From positions 14,722 through 78,721 of the forward strand of contig CANRFO010000008.1 in assembly GCA_947629925.1 (NCBI GenBank): a stretch of DNA of 64,000 nucleotides. The letters are read 5' to 3'. Of this stretch, positions 1-64,000 are shown one piece after another. Every line of letters begins with the position of its first letter. Within the stretch, counting starts at the first letter, position 1. Origin of the DNA: an uncultured Ruminiclostridium sp. (GTDB taxonomy: Bacteria; Bacillota; Clostridia; Oscillospirales; Ruminococcaceae). Made by a program: the position numbers and the translations under genes. The notes below the pieces were generated by a model. The model saw nothing but the letters and a program-made list of their open reading frames with translations. It was not told the origin of the DNA and ran no database searches.

Positions 1-1
1 A

Positions 2-874
2 ATTGACGCGGAGGAATTTGAAAAGGCGTTCAAAGCGGCGTCCTCTGCCGAAAATCCCGACGAAAAGACAAAGCTCATATTAAGCGCAGTAAGCCTTTAT
101 TCAGGCGATTTCCTCTCAAAATCCGCCTATGAATCGTGGGTAGTGCCGCTCAACACATACTACCGCTCGGTGTACAGCAAAGCGGTGCGTATGGCGATAG
201 AGCTGCTCAGCAAGGCGGGCAAGCTCCACGACATCATCGCGATATGCAGCAAGGCTTCGGTCATAATCCCCTATGATGAATTTGTGCATTACAGCCATAT
301 CAAAGCTCTGGCGGAGCTTGGCGACTACGAGAGCGCGCAGAAGCAGTACGATAACGTTACGGCGCTGATGAAGAACAAGTTCGGCATAGCTCCCTCAAAG
401 GAGCTGGTGGAGCTGCATGACACGGCGCTTAAATCCCATATGAACAATCAGGCGTCCATCGAGGAGGTCATCACCGACCTTATGGAGCAGCAGCTGGTAC
501 CGGGGGCATTTTTCTGCGACTATCAGATCTTCAAGCACCTGTTCCAGCTTGAGTTCCGCGACGCGCAGAGAACAGGCGTATGTATAAATATCTGCCTGCT
601 CACGATATGCAACTCCGACGGCGAGCTTCCGCAGCAAAATCCTTTGAGCAAAGCCATGAACAGGCTTCAGGACTGTATCGCCCGCTCCCTCAGAGGCAGT
701 GATATATTCGCCCGTTACAGCATGAACCAGTATGTAATAATGCTGTTCAACACAAATGAACAGACGGGCGAGCTGGTAATGAAGCGTATAGAAAAAGCGT
801 TCAGACGTGAAAATACCAATCAGGGGATCGACCTTAAATATTCCTTCACGACTCCGAGAAACGCGCGCCTATAA
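2..874 (+). CDS. SARP-type transcriptional regulator (BTAD domain plus degenerate GGDEF-like C-terminus), 5'-truncated by the window edge
   Basis: Frame is open from base 2 (IDAEEFEKAF...LYSGDFLSKSAYESWVVPLNTYYRSVY), typical of BTAD; followed by TPR-like helices; C-terminal RGSDIFARYSMNQYVIML aligns with a GGDEF fold but lacks the GGDEF motif. Confidence 0.75.
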   Translation: MDAEEFEKAFKAASSAENPDEKTKLILSAVSLYSGDFLSKSAYESWVVPLNTYYRSVYSKAVRMAIELLSKAGKLHDIIAICSKASVIIPYDEFVHYSHIKALAELGDYESAQKQYDNVTALMKNKFGIAPSKELVELHDTALKSHMNNQASIEEVITDLMEQQLVPGAFFCDYQIFKHLFQLEFRDAQRTGVCINICLLTICNSDGELPQQNPLSKAMNRLQDCIARSLRGSDIFARYSMNQYVIMLFNTNEQTGELVMKRIEKAFRRENTNQGIDLKYSFTTPRNARL

Positions 875-894
875 AATAAAAAATGCGATAAATG

Positions 895-930
895 AAAAAA
901 CACAGGTTTCGGCAGAAAACCTGTGTTTTG
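895..930 (+). terminator. Intrinsic terminator hairpin after the regulator
   Basis: Inverted repeat aaaacacaggttt-cggcag-aaaacctgtgtttt followed by a T-rich tract. Confidence 0.7.
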
Positions 931-1165
931 TTTTTCAGCAGAACGGATAAATTTTTCGGGTTTGTTTTCCACACCGCCGTATTGTGCAGTATGACGATAT
1001 ATCCGCTTTGAATTTACGCACAATATATGGTGCAGAAAAAATTTTCCTTATGCAATATTTGCAAAATTCCGCAGTAAAAAACAAATTTTTTCGTCATATA
1101 TCGCCGCTTGTTTTTGTATATATTGCAAAGAAATCATAAAAAATAAAAAAATTTTTTATGAAATC

Positions 1166-1194
1166 TTGACAGATTGCACAAATCTTGATATAAT
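1166..1194 (+). promoter_or_regulatory. Sigma-A promoter for the ABC cluster
   Basis: TTGACA-17 bp-TATAAT with an extended TG; 9-bp direct repeat aaatcttga at 1161 and 1180 overlaps it. Confidence 0.8.
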
Positions 1195-1259
1195 AAAGTA
1201 AGCCTTGTGAAAGGTTTATGTTTGTTTTGCTTTAAAATCGGGAAAATAAACATAAAAAC

Positions 1260-2000
1260 ATGATTGTTTCAGGTGTACATATGTCTGTTCTTTTGAAAGC
1301 GGAAAACGTTTCAAGACAGTTTATCATAGGCGACGGAAGTACGGTGAACGCCCTTACGGGCATAAATCTGGAGGTGAACAGCGGGCAGCTCGTCTGCCTC
1401 AGAGGACGCTCCGGCTCCGGAAAGACCACGCTGATAAACATTCTCGGCGCGCTGGATAGACCCAGCGGTGGAAACGTTTACTTTGAGGAAAAGGATATAA
1501 CGGGGCTTTCCCCCTCCGAATGCGACAAGCTGAGAAGGTACAAGATGGCGTTCGTGTTCCAGTCGGTGGCGCTCATCTCAACAATGACCGCGTATGAAAA
1601 CGTTGAGTTTGCGCTGAGGCTGGCGGGCGTTCCGCTTTCCGAGCGAAGCGCAAGGGCAAAAGAATGTCTTACGAGAGTGGGACTTGAAAAGCGGATGTAT
1701 CACCGTCCGGGCGAGCTTTCAGGCGGCGAGCAGCAGCGTGTGGCGATTGCCCGCGCAGTTTGCCATAAGCCGAAGATAGTCTTTGCGGACGAACCTACGG
1801 CGGCGCTGGATACGCCTACGGGGCTGGCGGTGCTGAAGCTGTTCAGGGACCTTGTTAAAGACGGCGATCTTACCATAGTGATGACCACTCACGACCCTGC
1901 GATGATGGAGCTTGCCGACGTGGTTTACTCACTGGAGGACGGGGTCATTTCCTCTGCACAGTACAACGACATAGCTTCGGGAGGTGGGACCGATGCCTGA
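1260..2000 (+). CDS. ABC transporter ATP-binding protein, LolD/MacB type
   Basis: Walker [10 protein letters not shown], signature [14 protein letters not shown], Walker B FADEPT, H-loop TTHD; start may be ATG 1281. Confidence 0.9.
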
Positions 2001-2940
2001 AAAAGTGCTTCTGGCGCCCCCTGAGCATGTAATGGTGCGCTGCGAAAACTTAGTGAAGATATACAAGACCGACGAGATAGAGGTCATGGCGCTTCAAGGG
2101 CTTGACCTTACCGTTGAACGGGGCGAGCTCATGGGAATAGTCGGCTCCTCAGGTTCAGGAAAATCCACTTTGCTGAATATGCTCGGCGGACTGGATAAAC
2201 CCTCGGCGGGAACTATATTCGTGAACGGAAAGGATCTTCTGAAGTTCGGCGACAAGGAGCTTATCGCCTACATGAGAGACACGGTGGGCTTTGTGTGGCA
2301 GAATAACGCAAGAAACCTTATCCCGTACCTTACGGCTGTTCAGAACGTTGAGCTTCCGATGCTTCTGAAAGGCGTTCAGAACCGACGAAAACGCGCTGAG
2401 GAACTGTTGGACATGGTGGGGCTTTCCGCAAGGAAAAATTCCCTGCTGGGACAGATGTCGGGCGGTGAACAACAGCGTGTGGCAATAGCAATAGCCCTTT
2501 CAAACAATCCAAGCCTGCTCCTTGCAGACGAACCCACAGGCGCGGTGGACACCAAAACGGCGGCGCTCGTGCTTGACGTGTTCAAGCGGCTGAACCGAGA
2601 GCTTGGCGTCACGATAATAATAGTGACCCACGACGTCAACCTGTCTAAATCCATTGACCGCGTGGTTTCCATAAGGGACGGAAAGACCTCCACCGAAATG
2701 ATACGAAAACGGTCGCTGTCCGATATAGCTTCTCTGGACGATCTGTCCGAAATGAAGGACGAACCCGCAGGAGAAGAGCTGGCAGTGCTTGACCGAGCAG
2801 GCAGACTTCAGCTTCCCAAGGAATACCTTTCCGCGCTGGGCATAAAAGGCGGCGACAAGGTGAAGGTGGAGCTTGAGGACAACGGAATAGTCATAAGGAC
2901 CCGCTCATCAACTGTCCCTCCGCCTGACAGGGCGGAATAG
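1993..2940 (+). CDS. ABC ATPase, LolD/MacB type, with C-terminal AbrB/SpoVT-like swapped-hairpin domain
   Basis: [27 protein letters not shown]; C-terminus LDRAGRLQLPKEYLSALGIKGGDKVKVELEDNGIVIR is AbrB-like; ATG 1993 follows GGAGGT and overlaps the upstream stop. Confidence 0.85.
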   Translation: MPEKVLLAPPEHVMVRCENLVKIYKTDEIEVMALQGLDLTVERGELMGIVGSSGSGKSTLLNMLGGLDKPSAGTIFVNGKDLLKFGDKELIAYMRDTVGFVWQNNARNLIPYLTAVQNVELPMLLKGVQNRRKRAEELLDMVGLSARKNSLLGQMSGGEQQRVAIAIALSNNPSLLLADEPTGAVDTKTAALVLDVFKRLNRELGVTIIIVTHDVNLSKSIDRVVSIRDGKTSTEMIRKRSLSDIASLDDLSEMKDEPAGEELAVLDRAGRLQLPKEYLSALGIKGGDKVKVELEDNGIVIRTRSSTVPPPDRAE

Positions 2941-3016
2941 ATCCCGCAGAATGCGGCACTAAACTTCTCTGATACGACAAGGTCGTTAGATACACAAACC
3001 AAATTCATCAAGAAAG

Positions 3017-5974
3017 GTGGATAATATTTTGGCAAGTCTGAATATCAAGCTGAAAAAATCGCTGGCAGTCCTGCTGGCGGCAAGTATGATCACGGGCATA
3101 CCGCAGTTTCCCGTTTTTGCCGCCGACGACGGAACTGACACCGAACAGGAAGAATCCTCGATAAATCAGGATCTTGTTGTTGGCGTCAACCGCGACGATA
3201 CTTATGCCAATTACCTGAACTCCCATTCAGACGCGGCTCATCCCGATGCCGAGATAACGATAAACGGCGCGGACTTTGTTTCAAAGGAAGCCGACGATTC
3301 GGGCGTTGAACCTGATATAGAGGTCACCGATTTTCAGGGCGAAAGCAACGTTGCCGTCTGGTCCAACCACGGAGGCGTGCTGAACTACGAATTTAACGTG
3401 GCTGAAGAGGGACTTTACAATCTTGAGATGCTGTACTACACCATCGCGGGCAACAACACAGTCATCGAGATCTCCCTCAAGATAGACGGTGAATATCCCT
3501 TCTCTGCGGCAAAGACGTTCACTCTCGACCGTTACTGGAAGGATGAGACCGCCATCTACAAGGACAGCCGCGACAACGACGTACGTCCCGGTCAGACCGA
3601 GTATGACGCATGGGTAACATATCCTATAAAGGATAAGGAAGGTCTGTTCAACGAGCCTTACTTCTTCTGGCTCGAATCAGGAAAGCACACCCTTACCATT
3701 ACAGGTATAAAGTGCAACATCGGCCTTAAATCCATGACCTTTAAAAACTATGATCCCGTGCCTGAATATACAGCTCCTTCCCAGTCGGACATAGACGCTA
3801 CTCCCGCCCTTACAGGCGAGAACGAGATAGGAAGCAGCACCATTTTCCTTCAGGCTGAGAACAACCTTTATAAGACCGCTTCCACCCTGTATGCCACTAC
3901 CGACCGTACCGAGTGCAAGACCAGTCCCTCCCACCCCACCAAGCAGCGCTACAACACAATGGGGCAGGCTACATGGAACAAGTCCACTCAGTCGGTAACA
4001 TGGGAATACAATATTCCCGCTGACGGTTACTACACCTTCAGCTTCAAGGTAAGGCAGAACCAGATGCGCGGCTTCTACGCCAACCGAAGAGTGTATATCG
4101 ACGGCGTTGTTCCCAATACATATTACGACGACGTAATGTTCCCGTACAGCAACAACTGGTACGCTCAGGGAATCGAAGACGCTGACGGGAATCCTGTTTA
4201 CGTTTACCTTACCGCAGGCAAGCACACCATCACGATGGAAGCTATCCCCGGCGACATCGGCGAGGTAATGCAGAGACTTGACGACGTGGTATACGAGCTT
4301 AACTACTATTACAGACGTATACTCATGATAACAGGTCCTGAGCCTGACGAATACACCGACTACTATGTAGATACGGCTATCCCCGAGCTTCTCCCTTCAT
4401 TTGAGAGAATAATAGACAGACTGTATGAAGAAAAAGCCACTATCGAAAAACTGGGTACAGGTTCCGAGGCTTCTACCCTTGAAACCGTTGCGGTAATCCT
4501 TAACCGCTGCCTTGAGGACCCTGACGATATCCCCGAAATAGCTTCCACCCTGAAGGACTACATCGCTTCGCTTTCCGCATGGATGCGCGATTACCGCGAC
4601 CAGCCCCTTGAGATGGACTATATGGAGATCCTGACTTCTCATGAAAGCCCAGCAGTTCCCACAGGCAACTTCTTTGAAAACCTTGTGTTCGGCTTCAACG
4701 CTTTCATAGGCTCCTTCTTTGAGGATTACAACAGCATTTCCGAAAATGCTTCCGAAACCGCGCTGAACGTCTGGGTAGGTCTTGCCCGTGACCAGGCGAT
4801 GGCGATAAAGGAGCAGGTGGACAGTGACTTCAACGTAAATCACCAGGGAGTCACCGCTTCAATAAACCTTGTTGTAGGCGGTATCCTTGAAGCAACGCTG
4901 GCAGGAAAGGGACCTGAGATTGCGCTCTTTATCGGCGGCGACTTCCCGATACAGCTTGCCGCCCGTGACCTGCTGGTCGATCTTACCGAGTTCCCCGATT
5001 ATAAAGACGTCGTTTCCCGCTTCAGTCCCAACATAATGACGCTTTATACATATAATAAAGGCGTTTACGGTCTTCCCGTATCGCAGACGTTCCCGATGAT
5101 GTTCTACAGAACGGATATTCTGGGAGAGCTCAACATAGATGAGCCGCCTGAGACATGGACCGAGCTTATCGACATTATCAACGTGTTCCAGCGTTCTTAC
5201 CTTGACGTAGGTCTGCTTACACCTGCGGCGGTAACTACCACCTCGGTATTCGACGCAGGCGACACCTTCGTAATGCTGATGCTCCAGAGAGGGCTGAACA
5301 TTTACAACGACGACCTTACGAAGACCACATACGATCAGGAAGCAAGCCTTGAAGCTTTTGAAATGTGGACCAACTTCTACAATGTATACGCGCTGGATCA
5401 GACTTACGACGCATTCAGCCGTTTCAGAACAGGCGAGATGCCCATAGTCATACAGCCTTACACCTTCTACAATCAGCTTTCAGTTTCCGCACCTGAGATA
5501 AAGGGTCTGTGGGACTTCACGGTAGTTCCGGGAACTCCTCAGGAGGACGGCACGATAAATCATACCGTAAACTCTTCTTCCGCGGGCGCGCTGATATTTA
5601 CCAAGGTTTCCAATACCAACGCGGCATGGGATTTCATCAAATGGTTCACCTCCACGGAAGTGCAGGTTGAATACGGCAGAACGATAGAAGCTCTTATGGG
5701 CCCGATGGGACGTTTCGATACCGCAAACGTTGAAGCCATTCAGCAGCTTCCCTGGTCCACGTCGGAGATCGGCAAGATAACCGCTCAGATGAGCCAGACC
5801 AACGAGGTTCCTATCATACCCGCTTCCTACGCTACCACCCGTCACACCAAGAACGCGTTCAGAGCGGTGGTAAACGACGGTGATAACGCGAGATACGCTC
5901 TTACGAGCTACAACCGCGACATCAACACCGAGATCGAAAGAAAGAATAAGGAGCTTTCAACGTTCAGCTCTTAA
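3017..5974 (+). CDS. Large extracellular solute-binding protein (carbohydrate ABC type) with N-terminal beta-sandwich/CBM-like modules
   Basis: Signal peptide; repeated G-x-Y-x-L/F...GKHTLTI motifs; C-terminal sugar SBP motifs (YGLPVSQTFPMMFYRTDIL, PETWTEL, AWDFIKWFTS). Confidence 0.85.
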   Translation: MDNILASLNIKLKKSLAVLLAASMITGIPQFPVFAADDGTDTEQEESSINQDLVVGVNRDDTYANYLNSHSDAAHPDAEITINGADFVSKEADDSGVEPDIEVTDFQGESNVAVWSNHGGVLNYEFNVAEEGLYNLEMLYYTIAGNNTVIEISLKIDGEYPFSAAKTFTLDRYWKDETAIYKDSRDNDVRPGQTEYDAWVTYPIKDKEGLFNEPYFFWLESGKHTLTITGIKCNIGLKSMTFKNYDPVPEYTAPSQSDIDATPALTGENEIGSSTIFLQAENNLYKTASTLYATTDRTECKTSPSHPTKQRYNTMGQATWNKSTQSVTWEYNIPADGYYTFSFKVRQNQMRGFYANRRVYIDGVVPNTYYDDVMFPYSNNWYAQGIEDADGNPVYVYLTAGKHTITMEAIPGDIGEVMQRLDDVVYELNYYYRRILMITGPEPDEYTDYYVDTAIPELLPSFERIIDRLYEEKATIEKLGTGSEASTLETVAVILNRCLEDPDDIPEIASTLKDYIASLSAWMRDYRDQPLEMDYMEILTSHESPAVPTGNFFENLVFGFNAFIGSFFEDYNSISENASETALNVWVGLARDQAMAIKEQVDSDFNVNHQGVTASINLVVGGILEATLAGKGPEIALFIGGDFPIQLAARDLLVDLTEFPDYKDVVSRFSPNIMTLYTYNKGVYGLPVSQTFPMMFYRTDILGELNIDEPPETWTELIDIINVFQRSYLDVGLLTPAAVTTTSVFDAGDTFVMLMLQRGLNIYNDDLTKTTYDQEASLEAFEMWTNFYNVYALDQTYDAFSRFRTGEMPIVIQPYTFYNQLSVSAPEIKGLWDFTVVPGTPQEDGTINHTVNSSSAGALIFTKVSNTNAAWDFIKWFTSTEVQVEYGRTIEALMGPMGRFDTANVEAIQQLPWSTSEIGKITAQMSQTNEVPIIPASYATTRHTKNAFRAVVNDGDNARYALTSYNRDINTEIERKNKELSTFSS

Positions 5975-6028
5975 TACGAAAATCCAGAAAATAAAAAGTA
6001 TTCAATACTTTTGTGAGGAGGAATCAGA

Positions 6029-6976
6029 TTGGCAGCGAAAGCAGAAAACGTGAACCAGACACTGCACATCGAAGACAGCAAGTTCAAGTACACGCTTTAC
6101 CAGATGAAGCGCAGTAAGGGACTTTACCTGCTGATGGCGCCGTTCTTCATTCTGTTCGCGATATTTACCTTTGTACCCGTTATCCTGTCTCTGCCTATGG
6201 GCTTTACCAACTTCAACATGGTTCAGTTCCCTCAATGGGTAGGACTTGACAACTTCTACACTTTGTTCCTTGAGGACGAGGTCTTCCTCAAGGCTATCCA
6301 GAACACGCTTATATTCGCTATCGTCACCGGTCCTATCAGCTATATCCTTTGCTTCCTGCTGGCGTGGCTGATAAACGAAATGCCCGGTGCGCTGAAAACG
6401 ATATTTACCTTCGTATTTTACGCCCCCACCCTTGCGGGCAACATCTACACCACATGGCAGCTCATCTTCTCAGGCGATACCTACGGTATCATGAACGCAT
6501 ACCTTATCAAACTGGGTATCCTCAACGGCGCAAGACAGTGGCTCACCGACGCGAACTACATAATGGGCGTCGTTATCGTGGTCCAGCTCTGGATGTCCCT
6601 CGGCGCAGGCTTCCTTGCGCTGAGAGCAGGCTTGCAGGGTATCCCGAGAGACCGTTACGAAGCGGCGGCGGTCGAGGGCGTTAAAAACCGTATGCAGGAG
6701 CTTCTGATGGTAACAGTCCCTGCCATGGGACCGCAAATGCTGTTCGCAGCGGTAATGCAGATAGTTTCTTCCTTCACCGCAGGCGATGTGGGACGTTTCC
6801 TTACATCCTTCCCGTCGACAGACTACGCGGCGCATACGATAATGACACACGCTTATGACTACGGTTCGATCAGATTTGAAATGGGCTACGCTTCGGCGAT
6901 ATGCTTCGTTCTGTTCGCAGTCATGCTCCTTGCAAACTGGGGCATCAAAAAGCTGCTGGGCAGATACCTTGATTAA
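6029..6976 (+). CDS. Carbohydrate ABC transporter permease (MalF/UgpA-like)
   Basis: Multiple TM helices; EAA loop RYEAAAVEGV; WVGLDNF motif; TTG start after GAGGAG. Confidence 0.9.
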   Translation: MAAKAENVNQTLHIEDSKFKYTLYQMKRSKGLYLLMAPFFILFAIFTFVPVILSLPMGFTNFNMVQFPQWVGLDNFYTLFLEDEVFLKAIQNTLIFAIVTGPISYILCFLLAWLINEMPGALKTIFTFVFYAPTLAGNIYTTWQLIFSGDTYGIMNAYLIKLGILNGARQWLTDANYIMGVVIVVQLWMSLGAGFLALRAGLQGIPRDRYEAAAVEGVKNRMQELLMVTVPAMGPQMLFAAVMQIVSSFTAGDVGRFLTSFPSTDYAAHTIMTHAYDYGSIRFEMGYASAICFVLFAVMLLANWGIKKLLGRYLD

Positions 6977-7016
6977 ACCTCTTGAGTCAAACTAATAAAC
7001 TGAAAGGACGGTAGTC

Positions 7017-7880
7017 ATGAAAAGAGCAAGAAAATCCAGAAAAAAGTACGGCGGCTCAAGAGCGGGCGATATAGCGATCTTTGTCCTGCTGTTCCTCGTC
7101 GGACTGTTCATGCTGTTCCCGATTTACCTGTCGGTTGTGCAGTCATTGAAGCCTTCCCAGGAATTGTTCCTGTTCCCGCCTAAACTTTATGTAATGTCCC
7201 CCACGAGCCAGAACTTCACGGACCTGCTGAATACGGCTTCAAACATGTGGGTGCCTTTCTCCAGATACATCTTTAACTCGGTACTCGTTGCGGTAGTAGT
7301 AACGGTAGCTCAGCTCCTGTTTTCGTCCTCTGCGGCGTACGTTCTCGCCAAGGGCGAATTCCCGGGCAAAAAGACGCTGAACAAGGCGATAGAAGTTGCC
7401 CTGCTGTTCACCTCTTCCGTAATGTTCATCATGCAGTACATGGTAATGGCAGTTATGGGTCTTATCGATACATACCTCGCCATCACACTCCCCTACATAG
7501 CAACTCCTATGGGTCTGTTCCTGATGAGGCAGTTCATGGGGCAGATACCCGACGCGATGATAGAAGCCGCAAAGCTTGACGGCGCAGGTCATCTGCGTAT
7601 ATGCTGGCAAATAGTAATGCCGAACGTAAAGCCTGCCATACTCACTCTGATGATATTCGCTTTCCAAGGCGCATGGCAGATAAACGGCTACTCCTTTATA
7701 TACAGCGAAGAGCTTAAGCCTCTCCCCACCGTAATGCAGCAGATCTCCGCTGCAGGTATCGCCCGTGCGGGCGTCGCGGCGGCGGCAGTCGTAATAACAA
7801 TGATCCCTCCTATCGTGGTATTCCTTATCTGCCAGAGCAACGTTATGGAAACCATGGCGCAGAGCGGTCTGAAGGACTAA
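7017..7880 (+). CDS. Carbohydrate ABC transporter permease (MalG/UgpE-like)
   Basis: EAA loop IPDAMIEAAKLDGAG; multiple TM helices. Confidence 0.9.
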   Translation: MKRARKSRKKYGGSRAGDIAIFVLLFLVGLFMLFPIYLSVVQSLKPSQELFLFPPKLYVMSPTSQNFTDLLNTASNMWVPFSRYIFNSVLVAVVVTVAQLLFSSSAAYVLAKGEFPGKKTLNKAIEVALLFTSSVMFIMQYMVMAVMGLIDTYLAITLPYIATPMGLFLMRQFMGQIPDAMIEAAKLDGAGHLRICWQIVMPNVKPAILTLMIFAFQGAWQINGYSFIYSEELKPLPTVMQQISAAGIARAGVAAAAVVITMIPPIVVFLICQSNVMETMAQSGLKD

Positions 7881-7925
7881 TCCGGCAGCTCGCCAAAAAT
7901 CTATTCAAGAAAGGAATGAATATCA

Positions 7926-9452
7926 GTGCCGTTATTCAGAAAAATCGGTGCAGTCACGCTGACTGCGGCGGTGGCGGTAAGCTCACTGGCGTCTGTGGTT
8001 TCGGCAGACGAGGCGTACAGCGGCTATAACTACGACTGGTGGAACGATCCCGTTCCCTCTCAGAACGGCTACGTTGTAGACAGAGTCGTTACAGGCGTGG
8101 ATATGGGCGCAGGCGCTTTCAACGAGCTGAACGACATATTTGTCGATCAGGAGACGGGCAAAATTTATCTGGTGGATACCAACAACCAGAGAATCGTTAT
8201 AACCGATGAAAAAATGGAAACCTCCTCCGTTATGGATACGTTTACTTACAGCGACGAATTTACGGAGGAACAGAGCGTTATCAAAAAGACGACCCTTAAC
8301 AGCCCGAAAGGCATTTTCGTCACACATTACAAGGATAAAACGCTCATTTATATAGCTGACTCAATGAATGAAAGAGTTATCGGCTGCTACGAGGACGGAA
8401 GCATATTCCACGAATATACCAAGCCCTCCAGCGACCTTTACGAGTCGGATATATCCTTCCGCCCCACAAAAGTGGTAGTGGACAACGCTCTTAACGTTTA
8501 CGCAGTAATCCCGTCTATCACAAACGGTATCGTGCAGTTCAGCCAGACAGGAAATTTCAACGGCTACTATGGCGCGAACCGTGTGGAAACTACCGCGGAA
8601 GTTCTCCAGAATGCGTTTTACAGCCTGTTCATGAACCGTGAGCAGATGCGCGCAAGACAGAGAGCCGTAGCGATAGAGATAGCCAACTGCGACATCGACG
8701 ACGAAGGCTTTATCTATACCGTTACATCATCAAAAAGCGCAAACAAGGATATTTTGAAAAAGCTTAACCCCGCAGGCGAGAACATTTACCTGAACATGGG
8801 CTTTGACAATATGCAGTTCGGCGATGTTCCGATGTATTACAACGGAAGCAACTTTGCTTCACAGATAGACGACGTTGACGTTGATGAAAACGGAAACGTA
8901 TTCCTGCTGGACTTCACTAAAAAGAGAATATTCCAGTATTCCGACGAGCTTGACCTTGAGTTCATCTTTGGCGGCGACGGAAACCAGAAGGGACTTTTCA
9001 CTTCTCCCACAGCCATCGAGAACCTGAACAAGAAGGTATATGTTACCGACGGACGTAAAAATACCATAACCGTATTTAAGCTCACCGAGTTCGGCGGCAT
9101 GGTACAGAATGCGATAGAAATGTTCAACCGCGGACTTTATCAGGAAGCCAAGGAACCTTTCGAGGAGATCCTGCTCCGCGACGCTAACTACTGGTTCGCT
9201 TATGTGGGTCTCGGAAACGCTTACTATACTTCGGGCGATCACGAAAACGCCATGAAGTACTTCTACATGAACAGCAAGGGCGGTTACAACCGTGCCTTCA
9301 AGGAATACAGAATGGATATGATCCGTCAGTATTTCAACGTGTTCATGATAGTCGTGCTTATCATCATCGCTGTGGCGATAGTGATCTCAAGTATCAGAAA
9401 ACACAATAAAAAGAAAAAGCTTAAAGCGGCTAACGCCGCGAACGGGAGGTGA
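7926..9452 (+). CDS. Secreted/membrane-anchored NHL-repeat (beta-propeller) protein with TPR and C-terminal TM helix
   Basis: Signal peptide; NHL-like repeats (LNSPKGIFV..IYIADSMNERV, FTSPTAI..VYVTDG); TPR-like YQEAKEPFEEIL...AYVGLGNAYY; C-terminal TM plus basic tail. Confidence 0.75.
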   Translation: MPLFRKIGAVTLTAAVAVSSLASVVSADEAYSGYNYDWWNDPVPSQNGYVVDRVVTGVDMGAGAFNELNDIFVDQETGKIYLVDTNNQRIVITDEKMETSSVMDTFTYSDEFTEEQSVIKKTTLNSPKGIFVTHYKDKTLIYIADSMNERVIGCYEDGSIFHEYTKPSSDLYESDISFRPTKVVVDNALNVYAVIPSITNGIVQFSQTGNFNGYYGANRVETTAEVLQNAFYSLFMNREQMRARQRAVAIEIANCDIDDEGFIYTVTSSKSANKDILKKLNPAGENIYLNMGFDNMQFGDVPMYYNGSNFASQIDDVDVDENGNVFLLDFTKKRIFQYSDELDLEFIFGGDGNQKGLFTSPTAIENLNKKVYVTDGRKNTITVFKLTEFGGMVQNAIEMFNRGLYQEAKEPFEEILLRDANYWFAYVGLGNAYYTSGDHENAMKYFYMNSKGGYNRAFKEYRMDMIRQYFNVFMIVVLIIIAVAIVISSIRKHNKKKKLKAANAANGR

Positions 9453-10096
9453 CGGCAATGCGGTTTGATCTTGATATGCCTGCTTGGAAATGGCCGTTCT
9501 ATGTTGCAAGGCACCCCTTCGAGGGCTTTGAGGACGTAAGATGGAAAAAGGCTTATAACAGCAAGGTGGCGCTGGTCATCGTACTGTGCCTGTTCATCGT
9601 GACCGTTGCCGCTCGTCTTATGACAGGCTTCGTTTTCCAGACAAATTTTGAGAAAGTATTTAATATAGTTCCCCTGTTTTCAAGCTCAGTCCTGATCTTC
9701 TTCATCTGGGTAGTGGGCAACTGGTCGCTTTGTACGCTGTTCAACGGCGAAGGCAAAATGCAGCAGATAATGTGCGTTACAGCGTATGCGCTGGTTCCGT
9801 ACATAATCTCCCAAGTAGTTTACATCTTTGCCAGCAACATTCTGACAAGGCAGGAGGGCGCGATACTGACCTTTATCTCCTATATCGGCATAGTCTGGTC
9901 GGTGGTACTGGTCATATCGGCGATGAAAGCGGTGCATCAGTATTCGATGCCCAAGACGCTGTTGGCGATCCTCTTTACTCTGGTCGCAATGGTCATCATC
10001 GTTCTTGTTCTTATTCTGCTTATCTCTCTGTTCCAGCAGGTGGTAATGTTCGTTTACTCGATATACACCGAGCTGATGTACAGATTCAGTATGTAA
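9449..10096 (+). CDS. Yip1-family membrane protein
   Basis: PFYVARHPFEGF start, about 5 TM helices, GNWSLCTLFNGEG and TAYALVP motifs; 4-bp overlap with the upstream gene. Confidence 0.7.
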   Translation: MTAMRFDLDMPAWKWPFYVARHPFEGFEDVRWKKAYNSKVALVIVLCLFIVTVAARLMTGFVFQTNFEKVFNIVPLFSSSVLIFFIWVVGNWSLCTLFNGEGKMQQIMCVTAYALVPYIISQVVYIFASNILTRQEGAILTFISYIGIVWSVVLVISAMKAVHQYSMPKTLLAILFTLVAMVIIVLVLILLISLFQQVVMFVYSIYTELMYRFSM

Positions 10097-10134
10097 AACC
10101 GCTCAATATCTCATGAAAGGAGATAATCAACACG

Positions 10135-12510
10135 ATGCTAACATTCAGAAGAAAGCTGCTGGCAGCGCTTCTTGCGGCAACGATAGCGTTAAGCTCAGGT
10201 ATCGTATGGTCTGAAAACGCCGACGACACCGAACCCGCCGCGGAAGAAGCAGCCGAAGGCGGTCAGGAAGCGGAAGCTCCCGCCAATGACGCCGAAGGCA
10301 GCGGCGAAGAGGAGGAAGCTCCCGTTACCGAAGAGGAGGCGCTTGCCGCCATGACGGTATATGCTGAGGTCGATAACCTGAAGCTGTACGTCAACGAGGA
10401 GACCGCGATCTTCGCAGTTGAAAATACCGACGACGGATATATCTGGTGGTCAACTCCATACGATTATGAGAGCGACCCTATCGCAGGAAACGTACAGAAG
10501 CAGCTTATGGCTTCTGCAGTTTCCTTTAAGCCTATGGATGTGGAAAACGGTACTCTGCTCAATACCACCACATTCTCCTATGAAGGCTCGATCAAGAAAA
10601 AGGACTTCACCCTCCAGAAGATAGACAACGGCTTCAGACTTGATATGAATATTGCGTCAAACAATATTTCCATTCCCATCACCGTTGCTCTTGAACCCGG
10701 CGGAAGCGTTATCGCAAAGGTGCTTACCGATGAGATAAACGAATGGGTGATCGACGATCACGAGCTTCTCAAGGAATACAAACTGATAACGCTGAACTTC
10801 CTTCAGTCCTTCGGCGCAGGCAGAGCGGACGAGGACGGATATATGCTGATACCTGACGGTTCGGGCGCCGCTATCAATTTCAACAACGGAAAGACCTCGA
10901 CTCAGGTTTATCAGAGACCTATATACGGAAAAGACCTTGCGGTGAGCAAGACCTCCGCCGATCCCAAGACTGAGGATATTTACCTTCCTGTTCTCGGTAT
11001 CGTAAAGGATAACGACAACGGCGACGACGCCATGCTGGCGGTAGTTACCGAAGGCGACGCTTATGCTCAGATAAACGCTTCGGTAAGCGGTCAGGCTACC
11101 ACGTCAATAAACAGCGCATGGTTCAGCTTCGACTTCCGCGCGGTCGACCGTTACACTATCGGTACGAAAAAGCCTCTGGACGTTTTCCAGGCAGGCGATA
11201 TAAGGATAGACAGCATTGCGGTTCGTTACTACATAATGGCAAAGGACGAAATAAACGTCGCTGACCTTGCCGACACTTACCGCAACTACCTTATAAATGA
11301 AAAGGGGCTGCAAAAGCAGTCGATGGACGATTCAAACGCTCTTTATCTTACCACCATGGGCGGTACGATACTGAAACAGTCCGTTCTCGGCTTCCCCGTT
11401 GATATGCAGACCGTTGCCACCTCTTATGAGCAGGCTCAGGATATAATCAGTCAGCTCAACGGATTTGGCGTAGACGAAATGATCATCATTTACAACGACT
11501 TCAACGACAACGGCGTTACAGGAAAGATCTCCAACGGCGTGAACTATTCGGGAAAGCTTGGCGGAAAGAACGCATTCAATGACCTTTACGGATACATAAA
11601 GGAAAATAACTACGTTCTTTATCCCAGCATCGACATAATGGAATATGTGAGAAGCGGCTACGGTTATTCCTTCACGCTGAACAGCTCAAAGCGCATAACC
11701 AACGCTTACGCTACTCAGACAGCCTTCGAGCTTGCCTACGGTCAGCCCGATACAGACGTAAAGCCCACCTGGACGATACTTTCGCCTTACTACTGGCCCG
11801 ACCTGTTCAACAAGATCGTAAAATCCTTTAACGATGAGGGAATAGATACGATCTCACTGAATCAGGCTACCAGCGTTCTTTACAGCGACTTCGGCAGAAA
11901 GAACTTTGACGGCAAGGATCAGTTCGTTCGCGGCGACGCCATGAAGATACTCATTGACGGCTACAAACAGCTCAACGACGCAGGCATCTCCATGATCGCA
12001 CAGGAATGCAACGCTTACGCCCTGCCTTATGTCAAGGCGATAACCAACGTTCCTATGTACAGCTCGAACTACGACCTGTTCGACTATGACGTTCCTTTCT
12101 ACCAGATGGTAATCCACGGTTATATCCCATACAGCTCCAAGCCTATAAACGCAAGCTCCAATGCCGACGAGCTGCTGCTGCTCTCCCTGATGACAGGCGC
12201 AGGCGTTCACTATGAGCTTATGTACAATACCCCCGGCGAGTTCTCCGACAGCGAATACGACAAGTATTTCTACGCGAACTACTCAGGCTGGCTTGAAAAA
12301 GCTGCTGAGGATTACAAGCTGCTGAACGACATCATTTCCTCTTTCAGCACGCAGACTATCACAAAGTATGAGATCAAGGACAACAAGGTATACTCAGTCA
12401 CCTATTCTGACGGGACTGAGATAGAGGTAGACATAAATAACCTTACCTACACTGTAAACGGGCAGGAACACAGTCTTCCCGATAATCAACTGAAAGGAGA
12501 GGAAAACTGA
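10135..12510 (+). CDS. Secreted DUF5696-like protein
   Basis: Signal peptide, acidic linker, LYVNEETAIFAV/GYIWWSTP, GYMLIPDGSGAAINFNNGK, VPFYQMVIHGYIPY motifs typical of this cluster. Confidence 0.65.
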   Translation: MLTFRRKLLAALLAATIALSSGIVWSENADDTEPAAEEAAEGGQEAEAPANDAEGSGEEEEAPVTEEEALAAMTVYAEVDNLKLYVNEETAIFAVENTDDGYIWWSTPYDYESDPIAGNVQKQLMASAVSFKPMDVENGTLLNTTTFSYEGSIKKKDFTLQKIDNGFRLDMNIASNNISIPITVALEPGGSVIAKVLTDEINEWVIDDHELLKEYKLITLNFLQSFGAGRADEDGYMLIPDGSGAAINFNNGKTSTQVYQRPIYGKDLAVSKTSADPKTEDIYLPVLGIVKDNDNGDDAMLAVVTEGDAYAQINASVSGQATTSINSAWFSFDFRAVDRYTIGTKKPLDVFQAGDIRIDSIAVRYYIMAKDEINVADLADTYRNYLINEKGLQKQSMDDSNALYLTTMGGTILKQSVLGFPVDMQTVATSYEQAQDIISQLNGFGVDEMIIIYNDFNDNGVTGKISNGVNYSGKLGGKNAFNDLYGYIKENNYVLYPSIDIMEYVRSGYGYSFTLNSSKRITNAYATQTAFELAYGQPDTDVKPTWTILSPYYWPDLFNKIVKSFNDEGIDTISLNQATSVLYSDFGRKNFDGKDQFVRGDAMKILIDGYKQLNDAGISMIAQECNAYALPYVKAITNVPMYSSNYDLFDYDVPFYQMVIHGYIPYSSKPINASSNADELLLLSLMTGAGVHYELMYNTPGEFSDSEYDKYFYANYSGWLEKAAEDYKLLNDIISSFSTQTITKYEIKDNKVYSVTYSDGTEIEVDINNLTYTVNGQEHSLPDNQLKGEEN

Positions 12511-13670
12511 TGGCACCGCTTAATGAAAAAGAAAAAATGTCAGAAGAAGCTGCTGAAGTTACCGAGCAGGCTGTTGAAGCAGTAGAAACTGCCGAAGCGA
12601 CCGAGCAGGCTGTCGAGGCGGTAGAAGCTGCCGAAACAGAAGCAGTTGAAGCTGTAGGGCAGGACGCAGCCGCTGCCGTTGCAGAAAACGACGGCTACGC
12701 TAAACGCGGAGGCGGAAAAAAGCCCGATCAGAACAAAAAGACGCGCATTTCCTATGAGCGCAAAAAGAGGCTTTACGGCTACGGATTTATCATGCTGTGG
12801 CTTCTGGGAACTATTTACATGTTCATCATACCTATGGTAGAATCCATGAGATATTCCCTTTCCCATACCGAAATGGCAAGCGCCAGCGACTATATGACCT
12901 ATCCCGGCATGACAGGACCCGGTATTTACTGCGAATGGAACAACTTCGGCAACTACTATGACGAGTTCAACACCGACCAGAACTATGTGCCGAACCTTAT
13001 AGAATCGCTTAGCGCGATGCCCGGCGACACATTCATGATACTGGTATTCAGCTTGTTCATAGCTTTGCTCCTCAGCCAGAACTTCAAAGGCAGAGGTCTT
13101 GCCAGAGCGATATTCTTCATACCTGTTCTTGTTGCGACAGGACCTGTCCTGTCGGTAATCAACGGCGATATGGGAAGCCAGGGCATAGGCGACGCTTCAC
13201 AGTTCAGCTCATTGTTTGAGGTGGACATGGTAGACTCCTTCCTTGAGTTCATGGGCTTCGCAAACATAAGCCAGTCACTTGCCGACCAGCTTGGTCAGAT
13301 AGCCAGCGGTCTGTTCAACCTGATATGGCGCTGCGGTATCCAGACGATAATCTTCCTGTCAGCTTTGCAGCAGATCTCCACCTCCGCCAAGGAAGCGGCG
13401 CAGATGGAAGGCGCAACAGGCTGGGAATTCTTCTGGAAGATAACCTTCCCCACCATCAGCCCGATGATCCTTGTAAACCTGATCTATACCGTAATCGACT
13501 GCTTCATAGACTCGGCTAACCCTGTCATGAGCCAGGTTATGGATAAGGCTTCATCATGGGAATACGGCATAAGCGCTGCGATGGCGTGGACATACTTCCT
13601 TATTGTCGGTATCGCTCTCGGTATCATATCGGCGATCGTATCCAAGTTTATATTCTATCAGGTAGATTAA
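12510..13670 (+). CDS. Carbohydrate ABC permease with acidic N-terminal extension
   Basis: EAA loop AKEAAQMEGATGWEFFWKITFP; E/A-rich N-terminus containing a 39-bp tandem duplication. Confidence 0.85.
   Translation: MAPLNEKEKMSEEAAEVTEQAVEAVETAEATEQAVEAVEAAETEAVEAVGQDAAAAVAENDGYAKRGGGKKPDQNKKTRISYERKKRLYGYGFIMLWLLGTIYMFIIPMVESMRYSLSHTEMASASDYMTYPGMTGPGIYCEWNNFGNYYDEFNTDQNYVPNLIESLSAMPGDTFMILVFSLFIALLLSQNFKGRGLARAIFFIPVLVATGPVLSVINGDMGSQGIGDASQFSSLFEVDMVDSFLEFMGFANISQSLADQLGQIASGLFNLIWRCGIQTIIFLSALQQISTSAKEAAQMEGATGWEFFWKITFPTISPMILVNLIYTVIDCFIDSANPVMSQVMDKASSWEYGISAAMAWTYFLIVGIALGIISAIVSKFIFYQVD
12561..12638 (+). repeat. 39-bp imperfect tandem duplication (TEQAVEAVE-AE) inside the permease N-terminus
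   Basis: accgagcaggctgttgaagcagtagaaactgccgaagcg / accgagcaggctgtcgaggcggtagaagctgccgaaaca. Confidence 0.75.
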
Positions 13671-13683
13671 GGAGGGTTGATAA

Positions 13684-14931
13684 GTGGCTAAAAAAGATAA
13701 AGATATTAAAAAGGAAATACAGACCGCTGAAGCTGCTCCAGAAGCAGTCGAAGCAGTTGAAGCCGCCGCTGCCGATACAGTGCAGAAGGCGGAGAGTGCC
13801 GCCGATTCCCTCAAGGATACAGTGGTAAAAGTAAGCGACGATGACGCGAAGGTTCAGAAGGTATACACCAAGAAAGAGCTTAAAGAAATAGAAAAGAAGC
13901 AGAAAGAGCTTCACAAAAAGTACCATGTAAGCAACTGGGAAATACTGAAAAACTACCGTAACTATAACGACTCCGAAAAGCAGCATTATCGCTACATATT
14001 CGGCAGACGTGTGGCAGCGAAGGTATGGCCCATATTCAGATTCCTCATTCTGTTCGGACTCGGTTTCGTAATCATGTACCCTATTCTGTTCATGATCTCC
14101 GCCGCTATCCGTCCTCAGGCTGAGATGAACGACCCGTCTATCATGTGGATACCTAAGACCCTGAGATTTGAAAATATCTCTGAGGTCTGGGAAGCGATAC
14201 ATTATCCCACTCTTTTGTGGAACACCATTTCAGTAAACCTTATCTGCTCTGTTATTCAGGTCGTTACCTGCGCTATTACGGGCTACGGCTTTGCAAGATT
14301 CAAGTTCAAGGGCAGAGGCTTCCTGTTCGTTATCGTTATCCTTCAGATAATCGTTCCTACTCAGATAATCCTTATCCCTCAGTTCATGCAGTTCAGATAC
14401 TTTGATATTTTCGGTATCTTTGCCGCAATAACAGGTACGGGCGAGGGTCTGAACCTTACTGACCAGCCGTGGGCGCTGTACTTGCAGGCGATATGCGTAA
14501 ACGGTATCCGAGCAGGTCTGTTCATATTCATTTACAGGCAATTCTTCCGCGGGCTTCCCAAGGAGCTTGAGGACGCCGCTCACCTTGACGGCTGCGGACC
14601 TTTCTCAACATTCATACGCATAATGGTCCCCAACGCACGCTCTTCATTCCTTACAGTATTCGTATTCTCAATGGTATGGTACTGGAACGACTCATATGTA
14701 TCGGGAATGTTCTACAACGACGCGGACACTATCGCGCTGCAGGTATCCAACCTTTATTCAACCATTTCGTCGTGGCTTAACGGAGGTACTCCTACGGGTA
14801 TCCCTCAGGACTTCATGGTATGGATCGAAGCAGGATGTTTGCTGTCCCTCATACCTATCGTAATTATTTACTGCTTCTTGCAGAGGTACTTTATTGAAGG
14901 TATTGAGAGATCCGGTATCACAGGTATGTGA
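13684..14931 (+). CDS. Carbohydrate ABC permease with charged N-terminal extension
   Basis: EAA loop LPKELEDAAHLDGCG; FSMVWYWND; multiple TM helices. Confidence 0.9.
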   Translation: MAKKDKDIKKEIQTAEAAPEAVEAVEAAAADTVQKAESAADSLKDTVVKVSDDDAKVQKVYTKKELKEIEKKQKELHKKYHVSNWEILKNYRNYNDSEKQHYRYIFGRRVAAKVWPIFRFLILFGLGFVIMYPILFMISAAIRPQAEMNDPSIMWIPKTLRFENISEVWEAIHYPTLLWNTISVNLICSVIQVVTCAITGYGFARFKFKGRGFLFVIVILQIIVPTQIILIPQFMQFRYFDIFGIFAAITGTGEGLNLTDQPWALYLQAICVNGIRAGLFIFIYRQFFRGLPKELEDAAHLDGCGPFSTFIRIMVPNARSSFLTVFVFSMVWYWNDSYVSGMFYNDADTIALQVSNLYSTISSWLNGGTPTGIPQDFMVWIEAGCLLSLIPIVIIYCFLQRYFIEGIERSGITGM

Positions 14932-14945
14932 TTTTCGGCTCAAAG

Positions 14946-14974
14946 AAAAGGCTTGGTTTTTCCAAGCCTTTTTT
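14946..14974 (+). terminator. Intrinsic terminator of the ABC cluster
   Basis: aaaaggcttgg-ttttt-ccaagcctttttt. Confidence 0.8.
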
Positions 14975-15037
14975 GTTTTTGGGGATCGTGAGACGGGTGA
15001 TACTGAGAGGATTTCTTTTGGAAAAGAAATCCTCGTA

Positions 15038-15079
15038 GCCGCACTGACATAGGAAAAACACAGGTTTTCGCAGAAAACC
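15038..15079. repeat. REP-like short palindromic repeat, family B (inverted relative to the 25483 and 57856 copies)
   Basis: gccgcactgacataggaaaaacacaggttttc is nearly the reverse complement of 57870-57901. Confidence 0.65.
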
Positions 15080-15098
15080 GCGAAGCGCCGCAGGCTCG

Positions 15099-15187
15099 CA
15101 CAAAAGCGGCAGATACAAGGAAACGCTCTGCAGCAATCCTTGATGGATTGTAAGGAGTGTTGACGAAGTGGATGTCGTTTTTGTGGC
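15099..15187. repeat. ~90-bp dispersed structured element, family C, copy 1
   Basis: Aligns by eye with 22279-22376 (aaagcggcagata..aaacgctc..cttgayggatygta(a)aggagygytga..gtttttgyggc). Confidence 0.6.
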
Positions 15188-15341
15188 AGAGCTTGCGGCT
15201 GTGTTTTCCTGTGGCGGGGCGGCTGTGGGCTCTCCTTAGAAAACTGTGCGTAGGATTTACAGCTTTACCGTTAAAAACTATGTTGTGGAAAATATACGGC
15301 GGTTTATGTACTGCGCTATAACAAGGTAGTGCTTGTCAGGG

Positions 15342-15444
15342 GCGGCGAAGCCGCAGTCGGCGCTTTGCGCCGACCTGATGATTTTGCTTCGCAAAATCAT
15401 CACTTTTGTTCGGGCTGCGCCCGAACAAAAGGCGGCTTCGCCGC
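15342..15444. repeat. Multi-hairpin palindromic element, family A, copy 1
   Basis: gcggcgaagccgc + three perfect hairpins (loops ttt, ttc, tgc) + gcggcttcgccgc. Confidence 0.85.
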
Positions 15445-15561
15445 CCCGCTCCACGCACATCTTCCCTTAAACCCGCACCGCCTTATAAACCCATTAAATT
15501 CCCACCCCAAAAAGAAAAACGCTGACCGTGGGAACCACAGTCAGCGCAGATATGTACATGA

Positions 15562-15927
15562 TTATTCCTCAACTACCTCAGCTTCGGGAGCGTTCTTCTT
15601 AACGCTTTCGATACCGTTCAGGCAGCTGGGCTTAGCCTTGTAGCCCTCGCTGGTAGCGATTATCTCACCGTTGCGAGCCTTGAGTCTGAAACGATATTCG
15701 CCCTTCTTGTCCTGATAAACCTCAAATTTGGGGTGCTTGAGAGTTTCGTAGCCTTCAACGGTCTGATCCTCAACGCCGCCCTCGCAGCACTTGCGAACGC
15801 TTTCGATACCGTTCTTGCAAGCGGAATCGGTGGTGTACACCTCGCTGGTAGCGATAACTTCGCCGTTGCCTGCCTTCAGGTCGAACTTAACGCCTGTTGC
15901 AGTGTGCTTGATAACAAACTTGCCCAT
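15562..15927 (-). CDS. yegP: YegP-family (tandem DUF1508) protein
   Basis: Two copies of F-x-L-K-A-x-N-G-E-x-I-A-T-S-E-x-Y...C-x-N-G-I-E-S-V. Confidence 0.85.
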   Translation of the reverse strand: MGKFVIKHTATGVKFDLKAGNGEVIATSEVYTTDSACKNGIESVRKCCEGGVEDQTVEGYETLKHPKFEVYQDKKGEYRFRLKARNGEIIATSEGYKAKPSCLNGIESVKKNAPEAEVVEE

Positions 15928-16045
15928 GGTTTTTTCCTCCTGAATTTTAAAATTAAATATTGACCCGACTGTTCGGGAAAAGTACGAATTCTATTTATTA
16001 AATTATAACATATTTTCCGCAAAAAAGCAAGAAAAAACAACATAA

Positions 16046-16074
16046 TTGACAAAGGTATTTTGTTATGCTACAAT
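16046..16074 (+). promoter_or_regulatory. Sigma-A promoter for rmuC
   Basis: TTGACA-17 bp-TACAAT with an extended TG. Confidence 0.7.
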
Positions 16075-16108
16075 AATTACAGTTAATTTTCAGAATGAAG
16101 GAGCAGAA

Positions 16109-17410
16109 ATGGAGATCTTAGGAATAATTTTTTCGGCAGTTTCAATCATTATCAGCATTATCCTGCTGATAATCGTTATAAAAAACGGTAAGCCCTCAGG
16201 CGGCGGGGACAATTCCAAGGAGCTTGAGGTGATAAAGGACAGGCTTTCCACCCTTTCCACCGACCAGAAGGGAAGTCAGACGGAATTAAGGCGGGAAGTT
16301 TCCGACAACATAAAGGGCTTGTCCCAAATGCTCAGCGACAGCCAACGTCAGTCCGCAGACAATATGAATCAGCGGCTGGAATTGCTGGAGCACCGCTTGC
16401 AGGGCATAGAGAAAAACAACGTAGACGCCCTTTCCAAGGTAAACGAAACGGTAAACAAGCAGCTGCTTGAAATAAGGGAGGACAACGGCAAGCGCCTTGA
16501 CCAGATAAGGACCACCGTTGATGAAAAGCTGCAAAAGACCCTTGATGAGAGAATGACCCAGTCCTTCAAGACCGTAAGCGAGCGCCTTGAAGAGGTACAC
16601 AAGGGGCTCGGCGAAATGCAGAGCCTTGCGGCGGGAGTGGGGGATCTGAAAAAGATACTCTCCAACGTGAAAACAAGAGGTATTATGGGCGAAACTCAGC
16701 TTGAGGGTATTTTGTCCGAAATTCTTGCCCCCGAACAGTATGAAAAAGACGTTGCCACAATCCCTGACAGCAAGAACCGCGTCGAATTTGCAATAAAGCT
16801 CCCCGGCGACGGAGACGGAACTATCTATCTTCCCATAGACGCAAAATTCCCCGGCGATACATACCATGCGCTGAGAGACGCTTACGACAGCGGCGACAAG
16901 GACACGGTTGATGCGGCGAAAAAAGTCCTTGCCGAGCGGATACGAAACAGCGCAAAGGACATTCACGACAAATACATACAGCCCCCTCACACCACAGGTT
17001 TCGGAATAATGTTCCTGCCCTTTGAGGGGCTTTACGCCGAGGTGGTGAATATGGGGCTGGTAGAGGAGCTCCAGCAGAAATTTCAGGTGAACATAGCGGG
17101 ACCCTCCACAATGGCGGCAATGCTGAACTCTCTTTATATGGGCTTTCGCACCCTTGCGATACAAAAGCGCAGCGACGACGTATGGAAGGTGCTTTCAGGC
17201 GTCAAGGGTGAGTTTGAGAACTTTGAAAAGGTGCTTAAATCGGCGCAAATGCGTTCCCGTCAGCTTGACGACGATCTGGAAAAGCTGGTGGGCGTTCGCA
17301 CCCGTCAGATAAACAAATCCCTCAAAAGCGTTGAGACCCTTGAAGGCGGTCTGGACGGACTTGTAGCGATAATACAGGGAACGGACGAAACGGAAAATGA
17401 GGAAGAATAA
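16109..17410 (+). CDS. rmuC: DNA recombination protein RmuC
   Basis: N-terminal TM, coiled coil, LSNVKTRGIMGETQLE, LPIDAKFP, FGIMFLPFEGLYAE, IAGPSTMAAMLNSL; ATG 16109 after GAAGGAG. Confidence 0.92.
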   Translation: MEILGIIFSAVSIIISIILLIIVIKNGKPSGGGDNSKELEVIKDRLSTLSTDQKGSQTELRREVSDNIKGLSQMLSDSQRQSADNMNQRLELLEHRLQGIEKNNVDALSKVNETVNKQLLEIREDNGKRLDQIRTTVDEKLQKTLDERMTQSFKTVSERLEEVHKGLGEMQSLAAGVGDLKKILSNVKTRGIMGETQLEGILSEILAPEQYEKDVATIPDSKNRVEFAIKLPGDGDGTIYLPIDAKFPGDTYHALRDAYDSGDKDTVDAAKKVLAERIRNSAKDIHDKYIQPPHTTGFGIMFLPFEGLYAEVVNMGLVEELQQKFQVNIAGPSTMAAMLNSLYMGFRTLAIQKRSDDVWKVLSGVKGEFENFEKVLKSAQMRSRQLDDDLEKLVGVRTRQINKSLKSVETLEGGLDGLVAIIQGTDETENEEE

Positions 17411-17443
17411 AAAATGCCGTGGAGCAAATTCCACGGCGTTTTT
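17409..17443. terminator. Bidirectional terminator between rmuC and the acp gene
   Basis: aaaatgccgtgga-gcaaat-tccacggcgttttt between convergent genes. Confidence 0.75.
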
Positions 17444-17451
17444 ATGCCCTT

Positions 17452-17685
17452 TTACATACGTTCCTTAATTATATTCGCCATTTCCCCCACGTTTTTCATA
17501 CCGCTCACCTCGCCCATGGTAAAGCGCACGCCGAATTCGCTTTCCACAGCGTCTATCAGCGTGATGTGGTTCAGGCTGTCCCAGTCCTCGATGTCGTCGG
17601 CGGTGGTGTCCTCGTTCACGGTAATGCTTTCGTCGTCAAAAACATCTCTGAACACGCCGTTCAGTCTTTCGTATATCTCGTCCAT
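17452..17685 (-). CDS. Acyl carrier protein
   Basis: 77 aa, acidic, WDSLNHITLI phosphopantetheine attachment motif. Confidence 0.9.
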   Translation of the reverse strand: MDEIYERLNGVFRDVFDDESITVNEDTTADDIEDWDSLNHITLIDAVESEFGVRFTMGEVSGMKNVGEMANIIKERM

Positions 17686-17700
17686 AGCTCAAGCTCCCTT

Positions 17701-19464
17701 TCAGTTTATTTCAATATGTGAAGTTCGGTTTTCGTAAGGATCAATTGACAGCTCCCAGCGGGTATTTCCCTCGCCGTCCTCCTCCGTCTTTGTGAAACCG
17801 AAGTCCATATACAGATCCTTTACCATAGAATTTTTCGGAGTGGGGTAATAATGTCCCACCAGCTTAGTTATGCCCTGCTCCCTTGCCTTTTGAACAAGCA
17901 CGTCCAGCATAGCAAATTCCATTTCTCTTTTCAGCACACGGCAGCTCATCAGCCAAAGCTGAATATCAAGAACGTCGCCCTGCTTTTCCCCAATGACCAC
18001 GCTCACAATGCCGTTGTCGCCGTATTTGTCCGTAAGCCGCCCACAAAGGCGGATATAATTTTCACTTTTGTACACCTTTTCCATCTCGGCAGGGGAATAG
18101 CGTTTGGTGGTAAGATTAAACTGGTTGCTCTTGTTGGTGAGCTGGGTAACTCTTGCCAGATTGATAGGCGAAAAGTCCTCAATAACTGCTTTCATCTCAA
18201 GAAAATCCAGATATTCCCCGTAATCCTTGAAGGAGGACTGCGCCGCCGCCCTCTCGGCGTTCTGCTTGTACATCTCAACTCTGCGCAGGTCGTCGGCGGA
18301 GAAGTTCGTCACTTCAAAATATCCGCCCTTGTCAAGGGTCTTGATATAATTTTCAATGCCGTCCATAGGCGGGGTCTCTATCCCCATATCGCCCACTATC
18401 GCGCGCTCGGCGGGATTGTCGTCCACGAACACAATGCTTTCGGGGAGCAGGTCAAGCTCCTTTGCGGTCTGCTGAATGTTCAGGCTTTTAGGGTCCCAGT
18501 TCGCCTTTATCACGGTGAAATCGTCAGGGCGAAGAACGCCGTCAGGGTGTTCAAGTCCTGCAATTGCATTTTCACGGTCGTTTTTGGAGCATACTGTCAG
18601 CAGTACCCCAAGCTGTTTTTGCGCCTTGATGTAGGACTGAAACTCGCAGTACGCCTGCCCCAACGGTACTTCCTGCCCCAGAGCAAGGTTTTCAACTCCG
18701 TCGTCCCCCACAACGCCGCCCCAGAGGGTGTTGTCAAGGTCAAGGGCGAGGACCTTTTTGTTCTTTCCAAGGAGAGAAGCGAAAATTTTCGCCAGACTAA
18801 AGGCAAAATCAGGGAAAAACGGCACAGCCACCGCATACTTGTACATATTCCAGTACAGCGGGTCGGAAAACTTTTCCAGTCCCAAAGATGCGCTGAGGTA
18901 GTTTATATCGTGAATGTAAAAATCACTGTGCGCTGCGGCGTAATCGTAAAAACCGCCGTTCAGCCTTGTCACAAAGTTCACCCTGCCGTGAAAGTCGGCG
19001 CAGTCCTTGTTGCCCAGCAGCCTCCAGTACGGCATTTCCATATTGTTTTGTATAACGGGACAGGAAAGGTCCTCCCTCAGCTTATCCCACATCACGGTGA
19101 AATGCTCAAGCTGATTTTTCAGCAGACCGTCTACTTCCTCCTTGCTCATTGACATTTCGGGGAAAGCGGAAATATTTCTTGAAGTGGTGTGGATAAACAC
19201 AAAATCAGGCTGAAACTCACGCAGCTCGGCGCCGAACATTGCGTCCTGCCAGTATTGAGCGTATTCGCACTGGTAAAATTCCGCCTTTATCCCGTAATAA
19301 AGCAGGAAAAGCTCCAGCATATCCACGATTCCGTTGGTGGTGGAGCCGCCCAGCACCGCTATTTTCTTTTCGATTCGCTTGCTGCCGTCTGAAAGCAGAG
19401 CGCGCTTCAGCGACCGCTGCTTTTTCATTATTTCGGCGCTGTCAAAGGGATAAAAATTTGCCAT
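17701..19464 (-). CDS. FkbH-like HAD-IIIC phosphatase/glyceryl-ACP transferase
   Basis: HAD motif LDLDNTLWGGVVGDDG, VCSKND, VFVDDNPAER, QLTNKSNQFNLTTKRY, DKYGDNGIV, WLMSCRVLKR; N-terminal SGNH-like region. Confidence 0.88.
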   Translation of the reverse strand: MANFYPFDSAEIMKKQRSLKRALLSDGSKRIEKKIAVLGGSTTNGIVDMLELFLLYYGIKAEFYQCEYAQYWQDAMFGAELREFQPDFVFIHTTSRNISAFPEMSMSKEEVDGLLKNQLEHFTVMWDKLREDLSCPVIQNNMEMPYWRLLGNKDCADFHGRVNFVTRLNGGFYDYAAAHSDFYIHDINYLSASLGLEKFSDPLYWNMYKYAVAVPFFPDFAFSLAKIFASLLGKNKKVLALDLDNTLWGGVVGDDGVENLALGQEVPLGQAYCEFQSYIKAQKQLGVLLTVCSKNDRENAIAGLEHPDGVLRPDDFTVIKANWDPKSLNIQQTAKELDLLPESIVFVDDNPAERAIVGDMGIETPPMDGIENYIKTLDKGGYFEVTNFSADDLRRVEMYKQNAERAAAQSSFKDYGEYLDFLEMKAVIEDFSPINLARVTQLTNKSNQFNLTTKRYSPAEMEKVYKSENYIRLCGRLTDKYGDNGIVSVVIGEKQGDVLDIQLWLMSCRVLKREMEFAMLDVLVQKAREQGITKLVGHYYPTPKNSMVKDLYMDFGFTKTEEDGEGNTRWELSIDPYENRTSHIEIN

Positions 19465-19477
19465 GCCCTGCTCCTTT

Positions 19478-20626
19478 TTATTTTATAATGGCGTTCATGC
19501 AGGAACAATTCGCCCCCGCGGGAGTAAAAGTACACATAGCGAAAAGCAGGTCGGTAGCTCCTACCTCCTTGCAGAAGTCGGTAAGCTCCAGATCAAAATA
19601 TCTCAGATCCGTAACGTATATTTTTTCATAGCACTCTGTCAGGAAAGGGATAAGCGCGTTTCCGTAGCTTTCCTTGCAGACCACGAGGGTTTTTCCGTTT
19701 TTGCAGTCGGTATCTATCTCGGCTATGCAGATGTCAGTTCCCAAAAATGAAAGATAATATCCGCTTGCGTCGGGGTAAGTGAACAGGTGTCCCTGATAGC
19801 CGTTTTGGAATGAAGTGTCATAATAAGTGGTCGTAAGAGCGTCCGCATTAGGGGAAATGTAGAGGTCAAAGGGTTCAGGGTCGTTGTACAGATTTACGCT
19901 TTTGGAGTAGTTGTACATTGAGCCGACATAGCCTTCCTTAGTTACCTTTTCATACTCCGTAAGAGCGGGGAAAAGATCGTCGACTCCCGCAGTCTTTGCA
20001 AAGGCTTCAGCGGCGTAATAAGCGCCAAGCGGCTGCCAGTGGTGATCGGTGCGGGTGTATACAGGCTCTTCCTTGTGTTCCTCAAGTGCGCTGTAAGCGT
20101 CAACTGAAACAGCCTTTGAAAGCCCGTCGGCTATGTAGTCTATTTTTTCCTTCTGGCTTGCGGAATAACCGCTCACATCATCGGGAAGATAAAATTCCAC
20201 GGAGGTGGGGATTATCATACTGTATACATTAACGTCGGGAAGCTTTTCCGCCGCCTTCTCTACGCAGGAAACATAGTTATCGCAAAGCTCAAACGTTCCC
20301 CAGCAGCCCATAAGCCCCATATAATGACCGTTTCTTCCTATTATAAGAATGTTGTTTTCGCCGTATTCACGGTAATCATCGGGAACATTCCCGGGTTCTT
20401 CGGAGGGGGCGGGAGTTTCCTCAGGCTCGGTGGTGGTCGTGGTCACAGGAGTAGTGGTAGTTGCAACAGTTGTGGTGGTAGTGGTGGTAGTTATTGCCGC
20501 TTCGGTAGTAACGGAGGTATCGGCGGAGGTATTTTCAGGCTGAAGCTTTTCCGCCTCTGAACAGCCTGAAACGGCAAGCGCGGCGCACAGCACAACAGCG
20601 GCGCCGAAAAATTTATTTTTACGCAT
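19478..20626 (-). CDS. DHHW-family (AlgJ/AlgX-like) lipoprotein with Thr-rich linker
   Basis: Lipobox AVSGC; YTRTDHHWQPLGAYY; KESYGNA; poly-Thr stalk. Confidence 0.8.
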   Translation of the reverse strand: MRKNKFFGAAVVLCAALAVSGCSEAEKLQPENTSADTSVTTEAAITTTTTTTTVATTTTPVTTTTTEPEETPAPSEEPGNVPDDYREYGENNILIIGRNGHYMGLMGCWGTFELCDNYVSCVEKAAEKLPDVNVYSMIIPTSVEFYLPDDVSGYSASQKEKIDYIADGLSKAVSVDAYSALEEHKEEPVYTRTDHHWQPLGAYYAAEAFAKTAGVDDLFPALTEYEKVTKEGYVGSMYNYSKSVNLYNDPEPFDLYISPNADALTTTYYDTSFQNGYQGHLFTYPDASGYYLSFLGTDICIAEIDTDCKNGKTLVVCKESYGNALIPFLTECYEKIYVTDLRYFDLELTDFCKEVGATDLLFAMCTFTPAGANCSCMNAIIK

Positions 20627-20656
20627 TTTACAGCCTTTCTCGTTTTTAACCTGTTT

Positions 20657-22030
20657 TTATTGTGTTCTTATTTTTTCCATATACTTTTCACAGTTTACCC
20701 CTGCTGCTGAGAAGGTACACATTGAGAAAAGCAGGTCGGTGACGCCCTGTTCCTTAATAAATTCTACGGCGTTGATGTCAAAGTATCTTATATCGCAGAC
20801 GTATATCTCTTCAAAGCTGTTCATATAGAAGGGGATCTCGGCGTTGCCGTAGCTGTCCTTGAATACGACCAGCTTTCTGCCGTTATTCACGTCGGTGGTG
20901 ACCTTAACTATCTTTCTGTCTCCGCCCATAAACATGGAATAGGAATCGTTTACGGGCATATCTATAAAGAACGGCCATTTTTCAAATTCAATATTGAACG
21001 AGGTGTCGTAATAATCGGTGGTGTATTTGTTGGTGGGTTTATAATAGGTGAAGGTTTCGGGGTCGTTAAGCAGATCGCCGTCCTGCGTCGTGCTGTACAT
21101 ACTTCCCATGTATCCCTCAACATCGACCCGCTCAAGCTGAGAAATATCTGCAAAAGGAACATCAGCGGCTTTAGCAAAGGCTTCAGCGGCATAATAAGCG
21201 CCCAGCGGCTGCCAGTGGTAGTCGGTTCGCAGATATATCGGTTCCTGGGAGTGTTCGAGCAGGACGCTGTAACAGTCAACGTTTATTACCTTGTCGCTGA
21301 AATGATCCGCCATGTAGAAAATGTCGTCCTTCTGGGATGCGTTATACTGATCGTATTCATGGGGGATATAGTATTCGCCTGAGGTGGGAGCGGTCATTAC
21401 ATAAACCTGAACGTCGTCCCCCAGATCCTCCGCAAAGGCATTCACCTGCTCCACAAAAGTATCGCGGCTATATCCTCCGCCATACATACTGCACGCCCAG
21501 TAATGTCCGTCGCTGCGCTTCATAACGAGCTGACCGTTGGTCTGAACGCCTGGGGCTATCTCGTTTTTCGGGTCATAAGAGGTGGTTGTGGCTTCCGTAG
21601 TCTGTGACGCAGAGGTTTCGGTCGCTTCGGAAACGCTGCCAACACTGTTTTCGGATACGGGAGGCTCAGTGGCGGGAGAAGAAGCAGTGGTAACTATCTG
21701 GGCAGGTCCGCCGTGAACGGTCACGCCGCCAAAAGACACGCCCATATACTTCGTTATATTGGAAGAAATATTTTTAAACCCGTCTCTCCAAGGCACTGTG
21801 TCGTCAAACCACTCGGTCACTCCGTCGGTAAAATCTCCGCTGAAGAAATCGGCAACGGAAAACTCAGGGAATTTCGCCAGCTCTCTGCGCTCGATCTGCG
21901 ACTCGACAGGACGCTCAAAAACAAGAAGATATATGGTTATGCCTGCAAAAAGCAAGGCTACCGCCGCTATATTGGCTATTATCCACGGCGAAACGCCTTT
22001 TTTCTCTTTAAGATGTTTTCCTTTGCTCAT
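20657..22030 (-). CDS. DHHW-family (AlgJ/AlgX-like) membrane-anchored protein
   Basis: N-terminal TM; ERRELAKFPEFS..F..WFDDTVPWR; YLRTDYHWQPLGAYY; KDSYGNA; paralogous to the downstream gene. Confidence 0.8.
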   Translation of the reverse strand: MSKGKHLKEKKGVSPWIIANIAAVALLFAGITIYLLVFERPVESQIERRELAKFPEFSVADFFSGDFTDGVTEWFDDTVPWRDGFKNISSNITKYMGVSFGGVTVHGGPAQIVTTASSPATEPPVSENSVGSVSEATETSASQTTEATTTSYDPKNEIAPGVQTNGQLVMKRSDGHYWACSMYGGGYSRDTFVEQVNAFAEDLGDDVQVYVMTAPTSGEYYIPHEYDQYNASQKDDIFYMADHFSDKVINVDCYSVLLEHSQEPIYLRTDYHWQPLGAYYAAEAFAKAADVPFADISQLERVDVEGYMGSMYSTTQDGDLLNDPETFTYYKPTNKYTTDYYDTSFNIEFEKWPFFIDMPVNDSYSMFMGGDRKIVKVTTDVNNGRKLVVFKDSYGNAEIPFYMNSFEEIYVCDIRYFDINAVEFIKEQGVTDLLFSMCTFSAAGVNCEKYMEKIRTQ

Positions 22031-22127
22031 GTCAGGCTCCTTAACTCTTGTTCGGCGAACAACTTATGAAAATATGATTTCACTTTTCACGGAATGTATC
22101 ATAAAATCATTTGTTTTTTACCATACT

Positions 22128-22156
22128 ATTATACACCCGTTGCAATAAAACGTCAA
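22128..22156 (-). promoter_or_regulatory. Sigma-A promoter of the DHHW-FkbH-ACP operon
   Basis: Minus strand TTGACG-17 bp-TATAAT with an extended TG. Confidence 0.7.
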
Positions 22157-22278
22157 CAAATTACAAAAATAAAATTATTTCGTAAGAATTATACGTTTTA
22201 CGACATTACATATGAAATTCCCCCTTTCTTGAATAAATACGTTTTATCCTCCCCAAAGGTCAAAAAAAGAAAGGCTCT

Positions 22279-22376
22279 CCGCAAAAAAACGCGGAAAGCG
22301 GCAGATATGAAAACGCTCCCCCGATTCTTGACGGATCGTAAAGGAGCGCTGAAAAGTACGTTGATGTTTTTGCGGC
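22279..22376. repeat. ~90-bp dispersed structured element, family C, copy 2
   Basis: Aligns with 15099-15187 with compensatory base changes in the stems. Confidence 0.6.
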
Positions 22377-22383
22377 AAAGCTT

Positions 22384-22839
22384 TTATTTTTCTGCGGCGA
22401 ACCTGTCCCTCTGCTCAACGGCAAGACGGTCGCAGCGCTCGTTTTCCGCGTGGCCTGCGTGACCTTTTATCCAGCTGAACCTGACCTCGTGTATTTCAAG
22501 AAGCTTCAGCAGCCTTTCCCACAGATCCTTATTCAGCGCAGGCTTCTTGTCGCTTTTTATCCAGTTGTTTCTTTGCCAGCTTTTCGCCCAGCCCTTTTCA
22601 ATACCGTCCACAACATATTTTGAATCGGTCTGAAGAATTACTTTGCAAGGATATTTAAGCGCTTCAAGCCCCGCGATGACCCCTGAAAGCTCCATGCGGT
22701 TGTTGGTGGTGGCCGCTTCGCCGCCGAAAAGCTCCTTTTCACGTCCGTCACAGCGGAGTATCACGCCGTATCCGCCCGGGCCGGGATTTCCTGAGCAGGC
22801 GCCGTCTGAGAAAATATAAACAGTCTTTTTTTCAGGCAT
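22384..22839 (-). CDS. rnhA: Ribonuclease HI
   Basis: [31 protein letters not shown], KNxDLW-like [23 protein letters not shown]. Confidence 0.97.
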
Positions 22840-25234
22840 CTTGCTGTCCTTTCTTTATAAAGCCGAGGAATTTGTGGAATATTTTTCTTATAACATCCGC
22901 CGCTTTTGCGAGGAAGTTTATGATAGGCTCCGCCGCCTTTTCAAGCAGCAGCATCACAACAGCTCCTCCCACAAAAATTATCACCGCGGCAATAACGCTG
23001 TATAAGCCGATAGGCTTCAGACCGAATACAGAAGGCGCTGCAAGAGACGCTCCCGCAAATACGGCGATAAGCGCTGCAAGAAGCCCTGCCTTCCACGCTT
23101 TCATAGGCTTCATTATGCGAAACAGAGCGAAAAATCCCACCGCCGCCACGGTATAAAATGTAAGGGTAGACATTCCGTCCATGGGAAGGTCGGTATATTC
23201 CGACACAAGCACCGACGCTATGGCGCAGAACGCCACGGCTGCTCCCCTCGGAAAGGCAAGCTTGAAGATATTCCGTATAAAGCTGCCTTTTATTATGTCG
23301 GTGTTCGGCTCCAGCGCAAGGAAAAATCCGGGTATCCCTATGGTGGTGACGCTTATAAGGGTGAGCTGTATAGGCTGGAACGGATAAGGAAGCGGGAGGA
23401 ACACGAATATAAGCGCCAGCAGGAACGAATATATCGTTTTTGTAAGGAACAAGGTCCCGCTTCGCTGAATGTTGTTTACAGAGCGGCGGCCCTCAGCTAC
23501 GATCTTAGGCATAGAGGCAAAGTTGCTGTCCAGAAGCACAAGATTGGAAACGCTCCTTGCGGCGTCGCTCCCCGACTGCATAGCAATTGAGCAGTCCGCC
23601 TCTTTAAGCGCCAGAACGTCGTTTACGCCGTCGCCTGTCATTCCTACGGTGTGGCCCTGCTTTTTCAGTGCCTTTACAATAGCAAGCTTTTTGTCGGGGG
23701 TAACTCTTCCGAAAACGGAGTATTTTTTCACCGCCTCGTCGATCTCGTCAACTGACAGCAAAGAAGCGTCCACCGCCATCTCAGCGTTTTTTACCCCCGC
23801 TCTTCCCGCTATCCTTGAAACGGTCACAGGATTGTCCCCTGAGATTATTTTTATATCCACCCCTTGCTTCTCGAAAAATTCAAGCGTCTGCGGCGCTTCC
23901 TTTCTGATAATGTCACCGATAAAGATAAGGGCGGCGGGGACAATGCCTTCGGGAAGCTCATGGCCTGCAAGCCTGTTTTCAGAGTACGCCGCCAGCAATA
24001 CTCTCACACCCTCGCTCTGAGCCGCTTCGCACTGTTCCTTTACCAAAGGATAATTCTCTTTCAGCACAAATTCAGGCGCGCCCAGTATGACGCAGCCTTT
24101 TTCAAAGCCTGCGCCGCTCCATTTTCTCGCAGATGAAAACGGGCAGGTAAAGAGCGCCGACGCATTCCCTCCGCTCCAGCGGTCTTTTACGGCGTTCATC
24201 GTGGGGTTATCGTCGCTCATGCAGGAAGCAAACGCTTCCATAGCCCTGTCCAGAGGAAAATCATCTTTTAAGAGCCGCGTATCCTCCACCTGCATTATTC
24301 CTTCGGTTATCGTTCCCGTTTTGTCAAGGCAAAGGGTGTCGACTCTCGCCAGCGTTTCCGAACAATACATATCCTGCGCCAGAGTTTTGTGAGAGGCAAG
24401 GCGCAGTACGCTCACAGCCATGACCACGCTTGCCAGAAGATAAAGTCCTTCGGGTATCATTCCGATAAGCGCCGCCACCGTGCTGACCACCGCTCGGTCA
24501 AGGCTTTGCCCCGACAAAAGGATAGAGTTTATGAAAAGCCCGACAGCCATCGGCACGATGCATACGGCTATCACTTTTATTATCCTGTCCAAGGACTTCA
24601 GCATAACGCTGTTTTTCTTTTTGATGTATTTTGCGCCTGAGGTTATCTTTGAAGCAAAGTTATCCTGTCCCACGCGAACGACCTGCGCCTTGACGTGTCC
24701 GCTCACCACAAAGCTGCCTGATAAAAGCTCGTCCCCCTCCTGCTTTAAAACGGGGTCGCTTTCCCCTGTGATAAGGCTCTCGTTCACCTCGCACTCGCCC
24801 TGCAAAAGAACGCAGTCGGCGCAGATCTGCCGCCCTGAGGAGAGCAGGACCACGTCTCCCAGCACTATCTCCTCCATAGTTATCTGAACGGATCGCCCGT
24901 CTCTTAAGACCGTGACCTTGGGGGCGGAGATGAGGCTGAGCTTGTCTATCGTTTTTTTCGCCCTTATTTCCTGCACTATACCTATGACGGTGTTGCAGAT
25001 TATAACGCCCAGAAAAAGGCAGTTCTTGAACGACCCTGTAAGCAGTACCAAAACGCCCAGCACTACGTTCACAAAGTTAAAGAAGGTGAATACGTTAGAG
25101 CGGATTATCTCGCTTACGCTTTTGGTGGGAGTATCGGTGTCGCCGTTTATTTTTCCCTCGGCAGCCAGCCTTGCAGCCTCCTGCGAGGATAAGCCGTTTT
25201 CAATAAGCTCGTCTTTTTCCGCCGTGACGCCCAC
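22832..25234 (-). CDS. Cation-translocating P-type ATPase (CtpE-like)
   Basis: [20 protein letters not shown] phosphorylation motif, [17 protein letters not shown]; substrate not assignable. Confidence 0.92.
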
Positions 25235-25301
25235 CGCCTTTCGTTTTGAAATTCTGCATTAATTAAAATGTTTTCCTTTTTTAGAAGGTTGAGGTAAAAA
25301 A

Positions 25302-25441
25302 TCCTCTTTAAGCCGTTTGAGGTTATTATAACATAAAGAGAGCTTTTGCGAAGCAAATGCGATTCCTCTTAAACGTTAAAATGTTCTCAAACATCAAAAT
25401 AAATCTATTCCTCTTTAAGCTGTTTGAGGTTATTATAACAC
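25302..25441 (-). repeat. ~108-bp promoter-hairpin repeat, about 1.3 copies (same family as the 44075-44624 array)
   Basis: tcctctttaagccgtttgaggttattataacataaagagagcttttgcgaagcaaatgcgattcctcttaaacgttaaaatgttctcaaacatc... nearly identical to the 44 kb units; period 107 bp. Confidence 0.9.
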
Positions 25442-25482
25442 AAAAACCCCGATTTGTAAACAAAAACGGCGGGAAACCTTCA

Positions 25483-25528
25483 GCCGCGCCTACATGGGAA
25501 AACACAGATCTTCCTATGTCAGGGCGGC
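25483..25528. repeat. REP-like repeat, family B, nested in a terminator loop
   Basis: gccgcgcctacatgggaaaacacagatcttcctatgtcagggcggc enclosed by the stem aaaaacggcgggaaa...tttcccgccgcttttt (25462-25545). Confidence 0.65.
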
Positions 25529-25551
25529 TTTTCCCGCCGCTTTTTCATCTG

Positions 25552-27123
25552 TCAATACTCAAATTCATCAAACACGATTCTGCTGCTTCCGTCCTCGTTG
25601 AATACTTCATTGCGCCATGTGAAGTCCCTGCACACGTCGTGGAAATACCTTATATCCTGCGTATCGGTAATATAATTGATACTGCAATAATAAGAATCCA
25701 TTACGGAGCTCTCCCTATATGCCATGCTCATATCTTTGTCAAGCGTTATTCCGTCCTTCAGATCCAAAAGAACTATATGCATATAATAATACGGCTTGTG
25801 CTCTTCCACACAGTTTTGCAAATCCTGCCATTCGTCGGTCACAGACGGCCTGTTCATATATTTATAGACATAGTCCCGAACATATCGGACCTGTTCGGGG
25901 TCGGTGATATAGAACGTTTCCATCCTATCGCGGACATATCTGCACTCATCTCCGTTTTCGTCAGTCCACTCTTCATGCTTCCGTGCGTCACCTGCGATGA
26001 CGTCCTCCGAATATACACTGCGGATGATCTCGACCCGTACAGCGTCTGTCTGAATAGGAGTGATATAATAGGGAAGACAGTTGTTCACAACAAAATATAT
26101 GCCTGCCACTACAACGACGTATCCCGCGGCAAAAATAAACAAGTATCTTATTTTATGGAACGCGGCGCGAAAATCCTTTTCAAGAAGCATATTCAGCACC
26201 ACGAACAGCACGACTATTATTATGGCGCTTAAAATTATATTCGACCAGATGTTTTGGAAGTTATCATAATAGAAAGACTTGCAGGTCGCGATAAACGCCG
26301 TGACAAACATTATCATATACTGCAAAATATATCTCGTCTTGGGAAAAGCCACGGCAAGCGTAGTTTCTCCTTTGCGGTACCTGTACATGACGAACGCCAG
26401 AACAAGCTCTGCCGCCGTTAAAATAAGATATGCAGGTAAATATGCAAAATCATTTACGGTAAGGAAGTAGGCGCTTGACAAGGGCATAAATGAGTAAGAT
26501 ACCGAGAATGCCAAACTATCATAAGCTGAACTGTCTAATGCTCGCCAGCCCAGATTGATGGCGCCGAACAGCAGCACAAAGGTAAAGACGTTCATGAGCG
26601 CCAAGGTGAGTATGGCACTCAGACCTGAACCGCTGAACATTATCGCAAAGGTCATGGAGGCGTAAACTATGATGTATACCAATATCGCCTGCCACATTCC
26701 CGAAAACAGTGAAACGTTCTGAACACCCGCCACGGAGCAGAACAGTACAAAAATTATCCGAGTAATAATGTAAGGCACTGTGAATATGAAAAGTCCCGAT
26801 ATGCTGTAACCGATAAAATACTGTCCCCGCTTTATGGGCATAGAGTTGTAAAAGTCGCTTTGTCGGCGGCTGTATACAAATCCGAACAGCATAAGGGGAA
26901 TGATGATACCCGCCAGCAGCGCAGAAAAGCCCGAAATGAACGTTATGCTCTGATTCATCATGTCAGGTATACTCTCAGCGGAATGTACCTTTTCGTTAAA
27001 CACCTGTAATATGGCCAATAACGGCGCAATTATATCCAGCCCCAGAACGAAAAGTCCCAGAAGCACAAAATTGTTTTTTACTCCGAAATACGCCGTGCGG
27101 ATACATTTTCTTGCATATTCCAT
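25552..27123 (-). CDS. ABC transporter permease (YtrC-like, multi-TM with C-terminal soluble domain)
   Basis: Many TM helices, FGFVYSRRQSDFYNSMPIKRGQYF motif; directly follows the ABC ATPase. Confidence 0.75.
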   Translation of the reverse strand: MEYARKCIRTAYFGVKNNFVLLGLFVLGLDIIAPLLAILQVFNEKVHSAESIPDMMNQSITFISGFSALLAGIIIPLMLFGFVYSRRQSDFYNSMPIKRGQYFIGYSISGLFIFTVPYIITRIIFVLFCSVAGVQNVSLFSGMWQAILVYIIVYASMTFAIMFSGSGLSAILTLALMNVFTFVLLFGAINLGWRALDSSAYDSLAFSVSYSFMPLSSAYFLTVNDFAYLPAYLILTAAELVLAFVMYRYRKGETTLAVAFPKTRYILQYMIMFVTAFIATCKSFYYDNFQNIWSNIILSAIIIVVLFVVLNMLLEKDFRAAFHKIRYLFIFAAGYVVVVAGIYFVVNNCLPYYITPIQTDAVRVEIIRSVYSEDVIAGDARKHEEWTDENGDECRYVRDRMETFYITDPEQVRYVRDYVYKYMNRPSVTDEWQDLQNCVEEHKPYYYMHIVLLDLKDGITLDKDMSMAYRESSVMDSYYCSINYITDTQDIRYFHDVCRDFTWRNEVFNEDGSSRIVFDEFEY

Positions 27124-28053
27124 TTATTCCGCCTCCTTTTCATTATCGTCCATAAGTCCGCTGCTTTCCAGCTTGTAGGTGAAAACTTCCTCCAATGTCA
27201 GCGGGACCGCCTCAACATAAGAAAGTCCGCAGGATTCCGAAGCAGCTATGACCTTCAGCATTTTCTCCACCTCGGACGGGTCGCCGTCGGCGATGAACGT
27301 CATCATTCTTCCGCTTGAGGTAAGGCGGAAGGGATTCAGCGATTCAAGTGAAACACCGCTGCTGTCCCCGTCAAACAGCACCTGATACTTATTCACGCTT
27401 CCTCTCAGGCCGTCCACATCCGCGCTTATCACCAGCTTTCCTTTATGTATAAGCACTATGCGGTCGCAGATGTCCTCCATCTCCCTCAGATTGTGCGAGG
27501 ACATAAGGATAGTTGCGTCGTTGTCCATTATCTCCTCGATGAAAATGCGCTTTGCTTTTTCTCTTGTGAGCGGGTCAAGCCCGTCAAAGGTCTCGTCGCA
27601 AAGAAGATATTTCGCTCCGCAGGACAATGCCGCGGCAATATCGCTCTGCCTTCTCATGCCCTTGGAAAATCCCGACATTCGCACGTCGGTTTTAAGCCCG
27701 AACCTTTCCGCGAGCTGATAGAATTTCTTCACCGAAAATCTTTCCCTTAGCGAAGAATAGGTGGAAGCAAGGCGTTTGAGCGTCATCCCGGGCTGATAGA
27801 ACTGGTCGTCGCTGATATAGGATATGTTCGCCTTGACGCTGTTGTTTTCGTAAACAGTCTCTCCGTCCACCAGCACGGAACCGCTGTCCTGACGGTATAT
27901 CCCCGCCGCTATGCGCAGAAGCGTTGATTTTCCCGCTCCGTTCGTTCCTATAAGCCCCACTATGCTCCTGTCGGGGATATCTATGGATACGTCGTCCAGA
28001 GACTGCACCTTTGATTCGCTGAAATATTTGCTCAGATTTTTTATCTCAATCAT
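27124..28053 (-). CDS. ABC transporter ATP-binding protein (YtrB-like)
   Basis: GTNGAGKST, FSKGMRRQ, LCDETFDGLDP, SSHNL. Confidence 0.9.
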   Translation of the reverse strand: MIEIKNLSKYFSESKVQSLDDVSIDIPDRSIVGLIGTNGAGKSTLLRIAAGIYRQDSGSVLVDGETVYENNSVKANISYISDDQFYQPGMTLKRLASTYSSLRERFSVKKFYQLAERFGLKTDVRMSGFSKGMRRQSDIAAALSCGAKYLLCDETFDGLDPLTREKAKRIFIEEIMDNDATILMSSHNLREMEDICDRIVLIHKGKLVISADVDGLRGSVNKYQVLFDGDSSGVSLESLNPFRLTSSGRMMTFIADGDPSEVEKMLKVIAASESCGLSYVEAVPLTLEEVFTYKLESSGLMDDNEKEAE

Positions 28054-28084
28054 TTTTTACCCCTTTCTCGGCTATAAAGCCGCG

Positions 28085-28450
28085 TTATTCATCAAACACT
28101 TCCCTAACGATGGCAAGCAGGCGTTCTTTCGTGATACCGAGCTTTTTTGCCTCCGCCACCGTTTCGGACAGCTTTTTTTCCGTCTTTTTCATCTGCTCGC
28201 CCCGTGCCGCGGAAAGGTCGGAGCTTATGAACGAACCTTTTCCCGCAACGCTGTACACGATGCCTATACGTTCAAGCTCGTTGTAGGCGCGTGCGATAGT
28301 GTTGGGATTTATCCCGAGCTGCACCGCGAGCTGCCGCACCGACGGGAGCTGACAGTCTGGAGCAAGCTCCCCCGAAAGCACCATTTCGGTTATGTTCGCA
28401 GTGAGCTGCTCGTAAATCGGACGCTTGTCCTTGTAATCTACGGTAATCAT
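28085..28450 (-). CDS. GntR-family regulator, YtrA subfamily
   Basis: 121 aa, PIYEQL..LPSVRQLAVQLGINPNTIARAYNELE...GKGSFI; precedes the ABC genes. Confidence 0.92.
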   Translation of the reverse strand: MITVDYKDKRPIYEQLTANITEMVLSGELAPDCQLPSVRQLAVQLGINPNTIARAYNELERIGIVYSVAGKGSFISSDLSAARGEQMKKTEKKLSETVAEAKKLGITKERLLAIVREVFDE

Positions 28451-28495
28451 TCTGCCTCCTTGTCTGCCTGACCTGATGGTTACAGGCGATTTATA

Positions 28496-28520
28496 AGTGT
28501 ACTAATACAAATAATACAGT
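28496..28520. promoter_or_regulatory. YtrA-type operator
   Basis: AGTGTA-N13-TACAGT, one mismatch from the B. subtilis YtrA site AGTGTA-N13-TACACT, just downstream of the promoter. Confidence 0.7.
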
Positions 28521-28532
28521 TGTTACAGTCAT

Positions 28533-28561
28533 ATTATAGCAACAGCCTGATGATTTGTCAA
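28533..28561 (-). promoter_or_regulatory. Sigma-A promoter of the gntR-ABC operon
   Basis: Perfect TTGACA-17 bp-TATAAT on the minus strand. Confidence 0.85.
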
Positions 28562-28610
28562 GGGGTTTTTGAAAAAAATAAACGCTGAACAAAAATGTTC
28601 AGCGTAAAAA

Positions 28611-29279
28611 TCACTTTATCTCCCAGTTTATCTCCACTGCGCCGCTGTTTCTCAGGAAGGTGTTTGCCTTTGAGAAGTGCCTGCAGCCGAAAAATCCGTT
28701 GTAGGCGGAAAGGGGGCTTGGGTGGGCGGCGGTGAGGACAAGGTGGTTCGGATTTGTGATGAGCCGCGCTTTTTCCTTTGCATTGGCGCCCCAAAGAAGA
28801 TACACCACGGGAGTCGTCTTCATATTCACCTTTTCGATGACCGCGTCTGTAAACTGTTCCCAGCCGCGTCCCCTGTGGCTGTTGGGCTGACTCATGCGCA
28901 CCGTAAGAACAGCGTTCAGCAGCAGCACGCCCTGCTTCGCCCAAGAGGTAAGCTCCCCGTGAGGAGGCGGTTCAATGCCCAGATCCTGCTTCAGCTCAGC
29001 GTAAATATTTTTCAGCGACGGTGGAACGGGACAGCCTTTCTTCACCGAAAAAGCAAGCCCGTGAGCTTGTCCCGGCTGATGATAAGGGTCCTGCCCGATT
29101 ATGACCACGCGGATATTATCATAGTCGGCGTAGCGCAGGGAGTTGAATATATCCTTCATAGGCGGGAACACGGTGTTTTCGGCGTATTCCTTTTTGAGAA
29201 ATTCCCTGAGCTCGATGTAGTAAGGCTTTTCAAATTCCTCGGCGAGCCTTGCGTCCCAGCTGTTTCCTATATTTACCAT
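28611..29279 (-). CDS. ung: Uracil-DNA glycosylase, family 1
   Basis: VVIIGQDPYH, AHGLAFSV, VPPSLKNIY, GVLLLNAVLTV, HPSPLS. Confidence 0.97.
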   Translation of the reverse strand: MVNIGNSWDARLAEEFEKPYYIELREFLKKEYAENTVFPPMKDIFNSLRYADYDNIRVVIIGQDPYHQPGQAHGLAFSVKKGCPVPPSLKNIYAELKQDLGIEPPPHGELTSWAKQGVLLLNAVLTVRMSQPNSHRGRGWEQFTDAVIEKVNMKTTPVVYLLWGANAKEKARLITNPNHLVLTAAHPSPLSAYNGFFGCRHFSKANTFLRNSGAVEINWEIK

Positions 29280-29815
29280 CAGGGATCTACCTCAAAAACA
29301 TATGCGGCAGGCTGCTTCTTTACGCTTTCGTCAGAGGAGACCTTTCCTATATAAAGACCTGCGAAGATACCGCAAAGCACTGACAGTATAAATATCACGA
29401 TACCGCAAAAAACCACGGCAGACAATGAGCAGGTCCTTTTTACCTTTTCGGGCTTAGCGGCGGGAGCATAGTGCCGAGCGGGGTCATAGCCGTAATGATT
29501 TGCGGCATAATTATTTCGCGGAGGCTCCGTATTCTGCGCAGGAGCAGGCTCTGCGTTCTCAGGCGCAGCTTCCTCCGCGCTTTCCTTTGCTTCTTCAGTC
29601 TGAGGCGAAGCAGGCTCTTCCGTTTTTTCCGTTTCTTCGGCGGGAGCGGTCTCGCTTTCCTCAGCGCTTTCTTCGGCAAACGCCTTTTCTTCAGCCGGAA
29701 CTTCCACAGGCTCCTCCTTCTTTTCCTCCGTCACGGACAGCGGGTTAAACTCTCCGCATATCCCGCAGTATTTGTCGGTCGGTAAGATCTCGTTTCCGCA
29801 ATTAGTGCATTTCAT
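29279..29815 (-). CDS. Zinc-ribbon membrane protein
   Basis: N-terminal CTNCG...YCGICG, acidic low-complexity linker, C-terminal TM helix. Confidence 0.7.
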   Translation of the reverse strand: MKCTNCGNEILPTDKYCGICGEFNPLSVTEEKKEEPVEVPAEEKAFAEESAEESETAPAEETEKTEEPASPQTEEAKESAEEAAPENAEPAPAQNTEPPRNNYAANHYGYDPARHYAPAAKPEKVKRTCSLSAVVFCGIVIFILSVLCGIFAGLYIGKVSSDESVKKQPAAYVFEVDP

Positions 29816-29937
29816 TATCGTTTTTTCCTTTCGGTAAAGTTATTTTTCAGTAAATTTATAACGCCTGCTCTTTTCGCGGAACAAAGCTCCCGCAATTTAG
29901 CGGCGGCGTCAGTCCCTTAAGGAAGGCGGTGCGTACC

Positions 29938-30039
29938 GCGGCGAAGCCGCCGTTGTTCCGGCTGCGCCGGGACAACGGAACGGATTTGCGTGCAAATCCG
30001 TTCGTTTGACAGCGAAGCTGTCAAACGCGGCTTCGCCGC
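29938..30039. repeat. Multi-hairpin palindromic element, family A, copy 2 (inverted flank)
   Basis: gcggcgaagccgc + three hairpins (loops tgc, gt, gaa) + gcggcttcgccgc. Confidence 0.85.
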
Positions 30040-30122
30040 TTGCAGGCGTGCTTATTTTCCGCAGTTCTTCCTCGGTTATACCGCGGGAGCTTTCCTTCTT
30101 CGGAAAGAGCAGTTATTTTAAT

Positions 30123-30935
30123 TTATTCCTTTGCGGTAAGCTCTTTTTTCATGTCCGTTCTTGCAAAATCGAACAGATATTGCTGAGCTATGCCCGCATA
30201 CTCCCCGACGCAGGCGGGAAGCCCGTCAGGGTAATAATAAGAGATGACTCTTTTTATCCACACATCTTTCGGAACGGCGGAAAGTCGGTGCAGTCCGAAC
30301 AGCAGAACACAATCCGCCACCTTATCCCCTACGCCCTTTATCACCTTGAGCGCTTCCCTTGCCTCGTCATCGGGAAGCAGAGCTATTTTTTCAAAATCCA
30401 CCTCGCCGCTGTTCACCTTCTGCGCCGCATCGATTATGTACTTTGCCCTGAAGCCCGATCTCAGCGGGGACAGATCGTCGGGTGACAGCGCGGCAAGCTT
30501 TTCGGCGGAAGGAAACGAGTACCCGCCCCTCACCTGATCGCCGAAGTTTTCGCAAAGCCGCTGTATTATCCCCGTTATGCGCTTTATATTGTTGTTCTGA
30601 GAAATAATGAAGCTGATAAGCGTTTCAAAGGGCTCCTGCCTCAGCACTCTTATTCCGCGTCCGCGGCAGGCGGCTTCAAGAGTCTTGTCCTCGGAAAAGG
30701 CTTTTATAAGCCCGCCGTAATCAAGCTCCGTATCAAAATAATCCTGCCAGAAGCGAACGTCGTCCTCTTCCGCATCAAGAAGCGTTATGCCGTTCTTTTC
30801 CTGCCTTAGTTTGACGTATCTTCCTCCTGCCATGCCTTCAAAGATATTATCGTCCGTTTCGGCGAAGCGAAAGCACTGACCGCAGAAAAGCGTCTGTTTC
30901 AAATCGAGGAAGTCTGCCCCGATAAAAAAATCCAT
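30123..30935 (-). CDS. 8-oxoguanine DNA glycosylase (Ogg1/AlkA HhH-GPD family)
   Basis: TLFCGQCFRF, VLRQEPFETLISFIISQNNNIKRI, GFRAKYI, IKGVGDKVADCVLLF..PKDVWI. Confidence 0.9.
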   Translation of the reverse strand: MDFFIGADFLDLKQTLFCGQCFRFAETDDNIFEGMAGGRYVKLRQEKNGITLLDAEEDDVRFWQDYFDTELDYGGLIKAFSEDKTLEAACRGRGIRVLRQEPFETLISFIISQNNNIKRITGIIQRLCENFGDQVRGGYSFPSAEKLAALSPDDLSPLRSGFRAKYIIDAAQKVNSGEVDFEKIALLPDDEAREALKVIKGVGDKVADCVLLFGLHRLSAVPKDVWIKRVISYYYPDGLPACVGEYAGIAQQYLFDFARTDMKKELTAKE

Positions 30936-31035
30936 AAAAATTTTCGCCTTCCACTTGATATTTTAACAATATTATAATACAATAATAGTTAATAAGCAAG
31001 AAAATTCACAAAATTTTCAGCGGAGGAACCTAAAA

Positions 31036-31728
31036 ATGCGAGAAAGCATACTTACCATTCCCGTAAACGACGTATTCGGACCGAGAGAAGGCTGTCCCAT
31101 ATGCCGCCTCAGGGACGAGATAGAGGCGCATATCTGCGAATACATAATGGGCGCGGCGATGATGGAGCCTGATGTGCGCATAGAAACAAATAAGCTGGGC
31201 TTTTGCCATACTCACTACAATATGCTTTTACAGCAGAACAACCGTCTTTCCCTCGCCCTTATGCTCAGCACCCATATGGCGGAAGCCGAAAAAGAGCTTT
31301 TCGGCTCCAAGCTTCCGTTCGGAAAAGGCAAAAAGCTTGAGCAGTCAGGAAGTACCTGCTTCGTTTGCAGCAAGGTGAACTGGGGCATAGGTCATACTCT
31401 TGAAACAGTATTCAAAATGTACTCCACCGAGCCTGAGTTCAAAAAGCTGTTCAACCGTCAGGAATATATCTGTATCCCTCACTATAAACTGCTTATGCAG
31501 TCAGGCGCCGCTCAGATGTCAAAGGGAGATTTCGCGTCTTTCAAAAAGGACCTTGAAACGCTTGTTGACAGCTATATGAAGTCGCTTAACACAGACGTTG
31601 ATGAATTTTGTCAGAGCTTTGACTACCGCAACGCGGGAAAACTGCACAACGCCGAAATGGAACATGTGCGCACCTCGGTCACAAGAGCGATAGAGTTTTT
31701 AACAGGGCGAAAGCCCATTGAAAAGTAG
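31036..31728 (+). CDS. DUF6062-like Cys-rich conserved protein
   Basis: TIPVNDVF..GCPICRL, GFCHTH, CFVC, CIPH motifs. Confidence 0.6.
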   Translation: MRESILTIPVNDVFGPREGCPICRLRDEIEAHICEYIMGAAMMEPDVRIETNKLGFCHTHYNMLLQQNNRLSLALMLSTHMAEAEKELFGSKLPFGKGKKLEQSGSTCFVCSKVNWGIGHTLETVFKMYSTEPEFKKLFNRQEYICIPHYKLLMQSGAAQMSKGDFASFKKDLETLVDSYMKSLNTDVDEFCQSFDYRNAGKLHNAEMEHVRTSVTRAIEFLTGRKPIEK

Positions 31729-31827
31729 CAGGCGATGAAACTTTTCAAAAAAATTTATTGACTGCTTTTATGGATAATTATGCCGTTTTTTCAGCATAAC
31801 AGCTTTTTGAAAGGAAGGTAAAATAAA

Positions 31828-32049
31828 ATGTTTGATCTGCTTGCAGAAATGATCGAAAACGTAAATACAGGTACCACCCTGAACATAGTCCCCTTCGCAA
31901 TAGCGGGAGGGATCCTGCTGGTCCTTATCATAGTGGCGGTCATAGCTTCTCAGAGCAAAAGCAAGAAAAAGAAAAAGAAAAAGAAAAATAAGACCAAGAA
32001 CACAAGCGACAAGGCAAAGAGCGATCCCGAAACCGAAAACAAGGAGTAA
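31828..32049 (+). CDS. Small single-TM protein with poly-Lys tail
   Basis: Strong RBS GAAAGGAAGG; one hydrophobic helix followed by KSKSKKKKKKKK; terminator downstream. Confidence 0.65.
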   Translation: MFDLLAEMIENVNTGTTLNIVPFAIAGGILLVLIIVAVIASQSKSKKKKKKKKNKTKNTSDKAKSDPETENKE

Positions 32050-32123
32050 ACGGGATAAGTAAAAAGCTTCTCGGCGGGAACCTTCAATGTTCCCGCCTTG
32101 CTTTTATAAACTGATTTAGGACG

Positions 32124-33677
32124 GTGACGGTTTTGACATATGTGGTTTCAACTGCTCAGATGAAAAACGCTGAGAATATGGCGGAAAAGGCGGGAACGAG
32201 CCTTGCCGCCCTTATGCAGAACGCCGCGCGGTGCAGCTTCCGCTTTATCGAAGAGCGTTTCGGCGGCGTTAAGGGCAAACGCTTTGCCCTGCTTTGCGGA
32301 AGCGGGAACAACGGCGGAGATGGCGTGGAGCTTGCCGCGATACTGAAAAGTCACGGCGGAAACGCCACAGTTATTTTCACAGGGAAAGCCCCTGACACAA
32401 AGGTCGCTGCCGACTGCGCGGAAAGGCGCCGCGAGGCGGGCGTGGAGGACGCTCCGTTTTTGTTTTACGACGGCAATGAGGAAAAGGCAAAAAAGCTCAT
32501 CCAAAACGCTCACTTTATAATCGACTGTGTTTTCGGAACAGGTTTTCACGGCGAGCTGCCTGAAAAAATATCGGAGCTTTTCGCCCGGATAAATCGCCGC
32601 CGTAAGCAGAGCAGGATTTCCCTCGATATTCCAAGCGGAATAAACGGCGACAGCGGATATGTGTGCAAAAACGCCTTCAGACCCAATATCACACTTGTTC
32701 TCGGCGCGATGAAAACGGGGCTTTTCAATCACCCCGCAAACGACGTCTGCGGCGAGATAAAGGTCCTTGACATAGGGATAAGCGACCGCTGCTATACCCG
32801 CGCCGACGGGATAGTGACACCGCCCGCCGTAAAAAAATTTATCCCGCGCCGACTTCGCAATTCCAACAAGGGAAGCTTCGGGAAGCTCCTTAACATAGCG
32901 GGAAGCGAAAAATATATCGGAGCCGCTCAGCTTTCCTCAAAAGCCGCCCTGAGAACGGGAGCGGGCTATGTGACTCTCGCATCGGCAGAAAAAGTCATCT
33001 CTTATATCGCCTCAGCGGTGCCTGAATGTCTTTTCGTGCCTTTAAAATGCGCCGCCCACGGCGGAATGGACAAAAGCGAAGCCGCAAAAGCGGCGGAGCT
33101 GACGGCCTCCGCCACCGCAGTGACCATCGGCTGCGGAATGAGCGACACCGAGGATACCCGCGAAATAGTGAGGGCCGTGCTGAAAACGGGAAAATGTCCC
33201 GTAGTTATCGACGCAGACGGAATAAACTGCTTGAAGGATAATATATATGAACTGAAGGACTATGGCCGTCCGATAATACTTACCCCTCACCCGGGAGAAT
33301 TTGCGCGGCTGCTGAAAATTTCCGCCGCGGAGGTACAAGCAGGCAGGATAAAGCTTGCCAAAGAGCTTTCCACCGCAACGGGAGCTGTAATTCTGCTTAA
33401 AGGCGTGAATACCGTGATTGCTTCGCCTGACGGCAGAACGGCGGTAAATCCCACGGGAAATCCCGCCCTTGCCAAGGCGGGGACAGGCGATGTTCTCACG
33501 GGGATGATCGGCGCGCTTTGCGCCGAAGGCGTTGAGCCGTTCGCCGCCGCTGTCCTCGGCGCGTATCTTCACGGGCAAAGCGCAGACGAGCTTGTGACGC
33601 GCATGGCGCCCTCGTCGGTGACTGCAAGCGACGTGGCGGACAATCTGGGCAAGGTCATGTTTGACGGTCAAATATAA
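32124..33677 (+). CDS. nnr: Bifunctional NAD(P)HX epimerase/dehydratase
   Basis: LMQNAAR, CGSGNNGGDG, IDCVFGTGF, SLDIPSG, NKGSFGK, VIDADG, LTPHPGEFARL, LAKAGTGDVLTG. Confidence 0.93.
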   Translation: MTVLTYVVSTAQMKNAENMAEKAGTSLAALMQNAARCSFRFIEERFGGVKGKRFALLCGSGNNGGDGVELAAILKSHGGNATVIFTGKAPDTKVAADCAERRREAGVEDAPFLFYDGNEEKAKKLIQNAHFIIDCVFGTGFHGELPEKISELFARINRRRKQSRISLDIPSGINGDSGYVCKNAFRPNITLVLGAMKTGLFNHPANDVCGEIKVLDIGISDRCYTRADGIVTPPAVKKFIPRRLRNSNKGSFGKLLNIAGSEKYIGAAQLSSKAALRTGAGYVTLASAEKVISYIASAVPECLFVPLKCAAHGGMDKSEAAKAAELTASATAVTIGCGMSDTEDTREIVRAVLKTGKCPVVIDADGINCLKDNIYELKDYGRPIILTPHPGEFARLLKISAAEVQAGRIKLAKELSTATGAVILLKGVNTVIASPDGRTAVNPTGNPALAKAGTGDVLTGMIGALCAEGVEPFAAAVLGAYLHGQSADELVTRMAPSSVTASDVADNLGKVMFDGQI

Positions 33678-33696
33678 AAGTCCCTCAGGAGGACTT

Positions 33697-34254
33697 ATGA
33701 AATTTTCCAAAGCGCTTATACTTGCCGCATTTTCAGCGGCGGCCGCGCTGACCTTTTCCGCTTGCAGCGCAGGCGGGCTTCTGTCGCCGAAGGCTCCGGA
33801 GCTGAACAAAAAATTTGAGATGACGGCGGAGGTGACCTGCGGAAACAGCTCGTTTACGGCAAACTTTTCCCGCCTGAATGTAGGAAGCTGGGAGGTGACC
33901 GTGACGGATCCCTATGAGGTACAGGGGCTTTCTTTCGCATATTCGGGCGGAACGGCAAGCGCCTCATTTGACGGGATCGCCGCGGAGCAGCTCACTGCCG
34001 ACTTTGCCTCGTCGCCTGCGGGGAAGGTCATCTCCGCCGTTGAAAACGCTGTTCAGGACAAAACCGCCTCGGTATCCTTTTCCGACGACGGCTTGATAGT
34101 GCAGTCGGGCGAATGTATCATGGCGTTTTCCGAGGGAAGCTCCGTCCCATCGGCGCTCGACCTGCCGCAAAGCCGCATTTCCGCAAAGATAACGGATTTT
34201 AAGGTGACAGGTGAGATCTTCCCTGACGGAGTTGACGTGATCGTGAATGAATAA
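33697..34254 (+). CDS. Putative lipoprotein
   Basis: ATG after GGAGG; lipobox LTFSAC; beta-rich body. Confidence 0.7.
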   Translation: MKFSKALILAAFSAAAALTFSACSAGGLLSPKAPELNKKFEMTAEVTCGNSSFTANFSRLNVGSWEVTVTDPYEVQGLSFAYSGGTASASFDGIAAEQLTADFASSPAGKVISAVENAVQDKTASVSFSDDGLIVQSGECIMAFSEGSSVPSALDLPQSRISAKITDFKVTGEIFPDGVDVIVNE

Positions 34255-34292
34255 AAGATACGGTGTCATAAAAATGACACCGTATTTTTTCA
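34254..34292. terminator. Bidirectional terminator
   Basis: aaaagatacggtgtcat-aaaa-atgacaccgtatttttt between convergent genes. Confidence 0.75.
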
Positions 34293-36686
34293 GCTTATCT
34301 TTTCCACCTTGGCGAAATTCGCCATTATCTTTTTGGTACCCACCTTGTCAAAGGCGATCTCCAGCAGATTGTCGTTTCCCATGGGAGTAACGTTCAGCAC
34401 CGTGCCGTCGCCGAAAACACGGTGATTTATCCTGTCGCCGCTCGCAAAGACCTGAGCGTGCGCCGCCGATATTCTCGCCGCCATCTTTTCCGCCTTGGCG
34501 TGCCGCGTTTCCTGCTGCAAGTAGCCGCTTTTGACAGGATGCTGCGGCTTTTGTATATATGTATGCATGGTGTGGTCGGTAAACAGAACGTCCTTTTCGG
34601 GCATTTCGGTCACAAAGCGGGAAACTCTGTTCCTCTGTGTGTTGCCGAAGAGCAGCCTTTGCCTTGTGTGAGTTATGAAAAGGCGTTTTTTTGCTCTTGT
34701 CACCGCGACATACGCAAGTCTTCTCTCTTCCTCGGTCTCGTTCATATCGACCTGCGCCCTGTAAGAAGGAAAAATGTTTTCCTCCGCTCCGATAATAAAC
34801 ACGTTCTCAAACTCAAGCCCTTTCGCCCCGTGCATTGTCATAAGGGTGACCTTGTCCTCGTCTGTATCGTAGCTGTCAAGGTCGGTTATAAGGGCAATAT
34901 TTTCCAGATAATCGGAAAGAGTATGATCCTCGTTTTCCTCCATAAAGGTTATCATGCCCGACTTCAGCTCCTGTATGTTCTCAAGTCGGACTGCTCCCTC
35001 GTCCCCCTGCATTTTCAGCATATTCTCATATCCCGTGGCGGCAAGGATATCGTCTATCATGCAGTCAAGAGGTCTTTCGTCGTCCTCGCCCAGCTCCCTG
35101 AACATTCTTCCCAGCGGTTCAAGTATCTTTGTTTTCTTGGAAAGATCCTGAAACTCGTCGGAACGCTCCATTACCTCGACAGGCGTTATCCCCAGTCCGT
35201 CGGCTATACGGAAGATCTCCGCCTGAGTGGCGTCGCCTATGCCTCTCTTAGGCTCGTTTATAATGCGGCTCAGGCGCACCGTGTCGGAGTTGTTGTTTAT
35301 AACGCTCATATACGCCAGCATATCCTTGATCTCCTTGCGATCGTAGAACTTGGTCCCGCCCACGATACGATAAGGGATACCCGACTTTGCCATGGAAAGC
35401 TCAGGGTTGCGGGACATGGCGTTTATGCGGTAAAGCACTGCGCAGTCCCTGAACTGACCGCCCTGCTCCTTAAAATCAAGAATGGTCTTTGATACGAAAT
35501 CCGCTTCTTCCGTTTCGTTCTGAAACAGATCCAGCTTTATCTTTTCGCCCTCGCCAAGATCGCTCCAGAGAGCTTTTCCCTTGCGCTGGGTGTTGTTGCT
35601 GATGACGGCGTTCGCAGCGTCAAGTATGGTTTCGGTGGAGCGGTAATTCTGCTCCAGCTTTACCACCTTTGCGCCAAATTCCTTTTCAAAGCTGAGGATA
35701 TTTTCTATCGTTGCTCCTCTGAAACGGTAGATACTCTGATCCTCGTCCCCTACCACGCAAAGGTTCCCGCTTCCCTTTGCCAAAAGGGAAATAAGTCTGT
35801 ACTGCGCCGTATTGGTATCCTGATACTCGTCCACCATTATGTAGTCGAAGCTTTTCTGCCATCTTTCAAGCACGGCGGCGTCACTTTCAAAAAGCTCCAC
35901 CGTTTTCATGATTATGTCATCGAAATCAAGAGCGTTGGCGTTTTTAAGTCGGCGCTGATACTCGATGTATATGTCTTTGACCTTTTCAAGCCTGAAATCC
36001 GCACGACCGTTATCCGCCATTACGGAAAAATCCTGCGGAGTTATCAGCTGATCCTTGGCGCGGCTTATCCTGCTCTGAAATTCTTTGGGGCTGAAAGCCT
36101 TGTCGGAGATGTTAAGGTCTTTCATAACGTCCTTTATCACTCGCAGGCTGTCGTCGGTGTCGTATATTGTAAATGAGCTTTTATATCCCAGCGCTTCTAT
36201 CCCGCGCCGCAGTATCCTGACGCAGGCGGAGTGGAACGTTCCCGCGAAAACATCGCCTCCGCCGGGAGCGTTCATGTTTTGCAGACGCTCTTTCAGCTCC
36301 GCCGCCGCCTTGTTGGTAAAAGTCACCGCCATGACCCGCCAAGGCGCGGCTTTTTCATATCCCAGCAGTGCGGACAGCCGTCCTGTGCTGCTTATATTTA
36401 TTTCTGCGCTGCCGTCGGCAAATTCCCTGAGGAATTTTTCATCGTCGTCTGATATCTGCCGCTCAAAATCCGTATTGTAGCTTTTCCCGAACAGCAGCAG
36501 ATTTGCTATCCTGTTGCAGAGAACGGTGGTCTTTCCGCTGCCCGCTCCCGCAATTATCAGCACCGCTCCTTCGGTCTGATATATCGCCTCGCGCTGTTTT
36601 TCGTTCGTCCTGATGAAAAATCTGTCTATGCACTTTCTTTTTATCTTGTTAAAATCCTTCATGTTGTCCTTTTCCTTATCTTTCAC
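34290..36686 (-). CDS. pcrA: ATP-dependent DNA helicase PcrA/UvrD
   Basis: AGAGSGKTT, VTFTNKAA, GTFHS, DFDD, VDEYQDTN, VGDEDQSIYRFRGA, QNYRST, HGAKGLEF, EERRLAYVAVTRA, C-terminal Tudor-like domain. Confidence 0.96.
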   Translation of the reverse strand: MKDKEKDNMKDFNKIKRKCIDRFFIRTNEKQREAIYQTEGAVLIIAGAGSGKTTVLCNRIANLLLFGKSYNTDFERQISDDDEKFLREFADGSAEINISSTGRLSALLGYEKAAPWRVMAVTFTNKAAAELKERLQNMNAPGGGDVFAGTFHSACVRILRRGIEALGYKSSFTIYDTDDSLRVIKDVMKDLNISDKAFSPKEFQSRISRAKDQLITPQDFSVMADNGRADFRLEKVKDIYIEYQRRLKNANALDFDDIIMKTVELFESDAAVLERWQKSFDYIMVDEYQDTNTAQYRLISLLAKGSGNLCVVGDEDQSIYRFRGATIENILSFEKEFGAKVVKLEQNYRSTETILDAANAVISNNTQRKGKALWSDLGEGEKIKLDLFQNETEEADFVSKTILDFKEQGGQFRDCAVLYRINAMSRNPELSMAKSGIPYRIVGGTKFYDRKEIKDMLAYMSVINNNSDTVRLSRIINEPKRGIGDATQAEIFRIADGLGITPVEVMERSDEFQDLSKKTKILEPLGRMFRELGEDDERPLDCMIDDILAATGYENMLKMQGDEGAVRLENIQELKSGMITFMEENEDHTLSDYLENIALITDLDSYDTDEDKVTLMTMHGAKGLEFENVFIIGAEENIFPSYRAQVDMNETEEERRLAYVAVTRAKKRLFITHTRQRLLFGNTQRNRVSRFVTEMPEKDVLFTDHTMHTYIQKPQHPVKSGYLQQETRHAKAEKMAARISAAHAQVFASGDRINHRVFGDGTVLNVTPMGNDNLLEIAFDKVGTKKIMANFAKVEKIS

Positions 36687-36719
36687 TCAAAAGGGGCGGT
36701 ACACCGCCCCTCAGGTTCT

Positions 36720-37634
36720 TCAGTTCCCGTTAGTCCCCGCCGCCGTATTTCTCGCTGCGCTCACTGTATCCGAATCAAGCGCCACGAAAGGATTTACGCC
36801 GTCGGACACCACCTGCGGCAGCTGTCCGTTCCACCTGTCTACCTTGAGATATTCTATATAGTTGGGGGAGCTTTGCAACTGCTCCTGTATCACCTTGATA
36901 GCGTCAGCCTCCGCTTCGGCGGCTATGCGCTTTGAGTCGGCGTCCGCCTGTGCGGCGATGACTACCTGCTTTGCCTCCTCCTGCTTTTCCTTGGTCTTGT
37001 TTTCCATTTTCAGAGCGTCCTGCTCGGCGATGACCTTTGCCTGAATGGATTCCTCAAATGCGGAGTCAAAGCTCAGGTTCTCTATCGCAAACGCAGTTAC
37101 CACAATGCCGTAATCGTCCAGGATCTCGGTGAGGGAATTCTGTATCTCCGTGGTAACGTCCGCCCTCGACTGTACAAGCTGTTCAGCCTTTACCTTGCCG
37201 ATCGCGTCCTTTGCTATCTTCTGCACGTTGGGCACCAGCAGCTTTGTTTCCACGTTGGAAACGCCGATATTCCTGATTATATTGCTGAGCATTGAGCTGT
37301 CGTAGCAGTAGTTCACTTTAAGCTGCAATTCGTTCACCGATTGTGTGTCGCTGGTGTAAGCGTCAGTGGTGACAGCGTATACCTGTTCCCTTATATCTAC
37401 CTGCACTATATCCTCGATAAAGGGAATGTGAAAATTAAGTCCCGCAGTCAGGTTGTCCCGCTCTATCTTTCCGAAACGGTACTTTACCCCTACATAGCCC
37501 TCGTTCACTATGGTGAACGAGCTGCCCAGCAGTATTGCCACAAATACCAGAATGATTATCACAAGCACCCATTTTCCCACATGTTTGCCGTTTACGGGCT
37601 TTACGTCGCCTGTGCTGAATTTTACTTCCGCCAT
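36720..37634 (-). CDS. SPFH/prohibitin (band 7) family membrane protein
   Basis: N-terminal TM, SSFTIVNEGYVGVKYRFGK, GLNFHIPFIE, coiled-coil AQADADSKRIAAEAEADA. Confidence 0.9.
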   Translation of the reverse strand: MAEVKFSTGDVKPVNGKHVGKWVLVIIILVFVAILLGSSFTIVNEGYVGVKYRFGKIERDNLTAGLNFHIPFIEDIVQVDIREQVYAVTTDAYTSDTQSVNELQLKVNYCYDSSMLSNIIRNIGVSNVETKLLVPNVQKIAKDAIGKVKAEQLVQSRADVTTEIQNSLTEILDDYGIVVTAFAIENLSFDSAFEESIQAKVIAEQDALKMENKTKEKQEEAKQVVIAAQADADSKRIAAEAEADAIKVIQEQLQSSPNYIEYLKVDRWNGQLPQVVSDGVNPFVALDSDTVSAARNTAAGTNGN

Positions 37635-37662
37635 TTTGTTTTCTCCTTTCGTTTTACAGCAT

Positions 37663-40600
37663 TTATTTTACATTAAGAAGCTCCGAATACTCGTCTTTTA
37701 TCTCTACGGAAACAGGCTCGCTCGCTTGTGCGGCGTTCTTCACCGCGTGGGACAGCATGAGCTTGATACGGTTTATCTGATTTACCTCCGACGCGCCGGG
37801 GTCGTAGTCCACTGCGATTATGTTAGACAGGGGATTTCTGCGGCGAAGCTCGCCTATAACACCCTTGCCCGTAACGTGATTCGGCAGGCAGGCGAAAGGC
37901 TGCATACAAATGATGTTGTTTACTCCGCTGTGCATAAGCTCAACCATCTCGGCGGTAAGGAACCAGCCCTCTCCCGCGATATTGCCTGTGGAAACTATGC
38001 CGTCAACCAGCTTCCTCATTTCGGAAACCTTCATAAAGCTGCCGAATTTCGTTCCCTTTACCGCCTCAAGATACGGCTTTTCAAGCCATTCAAGCATTGA
38101 TATCAGCTTGTTTTGCAGGAAATATCTCGTCCCCGAAACGGTGAGAAGCTCACGCCTTGTGTTGGCGTGGTCGAGTATGAAGTAGATAAATCCCATAAGG
38201 TCTGGGACTACCGCTTCCGCTCCCTCAGACTCCACAAGGTCAACGACAAAATTGTTCGCAACGGGGTGGTATTTTACCAGAATTTCCCCTACGATACCGA
38301 CTCTGGGCTTTTGCAGGTCGAATACGGGCAGAGCGTCAAAGTCCTTTACGATAGCGGCGATGTTCCTGCCGTATTCCTTGAAGCTCAGCTTTTTAAGGGA
38401 CGTTTTCAGCTTTTCGTTCCATTCCTTATACAGTCTGTCGGCGCTGCCCTTTTCCACCTCGTACGGTCTTACCCTGTACAGACAGCGGCTTAGTACATCG
38501 CCGTAAACCACCGCCATAAGCGCTCTCACTACCAGCGCAGGGGTGTACTTGAAGCCGGGGTTTTTCTCCATTCCCACCAGATTTATTGAAATAATGGGGA
38601 CTTGGGGATAGCCACCCTCTTTAAGCGCTTTCTTTATCATTCCCACATAGTTTGTGGCACGGCAGGCGCCGCCTGTCTGGGTTATCATAACGGAAGTGTT
38701 GTTCACGTCGTATTTTCCGCTGTTCAGCGCCGCCATAAGAGAGCCGACTGTGAGTATCGTGGGATAGCAGGCGTCGTTGTTGACGTATTTCAGTCCCTCG
38801 TCCACTATCTCCTTAGTATAGTCTTTCAGAATAACGACATTATATCCCGAATATCTGAACGCCTGCTCCAAAAGCTCAAAATGTATCGGCGACATCTGGG
38901 GAGCAAGTATAGTATGGGTCTTTTTGCTTTCCTTTGTGAAATAAGGCTGACGGTGATAGCCGTCATATTTTTCCTCGCTGTGATAGCCGTCGCGGCGGCG
39001 CTCCTCGGAAACTGAGATAAGGGAACGCAGGCGTATCCTCGCCGCTCCAAGGTTGTTCACCTCGTCTATCTTCAGAACGGTGTAAAGCCGTCCGTAGCCC
39101 TGCATTATCTCCTGAACCTGGTCGGTGGTGATGGCGTCAAGACCGCAGCCGAAACTGTTCAGCTGCACAAGCTCAAGATATTCACGCTCGCCCACGACGG
39201 CGGCGGAGTTGTACAGCCTGTTGTGATACATCCACTGGTCGACCACACGGATAGGTCTTGCCAGCTTGTCAACGCCTAGATGTGCCACGCTGTCCTCAGT
39301 CAGCACCGCAAAGCCGTATCCGTTTATCATTTCGGGAATGCCGTGATTTATCTCAGGGTCAAGGTGATAGGGTCTGCCTGCCAGAACGATACCTTTTTGT
39401 CCCGTTTCCTCCAGCATTTTCAGAACTTCCTCGCCCTTTGCACGAATGTCCGCCTTGAACCTTGCGTCCTCCTCATAGGCGGCGGCAAGGGCAAGTCCTA
39501 TCTCCTCGCCGTGTATGCCAAGGGGCAGAAATTCCTCCGTCAGCCTTTCCGCCATTCTCTCCTTGTCGTAAATGGGGAGGAACGGGTTCATAAAGCTTAT
39601 CTCTTTATCTCTAAGCTGAGGGATAGAATTTTTGATGACCTCGCTGTAAGTCGCAACGACAGGGCAGTTGTAGTGATTGTCCCCCTTGCCGCCGCAGTCC
39701 ATTTCATAGGGCAGGGCGGGGAAGAATATCATATCCGCTCCGTTTTCGATGAGCCATACCACGTGTCCGTGGGACAGCTTTGCGGGATAGCACACTGATT
39801 CGCTGGGCATAGTTTCAATTCCCAGCTCGTAAATTTCACGGGAGGAATCAGGTGACAGCAGAACGCTGTAACCCAGCTTTGTGAACAGCGTGAACCAGAA
39901 CGGGTAATTCTCATACATACCCAGAACTCTCGGCAGTCCCACAACGCCCCGCTTTGCCTCCTCCTTGGGAGTGGGGGTATATTCAAACAATCTCTTGTAC
40001 TTATAATCAAACAGGTTGGGCAGGTCAGATTTTTTCGTGCCAAGCCCTGCGCCTCGCTCACAGCGGTTGTTGGTGATGAATCTTGTGCCGTCGCCGAATT
40101 TGCTGATGGTGAGCAGGCAGTTGTTGCTGCACCGCCCGCACCTTGCGGTGGATTTTGTGATAGAGAAATTCTCCAGCTTGTCGGCGGTGGCTATCGTCGA
40201 GCCCTCGCCGTCGTCCCTGTTCATGGCGATAAGGGCGCTGCCGTAAGCTCCCATAAGTCCCGCCTTGTCGGGGCGCACCGCCTCACGCCCGCAGGTAAGC
40301 TCGAACGCTCTCAGCACGGAGTTGTTCATAAACGTTCCGCCCTGAACAATTATCTTCTCCCCCATATCCTTGGGGTCACGAATTTTTATTACCTTGAACA
40401 GCGCATTTTTAACAACTGAATAGCTTAACCCCGCCGAAATGTCCGCAACGCTTGCGCCCTCTTTCTGCGCCTGCTTTACACGGCTGTTCATAAACACCGT
40501 ACAGCGGGAGCCGAGATCAACGGGGTGCTCGGCGGTAAGTCCCAGCTGCGCAAATTCAGCGCTGGTCATTCCCAGAGCGGAGGCAAAATTCTCAATAAAG

Positions 40601-41940
40601 CTGCCGCAGCCGCTGGAGCAAGCCTCGTTCAGCAGAATGCTCTGTATCTCCCCGTTCTTTACGCGGATACACTTCATATCCTGCCCGCCGATGTCAAGGA
40701 TAAACTCGACACCGGGTAACATTCTCTCCGCCGCCTTATAGTGCGCCATAGTTTCAATTTCGCCAAAGTCGGTTTTCAGCGCCGCCTTTATCAAATGCTC
40801 GCCATAGCCTGTGGCGGTGGCTTTCGCTATGTATGCGCCCTCAGGCATAAGGCTGTAAATCTCCTGCAATATCCCGATGACGGACTTCAGCGGGTCGCCC
40901 ATATTGTTGTTGTAGTGGGAGTAGAGTATCTCTCCCTTTTCGTTTATCAGCGCAGCCTTTGTGGTGGTGGAGCCTGCGTCTATGCCGAGATAGCATTTTC
41001 CCTTGTGGGAAGAAAGGTCAGCGGTGGGGATAACGGCTTTTGCGTGTCTTTCCATAAACTCCGCTTTGTCCGCCTCGTCCTTGAACAGGGGAGCAAGTCT
41101 TTCCACCTCGTGAGTTTCAACGCTTGAAAGGTTGTCTATCCTGCTTTTCAGCTCTTCAAGGGAAATTTCCCCTCTGCTGTCGGACAGCGCCGCGCCCATA
41201 GCAACGAACAGGTTTGCGTCCTCAGGGAAAATAATGTCCTCAGGCTGTAAATTCAAGGTGACGATAAATCTTTTTCTCAGCTCGGAAAGATAGTGGAGCG
41301 GTCCGCCTAAAAACGCCACCTTGCCCCTTATAGGCTTTCCGCAGGCAAGCCCGCTGATAGTCTGATTGACTACCGACTGAAAGACCGAAGCCGCAACGTC
41401 GCTGCGCTTTGCGCCGTCGTTTAACAGCGGCTGTATGTCAGACTTTGCAAACACACCGCAGCGTGACGCTATGGGATAGATAGTCTCCGCGTCCTTTGCA
41501 AGCTCGTTCAGCCCTGTTATATCTGTGTTCAGCAGCGCCGCCATCTGGTCGATGAACGCTCCCGTGCCGCCTGCGCAGGTGCCGTTCATACGCTGTTCTA
41601 TGCCGCCTCTTAAATAGGTTATCTTTGCGTCCTCGCCGCCAAGCTCGATAGCAACGTCAGTTTCGGGTATCAGCTTTTCAATGGCTACCGCTCCTGCGGT
41701 AACTTCCTGAACAAAAGGAATACCCAGCCATTTTGCGGCGTTTATGCCGCCGCTTCCCGTAACTGCGGCGGTGGCGTTTTCGCCCTTTATTTTTTCTATG
41801 CCCTCCAGCAGCACCTCCGCCAAAGTTTTCTTTATGTCGGAATAGTGCCGCTGATATTTTTTATGTACTGTCTTTCCGTTATCGTCGAGAATGACGATTT
41901 TTACCGTTGTAGAGCCAACGTCAAGCCCGATATGGAACAT
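37663..41940 (-). CDS. CoA-substrate-specific enzyme activase / 2-hydroxyacyl-CoA dehydratase-family fusion
   Basis: Two ASKHA activase domains ([20 protein letters not shown]; [20 protein letters not shown]) followed by DUF2229/HgdB-like regions ([28 protein letters not shown]). Confidence 0.85.
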
Positions 41941-42152
41941 ACCCTCATATCCTTTCCTTTGTAAAACGGAGAATATTTATGAAATCTCATAATTCGTCTA
42001 TTGTATTATACACTATTTAAAATAAAAAATCAATCGTTTAAAAGCGGGTTGCAAATTTTTCCGTTTTTTATCACTTTTGAGATTGACGTAACGGAGATGT
42101 ATCTGTATAATAAACAGTGTAAAAGATTTTGCCGCAAAAGCGAGGGAATGAT

Positions 42153-43025
42153 ATGCGCACGGAGCTTTCCCCATGTCAGATGATAGAAAGAAGCATAACA
42201 AAAAAATACCGCAAGGAGCTTTGGAACCCGTTCGTGGAAGCTGTAAAGCGGTATGGACTTATACAGGAGGGCGACAGGATAGCCGTCTGCATTTCGGGAG
42301 GAAAAGACTCCATGCTGATGGCGAAGCTGATGCAAATGCTGAAAAGGATAACCGAAGTGCCTTTCGAACTTACTTTTCTTGTAATGGACCCGGGCTATAA
42401 CGAGGAAAACCGCAAAAAGGCCGAGGACAACGCGAAGCTTCTTGAGATACCCATAACTGTCTTTGAGACCAATATTTTTAACGTAGCCTACAACACAAAA
42501 AAATCCCCCTGTTTTCTCTGCGCGAAGATGAGAAGGGGACATCTGTACAATAAGGCTAAGGAGTTGGGCTGCAACAAAATAGCCTTGGGACATCATTTCA
42601 ACGACGTCATTGAAACAACGGTAATGGGAATGTTTTACAGCTCACAGCTCCAGGCGATGATACCCAAGCTTCACAGCAGGCATTTTGAAGGCATGGAGCT
42701 TATCCGCCCGCTTTACTGCGTCCGCGAGGAGGACATTCTGGCGTGGGCGGAATACAACGGGCTTCAGTTTATCCGCTGCGCCTGCCGCTTCACCGAAAAC
42801 AGCGCCAACAGTCACGACGGCATAGGCGACTCAAAGCGGCAGGAGATAAAAATGCTGATAAAAGAGCTTCGCAAAAATAATTCCTATATAGAAAAAAGCA
42901 TTTTCAACAGTCTGCACACCCTTAACCTGAACACCTTCCCCGGCTACAAGGAAAACGGCGTTCTGCATTCTTTCCTTGAAAAATATGACGAAGATGTTCC
43001 CAACTTTGAGGACGATGAAAAATGA
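42153..43025 (+). CDS. ttcA: TtcA-family tRNA 2-thiocytidine biosynthesis protein
   Basis: PP-loop SGGKDS, PCFLCAKMRRG, ALGHHFND, LIRPL, CACR. Confidence 0.8.
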   Translation: MRTELSPCQMIERSITKKYRKELWNPFVEAVKRYGLIQEGDRIAVCISGGKDSMLMAKLMQMLKRITEVPFELTFLVMDPGYNEENRKKAEDNAKLLEIPITVFETNIFNVAYNTKKSPCFLCAKMRRGHLYNKAKELGCNKIALGHHFNDVIETTVMGMFYSSQLQAMIPKLHSRHFEGMELIRPLYCVREEDILAWAEYNGLQFIRCACRFTENSANSHDGIGDSKRQEIKMLIKELRKNNSYIEKSIFNSLHTLNLNTFPGYKENGVLHSFLEKYDEDVPNFEDDEK

Positions 43026-43029
43026 ACGC

Positions 43030-43074
43030 AAAAATGACCCCGCAGTCCTGAAAACTGCGGGGTCTGCTTTTTTC
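43030..43074. terminator. Bidirectional terminator
   Basis: gaccccgcagt-cctgaaa-actgcggggtc flanked by A/T tracts between convergent genes. Confidence 0.7.
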
Positions 43075-43995
43075 TCAATAAAGCGGAGTGTAAAATTCCT
43101 GCGCCCAGTAATAGCCGAAGCCCTGATTCGTGTCGTTGGGCAGGTAAATACAGCCTACTCCAAGATAGCGGTACTCGCTGCTGAGAATGGCTTCACGGTG
43201 TCCCATGGTACTTCCCATCCACGCGTTTACCACTTCCTGCGGCGTTCTCTGACCTGCGGCGATATTTTCGCCTGTTGCGCTGTAATCCAGACCCACGTCA
43301 TAGATAACGCTGTAACTGTTCCGTCCGTCGGGGCGGGTATGACCGTAATGCCCCGATATTTCCTTTGCGCGTATAACGGCGGCATTGGTGAGCGCGTCAA
43401 GCTTCTCATAAGCGGGAAGCCCATATTCCGCTCTTATCTGATTTACAAGGACAAATACCTGCTCGGCAAAATCTCCGCTCTGAGCAGGAGGCTGAGTTTC
43501 GGGAGCCTTTGTGGTGGTGGTAGTCGTAACAGGCGGCGCCGCAGTTGTGGTGGTAGTAACTGGCGGAGCTGTTGTAGTGGTAGTAACAGGCGGAGCAGTT
43601 GTTGTGGTAGTTATCGGCGGAGCCGTTGTAGTCGTAGTGGTAACAGGCGGCGCTGTTGTGGTAGTGGTGGTAACAGATGAAGTCGTTGTATCCTCAGACG
43701 GAACGGTGGTTATAGATTTAGGCACCGTTGTCATTATATTGGCATATACTTTCGGAGTGGTTTCGGACGTAGTTTTATCTGTGCTTTCAAGCTCCGCGGC
43801 TTCAGTTTCCTCCTCGGCGGAGACTTCGGCAGCGGGAGCTTCTTGCGCATCCTCGGTTTCCGCCGCGACCGTTACCGTGCCTGCGGCGCTGAGCCGCGAA
43901 GCGTCTTCAGGATCGCGCCCGCTGTTTGAACAGCCTGACAAAAATAAAGCCGCTGCGGTGAAAAAAGAAAGAAAGGCTTTTGCTTTTCGTGTCAT
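43075..43995 (-). CDS. CAP (SCP-like) domain lipoprotein with Thr/Pro-rich stalk
   Basis: Start MTRKAK after AAGGAG; lipobox LFLSGC; about 5 x TTTTT(T)APPV; CAP motifs LVNQIRAEYGL, HTRPDG, GENIAAGQ, WMGSTMGHREAIL, YWAQEF. Confidence 0.85.
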   Translation of the reverse strand: MTRKAKAFLSFFTAAALFLSGCSNSGRDPEDASRLSAAGTVTVAAETEDAQEAPAAEVSAEEETEAAELESTDKTTSETTPKVYANIMTTVPKSITTVPSEDTTTSSVTTTTTTAPPVTTTTTTAPPITTTTTAPPVTTTTTAPPVTTTTTAAPPVTTTTTTKAPETQPPAQSGDFAEQVFVLVNQIRAEYGLPAYEKLDALTNAAVIRAKEISGHYGHTRPDGRNSYSVIYDVGLDYSATGENIAAGQRTPQEVVNAWMGSTMGHREAILSSEYRYLGVGCIYLPNDTNQGFGYYWAQEFYTPLY

Positions 43996-44074
43996 AACAT
44001 ATCTCCTTGATAAAAGGTATGAACGTATATATTCATCGATGCGGTAAATAAATTCATTGTTATACGGGTATATA

Positions 44075-44624
44075 TTATTATAACATAAGAAGAGCATTTT
44101 GCCTCGCAAAATGCGATTCCTCTTAAATGTTAAAATGTTCTCAAACATCAGGATAATATATTCCTATTTAATCCGTTTGAGGTTATTATAACATAAGAAG
44201 AGCTTTTGCGAAGCAAATGCGATTCCTCTTAAATGTTAAAATGTTCTCAAACATCAGGATAATATATTCCTATTTAATCCGTTTGAGGTTATTATAACAT
44301 AAAAAGAGCTTTTTGCGAAGCAAAATGCGATTCCTCTGAACCGTTACAATGTTCTCAAACATTAAAATAAAATTATTCCTCTTTCCGCTGTTTGAGGTTA
44401 TTATAACATAAGGAGAGCATTTTGCCTCGCAAAATGCGATTCCTCTGGATCGTTAAAATGACCTCAAACGTTAAAATAATATATTCCTATTTAATCCGTT
44501 TGAGGTTATTATAACATAAGAAGAGCTTTTTGCGAAGCAAAATGCGATTCCTCTGGATCGTTAAAATGACCTCAAACGTTAAAATAATATATTCCTCTTT
44601 AAGCTGTTTGAGGTTATTATAACA
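44075..44624 (-). repeat. Tandem array of five ~108-bp units plus a terminal partial unit
   Basis: ttattataaca recurs at 44075, 44183, 44289, 44398, 44506 and 44614; each unit is a long imperfect hairpin tipped by gcgaagc or gcctcgc and carries TGTTATAAT on the minus strand. Confidence 0.92.
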
Positions 44625-44714
44625 CATTTATCGCGGTAACTTCAAGTAAAATATTGGAAAAAGCAAAAAATCGGCGATTTACCCGAAAAAATTGAGCAAA
44701 TTGCCGATTATAGA

Positions 44715-46199
44715 TCAAAGATTAGTGTAGCCCAGCAGTGCCTTGTCTACTTCCTTTGCGCACTCGCGCCCCTCTTTTATCGCCCATACCACCAGTGACT
44801 GCCCTCTGTGCATATCGCCGCAGGTAAAGACTTTTGGAACGTTTGTGGAATATTTTCCCGCTTCTGTCTTGACGTTGCTCCTGCCGTCAGTTTCAACGCC
44901 GAAAGCCTTTGTGACATAGCTCTCGCTGCCAAGAAATCCCGCCGCTATAAGCACCAGATTAGCAGGAACGGTGTATTCGCTGTCCTTTATCTCTTTCATT
45001 ACCGTTCTGCCCGTCTTTTTATCAACGGAGGGCTCCAGCTTCACAAGCACAAGCTGTTTCAGATTGCCCCGCTTGTCTTTCACAAATTCCTTCACCGTGG
45101 TCTGATAAACTCTCGGGTCTGCGCCGAAAACGGCCGCCGCCTCTTCCTGACCGTAGTCGGTCTTGCACACCCTCGCCCACTGAGGCCAAGGATTGTTTTC
45201 CGCCCTTTCATCGGGGAGCTTCGGCATCATCTCAAGCTGCAAAACGCTTTTTGCACCGTGGCGTACGGAAGTCCCAACGCAGTCGTTGCCCGTGTCGCCG
45301 CCGCCGATTATAACCACGTGCTTATTTTTTGCGCTGATGAATGTCCCCTCCGCAAGGTCCTTGTCCAACAGGCTCTTTGTGGTGGAGGTGAGAAAATCCA
45401 CCGCAAAGTAAATTCCCTTTGCGTCGCGTCCCTCTGCTGAAATATCACGGGGCTGTGACGCTCCGCAGGCGAGGATAACTATGTCGAAATCCTTCAGCAG
45501 CTTTTCCGCCTCAACGTTTTCACCCACGTTTTTCCCCGTTTCAAAGAGGACGCCCTCTTCTTTCATTATCTCTATGCGCCGTTCTATGATGTGCTTTTCA
45601 AGCTTCATATTGGGTATACCGTACATCAGCAGACCTCCCACCCTGTCGCTCCTCTCAAAGACAGTGACAGAATGTCCCCGCTGATTGAGCTGGTCCGCCG
45701 CCGCAAGCCCCGACGGGCCTGAGCCTATGACGGCTATCTTCTTGCCCGTTCTGACAGCGGGGATATGAGCCTTTGCTATACCCTGCTCGTAGGCGTATTC
45801 AACGATGCCGTATTCGTTCTGCTTTACCGTTACGGGGTCATCGTGAACGCCGCAGGTGCAGGCAGCCTCGCAAAGCGCAGGGCATACTCTACCTGTAAAT
45901 TCGGGGAAATTGTTGGTCTTTCTCAGACGGTTGTACGCCTGCTCCCAGTTTCCTGTGTAAATAAGGTCGTTCCATTCGGGGATAAGGTTGTTCAGCGGGC
46001 AGCCGCTTACCATTCCGCCTATCACCATTCCCGACTGGCAGAAAGGAACGCCGCACGCCATACATCTTGCGCCCTGCTCCTGCTGTTTTTCACGGGACAG
46101 GGGGATATGGAACTCGTCAAAATTTTCTATTCGCTCCTCTGGAGCGACAGCCTCCGCGTTCTCACGCTGAAATTCAAGAAATCCCGTAGGCTTTCCCAT
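44715..46199 (-). CDS. gltD: Glutamate synthase small subunit
   Basis: MGKPTGF, RCMACGVPFC, GCPLNNLIPEWN, GRVCPALCE, GSGPSGL, GGGDTGNDC, GDMHRGQSLVVWAI. Confidence 0.97.
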   Translation of the reverse strand: MGKPTGFLEFQRENAEAVAPEERIENFDEFHIPLSREKQQEQGARCMACGVPFCQSGMVIGGMVSGCPLNNLIPEWNDLIYTGNWEQAYNRLRKTNNFPEFTGRVCPALCEAACTCGVHDDPVTVKQNEYGIVEYAYEQGIAKAHIPAVRTGKKIAVIGSGPSGLAAADQLNQRGHSVTVFERSDRVGGLLMYGIPNMKLEKHIIERRIEIMKEEGVLFETGKNVGENVEAEKLLKDFDIVILACGASQPRDISAEGRDAKGIYFAVDFLTSTTKSLLDKDLAEGTFISAKNKHVVIIGGGDTGNDCVGTSVRHGAKSVLQLEMMPKLPDERAENNPWPQWARVCKTDYGQEEAAAVFGADPRVYQTTVKEFVKDKRGNLKQLVLVKLEPSVDKKTGRTVMKEIKDSEYTVPANLVLIAAGFLGSESYVTKAFGVETDGRSNVKTEAGKYSTNVPKVFTCGDMHRGQSLVVWAIKEGRECAKEVDKALLGYTNL

Positions 46200-46200
46200 A

Positions 46201-49200
46201 TCAGTTTGCCCCCTTTCCGTTTACAATGCTGTAAAACGCTTCTATCTGCGCCTGCTCCTCCGTCATGCCCTTTTCCTCAAAGCTGAGTATGGCGGTGGTC
46301 ATCTTTTTGTAGTCGTGAGGGATAATGCGCTTGAATTTCGGCAGATATTCCTCAAAATTGTCAAGTATCATTTTTCCCTTTTGGGAATTTGTAGCGGCAA
46401 CGTGCTGTTCGATAAGCTCCTTCAGCTCGATTATGTCGTACTTTTCCTTTACCTCGCCGCTGCTTACCATTTCCTTGTTCAATTTCATATACAGATCTCT
46501 GTCCTCGTCAAGAACGTAAGCGATACCGCCGCTCATACCTGCGGCAAAGTTTTTGCCCGTCTTTCCCAGAACAACTACCCGTCCGCCTGTCATATATTCG
46601 CAGCCGTGGTCGCCCACGCCCTCAACTACCGCCACGGCGCCGCTGTTCCTTACGCAGAAACGCTCGCCCGCAACGCCGTTGATGAACGCCTTTCCGCTGG
46701 TAGCGCCGTAAAGGGCAACGTTGCCGATTATGATGTTGTCCTCCGCCTTGAAGGTACATTCAGCGGGAGGATAAACCACTAACTTTCCGCCTGAAAGACC
46801 CTTTCCGAAATAGTCGTTGCTGTCCCCCACAAGCTCAAGCGTCAGACCGTTTGGAATGAATGCGCCGAAGCTCTGACCGCCTGCGCCGTGACAGATAACT
46901 TTAAAGGTATCGTCAGGCAGGGAATCGCCGAATTTTCTCGTTATCTCACTGCCGAGGATAGTGCCCAGAGTGCGGTCGGTGTTCTTTATCTTTATATTCA
47001 CGGTCTTAGGCTTTCCGCTTTTCAGGGAAGAGGAAAATTCCTTAAGCAGTACCTTTTCGTCCACCGTGTTTTCAAGGTTGAAATCGAAAAGCTGTTTTTC
47101 GTGATATTTTACTTCCTCGGAGGTAAATTCCTCGTCGGGGCTGATTATCTTTGACAAATCAAGCTCTGAGCCGTGGCTGTCAAGCCCGCTTTTTCTCTTT
47201 AACAGGTCGTTTCTTCCCACAAGCTCGTCAACGGTGCGGATACCAAGCCTTGCCATATATTCACGCAGCTCCTGCGCCACGAATTTCATAAAGTTTATGA
47301 CGTATTCGGGCTTGCCCGCAAAGCGCTTTCTCAGCTCGGGATTTTGCGTAGCCACGCCGAAAGGACAGGTATCAAGGTTGCACACTCTCATCATAACGCA
47401 GCCCAAGGTTACTAGCGGAGCAGTAGCAAAGCCGTATTCCTCCGCGCCAAGCAGAGCCGCCACAAGCACGTCACGCCCTGTCATCAGCTTGCCGTCCGTT
47501 TCGATGACTACCTTATTTCTCAGCCCGTTCATAATCAGGGTCTGGTGCGCCTCCGCAAGACCAAGCTCCCAAGGCAGTCCCGCATTGTAAATGGAGTTTC
47601 TGGGAGCGGCGCCTGTGCCGCCGTCAAAGCCGCTTATGAGAATTACCGCCGCGCCCGCTTTGGCAACGCCTGCGGCGACTGTTCCGACGCCGCACTCAGA
47701 TACAAGCTTAACGCTTATCCTTGCGTCCTTGTTGGCATTTTTCAGGTCGTAAATAAGCTGAGCCAAGTCCTCTATTGAGTAAATGTCGTGATGAGGAGGC
47801 GGGGAGATAAGTCCCACGCCGGGAGTGGAATGTCTTGTCTTAGCTATCCATGGGTAGACCTTTTTGCCCGGGAGATGTCCGCCCTCACCGGGCTTTGCCC
47901 CCTGCGCCATTTTTATCTGTATCTCCTCAGCGCAGGTGAGATATTTTGAGGTAACGCCGAAACGTCCCGACGCCACCTGCTTTATTGCGGAACAGCGGTC
48001 GTCCTTTGTCCCTCTGCTTTCAAGGCGGTCAAGACTTTCGCCGCCCTCGCCCGAATTGGAACGCCCGTGGAGGGTGTTCATGGCTATCGCAAGGGTCTCG
48101 TGCGCCTCCTGAGAAATAGAGCCGTAGCTCATCGCTCCCGTCTTGAAACGGCGGACAATGCTGTCAACACTTTCCACTTCGTTTATATCTATGCCCTTTT
48201 CGGGGAAGTTAAAGTCCATCAGCCCGCGGAGATTTACAGGCGCCATCTCCTCGTTTATCAGCTTTGAATATTGCTTGTAAAGCTGATAATCGCCCGTTCT
48301 CACCGCCTGCTGGAGCAGGTATATGGTCTGAGGATTGTACAGGTGTTCCTCCTTACAGCTTCTGAACTTGTGACTGCCCCTGCTGTCCAGCGCCTCGTCA
48401 ACGCCCAGCCCCAGCGGGTCGAACGCCATTGTGTGAAGTCTGTCTACGTTGCGCTCAATATCTTTCAACGTAACGCCCTGAACACGGCTGACTGTGCCTG
48501 TGAAGTAGGTGTCTATGACTTCCTTGCTGATACCGATAGCCTCAAATATCTGTGAGCCCTGATAGGACTGTATGGTGCTGATACCCATTTTTGACGCTAT
48601 CTTGACGATCCCATGGAGAACGGCGCTGTCGTAGTCATTTACTGCGGCGTAATAGTCCTTGTCAAGCAGGTCTCTTGAAATAAGGCTTTGTATCGCTTCC
48701 TGTGCAAGATAGGGGTTTACTGCGCTTGCACCGTAGCCTAAAAGCGTTGCAAAGTGGTGTACTTCTCTGGGTTCACCGCTTTCCAGAATCACCGCAAGGG
48801 AAGTCCTCTTTTTGGTAACGACAAGGTGCTGATGCAAAGCGGAAACTGCAAGCAGTGAGGGTATGGCAACGTGGTTCTCATCAACGCCTCTGTCGGACAG
48901 GATAAGTATGCTTGCCCCCTCGCTGTGGGCTTTGTCCGCCTCAAGGTTCAGCCTGTTCAGCGCCTTTTTCAGCGAAGTGTTTTTATAATAAAGTATGGGA
49001 ATGACTGCCACCTTAAAGCCGGGGATATGCATATTCTTTATCTTCAGCATATCGGTGTTGGTGAGAATGGGGTTCTTTATCTTGATTACCTGACAATTCT
49101 CGGGGCGCTCCTCAAGAATGTTACCGTCCTCGCCGATGTATACGGTGGTGGAGGTAACTATCTCCTCTCTTATAGCGTCGATAGGCGGGTTGGTCACCTG

Positions 49201-50745
49201 AGCGAAAAGCTGTTTGAAGTAGTTGAACAGCGGCTGAGGCTGGTCGGAAAGAGCGGCAAGAGGACTGTCCGTACCCATAGCGGCAATGCTCTCAGAGCCT
49301 GTCTTTGCCATAGGCAGGATACTTGTCATAACGTCCTCGTATGTATAGCCGAAGGCTTTCATCAGACGCTTGCGCTCGGCGTACTCGTGGTCGTCCACCT
49401 TGATGTTGGGTATTTTAAGGTCGGAAAGCTGCACCAGATTGCTGTCCAGCCACTCGCCGTAGGGCTGTCTTGAGGCGTAGCTCTCTTTCAGCTCGTTGTC
49501 GTCGATAACCCTTCCCTGAACGGTATCAACAAGGAGCATTTTGCCGGGGCGGAGCCTTTCCTTTTCAACAATGGACTGCGGGTCTATCTCCAAAGCTCCC
49601 ACCTCGGAGGAGAGAATGAGAAAACCGTCCTTTGTGATGTAGTAGCGGGAGGGGCGCAGACCGTTTCTGTCCAGAACAGCGCCCATAATGTCGCCGTCGC
49701 AGAACAGTATTGATGCGGGACCGTCCCACGGCTCCATCATCGTGGCGTAATACTGATAGAAATCACGCTTTGTCTTGCTGATAGTCTCGTTGTTGTCCCA
49801 AGGCTCGGGTATGGTTATCATAACGGCAAGGGGAAGGTCCATACCGCTCATTACCAGAAATTCAAGGGTGTTGTCCAGCATGGCGGAGTCACTGCCCTCG
49901 GTGTTCACAACGGGGAGAACCTTGTCAAGGTCGCCCTTTAAATGCTCGGACTTCATAGTTTCCTCACGGGCGAGCATTTTGTCGGCGTTGCCCTTTATGG
50001 TGTTTATCTCGCCGTTATGTACTATCATTCTGTACGGATGGGCTCTCTGCCAGCTGGGATTTGTGTTGGTGGAGAAACGGGAATGTACCATAGCGATAGC
50101 GGTCTCGTAGTCCTTGTCCTGAAGATCGGGGAAAAACCTTCTCAGATCCTGCACAAGGAACATTCCCTTATATACGATAGTGCGGCTTGACAGGGAAACG
50201 ACGTAAGTGTCCTCGTTGCTCTGCTCGAAAACGCGCCTTGCAACGTACAGCTTGCGGTCGAAGTCAAGGCCCCTGCGCACGTCGGCGGGACGCTTGATAA
50301 AGCACTGCATAATGCAGGGCATACATTCCACCGCCCGCTGACCCAGCACCTCGGGAACAGACGGCACCTGCCGCCAGCCCAGCACTTCAAGCCCTTCCTT
50401 GTCGGCGATTATCTCAAACATCTTCTTCGCCTGATTGCGGGCCAGCTCGTTCTGCGGGAAGAAGAACATTCCCACGCCGTAATCCCGTTCGCCGCCAAGC
50501 TCTATGCCTATCTTTGCCGCTGTTTTCTTAAAGAATTTGTGGGAAATTTGCAGCAGTATTCCCACGCCGTCGCCTGTTTTGCCCTCGGCGTCCTTTCCTG
50601 CTCTGTGTTCCAGCGTTTCAACTATGGTCAAGGCGTTTTCCACCGCCTTGTGGGATTTTTTGCCCTTGATGTTCACCACTGCGCCGATACCGCAGTTGTC
50701 GTGTTCAAATTCGGGTGAATACAGGGTATTTTTTTGCGTTTCCAT
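46201..50745 (-). CDS. gltB: Glutamate synthase large subunit
   Basis: EHDNCGIG, HSRFSTNT, HNGEINT, EPWDGPA, AMSYGSIS, IKMAQGAKPGEGG, SPPPHHDIYSIEDL, CVMMRVCNLDTCP, GERFCVRNSG. Confidence 0.98.
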   Translation of the reverse strand: METQKNTLYSPEFEHDNCGIGAVVNIKGKKSHKAVENALTIVETLEHRAGKDAEGKTGDGVGILLQISHKFFKKTAAKIGIELGGERDYGVGMFFFPQNELARNQAKKMFEIIADKEGLEVLGWRQVPSVPEVLGQRAVECMPCIMQCFIKRPADVRRGLDFDRKLYVARRVFEQSNEDTYVVSLSSRTIVYKGMFLVQDLRRFFPDLQDKDYETAIAMVHSRFSTNTNPSWQRAHPYRMIVHNGEINTIKGNADKMLAREETMKSEHLKGDLDKVLPVVNTEGSDSAMLDNTLEFLVMSGMDLPLAVMITIPEPWDNNETISKTKRDFYQYYATMMEPWDGPASILFCDGDIMGAVLDRNGLRPSRYYITKDGFLILSSEVGALEIDPQSIVEKERLRPGKMLLVDTVQGRVIDDNELKESYASRQPYGEWLDSNLVQLSDLKIPNIKVDDHEYAERKRLMKAFGYTYEDVMTSILPMAKTGSESIAAMGTDSPLAALSDQPQPLFNYFKQLFAQVTNPPIDAIREEIVTSTTVYIGEDGNILEERPENCQVIKIKNPILTNTDMLKIKNMHIPGFKVAVIPILYYKNTSLKKALNRLNLEADKAHSEGASILILSDRGVDENHVAIPSLLAVSALHQHLVVTKKRTSLAVILESGEPREVHHFATLLGYGASAVNPYLAQEAIQSLISRDLLDKDYYAAVNDYDSAVLHGIVKIASKMGISTIQSYQGSQIFEAIGISKEVIDTYFTGTVSRVQGVTLKDIERNVDRLHTMAFDPLGLGVDEALDSRGSHKFRSCKEEHLYNPQTIYLLQQAVRTGDYQLYKQYSKLINEEMAPVNLRGLMDFNFPEKGIDINEVESVDSIVRRFKTGAMSYGSISQEAHETLAIAMNTLHGRSNSGEGGESLDRLESRGTKDDRCSAIKQVASGRFGVTSKYLTCAEEIQIKMAQGAKPGEGGHLPGKKVYPWIAKTRHSTPGVGLISPPPHHDIYSIEDLAQLIYDLKNANKDARISVKLVSECGVGTVAAGVAKAGAAVILISGFDGGTGAAPRNSIYNAGLPWELGLAEAHQTLIMNGLRNKVVIETDGKLMTGRDVLVAALLGAEEYGFATAPLVTLGCVMMRVCNLDTCPFGVATQNPELRKRFAGKPEYVINFMKFVAQELREYMARLGIRTVDELVGRNDLLKRKSGLDSHGSELDLSKIISPDEEFTSEEVKYHEKQLFDFNLENTVDEKVLLKEFSSSLKSGKPKTVNIKIKNTDRTLGTILGSEITRKFGDSLPDDTFKVICHGAGGQSFGAFIPNGLTLELVGDSNDYFGKGLSGGKLVVYPPAECTFKAEDNIIIGNVALYGATSGKAFINGVAGERFCVRNSGAVAVVEGVGDHGCEYMTGGRVVVLGKTGKNFAAGMSGGIAYVLDEDRDLYMKLNKEMVSSGEVKEKYDIIELKELIEQHVAATNSQKGKMILDNFEEYLPKFKRIIPHDYKKMTTAILSFEEKGMTEEQAQIEAFYSIVNGKGAN

Positions 50746-51145
50746 AAGCCGCCCCTTTCCTTATTGTGTCGATATGCTATAATTATAACACTGTATAAAG
50801 AAAAAAGCAAGATTTATTTTCAAATCTTGCAAAATTTGTCCGTTTTTTGGTGTAGATATTTTGGAGAAAATCGGTGTTTCATTTGTAGATTTTTTACAAA
50901 AGGCACGGCAGACAGAACTTTTTGGGACAATGGTCGGGAGAAATTTGCGGGATTTGTGGGAGAAGTATTTGCAGAAATATTTTTAAAAAGGAAAATTTTG
51001 CAGGATAGGTGGGGCTAACTTGCAAGTGTGATATGAGAAATTTAAATTTTTACGTCTGCGCTGTTTGCGGGCGGGGCGATAACTTAGGCAAGCGCCTGCT
51101 CACACGGTGCGGAAGGGAAGAAGTGCGCTGTTTAAAGTGTTGTGC

Positions 51146-51240
51146 GCGGCGAAGCCGCCGACGCCGAAGGCGTCGGGCAGGACTTGCGGAGCAAGTCCTG
51201 CCGTTTGGAGCGCTCCGCGCTCCAAACGCGGCTTCGCCGC
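51146..51240. repeat. Multi-hairpin palindromic element, family A, copy 3
   Basis: gcggcgaagccgc + three perfect hairpins (loops gaa, gga, tcc) + gcggcttcgccgc; right flank shares cgcacatcttccc...cccacc.caaaaagaaaaa with copy 1. Confidence 0.85.
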
Positions 51241-51365
51241 CCCTCCGCCCGCACATCTTCCCTCCTGCGCACTGCACTGCAATTTGCCAAATCCCCACCA
51301 CAAAAAGAAAAAACAAAAAAGCGTTCTGCTCCAAGCAAAACGCTTTTTTCATATTAACACAACCG

Positions 51366-52739
51366 TCAACTATCAGCTGCCAATTTCCCGCTGTCAACCA
51401 CCTCATTATACTTCTTCTTCATTCCATGCATTTTTATATTATAGATGATAACCAAGAACACCGTCGCCGCCGACCACGCCACAGGCGACGCAAAGCACGC
51501 CGCGTCAAATCCGAACACGGGCACGAACCCCAGCGATACCACCGCTCTTGCGATAAGCTCGCTTGCTCCCGCCATCATAGGGAGCAGTGAAAATCCCAGC
51601 CCCTGCAAGCCGTTGCGGGTGATGAACAGTATGGAAAGCACAGGATAGAATATGGCGTTTATCCCGATAAAGTACACCGCCTGGCTGATGACCTCCGTTT
51701 CCTCGGCGTCAACGAACAGCAGACACAGCGGACCGCTGAATATCCACACCACCGTCGCCGCCGCAAGAGAGTAGATAAGCCCGCAGGCAAATGCACGGTG
51801 CATTCCCTGAGTTATGCGGGGTATCTTTCCTGCGCCTAAATTCTGCCCGCCGTAGGTCGCCATAGTGATACCCAGCGTTTCCATAGGCGCCACCATCATA
51901 TTCTGCATTTTGCTGGCGGCAGTTACGGCGGCAACGTACACCTTGCCCAGACTGTTAACTGCGCTTTGCAGCAGGATAGAGCCGATAGCGGTTATGGAAA
52001 ACTGAAGTCCCATAGGGACGCTTATCCTTGTCAGCGCCAATATCCGATTTCCCGAAAAGGCAAGCTCCCCCTTTTCAAAGCGGAGTATAGGGTAGCTCCT
52101 TCTCATATAAATAAGGCAGAGAACGCCCGAGATGCCTTGAGAAATGACCGTTGCCCAGCCTGCTCCCGCCACGCCCATATTAAATACTATTATAAATAAA
52201 AGGTCAAGCCCTATATTGATTATTGAGGAAAGTATGAGAAAGTACAGCGGCGTTCTGCTGTCCCCCATAGCGCGGAGTATCCCCGCCATAAGATTGTACA
52301 TCATTGTGACGCATATCCCGCCGAAGATGACAACTATGTAATCGTAAGCAAGGTCGATTATGTCGGCGGGCGTCTGCATTATCTGCAAAAGGGGATAGCA
52401 CAGCGATACCGCCAGCGCCGTCACGATAACGGTAGTTATGGCGCAAAGGTAAATGGCATTTGCTATCATTTTTCTCATTTCGGAATAATTCCCGCCGCCG
52501 AAGTGCTGGGCGGGTAGTATGCAGGAGCCGCTGGTTATCCCTGTTGTGAAGCCGATGATGAGAAAGCTCACCGAACCTGTCGAGCCCACCGCCGCCAGGG
52601 AATCCACGTCTATGAACTTGCCCACGATTATGGTATCAACCATGCTGTAAAGCTGCTGAAACAGGTTACCCAAAAGCATAGGCAGGCAAAAGCCCAGTAT
52701 CAGGGACAAGGGTTTTCCGTGGGTCATTTCCTTTACCAT
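51366..52739 (-). CDS. MATE-family efflux transporter
   Basis: PMLLGNLFQQLYSMVDTIIVG, LRAMGDSRTPL, NIGLDLLFI..GVAGAGWAT, GQNLGAG; about 12 TM helices. Confidence 0.93.
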   Translation of the reverse strand: MVKEMTHGKPLSLILGFCLPMLLGNLFQQLYSMVDTIIVGKFIDVDSLAAVGSTGSVSFLIIGFTTGITSGSCILPAQHFGGGNYSEMRKMIANAIYLCAITTVIVTALAVSLCYPLLQIMQTPADIIDLAYDYIVVIFGGICVTMMYNLMAGILRAMGDSRTPLYFLILSSIINIGLDLLFIIVFNMGVAGAGWATVISQGISGVLCLIYMRRSYPILRFEKGELAFSGNRILALTRISVPMGLQFSITAIGSILLQSAVNSLGKVYVAAVTAASKMQNMMVAPMETLGITMATYGGQNLGAGKIPRITQGMHRAFACGLIYSLAAATVVWIFSGPLCLLFVDAEETEVISQAVYFIGINAIFYPVLSILFITRNGLQGLGFSLLPMMAGASELIARAVVSLGFVPVFGFDAACFASPVAWSAATVFLVIIYNIKMHGMKKKYNEVVDSGKLAADS

Positions 52740-52967
52740 AGCGCCGTCTCCTTTCAATATATTGTGTCTGCGATCGTCTTTATACTATTTTACATATTTT
52801 TTCCTTTTTTGCAATAGTTTTCTTGCCGTTTCTCGGCTTTTCGTGTATAATAAATTTGTAATATTTTACCATTGTCCTTGATTATAACAAAAAAGTTTCA
52901 GCAATACAGTGAAAAAATTATAGTGAAATTCTACAAAATTTTCCTTATAAAATTTCTAAAAATGATA

Positions 52968-52996
52968 TTGCAAAATACATCATATAGTGGTATAAT
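52968..52996 (+). promoter_or_regulatory. Sigma-A promoter with an NrdR-box-like sequence in its spacer
   Basis: TTGCAA-17 bp-TATAAT; 52975-52990 atacatcatatagtgg matches the NrdR consensus acaCwAtATaTwGtgt at 12 of 16 positions. Confidence 0.55.
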
Positions 52997-53069
52997 ACAA
53001 AACGGACAACAAAATAAGCTTGTTACCAAATAAAATTTTATAAATTCAAAATACGGAAAGGAAAACAAA

Positions 53070-53375
53070 ATGGTTAAAGTAAATGTTATCGGCGGCGTTC
53101 TTACCGACGCAGAAAAAGAAGCTTATGTACAGAGAGCAAGAACTCTTTATCCCGAAAAGCGCATCAGCGAAATGAATATCACCGTTGTTGACGATAATTA
53201 CGTTGATATAGAGTATCATTACGACACAACGCCCTTCCAGCGTATCCGCCGTATCACGGGATACCTTGTAGGTACACTTGACCGTTTTAACGACGCAAAG
53301 CGCGCTGAAGTAGGCGACAGAGTAAAGCACAGCGTTACCGTTTCCAATTTTGAAGATGTTTATATGGACGCGTGA
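53070..53375 (+). CDS. Stand-alone NrdD C-terminal glycyl-radical domain protein
   Basis: 101 aa, strong RBS; RIRRITGYLVGTLDRFNDAKRAEVGDRVKH matches the class III RNR glycyl-radical loop; no Cys, no catalytic barrel; monocistronic. Confidence 0.8.
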   Translation: MVKVNVIGGVLTDAEKEAYVQRARTLYPEKRISEMNITVVDDNYVDIEYHYDTTPFQRIRRITGYLVGTLDRFNDAKRAEVGDRVKHSVTVSNFEDVYMDA

Positions 53376-53422
53376 TAGGCTGTCAGAAGTAAAGTTTTGA
53401 TTTTTCCCCCTAATGCATAATT

Positions 53423-53460
53423 AAAAAAACACAGGTTTTTCATGAAAACCTGTGTTTTTT
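53423..53460. terminator. Bidirectional terminator (family-B core)
   Basis: aaaaaaacacaggttttt-catg-aaaacctgtgtttttt between convergent genes. Confidence 0.75.
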
Positions 53461-53482
53461 ATGTCCGATGATTTCAGTCAGC

Positions 53483-54307
53483 TCAGAAGATCAGCTCAGG
53501 GTCAAGGATATCAAGTCGGAATAATGCTTCCAGCAGCCATGCGTCCTCACATTCGTCCCGCCACTGTTCGGGTATCTCCTTGTACGGCTGAAGCGTGGGG
53601 CAAGGCGCGCCTTCCTGCCATGCGTTGAGATGCTCGTGATAAGGCGCTCCCGGGTCTCTCGTGAACACGATCGACAGGTTGCCGCCGTTATTTTCCAGTT
53701 CCTCAACTGTAACGTTTATCCTGCCGTTTATCCCGTTATAGGCGCCGTTTTCGCCGCCCATTTCGCCTGCGCCTGTCCAGCCTGCTCCTTCAAGATAAAC
53801 CATGTCTACCACTGCGTATTGGTCTGCGGTGCCGCCTGCTATGACATAATTTTCGTACCCCGTGTCCTCGTTGACGTAAGAGTAGATATAAGGCGTCTGC
53901 CTGTCTATAAGGTCGGTGATGTCGATCCTTGTGTTTTCGATGCTGAAGTACAGTCTGCCGTCCTCAAGGGTGAGCAGGTCGGAATAATCTTCATTTTTTA
54001 CGTTCAGTTCATAGCCGTAAGCTCCGCCGTGCTGTTCGTATTCAAAAACAGTGCCTGTGGCGGAGGTGATCGTATGCTTCGGAAACTGAGCTTTCGCCAC
54101 GACCGTTCCCGTCATGGCGAGCGCCGCCGCTGCCGCTGCCGCTATCATCACCTTGGACAGCGGCTTTACCTTGGTCTTTTTCGCAGGCTTTACCTGCTCC
54201 ATAACGGTTTTCAGGACTTTTTCGGTATCCGCTCCCGCTTCGCCCTCAAGGTTGAACTCGTTGTCCGTGTAGTTGTCCATAAGTCGGGAAATATTTATTT
54301 CTTTCAT
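53483..54307 (-). CDS. ECF partner (putative anti-sigma factor) 4, single TM
   Basis: N-terminal ISRLMDNYTDNEF, basic patch, Ala-rich TM, extracytoplasmic domain; ATGA-coupled to the sigma gene. Confidence 0.7.
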   Translation of the reverse strand: MKEINISRLMDNYTDNEFNLEGEAGADTEKVLKTVMEQVKPAKKTKVKPLSKVMIAAAAAAALAMTGTVVAKAQFPKHTITSATGTVFEYEQHGGAYGYELNVKNEDYSDLLTLEDGRLYFSIENTRIDITDLIDRQTPYIYSYVNEDTGYENYVIAGGTADQYAVVDMVYLEGAGWTGAGEMGGENGAYNGINGRINVTVEELENNGGNLSIVFTRDPGAPYHEHLNAWQEGAPCPTLQPYKEIPEQWRDECEDAWLLEALFRLDILDPELIF

Positions 54308-54840
54308 TCTGTGTAACCCTCCTTCTCAAGAATATCTTTCAGCTTCTCCCTGCCTCTGCAAAGCCATGCCTTGGCAGTAGACAGATTTATCTGCATTTCT
54401 TCGGCGGCTTCTTTTACCGTCTGCCCGTAGTAATAGTGCCGCACGAAAAGCTCCCTGTGAGGCTTTTCAAGCTGTGACAGCGCTTTTTCCAGCAGTATCG
54501 CGGCGTCGGTATGCTCTGCCGCTTCTTCAACGCTCCGCTCCTCAATAAATATCACGCCTTCCTCTAAAGGAAGATCCTCGTGCAGGCCGCGAAGCCTGAC
54601 AAAAGCCTTGTTGCGGGCGACTGAGCCTAAAAAGCCCTTTATCTTTCCCTCCTGAAGCTTCCCGCGGCTGTTCCATGCCACAAGAAAGACTTCGGAGGTA
54701 AGCTCCTCGCAGTCCTCCGTCCTGCCGCCCAATATGCGCCTTATTATTGAGGAGACATACGCCGTGTAGCGTCTTATAAGCTCCTCAAGCGCGGCAGTAT
54801 CGCCTTTTTGCAGAGCTTTCAGAAGCTCCTGCTCGGTCAC
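54304..54840 (-). CDS. ECF sigma-70 factor 4
   Basis: Region 2 DCEELTSEVFLVAW..FLGSVARNKA; region 4 RELFVRHYYYGQTVKEAAEEMQINLSTAKAWLCRGREKLK; GTG start after AGGAGG. Confidence 0.92.
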   Translation of the reverse strand: MTEQELLKALQKGDTAALEELIRRYTAYVSSIIRRILGGRTEDCEELTSEVFLVAWNSRGKLQEGKIKGFLGSVARNKAFVRLRGLHEDLPLEEGVIFIEERSVEEAAEHTDAAILLEKALSQLEKPHRELFVRHYYYGQTVKEAAEEMQINLSTAKAWLCRGREKLKDILEKEGYTE

Positions 54841-55004
54841 GGCGTTCACCTCCTGATACGCTTGCTTCTGAAGTACTTCTGTTATAATATCACATTTTTG
54901 AGGCTTTTGGTTGCAAATGTGCGAAAAATTTCAAAAATCACCTCCGCTGTAAAAGGGAACGCCGCTTTTCTGATTCGGTTTCGGCTTTCCTTTTTTGCAA
55001 AACA

Positions 55005-55033
55005 AAAAGCCTGTAAAAAATTACAGGCTTTAA
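55005..55033 (-). terminator. Terminator between ECF pairs 3 and 4
   Basis: aaaagcctgt-aaaaaatt-acaggctttt. Confidence 0.7.
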
Positions 55034-55056
55034 AATTATTCTTTTAAATAACTGTA

Positions 55057-55737
55057 TCAGTCATTGATATATATGCTGACGGTCCCGTCCTCGTTCTCAA
55101 CGCGGGTAACGGAATCCTCATCCACAACCTTAAGCTCCAGCTCCTGTCCGTCCTCGGTGACGAGCTTGCCGTTTTCAAAGTTGTAGGTCACTGTTTTCTC
55201 AGCGGAAACGACGTCGCCGTTCACGGTGTAGGTCACGTTATCATCAAGCGAACCCTCGTATTGGATCTCGATGTCGTCGCTGTCTATTTCGCTGTTGCTT
55301 TCCAGCGATCCGTCGTATCGGATCCTGACGTCATAGTCGTCTGCTGTAATATCGCTGTCATACAGTATCTTTATGTCGTCGCTGTCCACCTCCTGAATTT
55401 CAAGCACGTTTCCGTCCTCGTCAATGATCTTTCCGTCATCAACGAAGGTGTAGGTCTTGAGCGCCTCGGAAGAAACGGCTTTTCCGTCCACGGTATAAGT
55501 TACCCATACTTCATGCACAGCGGTGGCGGCGGCGGAGACCGCTCCAGTCAGCGCAGCTGCCGCAGCGACAGCTATAAGCGCCTTGAACAGCGGCTTTACC
55601 TTTGTTTTCTTCTTGGGGCTTATTCGCTCCGTAACGGCTTTTATCGCCTTTTCGGCGTCCACCGTCTGCTGCCCCTCAAGAAACAGCTCGTTATCCGTAT
55701 AATCATTCATAAGCTCTGAAATTTTTAATTCTTTCAT
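55057..55737 (-). CDS. ECF partner (putative anti-sigma factor) 3, single TM, internally duplicated acidic domain
   Basis: KISELMNDYTDNEL, Ala-rich TM; two copies of VTYTV(D/N)G..V S..TY.F..GK...EDG..LE...VD. Confidence 0.7.
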   Translation of the reverse strand: MKELKISELMNDYTDNELFLEGQQTVDAEKAIKAVTERISPKKKTKVKPLFKALIAVAAAAALTGAVSAAATAVHEVWVTYTVDGKAVSSEALKTYTFVDDGKIIDEDGNVLEIQEVDSDDIKILYDSDITADDYDVRIRYDGSLESNSEIDSDDIEIQYEGSLDDNVTYTVNGDVVSAEKTVTYNFENGKLVTEDGQELELKVVDEDSVTRVENEDGTVSIYIND

Positions 55738-56261
55738 ACTGTGTAACCTTCTTTCTCAAGAATATCTTTCAGCTTTTCCCTGCCTCTGCAAAGCCATGTT
55801 TTGGCGGTGGAAAGGTTCAGCTCCATTTCCTTTGCCGCTTCACAGAGCGTCTGCCCGTAGTAATAATGCCGCACAAACAGCTCACGCTGTTTTGTCTCAA
55901 GCTGTGACAGCGCCTTTTCTATCAGCAGGGCGGTGTCTACGTTCTCGCTTTCCTCCGTCCTGTCAAGAACTATTATATCCTCCTCCAGCGGCAGGCTTTC
56001 ATGCCTTGTCTTCAGCAGGTTGAACGCCTTGTTCCTCGCCACCGTTCCCAGCCAGCTTTTAAGCTTTCCCTCCTGAAGAATGCTGCGGTTCTCCCACGCG
56101 GCGGTGAAAACGTCGTAGGTCAGCTCCTCGCAATCCTCGGCGCTCCCTCGTACTATCCTGCCGACTATGGAGGAAACATAGCGGATATAGCGGCGGATAA
56201 GTTCTTCAAGAGCGGCTGTTTCTCCTTTGTGAAGAGAAGCTATCAGTTCCTCCTCGCTCAA
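55734..56261 (-). CDS. ECF sigma-70 factor 3
   Basis: DCEELTYDVFTAAW..WLGTVARNKA; RELFVRHYYYGQTLCEAAKEMELNLSTAKTWLCRGREKLK; TTG start 56261 after AAGGAGG. Confidence 0.92.
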   Translation of the reverse strand: MSEEELIASLHKGETAALEELIRRYIRYVSSIVGRIVRGSAEDCEELTYDVFTAAWENRSILQEGKLKSWLGTVARNKAFNLLKTRHESLPLEEDIIVLDRTEESENVDTALLIEKALSQLETKQRELFVRHYYYGQTLCEAAKEMELNLSTAKTWLCRGREKLKDILEKEGYTV

Positions 56262-56362
56262 GCGCAGTCCCTCCTTTCGCGGAATGTTTCCGAAGTACTT
56301 CTGTATATAATAACAATCGGGAAAGGCAAAAAGTTTCAAAAGAAAAAATTTTTCAAAAAAAT

Positions 56363-56388
56363 AACAGCCTGTGAAAATCACAGGCTGT
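56363..56388 (-). terminator. Terminator between ECF pairs 2 and 3
   Basis: acagcctgtga-aaa-tcacaggctgt with an A-tract on the plus strand. Confidence 0.65.
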
Positions 56389-56420
56389 CGGAAAAATTAT
56401 GGGATCTGAACCGCGCCGAA

Positions 56421-57218
56421 TCAGGGAAGCAGCGCAGGGTCAATCATATCAACGCTCAGCATCGCGTTGAGCAGCCAAGCGTCCATGCACTCGTCGCGCC
56501 AATTGTCGGGAACGTCGGTGGAGGTCACCTGACCGTCGGAAAATACGATGAAGTGTGAATGATAAGGCCAACCGCCCTCTACGGGGTGGACCTCGCCGTT
56601 TTCTCTCACATAGCTCTTTCTGAAGGATATACGCACTACATCTTCTTCAACGTCTGCTGATACGGCGTTTCCGTCTATGCTGTCCATGCAGCCGTATCCG
56701 CTCCAGCCGATACCGTCAAGGTAGGAAAAGTCTACCATGCAGTATTCTTCGGGAGTTCCGCCAAGAACGATATAGCTCTTTCTTCCAGTGTCCGCATTGG
56801 TGTAGGCGTAGATATAAGGCGTTTGGTTGTCGATAAGGTCGGTGACGTCGGTGGTATTGTCCCCTAATCTGAATATCAGTCTTCCGTCCTCAAGAGTTAA
56901 TATGTCGGCTTGATTTCCCGCGGTCGCTGATATGTTGTATCCGTCCTCATGCACCTCATAGTTATAGATAGAGCCTGAGGCGTCGGAAAGCTGTCCGCTG
57001 ATCACCGCTGCCGCCGCTGTCGCTCCCACGGCAAGCGCTGCCGCTGCCGCCACTGCAATCATTATCTTTGCCGCGGGCTTTATTTTGGTCTTCTTCCCGC
57101 TTACGTTCTCGATAACGTTTTCTTTGATCTTGTCCATATTTACCTCGCTTTCTTCATCAATGAAAAATTCATTGTCGGTATAGTTATCCATAAGCTGAGA
57201 TATTTTTATTTCCGTCAT
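56421..57218 (-). CDS. ECF partner (putative anti-sigma factor) 2, single TM
   Basis: KISQLMDNYTDNEFF, Ala-rich TM, EDGRL..DVTDLIDNQTPYIY..YIVLGGT domain. Confidence 0.7.
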   Translation of the reverse strand: MTEIKISQLMDNYTDNEFFIDEESEVNMDKIKENVIENVSGKKTKIKPAAKIMIAVAAAAALAVGATAAAAVISGQLSDASGSIYNYEVHEDGYNISATAGNQADILTLEDGRLIFRLGDNTTDVTDLIDNQTPYIYAYTNADTGRKSYIVLGGTPEEYCMVDFSYLDGIGWSGYGCMDSIDGNAVSADVEEDVVRISFRKSYVRENGEVHPVEGGWPYHSHFIVFSDGQVTSTDVPDNWRDECMDAWLLNAMLSVDMIDPALLP

Positions 57219-57748
57219 AATGAATAACCTCCCTTTTCAAGTGTTTCTTTCAGCTTTTCCCTTCCGCGGGAAAGCCATGTCTTTGCGGTGGAAAAATTCA
57301 GCTTCATTTCCTCCGCCGCCTCTTTGACGGTCTCGCCGTAGTAATAGTGCCTTACGAACAGCTCCCGCTGTTTCGGCTCAAGCTGTTGGAGCGCCTCGTT
57401 CAGGAGCGCAGCAGTGTCCGCCTGCTCCGCCGCTTCCATCGGGTCTTCCCCGCTGAAAAGCAGATCCTCCTCAAGAGGAAGCTCTTCCTTCGCGCTTCGC
57501 AGGAAGTTGAACGCCCTGTTTCGGGCGATAGCGCCCAGATAGGCTTTAAGGTTCCCCTCCCGCAGCTCGCTCCTGTTGTTCCATACGGCGACAAAAACGT
57601 CCTGCGTCAGTTCCTCGCAGTCGCACGAACGCCCGCGCAATATTCTCGCAAGAACGGAATAAACGTACCTGCCGTAGCTGTCCATAAGCTGTTCAAGGGC
57701 TTTTATGTCGCCCCTTTTCAGCCTCGGGACTATCTCACGTCCGCCCAT
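57215..57748 (-). CDS. ECF sigma-70 factor 2
   Basis: DCEELTQDVFVAVW..YLGAIARNRA; RELFVRHYYYGETVKEAAEEMKLNFSTAKTWLSRGREKLK. Confidence 0.92.
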   Translation of the reverse strand: MGGREIVPRLKRGDIKALEQLMDSYGRYVYSVLARILRGRSCDCEELTQDVFVAVWNNRSELREGNLKAYLGAIARNRAFNFLRSAKEELPLEEDLLFSGEDPMEAAEQADTAALLNEALQQLEPKQRELFVRHYYYGETVKEAAEEMKLNFSTAKTWLSRGREKLKETLEKGGYSL

Positions 57749-57855
57749 TGACTGCTCCTTTCATATGATGAAGTCGGCTTCATATATCATAACACATTTT
57801 TTGGGAAAAGGGTTGCATTTTATAAAAAAATTCAAAAAATAAAAAGGCTGTTTAT

Positions 57856-57901
57856 AGCCGCCCCGCCATAGGAAAACCTGTGTTTTCCTATATCAGTGCG
57901 G
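57856..57901. repeat. REP-like repeat, family B, nested in a terminator loop
   Basis: gccgccccgccataggaaaacctgtgttttcctatatcagtgcggc enclosed by aaaaggctgt...acagcctttt. Confidence 0.65.
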
Positions 57902-57945
57902 CTTTTCACAGCCTTTTCAAAAGCATTTTAATTTTTATAATTCCA

Positions 57946-58620
57946 TCATCTGTTCACTGAAAATTCCATTATCTGTTCAATGTCCAGTCCCACGAGCCTG
58001 CCCTCGCTTTGAAGCTGTTTCATTCCGTTTATCTCCCAGTCATACATTTCCAAACGGTCGTTGGGGCCAATAGTTCTGACTGCGTAACTCATACCCCATT
58101 CACCGTCAAAAAGAGTATAGGAATCATAACCGTATTCATTAGGCGTTCCGCCTATAACTATATAGTTTTCGGCATTGTCAACATCAGCGGGTTGGTCGTG
58201 ACATTTGTAGATATAAGGCGTTTCCTCATCTATAAGGTCAGTTATGTCTGTCTTGCCGCCGTCAGCCGTTAAATAAAGCCTTCCGTTTTCCTCCAGCACA
58301 ACTGCCTCCATGTTGGTATTTGAGCTGTGGTGATACTTATATTCGTTGCCATTCACGTCTATATAGTAACCGTGATCCGTGCCGTCAAGACCGGTAAAAA
58401 TTATACGCTGTGCCGCCGCGCCCATTACAGCGGTCAAAGCCGCTGCTGCCGCTACCGCGGCTATTATTATCTTTTTCGCGGGCTTGCCGCGTTTTTTCAC
58501 ATTTTTCAGTACAATATCCTTTATCTCCTCGTTCTGCACTTCGGTTTCTCCCTCTATGCAGAACTCATTGTCGGTGTAATCGTCTAAAAGCTCACTTATT
58601 TTCACAGTTTTGCTCTCCAT
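57946..58620 (-). CDS. ECF partner (putative anti-sigma factor) 1, single TM
   Basis: KISELLDDYTDNEF, Ala-rich TM, ENGRL..DITDLIDEETPYIY..YIVIGGT domain. Confidence 0.7.
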   Translation of the reverse strand: MESKTVKISELLDDYTDNEFCIEGETEVQNEEIKDIVLKNVKKRGKPAKKIIIAAVAAAAALTAVMGAAAQRIIFTGLDGTDHGYYIDVNGNEYKYHHSSNTNMEAVVLEENGRLYLTADGGKTDITDLIDEETPYIYKCHDQPADVDNAENYIVIGGTPNEYGYDSYTLFDGEWGMSYAVRTIGPNDRLEMYDWEINGMKQLQSEGRLVGLDIEQIMEFSVNR

Positions 58621-59155
58621 AGTCGTAACCCTCCTTCAGTAAAATTTCTTTCAAAGTCTGCCGCCCTCGGCAAAGCCTTGTTTTTGCGGCGGAAAGGGAA
58701 AGTCCCAAAGCGTCCGCCGCCTCCGCCACGCTTTGCCCGTAATAGTAATGCCGCAGGAAAAGCTCTTTCGTGATCGGCTCAAGGCCGTTTACCGCCCTGT
58801 TCACAAGAAGTGCAGTCTCTTTTCGCTCCACCGCCTCGCAGGGCTGTTCGCCCTCGTCGAAAATTATCATATCCTCTTCAAGGGGAAGCTCCTCCCGCTC
58901 GTTTCTCAGCTTGTTGAAAGCCTTGTTGCGGGCGGCGGCGCCGAGATAGCCTTTCAGATTTTCAGCCCTCAGCTTTTCCCTGTTTTCCCAGACGGCAAGG
59001 AAAACGTCTGCCGAAAGCTCTCTGCAATCCTCGTTCCTGCCGCGGAGTATGCGGGAGATGACTGATGAAACGTATGCTCCGTATCTGTCGATAAGCTGCT
59101 CAAGGGCTTTTGTCTTCCCTTTCTTCAGTCCGTTCACTATGTCGCCGTCGGTCAT
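58592..59155 (-). CDS. ECF sigma-70 factor 1
   Basis: DCRELSADVFLAVW..YLGAAARNKA; KELFLRHYYYGQSVAEAADALGLSLSAAKTRLCRGRQTLK. Confidence 0.92.
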   Translation of the reverse strand: MTDGDIVNGLKKGKTKALEQLIDRYGAYVSSVISRILRGRNEDCRELSADVFLAVWENREKLRAENLKGYLGAAARNKAFNKLRNEREELPLEEDMIIFDEGEQPCEAVERKETALLVNRAVNGLEPITKELFLRHYYYGQSVAEAADALGLSLSAAKTRLCRGRQTLKEILLKEGYDYGEQNCENK

Positions 59156-59367
59156 TTTCCTGCCTCCTTTCGTTTTATGTTAAGGCTGAACGTTCGTCCT
59201 TCATTTATCATAACACATTTTCGGGGAAAAGGTTACATAATATTTTTTGAGCAAAAAGAATGGCTTTGGCAAAAACTGCCAAAGCCAAAGGAAAAGGGTG
59301 CAGGTATCTTAAAGCATATTTGCTTTAAGGCATATTTTATTTATGTTCTACACATTTCTCCGCCGTA

Positions 59368-61461
59368 TCAGTTTACGCTGAACAGCAGGTCGGAATAAGT
59401 GGGGATAGGCCAGTAATCTGCTCCTACAACAGTTTCAAGCTCATCTGCTACCGCTCTCAATGACTGCATTGAAGCAAACACGGTGTCATGGAAGAACTTT
59501 GCGTTCTCCATAACGTCAGTGATTGCGTGAGCCTTTGCGATAAGCTCTTCAAGCTCCTTGATATGAGCGTTCAGGCTGTCTGCAAGGGAGATGACCTTCT
59601 GCGCAAGCTCGGTCTCTGCGCCCGCCTTGAATCCTGCCGCTTTCTTGGAGGCAACTGCGTCGCAGATGTCCTTTTCAAACTTCAGGACTGCGGGGAGTAT
59701 CTGGCGCTTTGCCATGTCAACGGTGGTCTGAGCCTCGATGTTCAGCACCTTTTCGTAGTTTTCAAGGAGAGTTTCCGTTCTTGAATGTATCTCTATCTCG
59801 CTGAATACCTTATGCTTTGTGAACAGCTTTACGTTCGCCTCGTCCTCGAAGTGAGGAACTGCGTCCACGGTGGAAACAAGGTTGGGAAGTCCTCTCTTCT
59901 TTGCCTCCTCTATCCAGCTTGCGTCATAGCCGTTGCCGTTGAAGATTATCCTCTTATGCTCGGTGAAGGTCTTGATGAGCAGGGCGTTCAGCGCAGACTT
60001 GAAGTCGGGAGCTTTTTCCAGTTCGTCTGCAAATTCGCACAGTGCGTCCGCAACGATGGTGTTAAGTACGATGTTGGGTCCCGCTATGTTAAGAGTAGAG
60101 CCTACGCTCCTGAACTCGAACTTGTTGCCTGTGAATGCGAAAGGAGAAGTCCTGTTTCTGTCGGTGGTGTCCTTGGGGAAGGTGGGGAGAGTGGATACGC
60201 CGATGTCAAACTGCTTGTGCAGGTCTTTCGTGTGGCTGCCGCTTACCAGAGCCTCGATAACGTCGGTCAGCTCTTCGCCTAAGAATACGGAGATTATTGC
60301 GGGAGGAGCCTCGTTTGCGCCAAGTCTGTGGTCGTTGCCTGCGCTGGCTACGGAAAGTCTGAGCAGGTCGGCGTGTTCGTCAACCGCCTTGATTATCGCC
60401 GCAAGGAATGTAAGGAACTGCGCGTTCTCGATAGGAGAATCGCCGGGGTTCAGCAGGTTCTGTCCGTCGTTGGTGGACAAAGCCCAGTTGTCGTGCTTGC
60501 CTGAGCCGTTAACGCCTGCAAAAGGCTTTTCGTGGAGCAGGCAGGCAAGGCCGTGCTTTTTCGCTACCTTCTGCATAAGCTCCATTGTGAGCTGATTGTG
60601 GTCGGCGGCAAGGTTGGCGTTCTCAAATACGGGCGCGCATTCGTGCTGTGCGGGAGCGACCTCGTTATGCTTGGTCTTGGAGGGAACGCCCAAATTCCAC
60701 AGCGTTCTGTCAAGATCCTTCATATAGTCGCTTACTCTCTGCTTTATAGTGCCGAAGTAGTGGTCTTCAAGCTCCTGACCTTTAGGAGGCGCCGCGCCGA
60801 AAAGGGTGCGTCCTGTGAAGATAAGGTCCTTTCTCTTGCTGTAAAGCGCCTCATCCACAAGGAAATATTCCTGCTCAGCGCCAACGGTTGCAACTACTCT
60901 CTTGGTAGTCATATTCCCGAACAGGCGGAGTATACGCAGCGCCTGATTTGAAACTGCGTCCATAGAGCGGAGCAGAGGGGTCTTTTTGTCCAGCGCCTCG
61001 CCTGAGTATGAGCAGAACGCAGTGGGTATATAAAGGGTGTTATCCTTTACGAAAGCGTATGAAGTGGGATCCCATGCGGTATAGCCTCTCGCCTCGAAGG
61101 TGGCTCTCAGTCCGCCTGAGGGGAATGAAGACGCGTCAGGCTCGCCCTTGATAAGCTCCTTGCCTGAAAATTCCATTATAACGGTGCCGCCCTTCTGGGG
61201 GTTGATAAAGCTGTCGTGCTTTTCGGCGGTTATTCCCGTCATAGGCTGGAACCAGTGGGTGTAGTGAGTGGCGCCCTTTTCGATAGCCCAATCTTTCATA
61301 GCGTGGGCAACAACTGCGGCAACGGAGCTGTCAAGCTCGGTGCCCGACTCGATAGTGTCCATCAGCGCCTTGTAGGTGCCCTTTGGCAGGCGCTCTCTCA
61401 TTGTTTCGGCGTTAAAGGAATCGCAGCCGAAATTTTCTCTTACGTCATAATTTTCTGACAT
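59368..61461 (-). CDS. glnA: Glutamine synthetase type III
   Basis: [91 protein letters not shown]. Confidence 0.97.
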
Positions 61462-61480
61462 TTCCCTTTTCCTCCTGAAT

Positions 61481-61531
61481 AAAAAAATGGGCGTTCTGAC
61501 AACACGAAACTGTCAAAACGCCTTTGTTTTG
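61481..61531 (-). terminator. Leader terminator/attenuator upstream of glnA
   Basis: Minus strand ggcgttttgaca-9 nt-tgtcagaacgcc-atttttttatt directly before the RBS; 5' arm overlaps the alternative hairpin caaaac-AAAGGC-gttttg. Confidence 0.65.
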
Positions 61532-61540
61532 CTTGATTTT

Positions 61541-61569
61541 ATTTTACAATATATGCATTCTTTTGTCAA
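61541..61569 (-). promoter_or_regulatory. Sigma-A promoter of glnA
   Basis: TTGACA-17 bp-TAAAAT on the minus strand. Confidence 0.75.
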
Positions 61570-61718
61570 TTGGTGATATGTTACAAAATTCTTATTTTTG
61601 CAGGATTTTTTTGTGAAACTTGCAAAAATAAGATGCCGCAGGAGAATTTCTTTCCCACTTGATTTTTTCCTCCTGTTCTGCTATACTTTACTTAATAACA
61701 TCTTTTGAGGGAACGGTT

Positions 61719-62507
61719 ATGGACGGATTTGATTTTTCCGCAAGAAAGCGGGTAGTTATAAAGGTGGGGACATCAACCCTCGCCTATAAAACGGGGAACA
61801 TAAACCTGCGCCGCACAAAGCGGCTGGTGGAAACGCTCAGCGATCTGAAAAACGCAGGTCACGACGTTATTCTGGTGACGTCGGGAGCAGTGGGCGTCGG
61901 CGCGGGAAGTCTGGGGCTTACCCAAAAGCCGAAGGAGATCCCGCTGAAGCAGGCCTGCGCCGCTATCGGGCAAAGCAGGCTGATGAGCTTTTACCGCTCG
62001 GAATTTGCAAGATACAACCACACGGTCGCCCAGATACTTGCCACCCGCGACGTTTTCAGCAACAAAACTCGGCGGGAAAATATCTACAACACTATGCACA
62101 CTCTGCTCTCTATGGGAGTAATTCCCATAATCAACGCCAACGACAGCGTTTCGGTGGAGCAGCTGGACTTTGACGAGAACGACACGCTGTCCGCGCTGAT
62201 AGCTGAGGTGTGCGAAGCGGATCTTTTAGTGATACTCACCGACGTGGACGGGCTTTACGACAAAAATCCCGCCCTGCCCGACGCAAAATTCATTCCCGTA
62301 GTGAACAGGATAACCGACAGTATGATAGCTTCCGCAGGCGAAAAGGGCAGCGAGCTTGCCAGCGGCGGTATGCTCACAAAGTTAGAGGCGGCGCAGATAG
62401 CGGGAGACGCAGACATTCCCACCGCCATAATCAAAGGGGAAAACCCCGATATTCTGTACGATCTGTTTGAGAACAAGGCAAAATGCACTTTGTTCGATTT
62501 GAAATGA
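61719..62507 (+). CDS. proB: Glutamate 5-kinase (no PUA domain)
   Basis: VVIKVGTSTL, LVTSGAVGVG, KQACAAIGQ, IPIINAND, NDTLSA, LTDVDGLYDKNP, GGMLTKL. Confidence 0.96.
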   Translation: MDGFDFSARKRVVIKVGTSTLAYKTGNINLRRTKRLVETLSDLKNAGHDVILVTSGAVGVGAGSLGLTQKPKEIPLKQACAAIGQSRLMSFYRSEFARYNHTVAQILATRDVFSNKTRRENIYNTMHTLLSMGVIPIINANDSVSVEQLDFDENDTLSALIAEVCEADLLVILTDVDGLYDKNPALPDAKFIPVVNRITDSMIASAGEKGSELASGGMLTKLEAAQIAGDADIPTAIIKGENPDILYDLFENKAKCTLFDLK

Positions 62508-62517
62508 AAGGATAAGT

Positions 62518-63762
62518 ATGAACTATCTTGAAGAGCTTGGCGCTAATGCCAAAAAAGCGGAAAAAGCAATGCGGGGAATTTCCTCCGCCCAAAAGGACAA
62601 CGCCCTTGAGGAAATTGCAAAGGCGCTGGAGGAAAATCAGGCGCTTATCATCAGCGAAAACGAAAAAGATCTGGAAAACGCCGTTAAAAAGGAAATGTCA
62701 AAGGCTATGCAGGACAGACTGAAGCTGGACGAAAAGCGGATAAAGGGTATGGCGGACGGCGTTCGCAAGCTGATTTCCCTCCCTGACCCTGTGGGGCGAG
62801 TTCTGGGCGGACACGAGCTGCCAAACGGACTGAAGATAGTCAAGAAAAGCGTTCCTCTCGGAGTGGTGGGAATTATTTTCGAGTCAAGACCAAACGTTAC
62901 CGTTGACGCTGCGGCTATCTGCCTTAAATCGGGGAATGTTTCAGTCCTGCGGGGCGGCAGCGACGCCATAAACAGCAACAAGTGCCTTGTGGAGATAATG
63001 AGGACTGCGGTAAAAAAGGCGGGGCTTGACGAAAACGCAGTGAGCCTTGTCACCGACACCTCAAGGGAAACGGCAGGAGAATTTATGAAGCTGAACCGCT
63101 ATATCGATGTGCTGATACCGAGAGGGGGCGGCGGGCTTATCCATACGGTAGTGAACAATGCAACGATACCCGTTATCCAAACGGGAGAGGGAAACTGCTC
63201 AGTCTATGTGGACAGCTCGGCGGACATTGAAAAGGCGGTTAATATCGTTGACAACGGCAAAACTCAGCGCCCCTCGGTGTGCAACGCCATTGAAAATCTG
63301 ATAGTTCACAAGGATATTGCGGAGCCGTTCTTAAAAGCTCTTAACGAGAAGTGGCAGGGCAAGGTGAAAATTCTTGGAGATGAAACTGCCGCAAAATATA
63401 TAAAGGTAGACGGAATTGCCGCAAGCGAGGATTACGCCACGGAATTTCTCGACTACACAATTGCGGTGAAGACCGTTGAAAGCACGGACGAGGCGATAGA
63501 TTTCATCAACGCCTACGGCACTAAGCACAGCGAGTGCATTGTGACGGAAAGTCTTGCCAATGCGGAAAAATTTCAGCGTGAGGTGGACGCCGCCGCAGTA
63601 TACGTCAATGCGTCAACACGCTTTACAGACGGCGGAGAGTTCGGAATGGGAGCAGAGATAGGAATTTCCACCCAGAAGCTCCACGCAAGAGGTCCTATGG
63701 GACTGGAGGAAATGACCACTTATAAGTATCTGATAAACGGCTGCGGTCAGATAAGAAGCTGA
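62518..63762 (+). CDS. proA: Gamma-glutamyl phosphate reductase
   Basis: VPLGVVGIIFESRPNVT, LRGGSDA, LIPRGG, QRPSVCNA, NASTRFTDGGEFGMGAEIGISTQKLHARGPMGL. Confidence 0.97.
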   Translation: MNYLEELGANAKKAEKAMRGISSAQKDNALEEIAKALEENQALIISENEKDLENAVKKEMSKAMQDRLKLDEKRIKGMADGVRKLISLPDPVGRVLGGHELPNGLKIVKKSVPLGVVGIIFESRPNVTVDAAAICLKSGNVSVLRGGSDAINSNKCLVEIMRTAVKKAGLDENAVSLVTDTSRETAGEFMKLNRYIDVLIPRGGGGLIHTVVNNATIPVIQTGEGNCSVYVDSSADIEKAVNIVDNGKTQRPSVCNAIENLIVHKDIAEPFLKALNEKWQGKVKILGDETAAKYIKVDGIAASEDYATEFLDYTIAVKTVESTDEAIDFINAYGTKHSECIVTESLANAEKFQREVDAAAVYVNASTRFTDGGEFGMGAEIGISTQKLHARGPMGLEEMTTYKYLINGCGQIRS

Positions 63763-63771
63763 GGAGAAAAA

Positions 63772-64000
63772 ATGAGGAAAAACGACCGAATAAGAATAAA
63801 AAAGGAAAAACGGGAAAAAGCTCCCGGCAGGATACTTGATTCTCTTGAGGGAAGCGTTACCGACGTTGAAGAGGAGCTTGAAGCCTCTGAGGGACAGCAG
63901 GAGGCATTTGACCCCTATGCGCCTGTGACAAAGAACAGAAAAAGCTTTTTTGTCGCGGGGCTTCTCATAATAATCTTAGCGGTAGTGGGACTTGTCACCG
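63772..64000 (+). CDS. Hypothetical membrane protein, 3'-truncated by the window edge
   Basis: ATG after GAGGAG; open frame MRKNDRIRIKK...SFFVAGLLIIILAVVGLVT ending in a TM-like segment. Confidence 0.6.
   Translation, partial: MRKNDRIRIKKEKREKAPGRILDSLEGSVTDVEEELEASEGQQEAFDPYAPVTKNRKSFFVAGLLIIILAVVGLVT

Follow-up and report, generated by a model that had tools for sequence, protein, structure and literature searches.

Three sites in the window (the whole stretch of 64,000 nucleotides analysed here, from an uncultured Ruminiclostridium sp.) host members of one family of non-coding palindromic repeats. Probably, if only just, the family is REP/BIME-like: DNA selected for its ability to fold, and reshaped by template switching or recombination. 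The functional form would be the folded DNA, either single-stranded or extruded as a cruciform, and not a strand-specific RNA. Purifying selection would hold the pairing perfect, probably helped by template switching within the hairpins, and loops and cores would be flipped by template switching, or by recombination between inverted arms. Repeats may have spread in the past as non-autonomous elements by way of a putative mobilising enzyme, and been inherited vertically since. As to their role, the best guess is a putative binding or topological signal of the REP/BIME type.

Three cloverleaf cores

An earlier inspection of the letters alone, called here the sequence-only reading, had marked three copies of an element, and the cores were found again at exactly the same positions (Table 1). 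The proposed layout, GCGGCGAAGCCGC followed by three abutting, near-perfect hairpins and by the reverse complement of the 13-mer, is seen in all of them. In the 64 kb window the exact 13-mer is confined to the six core ends, and a scan for perfect hairpins (stem of at least 8, loop of 3 to 5) detected three-hairpin clusters at the three cores only. Folded as single-stranded DNA, both strands of each core form the closing stem and the three hairpins; the energies range from -51 to -62 kcal/mol, and the z-scores relative to dinucleotide shuffles from -9.8 to -14.7. On these three grounds, a chance origin of the cores is excluded. Arm 1 of copy 2 contains the sole mismatch inside the window arms, a T/G, and seven of the nine loops are GNA on one of the two strands, the others being one AAA/TTT and one of 4 nt; near-perfect arms and mostly GNA loops had both been anticipated. 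Arm 1 of copy 1 is flanked by unpaired A and C. The order of the arms is reversed in copy 2 relative to copy 1, and the copy 2 core is identical in sequence in four other assemblies.

Table 1. Positions of the repeat units, cores and hairpins in the window
Feature	Position	Size	Details
Copy 1 approximate full unit	15292-15519		boundaries good to ~15 bp, set by flank homology with non-orthologous copies
Copy 1 core	15342-15444	103 bp	fold -62.4 kcal/mol, z -14.7
Copy 1 closing stem	15342-15354 with 15432-15444	13 bp	extended by GGGG/CCCC
Copy 1 hairpin 1	15356-15374	8 bp	loop TTT
Copy 1 hairpin 2	15376-15402	12 bp	loop TTC
Copy 1 hairpin 3	15403-15431	13 bp	loop TGC
Copy 2 full unit	29865-30112	248 bp	32-bp terminal inverted repeats at both ends
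Copy 2 left terminal repeat	29865-29896		CTGCTCTTTTCGCGGAACAAAGCTCCCGCAAT
Copy 2 right terminal repeat	30081-30112		CCGCGGGAGCTTTCCTTCTTCGGAAAGAGCAG
Copy 2 core	29938-30039	102 bp
Copy 2 closing stem	29938-29950 with 30027-30039
Copy 2 hairpin 1	29951-29977	12 bp	one T/G mismatch included; loop TGC
Copy 2 hairpin 2	29978-30003	11 bp	loop CGTG
Copy 2 hairpin 3	30004-30026	10 bp	loop GAA
Copy 3 approximate full unit	51056-51314		left end a decayed terminal repeat, CTGCGCTGTTTGCGGG...
Copy 3 core	51146-51240	95 bp
Copy 3 closing stem	51146-51158 with 51228-51240
Copy 3 hairpin 1	51159-51175	7 bp	loop GAA
Copy 3 hairpin 2	51176-51202	12 bp	loop GGA
Copy 3 hairpin 3	51203-51227	11 bp	loop TCC

The conserved core measures 89-110 bp, and either strand folds into a cloverleaf, that is, a four-way junction. 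Its closing stem has 13 bp, GCGGCGAAGCCGC pairing with GCGGCTTCGCCGC, and is often extended by GGG/CCC; inside it are three perfect hairpins, directly adjoining one another, with stems of 7-13 bp and 3-nt loops closed by C-G. Pairing is perfect in 132 of 138 arms, and the 1466 pairs comprise 952 G-C, 512 A-T and 2 G-T. RNAalifold recovers the cloverleaf, with double compensated changes in 22 of 45 pairs. The notion that the arms differ completely between copies and vary freely is not borne out: from copy to copy the arms are homologous, and the changes by which they differ are compensated. Aligned with 14 others, copies 1 and 2 show positional homology in each of their three arms. Similarly, a five-hairpin fold, in which the 13-mers would form hairpins of their own, is disfavoured, as the terminal GAA/TTC triplets behave like paired stem positions, not like loops. 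They are unchanged in about 17 orthologous pairs having an intact core on both sides, and the GGA...TCC variant of one paralogue is compensated. Judging from these substitutions, the 13-mers pair with each other, and the structure is a cloverleaf rather than a row of five hairpins.

A family of intergenic mosaic repeats

An exact-pattern scan of 185,579 genomes identified 46 three-hairpin copies. Most of them (39) reside in two rabbit-gut "Ruminiclostridium" MAGs, which host at least 20 and at least 19 copies, respectively, and are 77-94% identical to the window region; four more are found in two Oscillospiraceae MAGs. Since copies were ascertained by an exact 26-base end pattern, those with diverged ends are under-sampled; three copies with variant ends were met by chance outside this pattern. 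The search for further copies recommended by the sequence-only reading thus uncovers a family of non-coding repeats, placed between genes, of which each of two related genomes has at least 19-20 copies. The possibility, raised in the same place, that only the window copies exist, with no strain polymorphism, does not hold: copies are many, and strains differ in one loop. Repeats of this kind, REP-like intergenic palindromes, are already known. The family has no match in Rfam, IMG/VR or the literature, is seemingly undescribed, and was found only in a small clade of herbivore-gut Clostridia. An outer inverted repeat around three hairpins, of similar architecture, was also observed in Saprospiraceae, Haliscomenobacter and Lewinellaceae, and similar arrays of triloop hairpins lacking the outer repeat in a Methanobacteriota MAG and in other Clostridia.

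Cores lie in the middle of units of 230-270 bp. Terminal inverted repeats of 32 bp (CTGCCCTTTTCG...CGAAAAGGGCAG) mark the unit ends in a subset of the copies, about 10 of 46; the unit is thus a mosaic, and its ends are often undefined. The left flank of copy 1, CCCTGACAAGCAC... when read outward, is common to other copies, and the right flank (CGCACATCTTCCCTTAAAC...CCCACCCCAAAAAGAAAAA) adjoins the terminator of a DUF1508 gene; terminators at 14944-14974 (+) and 15547-15519 (-) bracket the unit. The copy 2 unit occupies the greater part of the spacer that separates the OGG glycosylase and zinc-ribbon genes, both on the minus strand, and folds as a whole into a single long hairpin tipped by the cloverleaf (-82 kcal/mol, z -8.7). 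Neither promoter nor terminator is predicted in this spacer, and copy 2 is probably co-transcribed inside an operon. The left terminal repeat of copy 3 is intact in the orthologue L022, and its right flank ends in CCCACCACAAAAAGAAAAAA, beside the terminator of a MatE gene. The flank similarity noticed earlier among the window copies is real, but only partial. Copies 1 and 3, both located beyond intrinsic terminators, have in common CGCACATCTTCCCT, which adjoins the core, and, some 60 nt beyond it, CCCACCMCAAAAAGAAAAA; a related sequence is found, inverted, on the left side of copy 2. The outward flanks of the 46 copies begin with CCC, GCAC, GGCAC or CGCA. All copies are intergenic, and the gene contexts of the family include 9 divergent, 5 convergent and 22 tandem spacers.

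Complete units of 240-253 bp with conserved 32-bp termini have been found at no fewer than five independent sites: copy 2 of the window, three Lapin loci which carry the copy 2 termini on 253-bp paralogues, and L065, in a MAG that differs at the family level. Together with the size of the unit and the absence of ORFs, this is what one expects of an ordinary MITE mobilized by the DDE transposase of an IS, the 32-bp repeats with their CTG...CAG ends being the transposase sites and the cloverleaf a passenger. Such an origin looks quite improbable nonetheless. Target-site duplications or flanking direct repeats are missing at all five sites, and only about 20% of the copies have the 32-bp termini. 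A scan of the 185,579 genomes with the terminal-repeat pattern, a weak negative as an exact IUPAC match was required, returned element copies and one decayed copy only, and no terminal repeat flanking a gene. Moreover, conservation is much higher in the core than in the terminal repeats, contrary to expectation for a MITE.

Conserved stems, changing loops and inverted cores

Orthologous copies differ at 5 of 872 stem nucleotides (0.6%), at 237 of 2541 flank nucleotides (9.3%), and at 44 of 132 loop nucleotides (33%; Fisher p = 4e-25 and 2e-13 for these rates). Compared with the flanks, the rate of change is about 16-fold lower in stems and about 3.6-fold higher in loops, for which the odds ratio is about 5. 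By this comparison of sequences, structure is what is conserved, though gene conversion from same-arm paralogues could account for part of the conservation of the stems. The idea that a symmetry-preserving template switch diversifies the arms holds only in part: the arms are the slowest part of the element, but the loops do carry marks of the template-switch type. Template switching is known to perfect stems and to invert loops (PMC8794818). Among 45 orthologous loops, 5 are exact 3-nt inversions, and 3 are inversions accompanied by one substitution. One loop reads GAA, TTC or TAC in different strains, despite flanks which are about 99% identical. Six other assemblies of the same species differ in copy 1 only at the middle loop; similarly, between copy 3 and its orthologues L022 and L030 the stems are identical and the core varies in its loops alone, with flanks 77-88% identical. 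Template-switch correction alone could yield perfect Watson-Crick pairing, with no need of a function at the DNA level, which weighs against the preferred explanation.

Larger rearrangements have occurred as well. At two independent orthologous loci, the entire core has opposite orientations in different species, the inverted segment being exactly the one enclosed by the 13-mers; the core of copy 1 is inverted relative to its flanks in the orthologues L015 and L057. At one locus, a block made of the core and 101 bp, with directly repeated 13-mers at its borders, has been gained or lost: one species has it, the other lacks it. In addition, L014 and L025 differ in the orientation of a 294-bp segment that lies between 73-bp repeats. 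These changes recall an invertible or shuffling DNA switch, similar to an inverton or a shufflon, in which a site-specific recombinase flips the three-hairpin cassette by crossing over at the 13-mers. Such a switch is very improbable. Invertons and shufflons have both orientations side by side in a population, and a cognate invertase. All independent assemblies of the window species spanning the core, examined as Logan contigs and not as raw reads, have one and the same orientation, no recombinase gene is found nearby in the window, and the cassette shows no promoter-like asymmetry. Rare template-switch inversions between short inverted repeats account for the same pattern, and the 73-bp case may reflect assembler ambiguity, because the repeat may exceed the k-mer length of the assembler.

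Folded DNA or RNA

The prediction of a folded-DNA signature, rather than one of strand-specific RNA, is supported by the pairs, which are only of the Watson-Crick type, by the C(GNA)G-type triloops, and by the lack of strand bias: loops of the purine type lie on the coding-majority strand in 45 cases, against 37 (p = 0.44). C(GNA)G triloops are a hallmark of very stable DNA mini-hairpins, and d(GCGAAGC) is reportedly one of these, according to Hirao and colleagues. On the same three features, the signal looks DNA-level and strand-symmetric.

REP-type elements stabilise upstream mRNA, and the cloverleaf could likewise act in transcripts, as a four-way-junction RNA that, for example, stabilises 3' ends or intercistronic regions, marks a site of processing or forms a roadblock. 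Strong covariation, which supports a defined secondary structure, would be in line with this, as would the location of copy 2 between co-directional genes, with no predicted promoter or terminator. RNA from either strand, moreover, would fold equally well, and this and the probable co-transcription of copy 2 count against the preferred explanation. We regard a role in transcripts as unlikely all the same. G-T pairs are 2 in 1466, whereas RNA stems normally tolerate G-U; the orientation of the loops flips between orthologues with no coding-strand bias; and C-G-closed triloops are a motif of stability in DNA, not in RNA. Copies 1 and 3 are found outside terminators, and nine copies of the family in divergent promoter spacers. 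Rfam 15 yields no match at the gathering threshold over the whole window, and only sub-threshold, chance-level matches around copy 2 (best below-threshold E-value 0.002).

The question of mobility

Mobilization as ssDNA by an HUH Y1 enzyme (RAYT or IS200/IS605 TnpA) would make the repeats REPIN-like elements, with the 13-mer hairpins or the arms as recognition hairpins. DNA-type triloop hairpins, identical and hairpin-capable 13-mers arranged as an inverted pair at the termini, many intergenic copies and their vertical persistence are all compatible with such a process, and the breakpoints of both inversions and block gain or loss fall at the 13-mers. Yet this origin is unlikely. In REPs and IS200, hairpins are imperfect and serve on a single strand, whereas the stems described here are perfect and two-fold symmetric, and the terminal triplets evolve as paired positions, unlike hairpin loops. 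REP/REPIN elements served by RAYTs have GTAG or CGTC at one end of an imperfect palindrome of 20-40 nt, a tag that belongs to the reported definition of REPs (PMC3733652), and share their genome with a RAYT gene flanked by the repeats. The flanks of the 46 copies contain no such tag beside the palindromes, and the arms are perfect palindromes. The HUH partner envisaged by the sequence-only reading did not turn up: Pfam finds no HUH, RAYT or IS200 gene in the window, and a motif scan of family loci, about 250 kb in all, no HUH...Y ORF.

Two related types of elements were considered and set aside. PATEs derived from IS200/IS605 carry different subterminal imperfect hairpins on the left and on the right, have no terminal inverted repeats, and are active on one strand; here the ends are two-fold symmetric inverted repeats, and loop orientation has no strand bias. 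Integron attC sites are recognized by R''/R' boxes (RYYYAAC...GTTRRRY), extrahelical bases and their position at cassette boundaries; GTTRRRY boxes are missing at the core ends, and the neighbours are housekeeping genes, not cassettes.

In the loci examined, no mobilising enzyme, target-site duplication or clean empty site came to light. We infer transposition, active or past, only from the presence of homologous units at unrelated loci.

Significance

If the REP/BIME-like explanation is true, the family provides a clean natural system in which a branched DNA fold, and not a sequence, is kept across species, and unpaired triplets are mutational hot spots which flip by reverse-complementation. 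Two debated ideas would become directly measurable in a bacterial chromosome: the maintenance of perfect hairpins and the inversion of loops by template switching, and the status of REP-like repeats as selected structures or as junk. The element extends biology of the REP/BIME type to uncultured gut Clostridia, and accounts for breaks in short-read assemblies at such sites in these genomes. At present, the finding describes a repeat family, and reveals no new enzyme or function.

A broader view, rather improbable at this stage, is that the cores are part of a larger class, so far unrecognised, of DNA elements with several triloop-tipped hairpins, read as folded ssDNA by a dedicated, structure-specific enzyme. 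It might work at the 13-mers as a recombinase or a nuclease, or else serve as a factor for priming or loading. Such an enzyme would explain the inversions of the cassette and the gain and loss of blocks bounded by 13-mers, and the elements would have a host-level role, as suggested by stems conserved 16-fold better than the surrounding DNA.

Comparison with known systems

Inversions that reverse-complement loops, or a longer spacer between short inverted repeats, in a single event, and compensated changes that keep stems perfect, are typical of template-switch or small-inversion hairpins (PMC8794818; chloroplast spacer hairpins), and are found here as well. What PMC8794818 describes, however, is a mutational process, not a family of elements; here it acts on a repeated element with strongly constrained stems.

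The repeats of this family resemble REPs and REPINs with RAYTs, known in Enterobacteria and Pseudomonas (PMC3116915, PMC3733652, PMC8266576), in being short, GC-rich, non-coding palindromes, placed between genes in tens of copies (20 and 19 intergenic copies per rabbit MAG). REP copies range from tens to hundreds, and often form inverted doublets. In both types of repeat, inverted pairing gives a larger hairpin, the whole unit being here a long hairpin, inheritance has been vertical for long, and an action as folded DNA is suspected. REPs are one imperfect hairpin, or a hairpin doublet, whereas the core combines three perfect triloop hairpins in a four-way junction, has neither a GTAG/CGTC tag nor a RAYT in the window and the ~250 kb of loci, and resides in Clostridia. 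E. coli BIMEs have the same modular, mosaic build, in which a conserved palindromic core is joined to alternative flank modules, and are intergenic as well. Sequences are unrelated, however, and the palindromic units of BIMEs are single imperfect hairpins in alternating orientation. Binding of IHF or gyrase is documented for BIMEs. MITEs such as Correia, RUP and Nezha are similar to the subset of 240-253 bp units in having terminal inverted repeats, here of 32 bp, and no ORF; they differ in that the present units have no target-site duplication or parent IS, and an interior better conserved than the termini.

In the inverted terminal repeat of parvoviruses (AAV), an outer stem encloses small palindromes, and the interior occurs in two orientations, called flip and flop. 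This repeat, made by hairpin-primed replication, forms a three-way junction and terminates a linear ssDNA genome. By analogy, the cores also are branched DNA folds in which an outer stem surrounds internal palindromes and the interior has two orientations, but they form a four-way junction inside a bacterial chromosome, and their orientation is fixed within the species.

Structure of the cloverleaf repeats

The three cores residing in the window all start with GCGGCGAAGCCGC and end with GCGGCTTCGCCGC; in between lie three adjoining hairpins, separated by 0-1 nt. Sites and layout are exactly as the sequence-only reading had stated. The exact 13-mer is found in the 64 kb nowhere besides the core ends (expected, 0 exact matches, and 3.08 matches at ≤2 mismatches), and a scan for perfect hairpins detected triple clusters at these three places only. 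When folded as single-stranded DNA, both strands of the window cores form a closing stem and three hairpins at -51 to -62 kcal/mol, with z-scores of -9.8 to -14.7 versus dinucleotide shuffles. Chance or artefact was ruled out by z-scores of about -10 to -15, and by recovery of the elements from independent assemblies (ENA and Logan) of several studies; the occurrence of copies at orthologous loci in three species also counts against an artefact.

The arms are homologous and highly conserved, and not freely varying as had been proposed. A few related types (CTTTTGTTCGGGC, CTTTGCTTCGGGC, CTTTCTTCGGGC, TGATGATTTTGC, CACTGATTTTGC, CAATGATTTGC, AGTCGGCGC, AGTCGGAGCGC, GTTTGGAGCGC, CGACGCC and GCTTGCCCGC) cover all 138 arms of the family, and pairing is perfect in 132 of them. 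In 16 aligned non-orthologous copies, window copies 1 and 2 among them, the three arms correspond position by position, and RNAalifold returns a cloverleaf in which 22 of 45 pairs have pair-keeping changes on both sides. The structure is conserved via compensated changes.

The same reading had counted five hairpins. Central triplets of independent GAA hairpins at the ends would be expected to evolve like the arm loops. Among the 19-20 orthologous loci compared, about 17 pairs have an intact core in both genomes; the exact 13-mers are present in the partner genome as well, the single end change seen being a substitution at a stem position (L068), whereas 33% of the arm loop positions have changed in the same pairs. 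The sole paralogue with another triplet, at a locus of contig L001, has GGA at the left and TCC at the right end, and is thus compensated. Since the triplets are invariant, and the one exception is compensated, the two 13-mers behave as one 13-bp stem, often extended by GGG/CCC or more. Invariance and the one compensated case are the whole basis for preferring a cloverleaf to five hairpins, and make a good, not overwhelming, argument for it.

Coordinates of cloverleaf elements and other repeats (window positions unless a contig is named)
Feature	Position	Strand	Remarks
Cloverleaf core, copy 1	15342-15444
Cloverleaf core, copy 2	29938-30039
Cloverleaf core, copy 3	51146-51240
Complete unit around copy 2	29865-30112		248 bp
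Core with GGA/TCC triplets	L001:7749-7855
Operon and repeat modules around it	L030:163-2578
Operon and repeat modules around it	L031:5337-7734
106-109-bp units	44001-44650		tandem array of about six, upstream of CAP-domain gene
106-109-bp units	25290-25466		two, upstream of P-type ATPase gene
Second small palindromic repeat	897-929		intergenic
Second small palindromic repeat	15055-15079		intergenic; 260 bp left of copy 1
Second small palindromic repeat	53424-53460		intergenic
Third repeat	15203-15224	-	intergenic; adjoins copy 1
Third repeat	57856-57877	+	intergenic
Imperfect inverted repeat, 36 nt	57842-57917		includes third repeat
Sequence similar to third repeat	about 25480-25540
Four tandem paralogous gene pairs	53483-59155		spacing roughly 1.4 kb

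Genomic context and distribution

The window derives from a bacterium of the rabbit gut; two rabbit MAGs, submitted under the name 'uncultured Ruminiclostridium sp.', match it at 77-94% identity. It is ordinary chromosome, encoding ABC transporters, glutamate synthase, glutamine synthetase III, PcrA/UvrD and RNase H, in addition to OGG and UDG glycosylases, RmuC and ECF sigma factors. A phage or plasmid origin is unsupported, as IMG/VR gave 0 matches and the window genes are all housekeeping.

Among 185,579 species-representative genomes, a scan for the two 13-mers at a distance of 55-85 nt identified 76 loci. Folding of each match left 46 family copies with the three-hairpin architecture. Copies reside in the rabbit MAGs Lapin-020__bin123 (20) and Lapin-022__bin93 (19), in the Oscillospiraceae HAN074 (3) and Mgla_MAG_6-bin_38 (1), and in the window (3), the MAG numbers being probably underestimates because cloverleaf elements probably fragment assemblies. 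The remaining matches are other objects, which have the terminal 13-mer alone in common with the family; they are single long hairpins, from Stellaceae, Dictyobacter, haloarchaea and low-GC marine contigs. Because unrelated palindromic repeats of the first two and of the marine contigs also end in the 13-mer, it is not diagnostic by itself. The JGI metagenome collection contains essentially no family members, its matches belonging to other palindrome families, with one possible diverged relative (locus L084). A scan for the end pattern with degenerate loops gave no new members among the matches listed, which are high-GC chance occurrences. No match was found in Rfam, and a literature search retrieved no description of either 13-mer or of any such element.

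Two contigs of the family (L030, L031) carry a two-gene operon between two direct ~360-bp repeat modules, each made of two cloverleaf cores 171 bp apart. Judging from their translations, the operon products would resemble a VTC/CYTH-like protein and a membrane protein. Recombination between elements, or segmental duplication, would give this layout. Several independent short-read Logan contigs (L173-L177) end 133 bp past the DUF1508 gene; the one aligned, L173, breaks off inside the cloverleaf core.

Evolution of stems, loops and cores

The comparison of orthologous copies covered the window's species together with the two rabbit MAGs. In the 100-nt flanks, taken as reference, 237 of 2541 aligned nt differ (9.3%), plus indels. 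Arm stems differ at 5 of 872 nt (0.6%; Fisher p vs flanks 4e-25), arm loops at 44 of 132 (33%; p = 2e-13). Stems are under strong constraint, and loops are mutational hot spots with triplet inversions: of 45 orthologous loop pairs, 20 are identical and 12 differ by one substitution, 5 are exact reverse complements, 3 are reverse complements with one change, and 5 fall in none of these classes. Loops are drawn from a narrow, reverse-complement-symmetric set (GAA 43, TTC 23; TTT 15, AAA 11; GGA 14, TCC 13; TGC 4, GCA 3), and GC...GC closing dinucleotides occur in 102 of 138 arms.

Variation among strains was monitored at copy 1 in contigs encoding an identical DUF1508 protein, with ~99% identical flanks. 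Six were aligned with the window, five of which span the core. The middle loop is the only variable core site: the window and L170 have GAA, L171 and L172 have TTC, and L169 and L178 have TAC. Loop variants within one sample (Logan contigs) could stem from paralogous arms. Copy 2 showed no variation across four other assemblies.

Entire cores may be inverted as well. At copy 1 the window's species has the whole three-arm core inverted, relative to the flanks, when set against both rabbit MAGs; its orientation is identical in all five other spanning assemblies of the window's species. A second whole-core inversion distinguishes contigs L024 and L039, and L039 carries an extra block of core plus 101 bp, the ends of which are 13-mers. 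The breakpoints of the inversions, and of the one block gain or loss, fall in the inverted 13-mers. A 294-bp segment is inverted between 73-bp inverted repeats in L014 versus L025, an inversion not leaned on because the repeats may exceed the assembler k-mer length.

Folded DNA or RNA

Several independent sequence features point to folded DNA and strand symmetry. The census of all arms counted 952 G-C, 512 A-T and 2 G-T pairs, and the near-absence of G-T pairs favours DNA. Triloops of the C(GNA)G type, known from established work on d(GCGAAGC) to be exceptionally stable in DNA, are found on either strand; loop orientation flips between orthologues, and is not biased toward the locally dominant coding strand (45 vs 37, p = 0.44). 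Action at the RNA level would be in line with copy 2, which is probably transcribed, since its spacer is operon-like with no promoter or terminator predicted there, and RNA made from either strand would fold equally well. Coverage of the spacer in one metatranscriptome run was nil. Further features in favour of folded DNA are the siting of copies 1 and 3, beyond the intrinsic terminators of neighbouring genes, and the presence of copies in spacers of all three types (22 tandem, 9 divergent, 5 convergent). A role as intrinsic terminator was ruled out, as the core is not followed by a T-tract and copies occur in divergent promoter spacers.

Larger mosaic units

Non-orthologous copies share 30-90 bp of flank homology on either side. 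The unit is 253 bp long in the paralogues of three independent sites, and ends in 32-bp terminal inverted repeats (CTGCCCTTTTCGYGGAAGGATAGCTCYCGCGG and complement); a small hairpin in each terminal repeat covaries, CGCGG/CCGCG in Lapin MAGs becoming CGTGA/TCACG in HAN074. Window copy 2 is a complete unit, and folds into one long hairpin with the cloverleaf at the tip. The terminal motif is present on about 10 of 46 copies only; others, including window copies 1 and 3, carry alternative flank modules such as CGCACATCTTCCCTTTAA... and ...CCCACCMCAAAAAGAAAAA. The complete units all lack a visible target-site duplication, and a scan for an autonomous partner with the terminal-repeat pattern hit element copies only, none flanking a gene.

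Other repeats and similar elements

The window genome seems rich in mosaic intergenic repeats. Units of 106-109 bp, which could be repeated promoters or small-RNA units, include GTTTGAGGTTATTATAACA, a small GC-NNN-GC triloop hairpin (as GCTTTTGC-GAA-GCAAA or GCATTTTGC-CTC-GCAAAATGC) and an inverted CTCAAAC, and have the hairpin-tip style in common with the cloverleaf arms. A second palindromic repeat, AAAACACAGGTTTT-N-GAAAACC(TGTGTTTT), gave 5 matches versus 0 expected; the third repeat is AGCCGCCCCGCCAYAGGAAAAC. One member of the tandem gene pairs was confirmed as an ECF sigma-70 family protein, and the second gene of each pair, which has no Pfam match, presumably encodes an anti-sigma factor.

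Multi-copy elements with the cloverleaf logic reside in Bacteroidota MAGs (Saprospiraceae, Haliscomenobacter, Lewinellaceae and others; loci L364, L322, L335, L354, L355, L374, L381, L417). An outer inverted repeat, GGTTGTGTAAAAAG...CTTTTTACACAACC, surrounds three perfect hairpins, the middle one of about 33 bp with the tip TGATTTTGC-NNN-GCAAAATCA, and many contigs break off inside the elements. Clustering of nearby ORFs revealed no recurrent transposase near the similar elements of other phyla. Short perfect triloop hairpins, arrayed in groups of three to five, were found in one archaeon (Methanobacteriota MAG ND3_Bin_21; L328, L358, L388) and several gut Clostridia, as in Faecousia (L326/L360) and just after guaA (L331, L337, L366, L376, L307); one array, conserved across species, directly follows the GMP synthase gene. 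Clustered GC-NNN-GC hairpins thus seem to be widespread.

Mechanism and relation to known systems

Stems are plausibly kept by purifying selection for a foldable DNA element. Within a genome paralogues show many compensated differences, and orthologues are nearly identical, a pattern that speaks against stem conservation being due to concerted evolution. Template switching, a process known to make stems perfect and to invert loops (PMC8794818), may contribute to both at the perfect inverted repeats of the family, and to the inversion of whole cores. Units would have multiplied in the past as non-autonomous elements, and would now be inherited mostly vertically. The HUH partner envisaged by the sequence-only reading was found neither in the window, where a Pfam search detected no transposase or recombinase genes at all, nor by an HUH motif scan of ~250 kb of family loci.

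The family is real and apparently undescribed. Its evolutionary dynamics are unusually clear, and function and partner only putative. It would matter far more if it turned out to have a dedicated enzyme or a role in the host, and likewise if the Bacteroidota and archaeal multi-hairpin elements prove to be one class.

Neither a classical MITE nor an IS200/IS605 PATE fits. Against the former, no target-site duplication or parent IS turned up, and conservation is higher in the core than at the termini; against the latter, the family is symmetric and its termini are inverted. Loops and cores are inverted much as in the hairpin-associated small inversions of template-switch studies. Parvovirus ITRs consist of an outer stem and small internal palindromes, and occur in two orientations; the cloverleaf layout may recall them by analogy. 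In working, the family comes closest to REP/REPIN and BIME elements, being intergenic, palindromic, mosaic and vertically persistent, and probably read as folded DNA. It falls outside the GTAG- and CGTC-tagged REP superfamilies because the tag is absent. What is new is the cloverleaf core, within a general kind of bacterial repeat that is already known.

Follow-up and report, generated by a model that had tools for sequence, protein, structure and literature searches.

A four-gene operon from a rabbit-gut Clostridia genome raises the question of what an FkbH-type loading enzyme and a dedicated acyl carrier protein (ACP) might do beside two DHHW proteins predicted to act outside the cytoplasm, and what the four products together might attach to which acceptor. 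The operon is located on the minus strand at 17452-22030 of the window, as we call the whole 64,000-nucleotide stretch of DNA analysed, and consists of four co-directional ORFs separated by only 30, 13 and 15 bp, in the 5'->3' order DHHW-A, DHHW-B, FkbH-like HAD-IIIC/GNAT enzyme and 77-aa ACP. Together the ORFs span exactly the coordinates given in an earlier interpretation made from the DNA letters alone (hereafter, the sequence-only reading). The features of the locus are as follows.

22128..22156, minus strand: sigma-70-type promoter, TTGACG-17 nt-TATAAT, 11/12 matches (consensus match only)
22037..22042, minus strand: AAGGAG ribosome-binding site, 6 nt upstream of the DHHW-A ATG (read directly from the sequence)
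20657-22030, minus strand: DHHW-A, 457 aa; PF14286, 2.1e-49, profile positions 1-384
19478-20626, minus strand: DHHW-B, 382 aa; PF14286, 1.2e-43, profile positions 153-384 only
17701-19464, minus strand: FkbH-type loader, 587 aa; TIGR01686 (1.6e-80), TIGR01681 and PF21211
17452-17685, minus strand: ACP, 77 aa; PF00550 (PP-binding), 23.0 bits against a cut-off of 20.8
17406..17437, minus strand: hairpin resembling an intrinsic terminator, its 8-bp stem containing 6 GC pairs, and then the T-run ATTTTTTATT; stem-loop with T-run at 17437-17416

A single promoter had been proposed for the operon, and the putative element upstream of DHHW-A, ~97 nt 5' of its start codon, is compatible with this proposal, as is the terminator-like hairpin 14 nt 3' of the ACP stop codon, which is common to the convergent rmuC gene; both are consensus matches only. 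The promoter lies downstream of a separate terminator (22299-22274) that ends the upstream rnhA gene. The reported lack of PKS, NRPS and adenylating ligase genes in the operon holds over a wider region, given that no PKS, NRPS or adenylating/AMP-binding protein was called in the operon itself or in the 10 kb on either side. Genes for FabH-like proteins, FkbG, FkbI and FkbK are likewise missing within +/-10 kb, and neither these genes nor PKS genes are among the recurrent neighbours of 82 related loci. No polymer-synthesis genes were found in the window.

The FkbH-type enzyme is recognized with confidence, as the sequence-only reading had held: the TIGR01686 FkbH domain scores 270.7 bits, compared with a curated cut-off of 146.65. 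The protein comprises an FkbH_N domain (PF21211, residues ~34-224), a HAD-IIIC phosphatase domain and a GNAT-fold C-terminus with a conserved M-S-C508-R-V motif. Its HAD-IIIC motifs are D242xD244 (D-L-D-N-T), S293-K294-N295, K320 and D348-D349, and D242/D244, S293, K294/K320 and D348/D349 show no variation across 30 homologues. Structure 3SLR (BF1531) matches the N-terminal and HAD parts (8e-43) and was also retrieved by Foldseek for residues 1 to ~390 of the AF2 model (pLDDT 75), whereas the C-terminus retrieved GNAT acetyltransferases (TM ~0.7). All characterised FkbH enzymes that we know of use 1,3-bisphosphoglycerate (1,3-BPG), and the intact HAD phosphatase motifs of the window enzyme point to a phosphorylated acyl substrate. 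An FkbH homologue from a Bacillus cereus NRPS/PKS cluster is only ~27% identical but has the DxD, SKN, DD, TNQxN and MSCRV motifs in common with it; C508 (MSCRV) is kept in that homologue, and C292 (VCSKN) is replaced by Ala. In polyketide pathways, an FkbH-like enzyme and a standalone ACP make glyceryl-ACP from 1,3-BPG (PMC7489565).

The ACP starts 15 bp 3' of the FkbH gene and has its predicted phosphopantetheine attachment site at Ser37, in the motif W-D-S-L. This motif (W-D-S-L/F) is conserved in 73/75 orthologues, with A-D-S-L in one more. NCBIfam gave weak, generic AcpP matches and no match to a DltC model. The Pfam score, the D-S37-L motif and the position of the ACP directly downstream of FkbH in 73/82 loci bear out the earlier designation of this protein as a dedicated carrier.

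Both DHHW proteins far exceed the PF14286 cut-off of 25 bits (169.2 bits for DHHW-A and 150.3 for DHHW-B), and PF16822 (AlgX) is a secondary match for each. Judging from its sequence, DHHW-A starts with a basic stretch and a single transmembrane helix, followed by a juxtamembrane module (ERRELAKFPEFS...FFSG...DTVPWRDGF), a Ser/Thr-rich linker and a permuted SGNH-like catalytic domain with D270/H272 (DYHW), S393 (DSYGN) and D413/R415 (DIRY). DHHW-B has a lipoprotein signal (…LAVSG-C22) and a Thr-rich linker but retains no more of the DHHW domain than its catalytic half, with D194/H196 (DHHW), S320 (ESYGN) and D340/R342 (DLRY). These residues correspond to the catalytic blocks described for the family, namely the D-x-H in DHHW, the Ser nucleophile and the oxyanion Arg of DxRY (PMC9487903). 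All three blocks are kept in most of 87 homologues, including most copies from the clade without an MBOAT described below. The helix and the lipobox AVSG-C predict an extracytoplasmic location for both proteins. Thus, the two AlgJ-like proteins of the sequence-only reading are present with the motifs it quoted, and the analogy to AlgJ and AlgX is strengthened by the division into a membrane-anchored DHHW-A with an N-terminal module and a DHHW-B that is a catalytic-domain-only lipoprotein, both with their catalytic residues.

To assess the context of this gene set, we surveyed 82 related loci in Clostridia of gut and rumen origin, 45 of which had enough flanking sequence to judge the presence of an MBOAT. 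The ACP gene comes after FkbH in 73 of the 82, a DHHW gene adjoins FkbH in 65, and a DltB-like MBOAT adjoins in 44; when only adequately flanked loci are counted, an MBOAT stands next to FkbH-ACP in 30/45. MBOAT-DHHW-FkbH-ACP is the dominant, commonest order. The best family match of the relatives' MBOAT is DltB (TIGR04091, 154 bits versus a cut-off of 375), the best PDB matches are DltB structures 6BUG and 8JEM, and all of the full-length proteins (45/45) end in F-x-Y-x-x-F/Y, the acyl-shuttle motif FXYXXF defined in PMC12148441. In half of the well-flanked MBOAT-DHHW-FkbH-ACP loci, polymer-synthesis genes of the TagF-like or Stealth type directly precede the cassette (of 22 well-flanked MBOAT+DHHW loci, 11 have TagF-like genes and 8 have Stealth genes). 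In Lachnospiraceae and Treponema, independent FkbH-ACP-MBOAT variants have directly adjacent ACP and MBOAT genes and a different, apparently SGNH-like partner that is anchored by a transmembrane segment and carries GxS...DxxH motifs, the same logic as in dltABCD.

Because FkbH-ACP occurs beside MBOAT, DHHW and polymer genes in this survey, the system of the relatives is best read as a carrier-protein-dependent MBOAT/SGNH acylation pathway in which FkbH replaces DltA. The MBOAT association that the sequence-only reading had predicted for homologous loci is therefore found, and its two main proposals, a Dlt/Alg-like relay and an FkbH enzyme in place of a DltA-like ligase, gain support from the shuttle-motif MBOATs, which are often in TagF-like/Stealth loci, and from their position beside FkbH-ACP. 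To the best of our ability to search the literature, this pathway has not been described.

For the operon in the window, the most likely function, to which we assign a probability of roughly 55%, is O-acylation of a cell-wall polymer with a group derived from glycerate, through a Dlt-like relay that depends on a carrier protein. Based on family membership, FkbH would take 1,3-BPG, remove the 3-phosphate in its HAD domain and move the glyceryl group via the GNAT-like domain onto the Ser37-phosphopantetheine of the ACP, probably through a thioester on Cys508, although acylation of this cysteine is inferred. A DltB-like MBOAT, proposed from synteny in the relatives and absent from the locus here, would accept the acyl group carried by the ACP and translocate it to the Tyr in the F-L-Y-F-R-F shuttle motif at the MBOAT's own C-terminus. 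If PatB1 and AlgJ/AlgX are a guide, membrane-anchored DHHW-A could then take the acyl group on Ser393 and either esterify the wall glycopolymer itself or pass the group to Ser320 of DHHW-B, a lipoprotein that may serve the same or a second acceptor. The acceptor would probably be a teichoic-acid-like, glycerol-phosphate or sugar-phosphate chain.

The individual parts of this scheme are not equally well founded. The identity of the acyl group as glyceryl derived from 1,3-BPG, including the loading activity itself, is inferred from FkbH homology, at ~27% identity to the NRPS/PKS-cluster homologue. The teichoic-acid-like acceptor is inferred not from the window but from synteny in relatives, whose cassettes come right after TagF-like and Stealth genes. 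The role of the ACP as donor to the MBOAT rests on gene adjacency only, and it is acyl-CoA users, PatA among them, that typically have the shuttle motif fused (PMC12148441). The evidence base for the pathway includes no chemical or expression data, and the characterised FkbH enzymes are distant (~27% identity).

Comparison with known envelope acylation systems places the pathway between several of them. It shares with Dlt a dedicated small carrier protein loaded in the cytoplasm, DltB as the closest family and structural match of the relatives' MBOAT, an extracytoplasmic SGNH-type transferase and an association with teichoic-acid synthesis genes. It differs from Dlt in its loader, an FkbH-type HAD/GNAT enzyme instead of the adenylating ligase DltA; in its acyl group, presumably a hydroxy acid (glycerate) that, in place of D-alanine, would add no positive charge; and in its SGNH partner, which in this branch is a DHHW protein, with no MBOAT in the window itself. 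Furthermore, the FXYXXF motif, carried in Dlt by the DltX microprotein, is fused to the C-terminus of the relatives' MBOAT as in PatA/AlgI, which makes the system a Dlt/Pat hybrid rather than a copy of Dlt. PatA1/PatB1 of B. cereus SCWP O-acetylation and CcsH/CcsI of clostridial cellulose are also MBOAT and DHHW pairs; as in the PatA/PatB type, the relatives' MBOAT ends in FXYXXF and is encoded directly upstream of the DHHW gene, and the acceptor-side DHHW enzyme has the DxH, Ser and DxRY blocks of PatB1 (PMC9487903). However, those pairs have no carrier protein or loader and are taken to use acetyl-CoA (PMC12148441), whereas the FkbH-ACP pair belongs to the conserved unit here, and the resemblance to PatB1 at the sequence level is weak (E about 1e-4). 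The AlgI/AlgJ/AlgF/AlgX system likewise employs two SGNH-like paralogues, anchored AlgJ resembling DHHW-A and soluble/peripheral AlgX resembling DHHW-B, and PF16822 matches both window proteins; the differences are the Gram-positive host, the lack of AlgF, the absence of a detected CBM on DHHW-B, the donor loaded via a carrier protein and the lack of an MBOAT in cis. With the glyceryl-ACP synthases of the FkbH/OzmB/Mad7-Mad8 type the window enzyme has in common the TIGR01686 match, the HAD-IIIC motifs, the GNAT-like C-terminus, the MSCRV cysteine and an adjacent standalone ACP (PMC7489565), but it lacks PKS/NRPS context, and its product is apparently passed to a membrane acyltransferase relay rather than to a synthase. 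It also has a full FkbH_N domain, which the B. cereus cluster homologue lacks.

At least 16 genomes, that of the window among them, form a clade whose loci lack the MBOAT and carry a DHHW gene duplicated 2-4 times; on the FkbH tree this MBOAT-less cassette is monophyletic. The absence of an MBOAT from the operon, already pointed out in the sequence-only reading, extends to the entire 64-kb window (all ORFs of 40 aa or longer searched with HMMs) and to the 10 kb around the locus in each of the ~16 clade members, and no DltX-like or FXYXXF-ending ORF was found in the window or in the clade loci. The transmembrane step is thus unaccounted for in this genome. In this clade the MBOAT gene has gone from the locus and DHHW has multiplied, and the proposed relay can operate here only if an MBOAT, or some other conduit for acyl groups across the membrane, is encoded elsewhere; a partner MBOAT acting in trans is inferred. 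One locus (L048), MBOAT-DHHW-DHHW-FkbH-ACP, represents an intermediate form. The N-terminal juxtamembrane module of DHHW-A is conserved as strongly as in MBOAT-linked orthologues.

Could the clade simply carry a decaying remnant, left without a current function after MBOAT loss? Such decay would account for the missing MBOAT, for the absence of an adjacent ACP in the L004/L017 subclade and for the strong divergence of DHHW genes between close relatives. We nevertheless regard it as improbable, given that the ORFs are all intact, the catalytic motifs of both paralogues are kept across ~16 genomes and all of the genes are under purifying selection (dN/dS of 0.04-0.13 for FkbH, 0.02-0.09 for ACP and 0.10-0.21 for the DHHW genes); FkbH identity of 60-98% across the clade further indicates an old, maintained arrangement. 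Even less credible is a role as a 'glycerate utilisation' module supplying a tetronate or methoxymalonyl-ACP precursor for a secondary metabolite. FkbH and a standalone ACP do form the core of such modules (PMC7489565), but the PKS, NRPS, FabH-like and tailoring genes that should accompany them are lacking both within +/-10 kb of the operon and among the recurrent neighbours of the 82 loci, and the conserved partners are instead extracytoplasmic DHHW proteins and MBOATs.

The most serious competitor, still well behind the proposed relay, is that the locus combines two separate functions: FkbH and ACP would make glyceryl-ACP for a cytoplasmic step that might, for example, N-glyceroylate an amino sugar or build glycerate into a polymer or a lipid anchor, and the DHHW proteins would be conventional esterases or O-acetyltransferases, supplied by an MBOAT that uses acetyl-CoA. 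Some loci carry FkbH-ACP without an MBOAT or SGNH partner in cis (L038, L046, L079, L084, L087 and L090), and in L038 the pair directly follows TagF-like genes; together with L004/L017, which have no adjacent ACP, these loci suggest that acyl-ACP may have other sinks. The relatives' MBOATs bear the fused motif of acyl-CoA-type systems (PMC12148441), the known glyceroyl groups of bacterial glycans are N-linked (PMC10609480, PMC12871550), and the window has no MBOAT. Yet the cassette has no conserved cytoplasmic acyltransferase as a partner, and its four genes, only 13-30 bp apart, stay together across different genomic contexts; the direct ACP-MBOAT adjacency in Lachnospiraceae and Treponema and the prevalence of the MBOAT-DHHW-FkbH-ACP unit also count against this reading. 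Somewhat less plausible again is that the relay is correct but the acyl group is not, either because the FkbH enzymes of this clade load an acyl group that is not glycerate, or because glyceryl-ACP is converted in trans before transfer, for instance to lactyl as in FkbH-DH-KR loading modules. The distance to the NRPS/PKS-cluster homologue and its Cys292-to-Ala difference leave room for this. In addition, some variant loci encode a MaoC dehydratase and a reductase between FkbH and ACP, which fits a 2,3-dihydroxyacyl-ACP substrate and to that extent also speaks for the proposed relay; L071 and L076 have MaoC with an AKR or SDR reductase, L076 also transketolase subunits, so the family does diversify its acyl group. 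Tailoring genes are, however, absent from the window operon and its clade, and the phosphatase motifs, together with the substrate of all characterised FkbH enzymes known to us (PMC7489565 and general knowledge), favour glycerate.

Returning to the proposed relay from FkbH/ACP to the DHHW proteins, it is conceivable, but in our view doubtful, that the window's clade runs it without any MBOAT. The hydroxyacyl group might be attached to a lipid-linked precursor on the cytoplasmic side of the membrane and then flipped, or an unrecognised membrane partner might take part, and the multiplied, hypervariable DHHW paralogues would spread the ester among different wall polymers. If true, this would be a third bacterial transmembrane acyl route besides MBOAT and AT3. 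Even without such a route, the wider family would come second, after Dlt, among envelope acylation systems that depend on a carrier protein, and would be the first to install a neutral hydroxy-acid ester.

Two structural-genomics orphans, both without an assigned function, have relatives in this operon. Structure 4NZK (Eubacterium siraeum EUBSIR_00411) is a close homologue of both DHHW-A (2e-100) and DHHW-B (9e-69), DHHW-A having further weak matches to PatB1 (5V8D/5V8E) and AlgJ (4O8V), and 3SLR, from Bacteroides fragilis, covers the N-terminal and HAD domains of FkbH without the GNAT domain.

The operon comprises four ORFs on the minus strand of the window (17452-22030), separated by gaps of only 30, 13 and 15 bp. 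Its features, in the order of transcription, are:

ahead of the first gene, minus strand: promoter-like match TTGACG-17-TATAAT, 11/12 to consensus
ahead of the first gene (DHHW-A), minus strand: ribosome-binding site AAGGAG, read from the sequence
20657-22030, minus strand: first ORF, DHHW-A, 457 aa
19478-20626, minus strand: second ORF, DHHW-B, 382 aa
17701-19464, minus strand: third ORF, FkbH-type HAD/GNAT enzyme, 587 aa
17452-17685, minus strand: fourth ORF, carrier protein (ACP), 77 aa
3' of the ACP stop codon: hairpin followed by a T-run, facing the convergent rmuC gene

Upstream, rnhA ends in its own terminator, with both the promoter-like match and AAGGAG placed downstream of it, and a search of the window against Rfam yielded no match to a riboswitch or other RNA element. 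The sequence-only reading had described one promoter driving two AlgJ-like proteins, an FkbH-type enzyme and a dedicated ACP; this was borne out in every detail. The window comes from an uncultured rabbit-gut organism that is related to [Eubacterium] siraeum and labeled "Ruminiclostridium sp." in NCBI MAGs, and the sequencing runs in which the locus was found are exclusively of rabbit-gut metagenomic DNA.

The first two ORFs belong to the DHHW family (PF14286, 2e-49 and 1e-43), with secondary matches to AlgX. DHHW-A starts with a basic N-terminus and one TM helix, from which a conserved juxtamembrane module and then a linker rich in Ser/Thr lead to the catalytic domain; DHHW-B carries a lipoprotein signal and covers the Pfam model in its catalytic half only. 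Both proteins keep the catalytic blocks of PatB1, namely, D-x-H, the Ser nucleophile and DxRY (PMC9487903), and the previously reported TDYHW/TDHHW and DSYGN/ESYGN motifs are indeed present. The closest solved relative of both is 4NZK, an uncharacterised E. siraeum protein (2e-100 and 9e-69), whereas PatB1 and AlgJ are only weak matches. In both proteins, long low-complexity linkers rich in Thr, Ser and Glu connect the membrane anchor to the catalytic domain; among the DHHW relatives, linker length varies widely and protein size ranges from 380 to 930 aa.

The third ORF scores 270.7 bits against TIGR01686 (cut-off 146.65) and also matches TIGR01681 (HAD-IIIC) and PF21211 (FkbH_N). Its N-terminal and HAD domains match 3SLR (B. 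fragilis BF1531), and a GNAT fold is predicted at the C-terminus (AlphaFold model, pLDDT 75). An FkbH-type protein from an NRPS/PKS cluster on a B. cereus plasmid, which we take to be ZmaN of the zwittermicin cluster, aligns with the third ORF at ~27% identity, with DxD, SKN, DD, TNQxN and MSCRV in common; Cys508 of the window enzyme is conserved in that protein but Cys292 is not. The fourth ORF matches PF00550 just over threshold, with Ser37 in WDSL as the attachment serine.

A scan with the FkbH query against one genome per species recovered at least 566 relatives. Gene context was analyzed for the 80 best of these and for nine metagenomic or MAG loci, yielding 82 non-redundant loci, all from gut or rumen Clostridia except for one from Treponema. 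A survey of this kind for FkbH, ACP, DHHW and MBOAT had been proposed from the sequence alone, and the association was recovered: ACP directly follows FkbH in 73 of the 82 loci, DHHW genes are present in 65 and an MBOAT in 44 (30/45 when only loci with sufficient sequence to either side are counted). Five architectures were distinguished:

MBOAT-DHHW-FkbH-ACP: the majority form
2-4 DHHW genes followed by FkbH-ACP, no MBOAT within 10 kb: the clade of the window
MBOAT-DHHW-DHHW-FkbH-ACP: an intermediate form (locus L048)
FkbH-ACP-MBOAT followed by a TM-anchored protein: Lachnospiraceae and Treponema loci
FkbH-ACP alone: some loci

For 22 loci of the MBOAT-DHHW-FkbH-ACP form, the upstream sequence extends over at least 8 kb; in 11 of these, the cassette comes directly after TagF-like glycerophosphotransferases, usually also with Stealth phosphotransferases and an AT3 protein. 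A few of the TagF-linked loci encode a small membrane protein resembling a TagG-type ABC permease by eye only (no Pfam match on record). An ACP gene beside FkbH, or any remnant of one by tblastn, is missing from the following loci: L004 and L017, from a subclade of mouse and other gut genomes with two DHHW genes and FkbH only, and L070 and L082, both from Lachnospiraceae. A second ACP match in one locus (L085) proved to be the housekeeping AcpP beside acc genes rather than a cassette ACP.

Among the family models, the MBOATs of the relatives match DltB best, albeit under its cut-off, and DltB structures are likewise their top matches in the PDB. Each of the 45 full-length MBOATs has F-x-Y-x-x-F/Y, in most cases FLYFRF, as its C-terminal end. 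The F-x-Y-x-x-F sequence is the acyl-shuttle motif, which DltB acylates on DltX and PatA on its own C-terminus (PMC12148441). Dlt D-alanylation is presented as the sole envelope-polymer acylation in which a carrier protein is used; the other MBOAT/SGNH systems lack one and are thought to take acyl-CoA (PMC12148441). In terms of gene content, the FkbH-ACP-MBOAT family is a counter-example to the carrier-less nature of the pathways outside Dlt.

In the Lachnospiraceae and Treponema loci, the ACP-linked MBOAT is immediately followed by an unannotated TM-anchored protein, located as follows:

locus L078, 13626-14678
locus L089, 13569-14483
locus L071, 14887-15951
locus L076, 16575-19769

No Pfam, NCBIfam or PDB sequence matches were obtained for this partner. 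It has an N-terminal TM helix, GxS near the N-terminus and DxxH near the C-terminus, both motifs recognized by eye; judging from these features alone, it would seem to be an SGNH/DltD-like family that has gone unrecognised. Two of the loci are more elaborate: L076 (9938-19769) encodes FkbH, N and C subunits of transketolase, a MaoC dehydratase, ACP, an SDR, an MBOAT and two copies of the unannotated protein, and L071 (9983-15951), from a Treponema MAG, encodes FkbH, an aldo-keto reductase, MaoC, ACP, MBOAT and the unannotated protein. Five Lachnospiraceae loci (L046, L079, L084, L087 and L089) share the order trmB-like methyltransferase, FkbH, ACP, pfk, dnaX, ybaB, recR; in L089, an MBOAT and the SGNH-like gene are inserted between ACP and pfk, whereas the other four lack them, a second, independent case of presence/absence of the membrane module.

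In the window itself, which represents an MBOAT-less, DHHW-multiplied sub-variant, an HMM search of all ORFs of at least 40 aa found no MBOAT in the 64 kb, and the only ORFs with a DltX-like FXYXXF ending in the window and the clade loci were spurious antisense ones. The clade (at least 16 genomes, FkbH identity 60-98%) is contiguous on the FkbH tree and its cassettes occupy unrelated genomic contexts; thus, the four genes move together as one cassette that includes no MBOAT. Such an absence could reflect pseudogenisation. However, dN/dS of the operon genes is 0.02-0.21, the catalytic motifs are all kept and the N-terminal module of DHHW-A is retained at least as strongly as in MBOAT-linked orthologues. 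The genes are therefore not decaying, and pseudogenisation is unlikely. The simplest reading is that the MBOAT is encoded elsewhere in the genome; this is inferred, as an orphan MBOAT was not sought genome-wide, and an MBOAT-independent route is not excluded.

In the mechanism we favor, FkbH would load a glycerate-derived acyl group onto the ACP, by analogy with the pairs of FkbH-like enzymes and standalone ACPs in polyketide pathways (PMC7489565). The MBOAT, placed in the pathway by synteny, would then move this group to its own C-terminal Tyr outside the membrane; from there, the DHHW protein or proteins would use the active-site Ser to relay it to a teichoic-acid-like polymer. The chemistry of these steps is inferred. 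We assign the mechanism as a whole a probability of roughly 0.55; it is weakest on which acyl group is carried, on the acceptor and on the membrane step, which is missing in the window genome. The distance of the window FkbH to characterised enzymes makes an acyl group other than glyceryl possible. In L071 and L076, a MaoC dehydratase and an AKR or SDR reductase are encoded between FkbH and ACP; these tailoring genes fit a 2,3-dihydroxyacyl-ACP convertible to another hydroxyacyl group, which indirectly supports glyceryl as the primary FkbH product, and the elaborated variants may deliver a lactyl or other modified hydroxyacyl group. The FkbH-ACP pair may also serve a cytoplasmic use, such as the synthesis of N-glyceroyl sugars; our literature search turned up no other glyceroyl decorations (PMC10609480, PMC12871550). 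Such a role is suggested by the loci that have FkbH-ACP alone, but for the window cassette the close spacing of the operon genes and the position of ACP beside the MBOAT in relatives speak against it. A role in secondary metabolism is unlikely and was rejected because no synthase is present near the operon or among the recurrent neighbors of the surveyed loci.

Conservation of the locus is mosaic. The FkbH-ACP-rmuC-DUF1508 segment (window ~15500-19460) shares 92-97% nucleotide identity with two other rabbit-gut MAGs (loci L010 and L011), but their flanks are only 70-80% identical and the DHHW genes (19478-22030) only 40-58% (55% and 68% at the amino acid level, dS > 1). Contig depth in one sequencing run (X5) lies at ~340-400 across part of FkbH, against ~60 for the DHHW genes. 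Together, these contrasts suggest that the loader module was recently exchanged and that the DHHW alleles are lineage-specific and swapped. Such strain-specific alleles suggest that the DHHW-linked modification is under diversifying pressure.

Our literature search found no paper linking FkbH or HAD-IIIC with MBOAT, DltB, AlgI or wall polymers; the proposed pathway is of the MBOAT/SGNH envelope-acylation type, and its loader and, presumably, its acyl group are new. If correct, this would be a second carrier-dependent envelope acylation system, widespread in gut and rumen Clostridia, and a new Gram-positive wall decoration consisting of glyceroyl or related hydroxyacyl esters. Esters of this type would change surface charge and hydration, recognition by phages and lectins, and the way in which abundant commensals are sensed by the immune system. 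The proposed system would also extend FkbH chemistry from natural-product biosynthesis to cell-envelope biology and provide a functional context for the orphan structures 4NZK and 3SLR. The MBOAT-less clade is a natural experiment on whether the membrane step can be bypassed or supplied in trans.

A cultured member of the Oscillospiraceae, Subdoligranulum variabile (L090, OY725877.1:142310-161980), which might be usable as an experimental model, also has an FkbH-ACP pair (48% identity) on a 267-kb replicon. HMM searches detected neither an MBOAT nor a DHHW gene up to 9 kb from the pair, and the ORFs picked around it have no Pfam matches and are probably spurious long ones. Elsewhere in the window, a 985-aa protein (3017-5974, plus strand) has a solute-binding domain in its C-terminal third only, and a 791-aa DUF5696 protein (10135-12510, plus strand) is encoded inside an ABC sugar-transporter cluster; this region is possibly a locus for glycan utilisation, with no apparent connection to the FkbH-ACP-DHHW operon. 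A 1425-aa protein (37663-41940, minus strand) with two BcrAD/BadFG ATPase domains and DUF2229 has the architecture of a 2-hydroxyacyl-CoA-dehydratase-activase-like protein, and its gene adjoins those for an SPFH/Band 7 protein and a UvrD/PcrA helicase.

Follow-up and report, generated by a model that had tools for sequence, protein, structure and literature searches.

Correia repeat-enclosed elements (CREE) of Neisseria are ~100-150-bp non-coding intergenic repeats with inverted-repeat ends that fold as a hairpin in transcripts, create or carry -10-type promoters that drive neighbouring genes, and are polymorphic between strains (PMC2649163; Siddique et al. 2011, as cited in PMC3575422). Correia elements are single units bounded by 26-bp terminal inverted repeats with a TA duplication, and they insert in either orientation. 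BOX elements of Streptococcus pneumoniae, boxA-(boxB)n-boxC, and E. coli BIME-2 arrays of REPs are modular non-coding repeats in which an internal module is tandemly reiterated a variable number of times. They have strong secondary structure, are dispersed in intergenic regions and affect neighbouring gene expression or mRNA stability, but they carry no conserved promoter box, are not orientation-locked upstream of genes (REPs are mostly in 3' UTRs) and have units of only 35-45 bp. Background on REP and RAYT is given in PMC3333891 and PMC3733652. Putative mobile promoters are defined operationally as sequences of more than 80% identity over more than 50 nt upstream of non-homologous genes within one genome (Matus-Garcia, Nijveen and van Passel 2012; PMC3575422). 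This is a statistical category with no anatomy or mechanism. It sampled -150 to -50 relative to the translation start, a window its authors say mostly misses the -10 box, and no tandem, -10-bracketed, structured module was described there. Tandem sibling sRNA genes, such as LhrC1-4 of Listeria and the csRNAs of streptococci, are head-to-tail ~100-nt units that each have their own promoter, hairpins and SD or anti-SD-like motifs. Sibling sRNAs occupy one or a few fixed loci, have strong terminators and a conserved seed, and are not known to be inserted in the promoters of dozens of unrelated genes. The 5' mRNA stabilisers of Firmicutes, such as STAB-SD of cryIIIA and the 5'-terminal stem-loops of the aprE and ermC leaders, are single, gene-specific leaders in the examples described.

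The locus analyzed here is in a 64,000-nucleotide stretch (the window) of contig CANRFO010000008.1, assembly GCA_947629925.1, from an uncultured Ruminiclostridium sp. Five head-to-tail copies of a ~108-bp non-coding module, each with a predicted promoter box and a leader predicted to fold, sit exactly inside the promoter of a secreted-protein gene. The module family is scattered in front of dozens of unrelated genes in many gut Clostridia and looks like an undescribed kind of travelling promoter. Conceptually it falls under putative mobile promoters and resembles Correia and BOX elements. In contrast to Correia elements, the units are in head-to-tail arrays bracketed by a 9-11-bp extended -10 box, are mostly oriented towards the downstream gene and are found in Firmicutes. 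The module shares with the 5' stabilisers an SD-like AAAGAGGAA about 15 nt from the predicted 5' end or, in other subfamilies, a 5'-terminal stem or four-way junction, and a stabilising role is inferred from this similarity alone.

Anatomy of the array

Tandem Repeats Finder reported a repeat with a period of 108, 5.1 copies and 88% matches. The motif GTTTGAGG starts at 44175, 44281, 44390, 44498 and 44606, which gives the periods of 108, 106, 109, 108 and 108 bp listed in the first-pass annotation. Each unit folds into a long imperfect hairpin, with z = -4.4 to -7.4 for the window units on either strand and fold energies of -17 to -35 kcal/mol on either strand. The tips are GCATTTTGC-CTC-GCAAAATGC or GC(T)TTTTGC-GAA-GC(A)AAATGC, and paired one-base indels in the two tip arms keep the stem. 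Every unit reads TGTTATAAT on the minus strand, and the array is bracketed by TTATTATAACA, which is TGTTATAATAA on the minus strand. An alignment of the units has 87% mean column identity with mosaic variants. A terminal 19-mer of the repeat occurs 7 times exactly in the window (9 matches at up to 3 mismatches) against 0 expected. These results confirm that the array described in the first-pass annotation is real (Table 1).

Table 1. Features of the two repeat loci, in window positions.
Feature	Position	Strand	Description
Whole array	44075..44624	-	Five units (44075-44182, 44183-44288, 44289-44397, 44398-44505, 44506-44613) plus the 11-bp terminal TTATTATAACA (44614-44624)
Predicted complete outer sigma-A-type promoter	44616..44645	-	-35 TTGAAG (44645-44640) in unique DNA, 18-nt spacer, TG-extended -10 TGTTATAAT (44624-44616) belonging to the repeat; promoter scan 10/12 with TG
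Five internal or gene-proximal extended -10 boxes	44077..44516	-	TGTTATAAT at 44085-44077, 44193-44185, 44299-44291, 44408-44400 and 44516-44508; in units with the GAA tip the hairpin tip supplies a -35-like TTCGCA at 16-17 nt
Short stem (example)	44140..44182	-	Begins 3 nt after the -10 (minus strand CCTCAAAC ... GTTTGAG) and encloses the 28-nt A/T-rich B segment with an SD-like A(G/T)AGGAA; also at 44246-44288, 44354-44397, 44463-44505 and 44571-44613
Long imperfect hairpin, A domain (example)	44175..44252	.	Others at 44281-44360, 44390-44469 and 44498-44577, with a 5'-truncated one at 44075-44146; tips at 44094-44114, 44202-44220, 44308-44328, 44417-44437 and 44525-44545
Downstream gene	43075..43995	-	CAP/SCP-domain lipoprotein with a Thr/Pro-rich linker (Pfam CAP E=2e-15); RBS and ATG about 80 nt after the last -10 box
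Intrinsic terminator of the upstream gltD-like gene (44715-46199)	44660..44712	-	Just upstream of the outer -35; AATCGGCAATTT...AAATCGCCGATT followed by a T-run on the minus strand
Second locus	25315..25440	-	One full unit (hairpin 25315-25392, B 25393-25421) plus the terminal 19-mer; -10 boxes at 25333-25325 and 25440-25432
Predicted outer promoter of the second locus	25432..25460	-	TTTACA-17-TATAAT with TG, reading into the P-type ATPase gene (22832-25234, minus strand; Pfam E1-E2_ATPase); promoter scan 11/12
Decayed gene-proximal remnant of a further unit	25276..25314	-	TTGAGGT-aaaaaa-tcctctttaagcc with the long hairpin deleted; other strains have a 9-nt replacement (contigs of sequencing runs X5 and X6 skip 25274-25317 with TTCAGATGC in its place)

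Short-read contigs break inside the repeat, which raised the possibility of an assembly artefact. Contigs from two other samples, one extending from the right flank and one from the CAP gene, overlap in units 2-4 and together reproduce all five units with their distinguishing variants. A CRISPR-like array was considered with it, but all segments of the unit are repeated at 83-93% identity, the 28-nt segments between hairpins are near-identical and there are no unique spacers. Both readings are very unlikely. An integron cassette array is also not supported: CTCAAAC and GTTTGAG do not fit the RYYYAAC and GTTRRRY boxes of attC, the copies are dispersed at many promoters rather than in one array, and no ORF of 40 aa or more that is not explained by a flanking gene or an in-repeat reading frame lies between the flanking genes of the 44-kb array.

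Coding potential was examined in the units. An SD-like motif plus ATG gives MFENI... peptides of 8-30 aa in some units, but the ATG is missing in units 4 and 5 and tip indels of 13, 15 or 16 nt shift the frame. A peptide or type I toxin was rejected on these grounds. Rfam searches at the gathering threshold gave no hits in the window or in 12 related loci, and E-value searches of the array and of a four-way-junction unit gave only sub-threshold hits, mostly miRNA precursors. The 19-mer was absent from viral contigs, and blastn found no plasmid hit. Literature searches with sequence strings and topics found no description. The statement in the first-pass annotation that no described family has this organisation agrees with these searches. 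A Frpo-like single-strand promoter and a dif/Xer-like site were considered by eye and dropped because the -35/-10 spacing in the hairpin and the 28-bp dif pattern do not fit.

A dispersed family at extended -10 boxes

The family was found in over 100 loci of Oscillospirales and other Clostridia genomes in arrays of 1-8 units. The exact 19-mer occurs in 41 loci and the gapped core pattern in 94 loci, mostly in Oscillospirales MAGs and isolates (Ruthenibacterium lactatiformans, Yeguia hominis). One mouse-gut MAG has 30 or more arrays of the window's subfamily, and unit depth is 15-20x the flank in the window's own population. Units range from 77 to 160 bp. On the promoter strand the shared core is TGnTATAAT-AA-CCTCAAAC, a variable structured insert, then GTTTGAGAACATT and a second structured insert. 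A Neobacillus/Pseudoneobacillus repeat shares the core but lacks the -10 box; about 0.5 random matches to the pattern are expected, so this match may be chance and is not used as evidence. The unit of the second locus is 84-91% identical over ~107 nt to units of the 44-kb array, and the downstream genes are a P-type ATPase and a CAP-domain lipoprotein. This fits the operational definition of putative mobile promoters, as does sharing across genera and families with no Rfam match. Units within an array are 91-92% identical against 85% between loci, which fits local amplification of the module. The greater likeness within arrays, together with hairpins that favour slippage, would also be expected of a purely local tandem duplication by replication slippage with no mobility and no function. 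This explanation is contradicted by the dispersal data, by the sharing of the core across many genera, and by covariation and promoter-signature conservation that indicate selection, and is very unlikely.

Promoter-like signals are conserved across the family. The 3 nt before TATAAT are TGG, TGT, TGA or TGC in 157 of 172 units (91%), and these 3 nt were outside the search pattern. Unique flanking DNA supplies a -35 at 16-18 nt in 15/26 junctions with at least 4/6 matches against 15% at control offsets, and in 8/26 with at least 5/6 matches against 2.5% (p~1e-7). Internal -35 elements are weak (TTCGCA or GAGGCA), and some arrays do not end at a -10 box, as at one locus examined (L043). The downstream gene is co-oriented in 23/24 loci and in 57/75 of a larger set, where the remaining 18 of 75 were not co-oriented in a crude ORF tally. 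The upstream gene shows little or no preference (12/10 and 47/31, respectively). The downstream genes are functionally unrelated, and a regulon or riboswitch-like leader was rejected because they have no common function.

Two comparisons of empty and filled sites place the block between a pre-existing extended -10 box and its +1. At the 44-kb locus, sequencing run X8, from a related strain, carries an allele joining the left flank to the right flank through a single TATTATAACA. At IS200-like tnpA promoters, n = 1, 2+, 3, 5 and 7 units are bracketed by TGGTATAAT in one genome, and n = 0, with TGATATAAT directly followed by the same leader, in another species. A search with the CAP protein found no relative among the species representatives, and exact-protein look-ups gave only contigs that end in the repeat.

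Structure, strand and mobility

The inner stems covary. In other subfamilies the stem next to the -10 encloses a perfect three-hairpin four-way junction, in which 91% of cells are paired and 17/32 pairs have double changes, a result reached by 0/500 shuffles. At least four independent compensated variants of the stem next to the -10 occur elsewhere: CTCAGAC/GTCTGAG, CTCGGGC/GCCCGAG, CTCAAAA/TTTTGAG and CTCACGGTGT/ACACCTGAGAG. The strand on which the stems would act is less certain. Hairpin loops are G..A types (GAA, GCAA, GACA; the GCGAAGC mini-hairpin) on the strand antisense to the promoters, 60 against 9, and the conserved closing stem has two G.U pairs only on that strand. This could point to a functional plus-strand RNA or ssDNA, although transcription-linked C>T drift in unconstrained loops could also produce it. 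G.U against A.C counts in the variable helices (23 against 15) and the MFE of the B domain (13 against 15) were not decisive.

RNA data were searched for transcripts of the units, and only unstranded contigs or irrelevant host single-cell runs were found, so that start sites are predicted from sequence alone. In one true RNA-seq run (X36), contigs cover the array units of one locus (L060) and not its flanks, which is a hint of transcription. The same observation also supports a battery of sibling small RNAs, in which each unit would be an independent gene with an extended -10 promoter, a ~90-nt structured RNA and a leaky intrinsic terminator, and the product would act in trans. It could act through the repeated A(G/T)AGGAA motifs as SD or GGA decoys for ribosomes or a CsrA-like protein or, if the opposite strand is transcribed, through CU-rich anti-SD motifs (UUCCUCUUU), as in LhrC or csRNA-type sRNAs. 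Every unit has a promoter-like site and a tip hairpin followed by a U-rich tail that the scan flags as terminator-like on the minus strand, and there are two GGA/SD-like motifs per unit, one in a predicted loop. However, the terminators are weak, a 133-nt RNA contig spans a unit junction, and the unit interior, including the GGA/CU motifs, is not conserved between subfamilies; only the promoter-proximal core is. Units also sit inside the promoter of a downstream gene and in orientation with it, which a free-standing sRNA gene does not need. The sRNA reading is possible but unlikely as the primary function.

The mobility mechanism was examined by searching for a partner gene. ORFs between back-to-back arrays, a six-frame motif scan for Y1 transposases and all-against-all clustering of 1317 ORFs near arrays showed no enrichment except for generic ABC transporters, and no mobilising enzyme with matching ends was found in about 120 loci. 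An imperfect inverted repeat exists (GTTTGAGGTTATT... / ...AATGTTCTCAAAC), but no IS with these ends was found in the same loci. A MITE would have terminal inverted repeats matching those of a parent IS in the same or related genomes. The flanking direct repeat is always the same extended -10 box (TGnTATAAT(AA)), in contrast to the target-site duplication of fixed length but variable sequence and the either-way insertion of a MITE. The units likewise do not match REP/BIME with RAYT: they are longer than its 20-40-bp palindromes, have no unpaired GTAG or CGTC tag at the unit ends and lie 5' of genes rather than mostly 3', and no Y1 or RAYT gene flanked by units was seen.

A remnant of a single-strand DNA transposon, like a PATE or REP/BIME of the IS200/IS605-RAYT world, was considered as an alternative. 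In this view an HUH (Y1) enzyme would recognise hairpins on the plus strand and insert 3' of TTATTATAACA, the complement of the extended -10. The element also ends with that sequence, which would explain tandem insertion, and promoter activity would be a by-product. Stable GNA/GNRA-type loops and G.T pairs are biased to one strand, and the geometry is hairpin, then 12 nt, then a sharp boundary at the same end in most loci. The left-hand copy of the box can differ from the right-hand one, as expected of a target rather than a duplication (TATATTATCA in X6/X8; TGATATAAT against TGGTATAAT). The position next to a specific sequence also fits a PATE, which inserts 3' of a short specific target without a duplication. 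IS200-like Y1 transposases are present in several carrier genomes and physically linked to arrays in one. However, the LE and RE hairpins of that IS (CCACCGGC..., CCCACCAC...) are unrelated to the unit core, so it looks like a target or carrier. The TG-N-TATAAT conservation pattern and the flank -35 are not explained by a mere target motif, and the variable helices show no clear G.T against A.C asymmetry. This alternative is possible but unlikely.

A proposed mobile promoter-and-leader cassette

The best reading, held with moderate confidence, is that the array is five tandem copies of a promoter-and-5'-leader module from a dispersed, apparently mobile repeat family of gut Oscillospirales and other Clostridia. 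Read on the minus strand, each module would start with a TG-extended -10 box able to recruit sigma-A RNA polymerase with little or no -35, followed by a predicted start about 7 nt downstream at the foot of the short CCTCAAAC/GTTTGAGG stem, which in this subfamily encloses the SD-like AAAGAGGAA. The long imperfect hairpin comes next, and then a U-rich tail running into the next -10 box, so that the hairpin tip and 3' arm would double as the -35 and spacer of the next promoter. Because the block sits between the -10 box and the +1 region, the native -35 would pair with a repeat-borne -10 at the outer edge and a -10 box would remain next to the gene's own leader. The gene would be preceded by n+1 co-directional promoters and a highly structured 5' leader, which is inferred to act as a 5' mRNA stabiliser or leaky insulator. 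In this model copy number rises and falls by recombination or slippage between the 9-11-bp -10 repeats, and new promoters are colonised by a step that depends on identity to the extended -10 box. Microhomology or template switching is thought most likely for this step, and a dedicated enzyme is not excluded. The data establish the repeat family and its anatomy, the conserved promoter signature, the orientation, the stem covariation, the empty and filled sites and the copy-number variation, whereas promoter firing, the transcribed strand, the RNA role of the stems, the effect on expression and the means of spread are inferences.

The first-pass annotation had offered, without choosing, a promoter-targeting miniature element that amplifies in tandem, an array of individually promoted ~100-nt small RNAs, or a copy-number rheostat on downstream expression, and the evidence supports this interpretation only in part. 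The first option is now well supported by the dispersed family at the -10 box of many unrelated promoters in many genomes, the empty and filled alleles and the paralogous IS copies with 1-7 units, although targeting cannot be separated from microhomology-driven copying or from selection for insertions that keep a promoter. The copy-number variation that underlies the rheostat idea is present, and an effect on expression remains a hypothesis. A more far-reaching and tentative possibility, at present unlikely, is a new class of bacterial mobile element that homes to the extended -10 box of sigma-A promoters, inserts between -10 and +1, regenerates its own target and so amplifies in tandem. Such an element would hand any colonised gene, including an IS200 transposase gene, a tunable stack of promoters plus a structured 5' leader, and its core would be recognised by an unidentified enzyme or would exploit promoter melting or replication of the hairpin-forming strand.

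The family breaks short-read assemblies at promoters and generates spurious ORFs, so MAG annotation would benefit from recognising it, and the compact promoter plus structured leader could be a useful expression part for genetically difficult Clostridia. The two cultured carriers, Ruthenibacterium lactatiformans and Yeguia hominis, make the model testable. It would give the statistical notion of mobile promoters a concrete anatomy: a -10-bracketed unit, a covarying 5' stem or four-way junction, and tandem growth. If the modules fire as promoters, many genes of abundant gut Clostridia are driven by a portable cassette whose copy number varies, with observed counts from 0 to 8 units between strains, orthologous loci and paralogous IS copies. 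That would be a simple heritable dial on expression and a route for rapid rewiring of transcription.

Structure and genomic context of the tandem array

Tandem Repeats Finder was used to define the repeat and reports one array with a period of 108, 5.1 copies, and 88% matches. The 19-mer GTTTGAGGTTATTATAACA occurs seven times exactly in the window, five times in the array and twice at the 25.3-kb copy, and none is expected by chance. The array lies between two minus-strand genes, with the intrinsic terminator of a gltD-like gene upstream and the start of a CAP/SCP-domain lipoprotein gene downstream. The 25.3-kb copy lies upstream of a P-type ATPase gene. Each unit folds as a long imperfect hairpin, with z-scores of -4.4 to -7.4 for the array units, and each reads TGTTATAAT on the minus strand. 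A promoter scan calls complete outer promoters at both loci that use unique DNA for the -35, and it also calls internal sites in which the hairpin tip (TTCGCA) serves as a -35. The units differ in a mosaic pattern, and paired single-base indels in the two tip arms preserve the stem. Contigs from two other samples, L120 entering from the right flank and L121 from the CAP gene, overlap in units 2-4 and reproduce all five units. These results show the array is not an assembly artefact. The first-pass annotation described a tandem array of ~108-bp units, each carrying an extended -10 promoter and a long hairpin, and this description is correct in every particular that could be checked.

The gene-proximal end of the 25.3-kb copy is polymorphic. 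A decayed extra unit there has its long hairpin cleanly deleted, and strains in sequencing runs X5 and X6 carry TTCAGATGC instead of these 42 nt. A terminator-like hairpin (GGCGG-CTTTTC-CCGCC followed by GCTTTTTC) is oriented on the plus strand just upstream of the -35 of the 25.3-kb promoter, although both neighboring genes are on the minus strand. It would stop plus-sense transcripts leaving the repeat. Plus-sense terminators also follow arrays in the mouse-gut MAG CAJTTE01, where they are the left end of an insertion sequence (IS). At the 44-kb locus, a tandem repeat inside the CAP-domain lipoprotein gene is a second possible source of length variation.

Coordinates of the repeat loci and associated features (window positions unless a locus is named)
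Feature	Position	Strand	Detail
Tandem array	44075-44624
Second copy (25.3 kb)	25315-25440
Outer promoter of the array	44645-44616	minus	TTGAAG-18-TATAAT
Outer promoter of the 25.3-kb copy	25460-25432	minus	TTTACA-17-TATAAT
gltD-like gene	44715-46199	minus	upstream of the array
CAP/SCP-domain lipoprotein gene	43075-43995	minus	downstream of the array
P-type ATPase gene	22832-25234	minus	downstream of the 25.3-kb copy
Decayed extra unit	25276-25314
Terminator-like hairpin	25523-25538	plus
Tandem repeat in the CAP-domain gene	43517-43676		27/30/54-bp repeat encoding a Thr/Pro-rich linker (TTTTTAPPVTTTT...)
Fusion protein gene	37663-41940	minus	1425 aa; BcrAD_BadFG (activase) and DUF2229 domains, as seen in the annotation of the matching contig L121; unrelated to the array
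Tandem repeat across an ORF junction	12541-12635		39 bp x 2.4 (CAGTAGAAGCTGCCGAAGCGACCGAGCAGGCTGTCGAAG), mostly inside the second of two plus-strand ORFs (10135-12510 and 12510-13670)
IS200-like element	L050:4847-5720	minus	array locus in CAJTTE01
77-bp mini-variant	L010:2090-2215	minus	array locus L010

Distribution and anatomy of the repeat family

The species-representative genome collection was searched to determine the distribution of the repeat. The exact 19-mer is present in 41 stretches, and a gapped core pattern (TGTTCTCAAAC-N26-56-GTTTGAGGTTAT) is present in 94. About a dozen of the 19-mer hits are chance or plain promoters. The rest belong to Oscillospirales and other Clostridia, including the isolates Ruthenibacterium lactatiformans and Yeguia hominis, and they often lie at contig ends as expected of a multicopy repeat. 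CAJTTE01 carries at least 30 arrays of the same subfamily as the window, with periods of 102-104 bp and up to 8 units. Word depth suggests about 15-20 units per genome in the window's own rabbit-gut population and about 7-13 in R. lactatiformans. Searches of viral contigs, plasmids, Rfam, and the literature found nothing.

In the orientation of the window's plus strand, a unit reads GTTTGAGGTTATTATA(A/C)CA, domain A, (C)AATGTTCTCAAAC, domain B, and then the next GTTTGAGG... Only the two junction motifs are conserved between genomes, and A and B are variable. In most genomes B is a perfect four-way junction in which the stem CTCAAAC/GTTTGAG encloses three hairpins with no linker nucleotides. 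In 24 non-redundant sequences, 91% of cells are paired and 17 of 32 pairs show changes on both sides. None of 500 shuffles reaches this, and slid controls pair at 34-51%. In the window's subfamily B is a 28-nt A/T-rich segment whose only conserved feature is TTCCTCT, which reads A(G/T)AGGAA on the promoter strand. A mini-variant of the family with a 77-bp period has B reduced to an 11-nt hairpin (CTCAAAAGCGCAATGTGCGTTTGAG). Domain A is a long closing stem around three hairpins in most genomes, or one long hairpin in the window. The stem next to the -10 box exists in at least four compensated versions: CTCAGAC/GTCTGAG, which alternates with the consensus version inside a single array, CTCGGGC/GCCCGAG, CTCAAAA/TTTTGAG, and CTCACGGTGT/ACACCTGAGAG. 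A different MITE-like repeat in Neobacillus sp. D3-1R and a Pseudoneobacillus MAG (loci L062, L065, L070, L071, L074, L088, L094, L102, and L103) shares the core, whether through common ancestry or coincidence. It reads GCCCCGACAAGCAAATGTTCTCAAAC-hairpin-GTTTGAGGTTATTTGACCTCGAGGGGCTAG, has long outer inverted repeats and no -10 box, and in the loci inspected (L062, L065, and L071) lies just 3' of a gene's stop codon.

Promoter signature, orientation, and insertion point

Four lines of evidence support the minus-strand box as a real promoter element. First, in 172 units found with a pattern that began at TATAAT, the three preceding bases are TGG (89), TGT (36), TGA (29), or TGC (3), and something else in only 15. 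TG is kept and N is free, exactly as in an extended -10. Second, the unrelated flanking DNA at 26 outermost junctions was scored for a TTGACA-like hexamer 16-18 nt upstream. The hexamer scores ≥4/6 in 15 junctions (15% at control offsets) and ≥5/6 in 8 (2.5% at control offsets), with p~1e-7. Third, the gene downstream of the promoter direction is co-oriented in 23 of 24 curated loci and in 57 of 75 in an automated tally, whereas the upstream gene shows little or no such preference (12 against 10 in the curated loci; 47 against 31 in the tally). Fourth, the downstream genes share no function and include an ATPase, a CAP lipoprotein, an amidase, a glycosyltransferase, RecJ, TtcA-like and NadE-like PP-loop enzymes, TsaE, an H+-pyrophosphatase, and a phosphatase, which argues against a regulon-specific leader. 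The array structure, dispersal, anatomy, and promoter conservation together led to the rejection of pure local duplication, a CRISPR array, an integron, a riboswitch, and a coding function.

Empty and filled sites were compared to locate the insertion point. In sequencing run X8, a contig joins a slightly diverged copy of the left flank directly to the right flank through a single TATTATAACA. This is an empty allele keeping a plain promoter (TTGAAG-18-TGTTATAAT). A second comparison came from the finding that six or more arrays in CAJTTE01 share both flanks. The downstream flank encodes an IS200-type Y1 transposase, which is intact in locus L050 (Pfam Y1_Tnp, E=5e-40) and frameshifted in locus L057, and the upstream flank is the left-end hairpin of that IS. 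The element (left-end hairpin CCACCGGC-TCA-GCCGGTGG, 154-aa Y1 transposase, right-end hairpin CCCACCAC-TTCA-GTGGTGGG) is present in at least 6 diverged copies, several of them pseudogenes, at loci L050, L049, L057, L073, L096, and L079 (CAJTTE01) and L001. Each is inserted right after the T-run of an upstream gene's terminator, and each carries 1-7 repeat units in its tnpA promoter. The paralogous copies read left-end hairpin ... TGGTATAAT-[unit]n-TGGTATAAT-agtaagggtttggca ... tnpA, where n is 1, 2+, 3, 5, or 7. A related IS in another species has n = 0, with TGATATAAT followed directly by gaaagtgggtttggca. The block therefore lies precisely between a pre-existing extended -10 box and its +1 region, bracketed by 9-11-bp direct repeats of the box.

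The copy number of the block changes quickly. Loci L013 and L037 are orthologous loci of two species upstream of an N-acetylmuramoyl-L-alanine amidase-like gene (assigned from the IIDPGHGGFDGGA motif only). Both carry the array, with 1.x against 2.x units and species-specific unit sequences, and a conserved flank -35 TTTACAG, which indicates concerted evolution of the repeat within each genome. Units within an array are more alike (91-92%) than units between loci (85%), which indicates local amplification or homogenization. Gene-proximal units tend to be the decayed ones.

Interpretation and relation to other repeats

The folding data contain one feature that does not fit a promoter-and-leader cassette. 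Hairpin loops are overwhelmingly G..A types on the strand antisense to the promoters, 60 against 9, and include GAA, GCAA, GACA, GTAA, and the very stable GCGAAGC motif. The invariant closing stem has two G.U pairs on that strand only. This could mean the folded entity is plus-strand ssDNA, giving an IS200/IS605- or REP-like mechanism with insertion 3' of TTATTATAACA, which would also explain tandem growth and why the gene-side copy of the box can differ from the outer one. Three results count against this reading. The co-resident IS200-like element has unrelated end hairpins, no Y1 gene flanked by units and no other enriched neighbor was found in the loci searched, and the variable helices show no clear wobble asymmetry. 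The loop bias might instead be transcription-associated C>T drift on the non-template strand. Independent small RNAs are possible but poorly supported, because the interior is not conserved between subfamilies and the orientation is locked to the gene.

The functionally closest repeats are the Correia elements of Neisseria, which are promoter-bearing, hairpin-forming, and strain-variable (PMC2649163). The family also satisfies the definition of the operational class of 'putative mobile promoters' (PMC3575422). Architecturally it recalls BOX elements and BIME-2 arrays, where an internal module is reiterated. It fails the defining tests of a MITE, of REP/RAYT, of CRISPR, of integron cassettes, and of every Rfam family. 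The extended -10 box serving as both boundary and repeat, the fixed orientation towards the downstream gene, and the tandem growth inside promoters are not known to have been described for any of these and did not appear in the searches made. The family is placed with the promoter-bearing intergenic repeats, from which these three features set it apart on present evidence. That it is a genuinely new class of -10-homing element is possible but unlikely.

The family is interpreted as a mobile, tandemly amplifying promoter-and-leader cassette. The reading of a promoter-associated miniature element that amplifies in tandem, one of three offered in the first-pass annotation, is supported by the comparative evidence, whereas promoter firing, the RNA role, and the mobility mechanism are inferred. 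Copying by template switching or recombination at the 9-11-bp -10 microhomology, helped by hairpin-induced stalling, is considered the simplest way for units to reach new promoters, and this too is inference. In this view, each unit supplies an extended -10 promoter, a predicted transcript that begins at the foot of the covarying stem, and a second structured domain ending in a U-rich tail that overlaps the next -10 box. The stem encloses a four-way junction or, in the window, an SD-like AAAGAGGAA about 15 nt from the 5' end. The one piece of transcript evidence is weak: a true RNA-seq run has contigs on the array units of locus L060, including one of 133 nt across a unit junction, and none on the flanks. 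5'-Terminal structures and non-translated SD sequences are 5' mRNA stabilizers in Firmicutes, as in the STAB-SD of cryIIIA and the aprE and ermC leaders. The module is therefore inferred to add promoter strength, a protective leader, and perhaps partial termination between units. For the window, the CAP gene would be served by six co-directional promoters and the ATPase gene by two.
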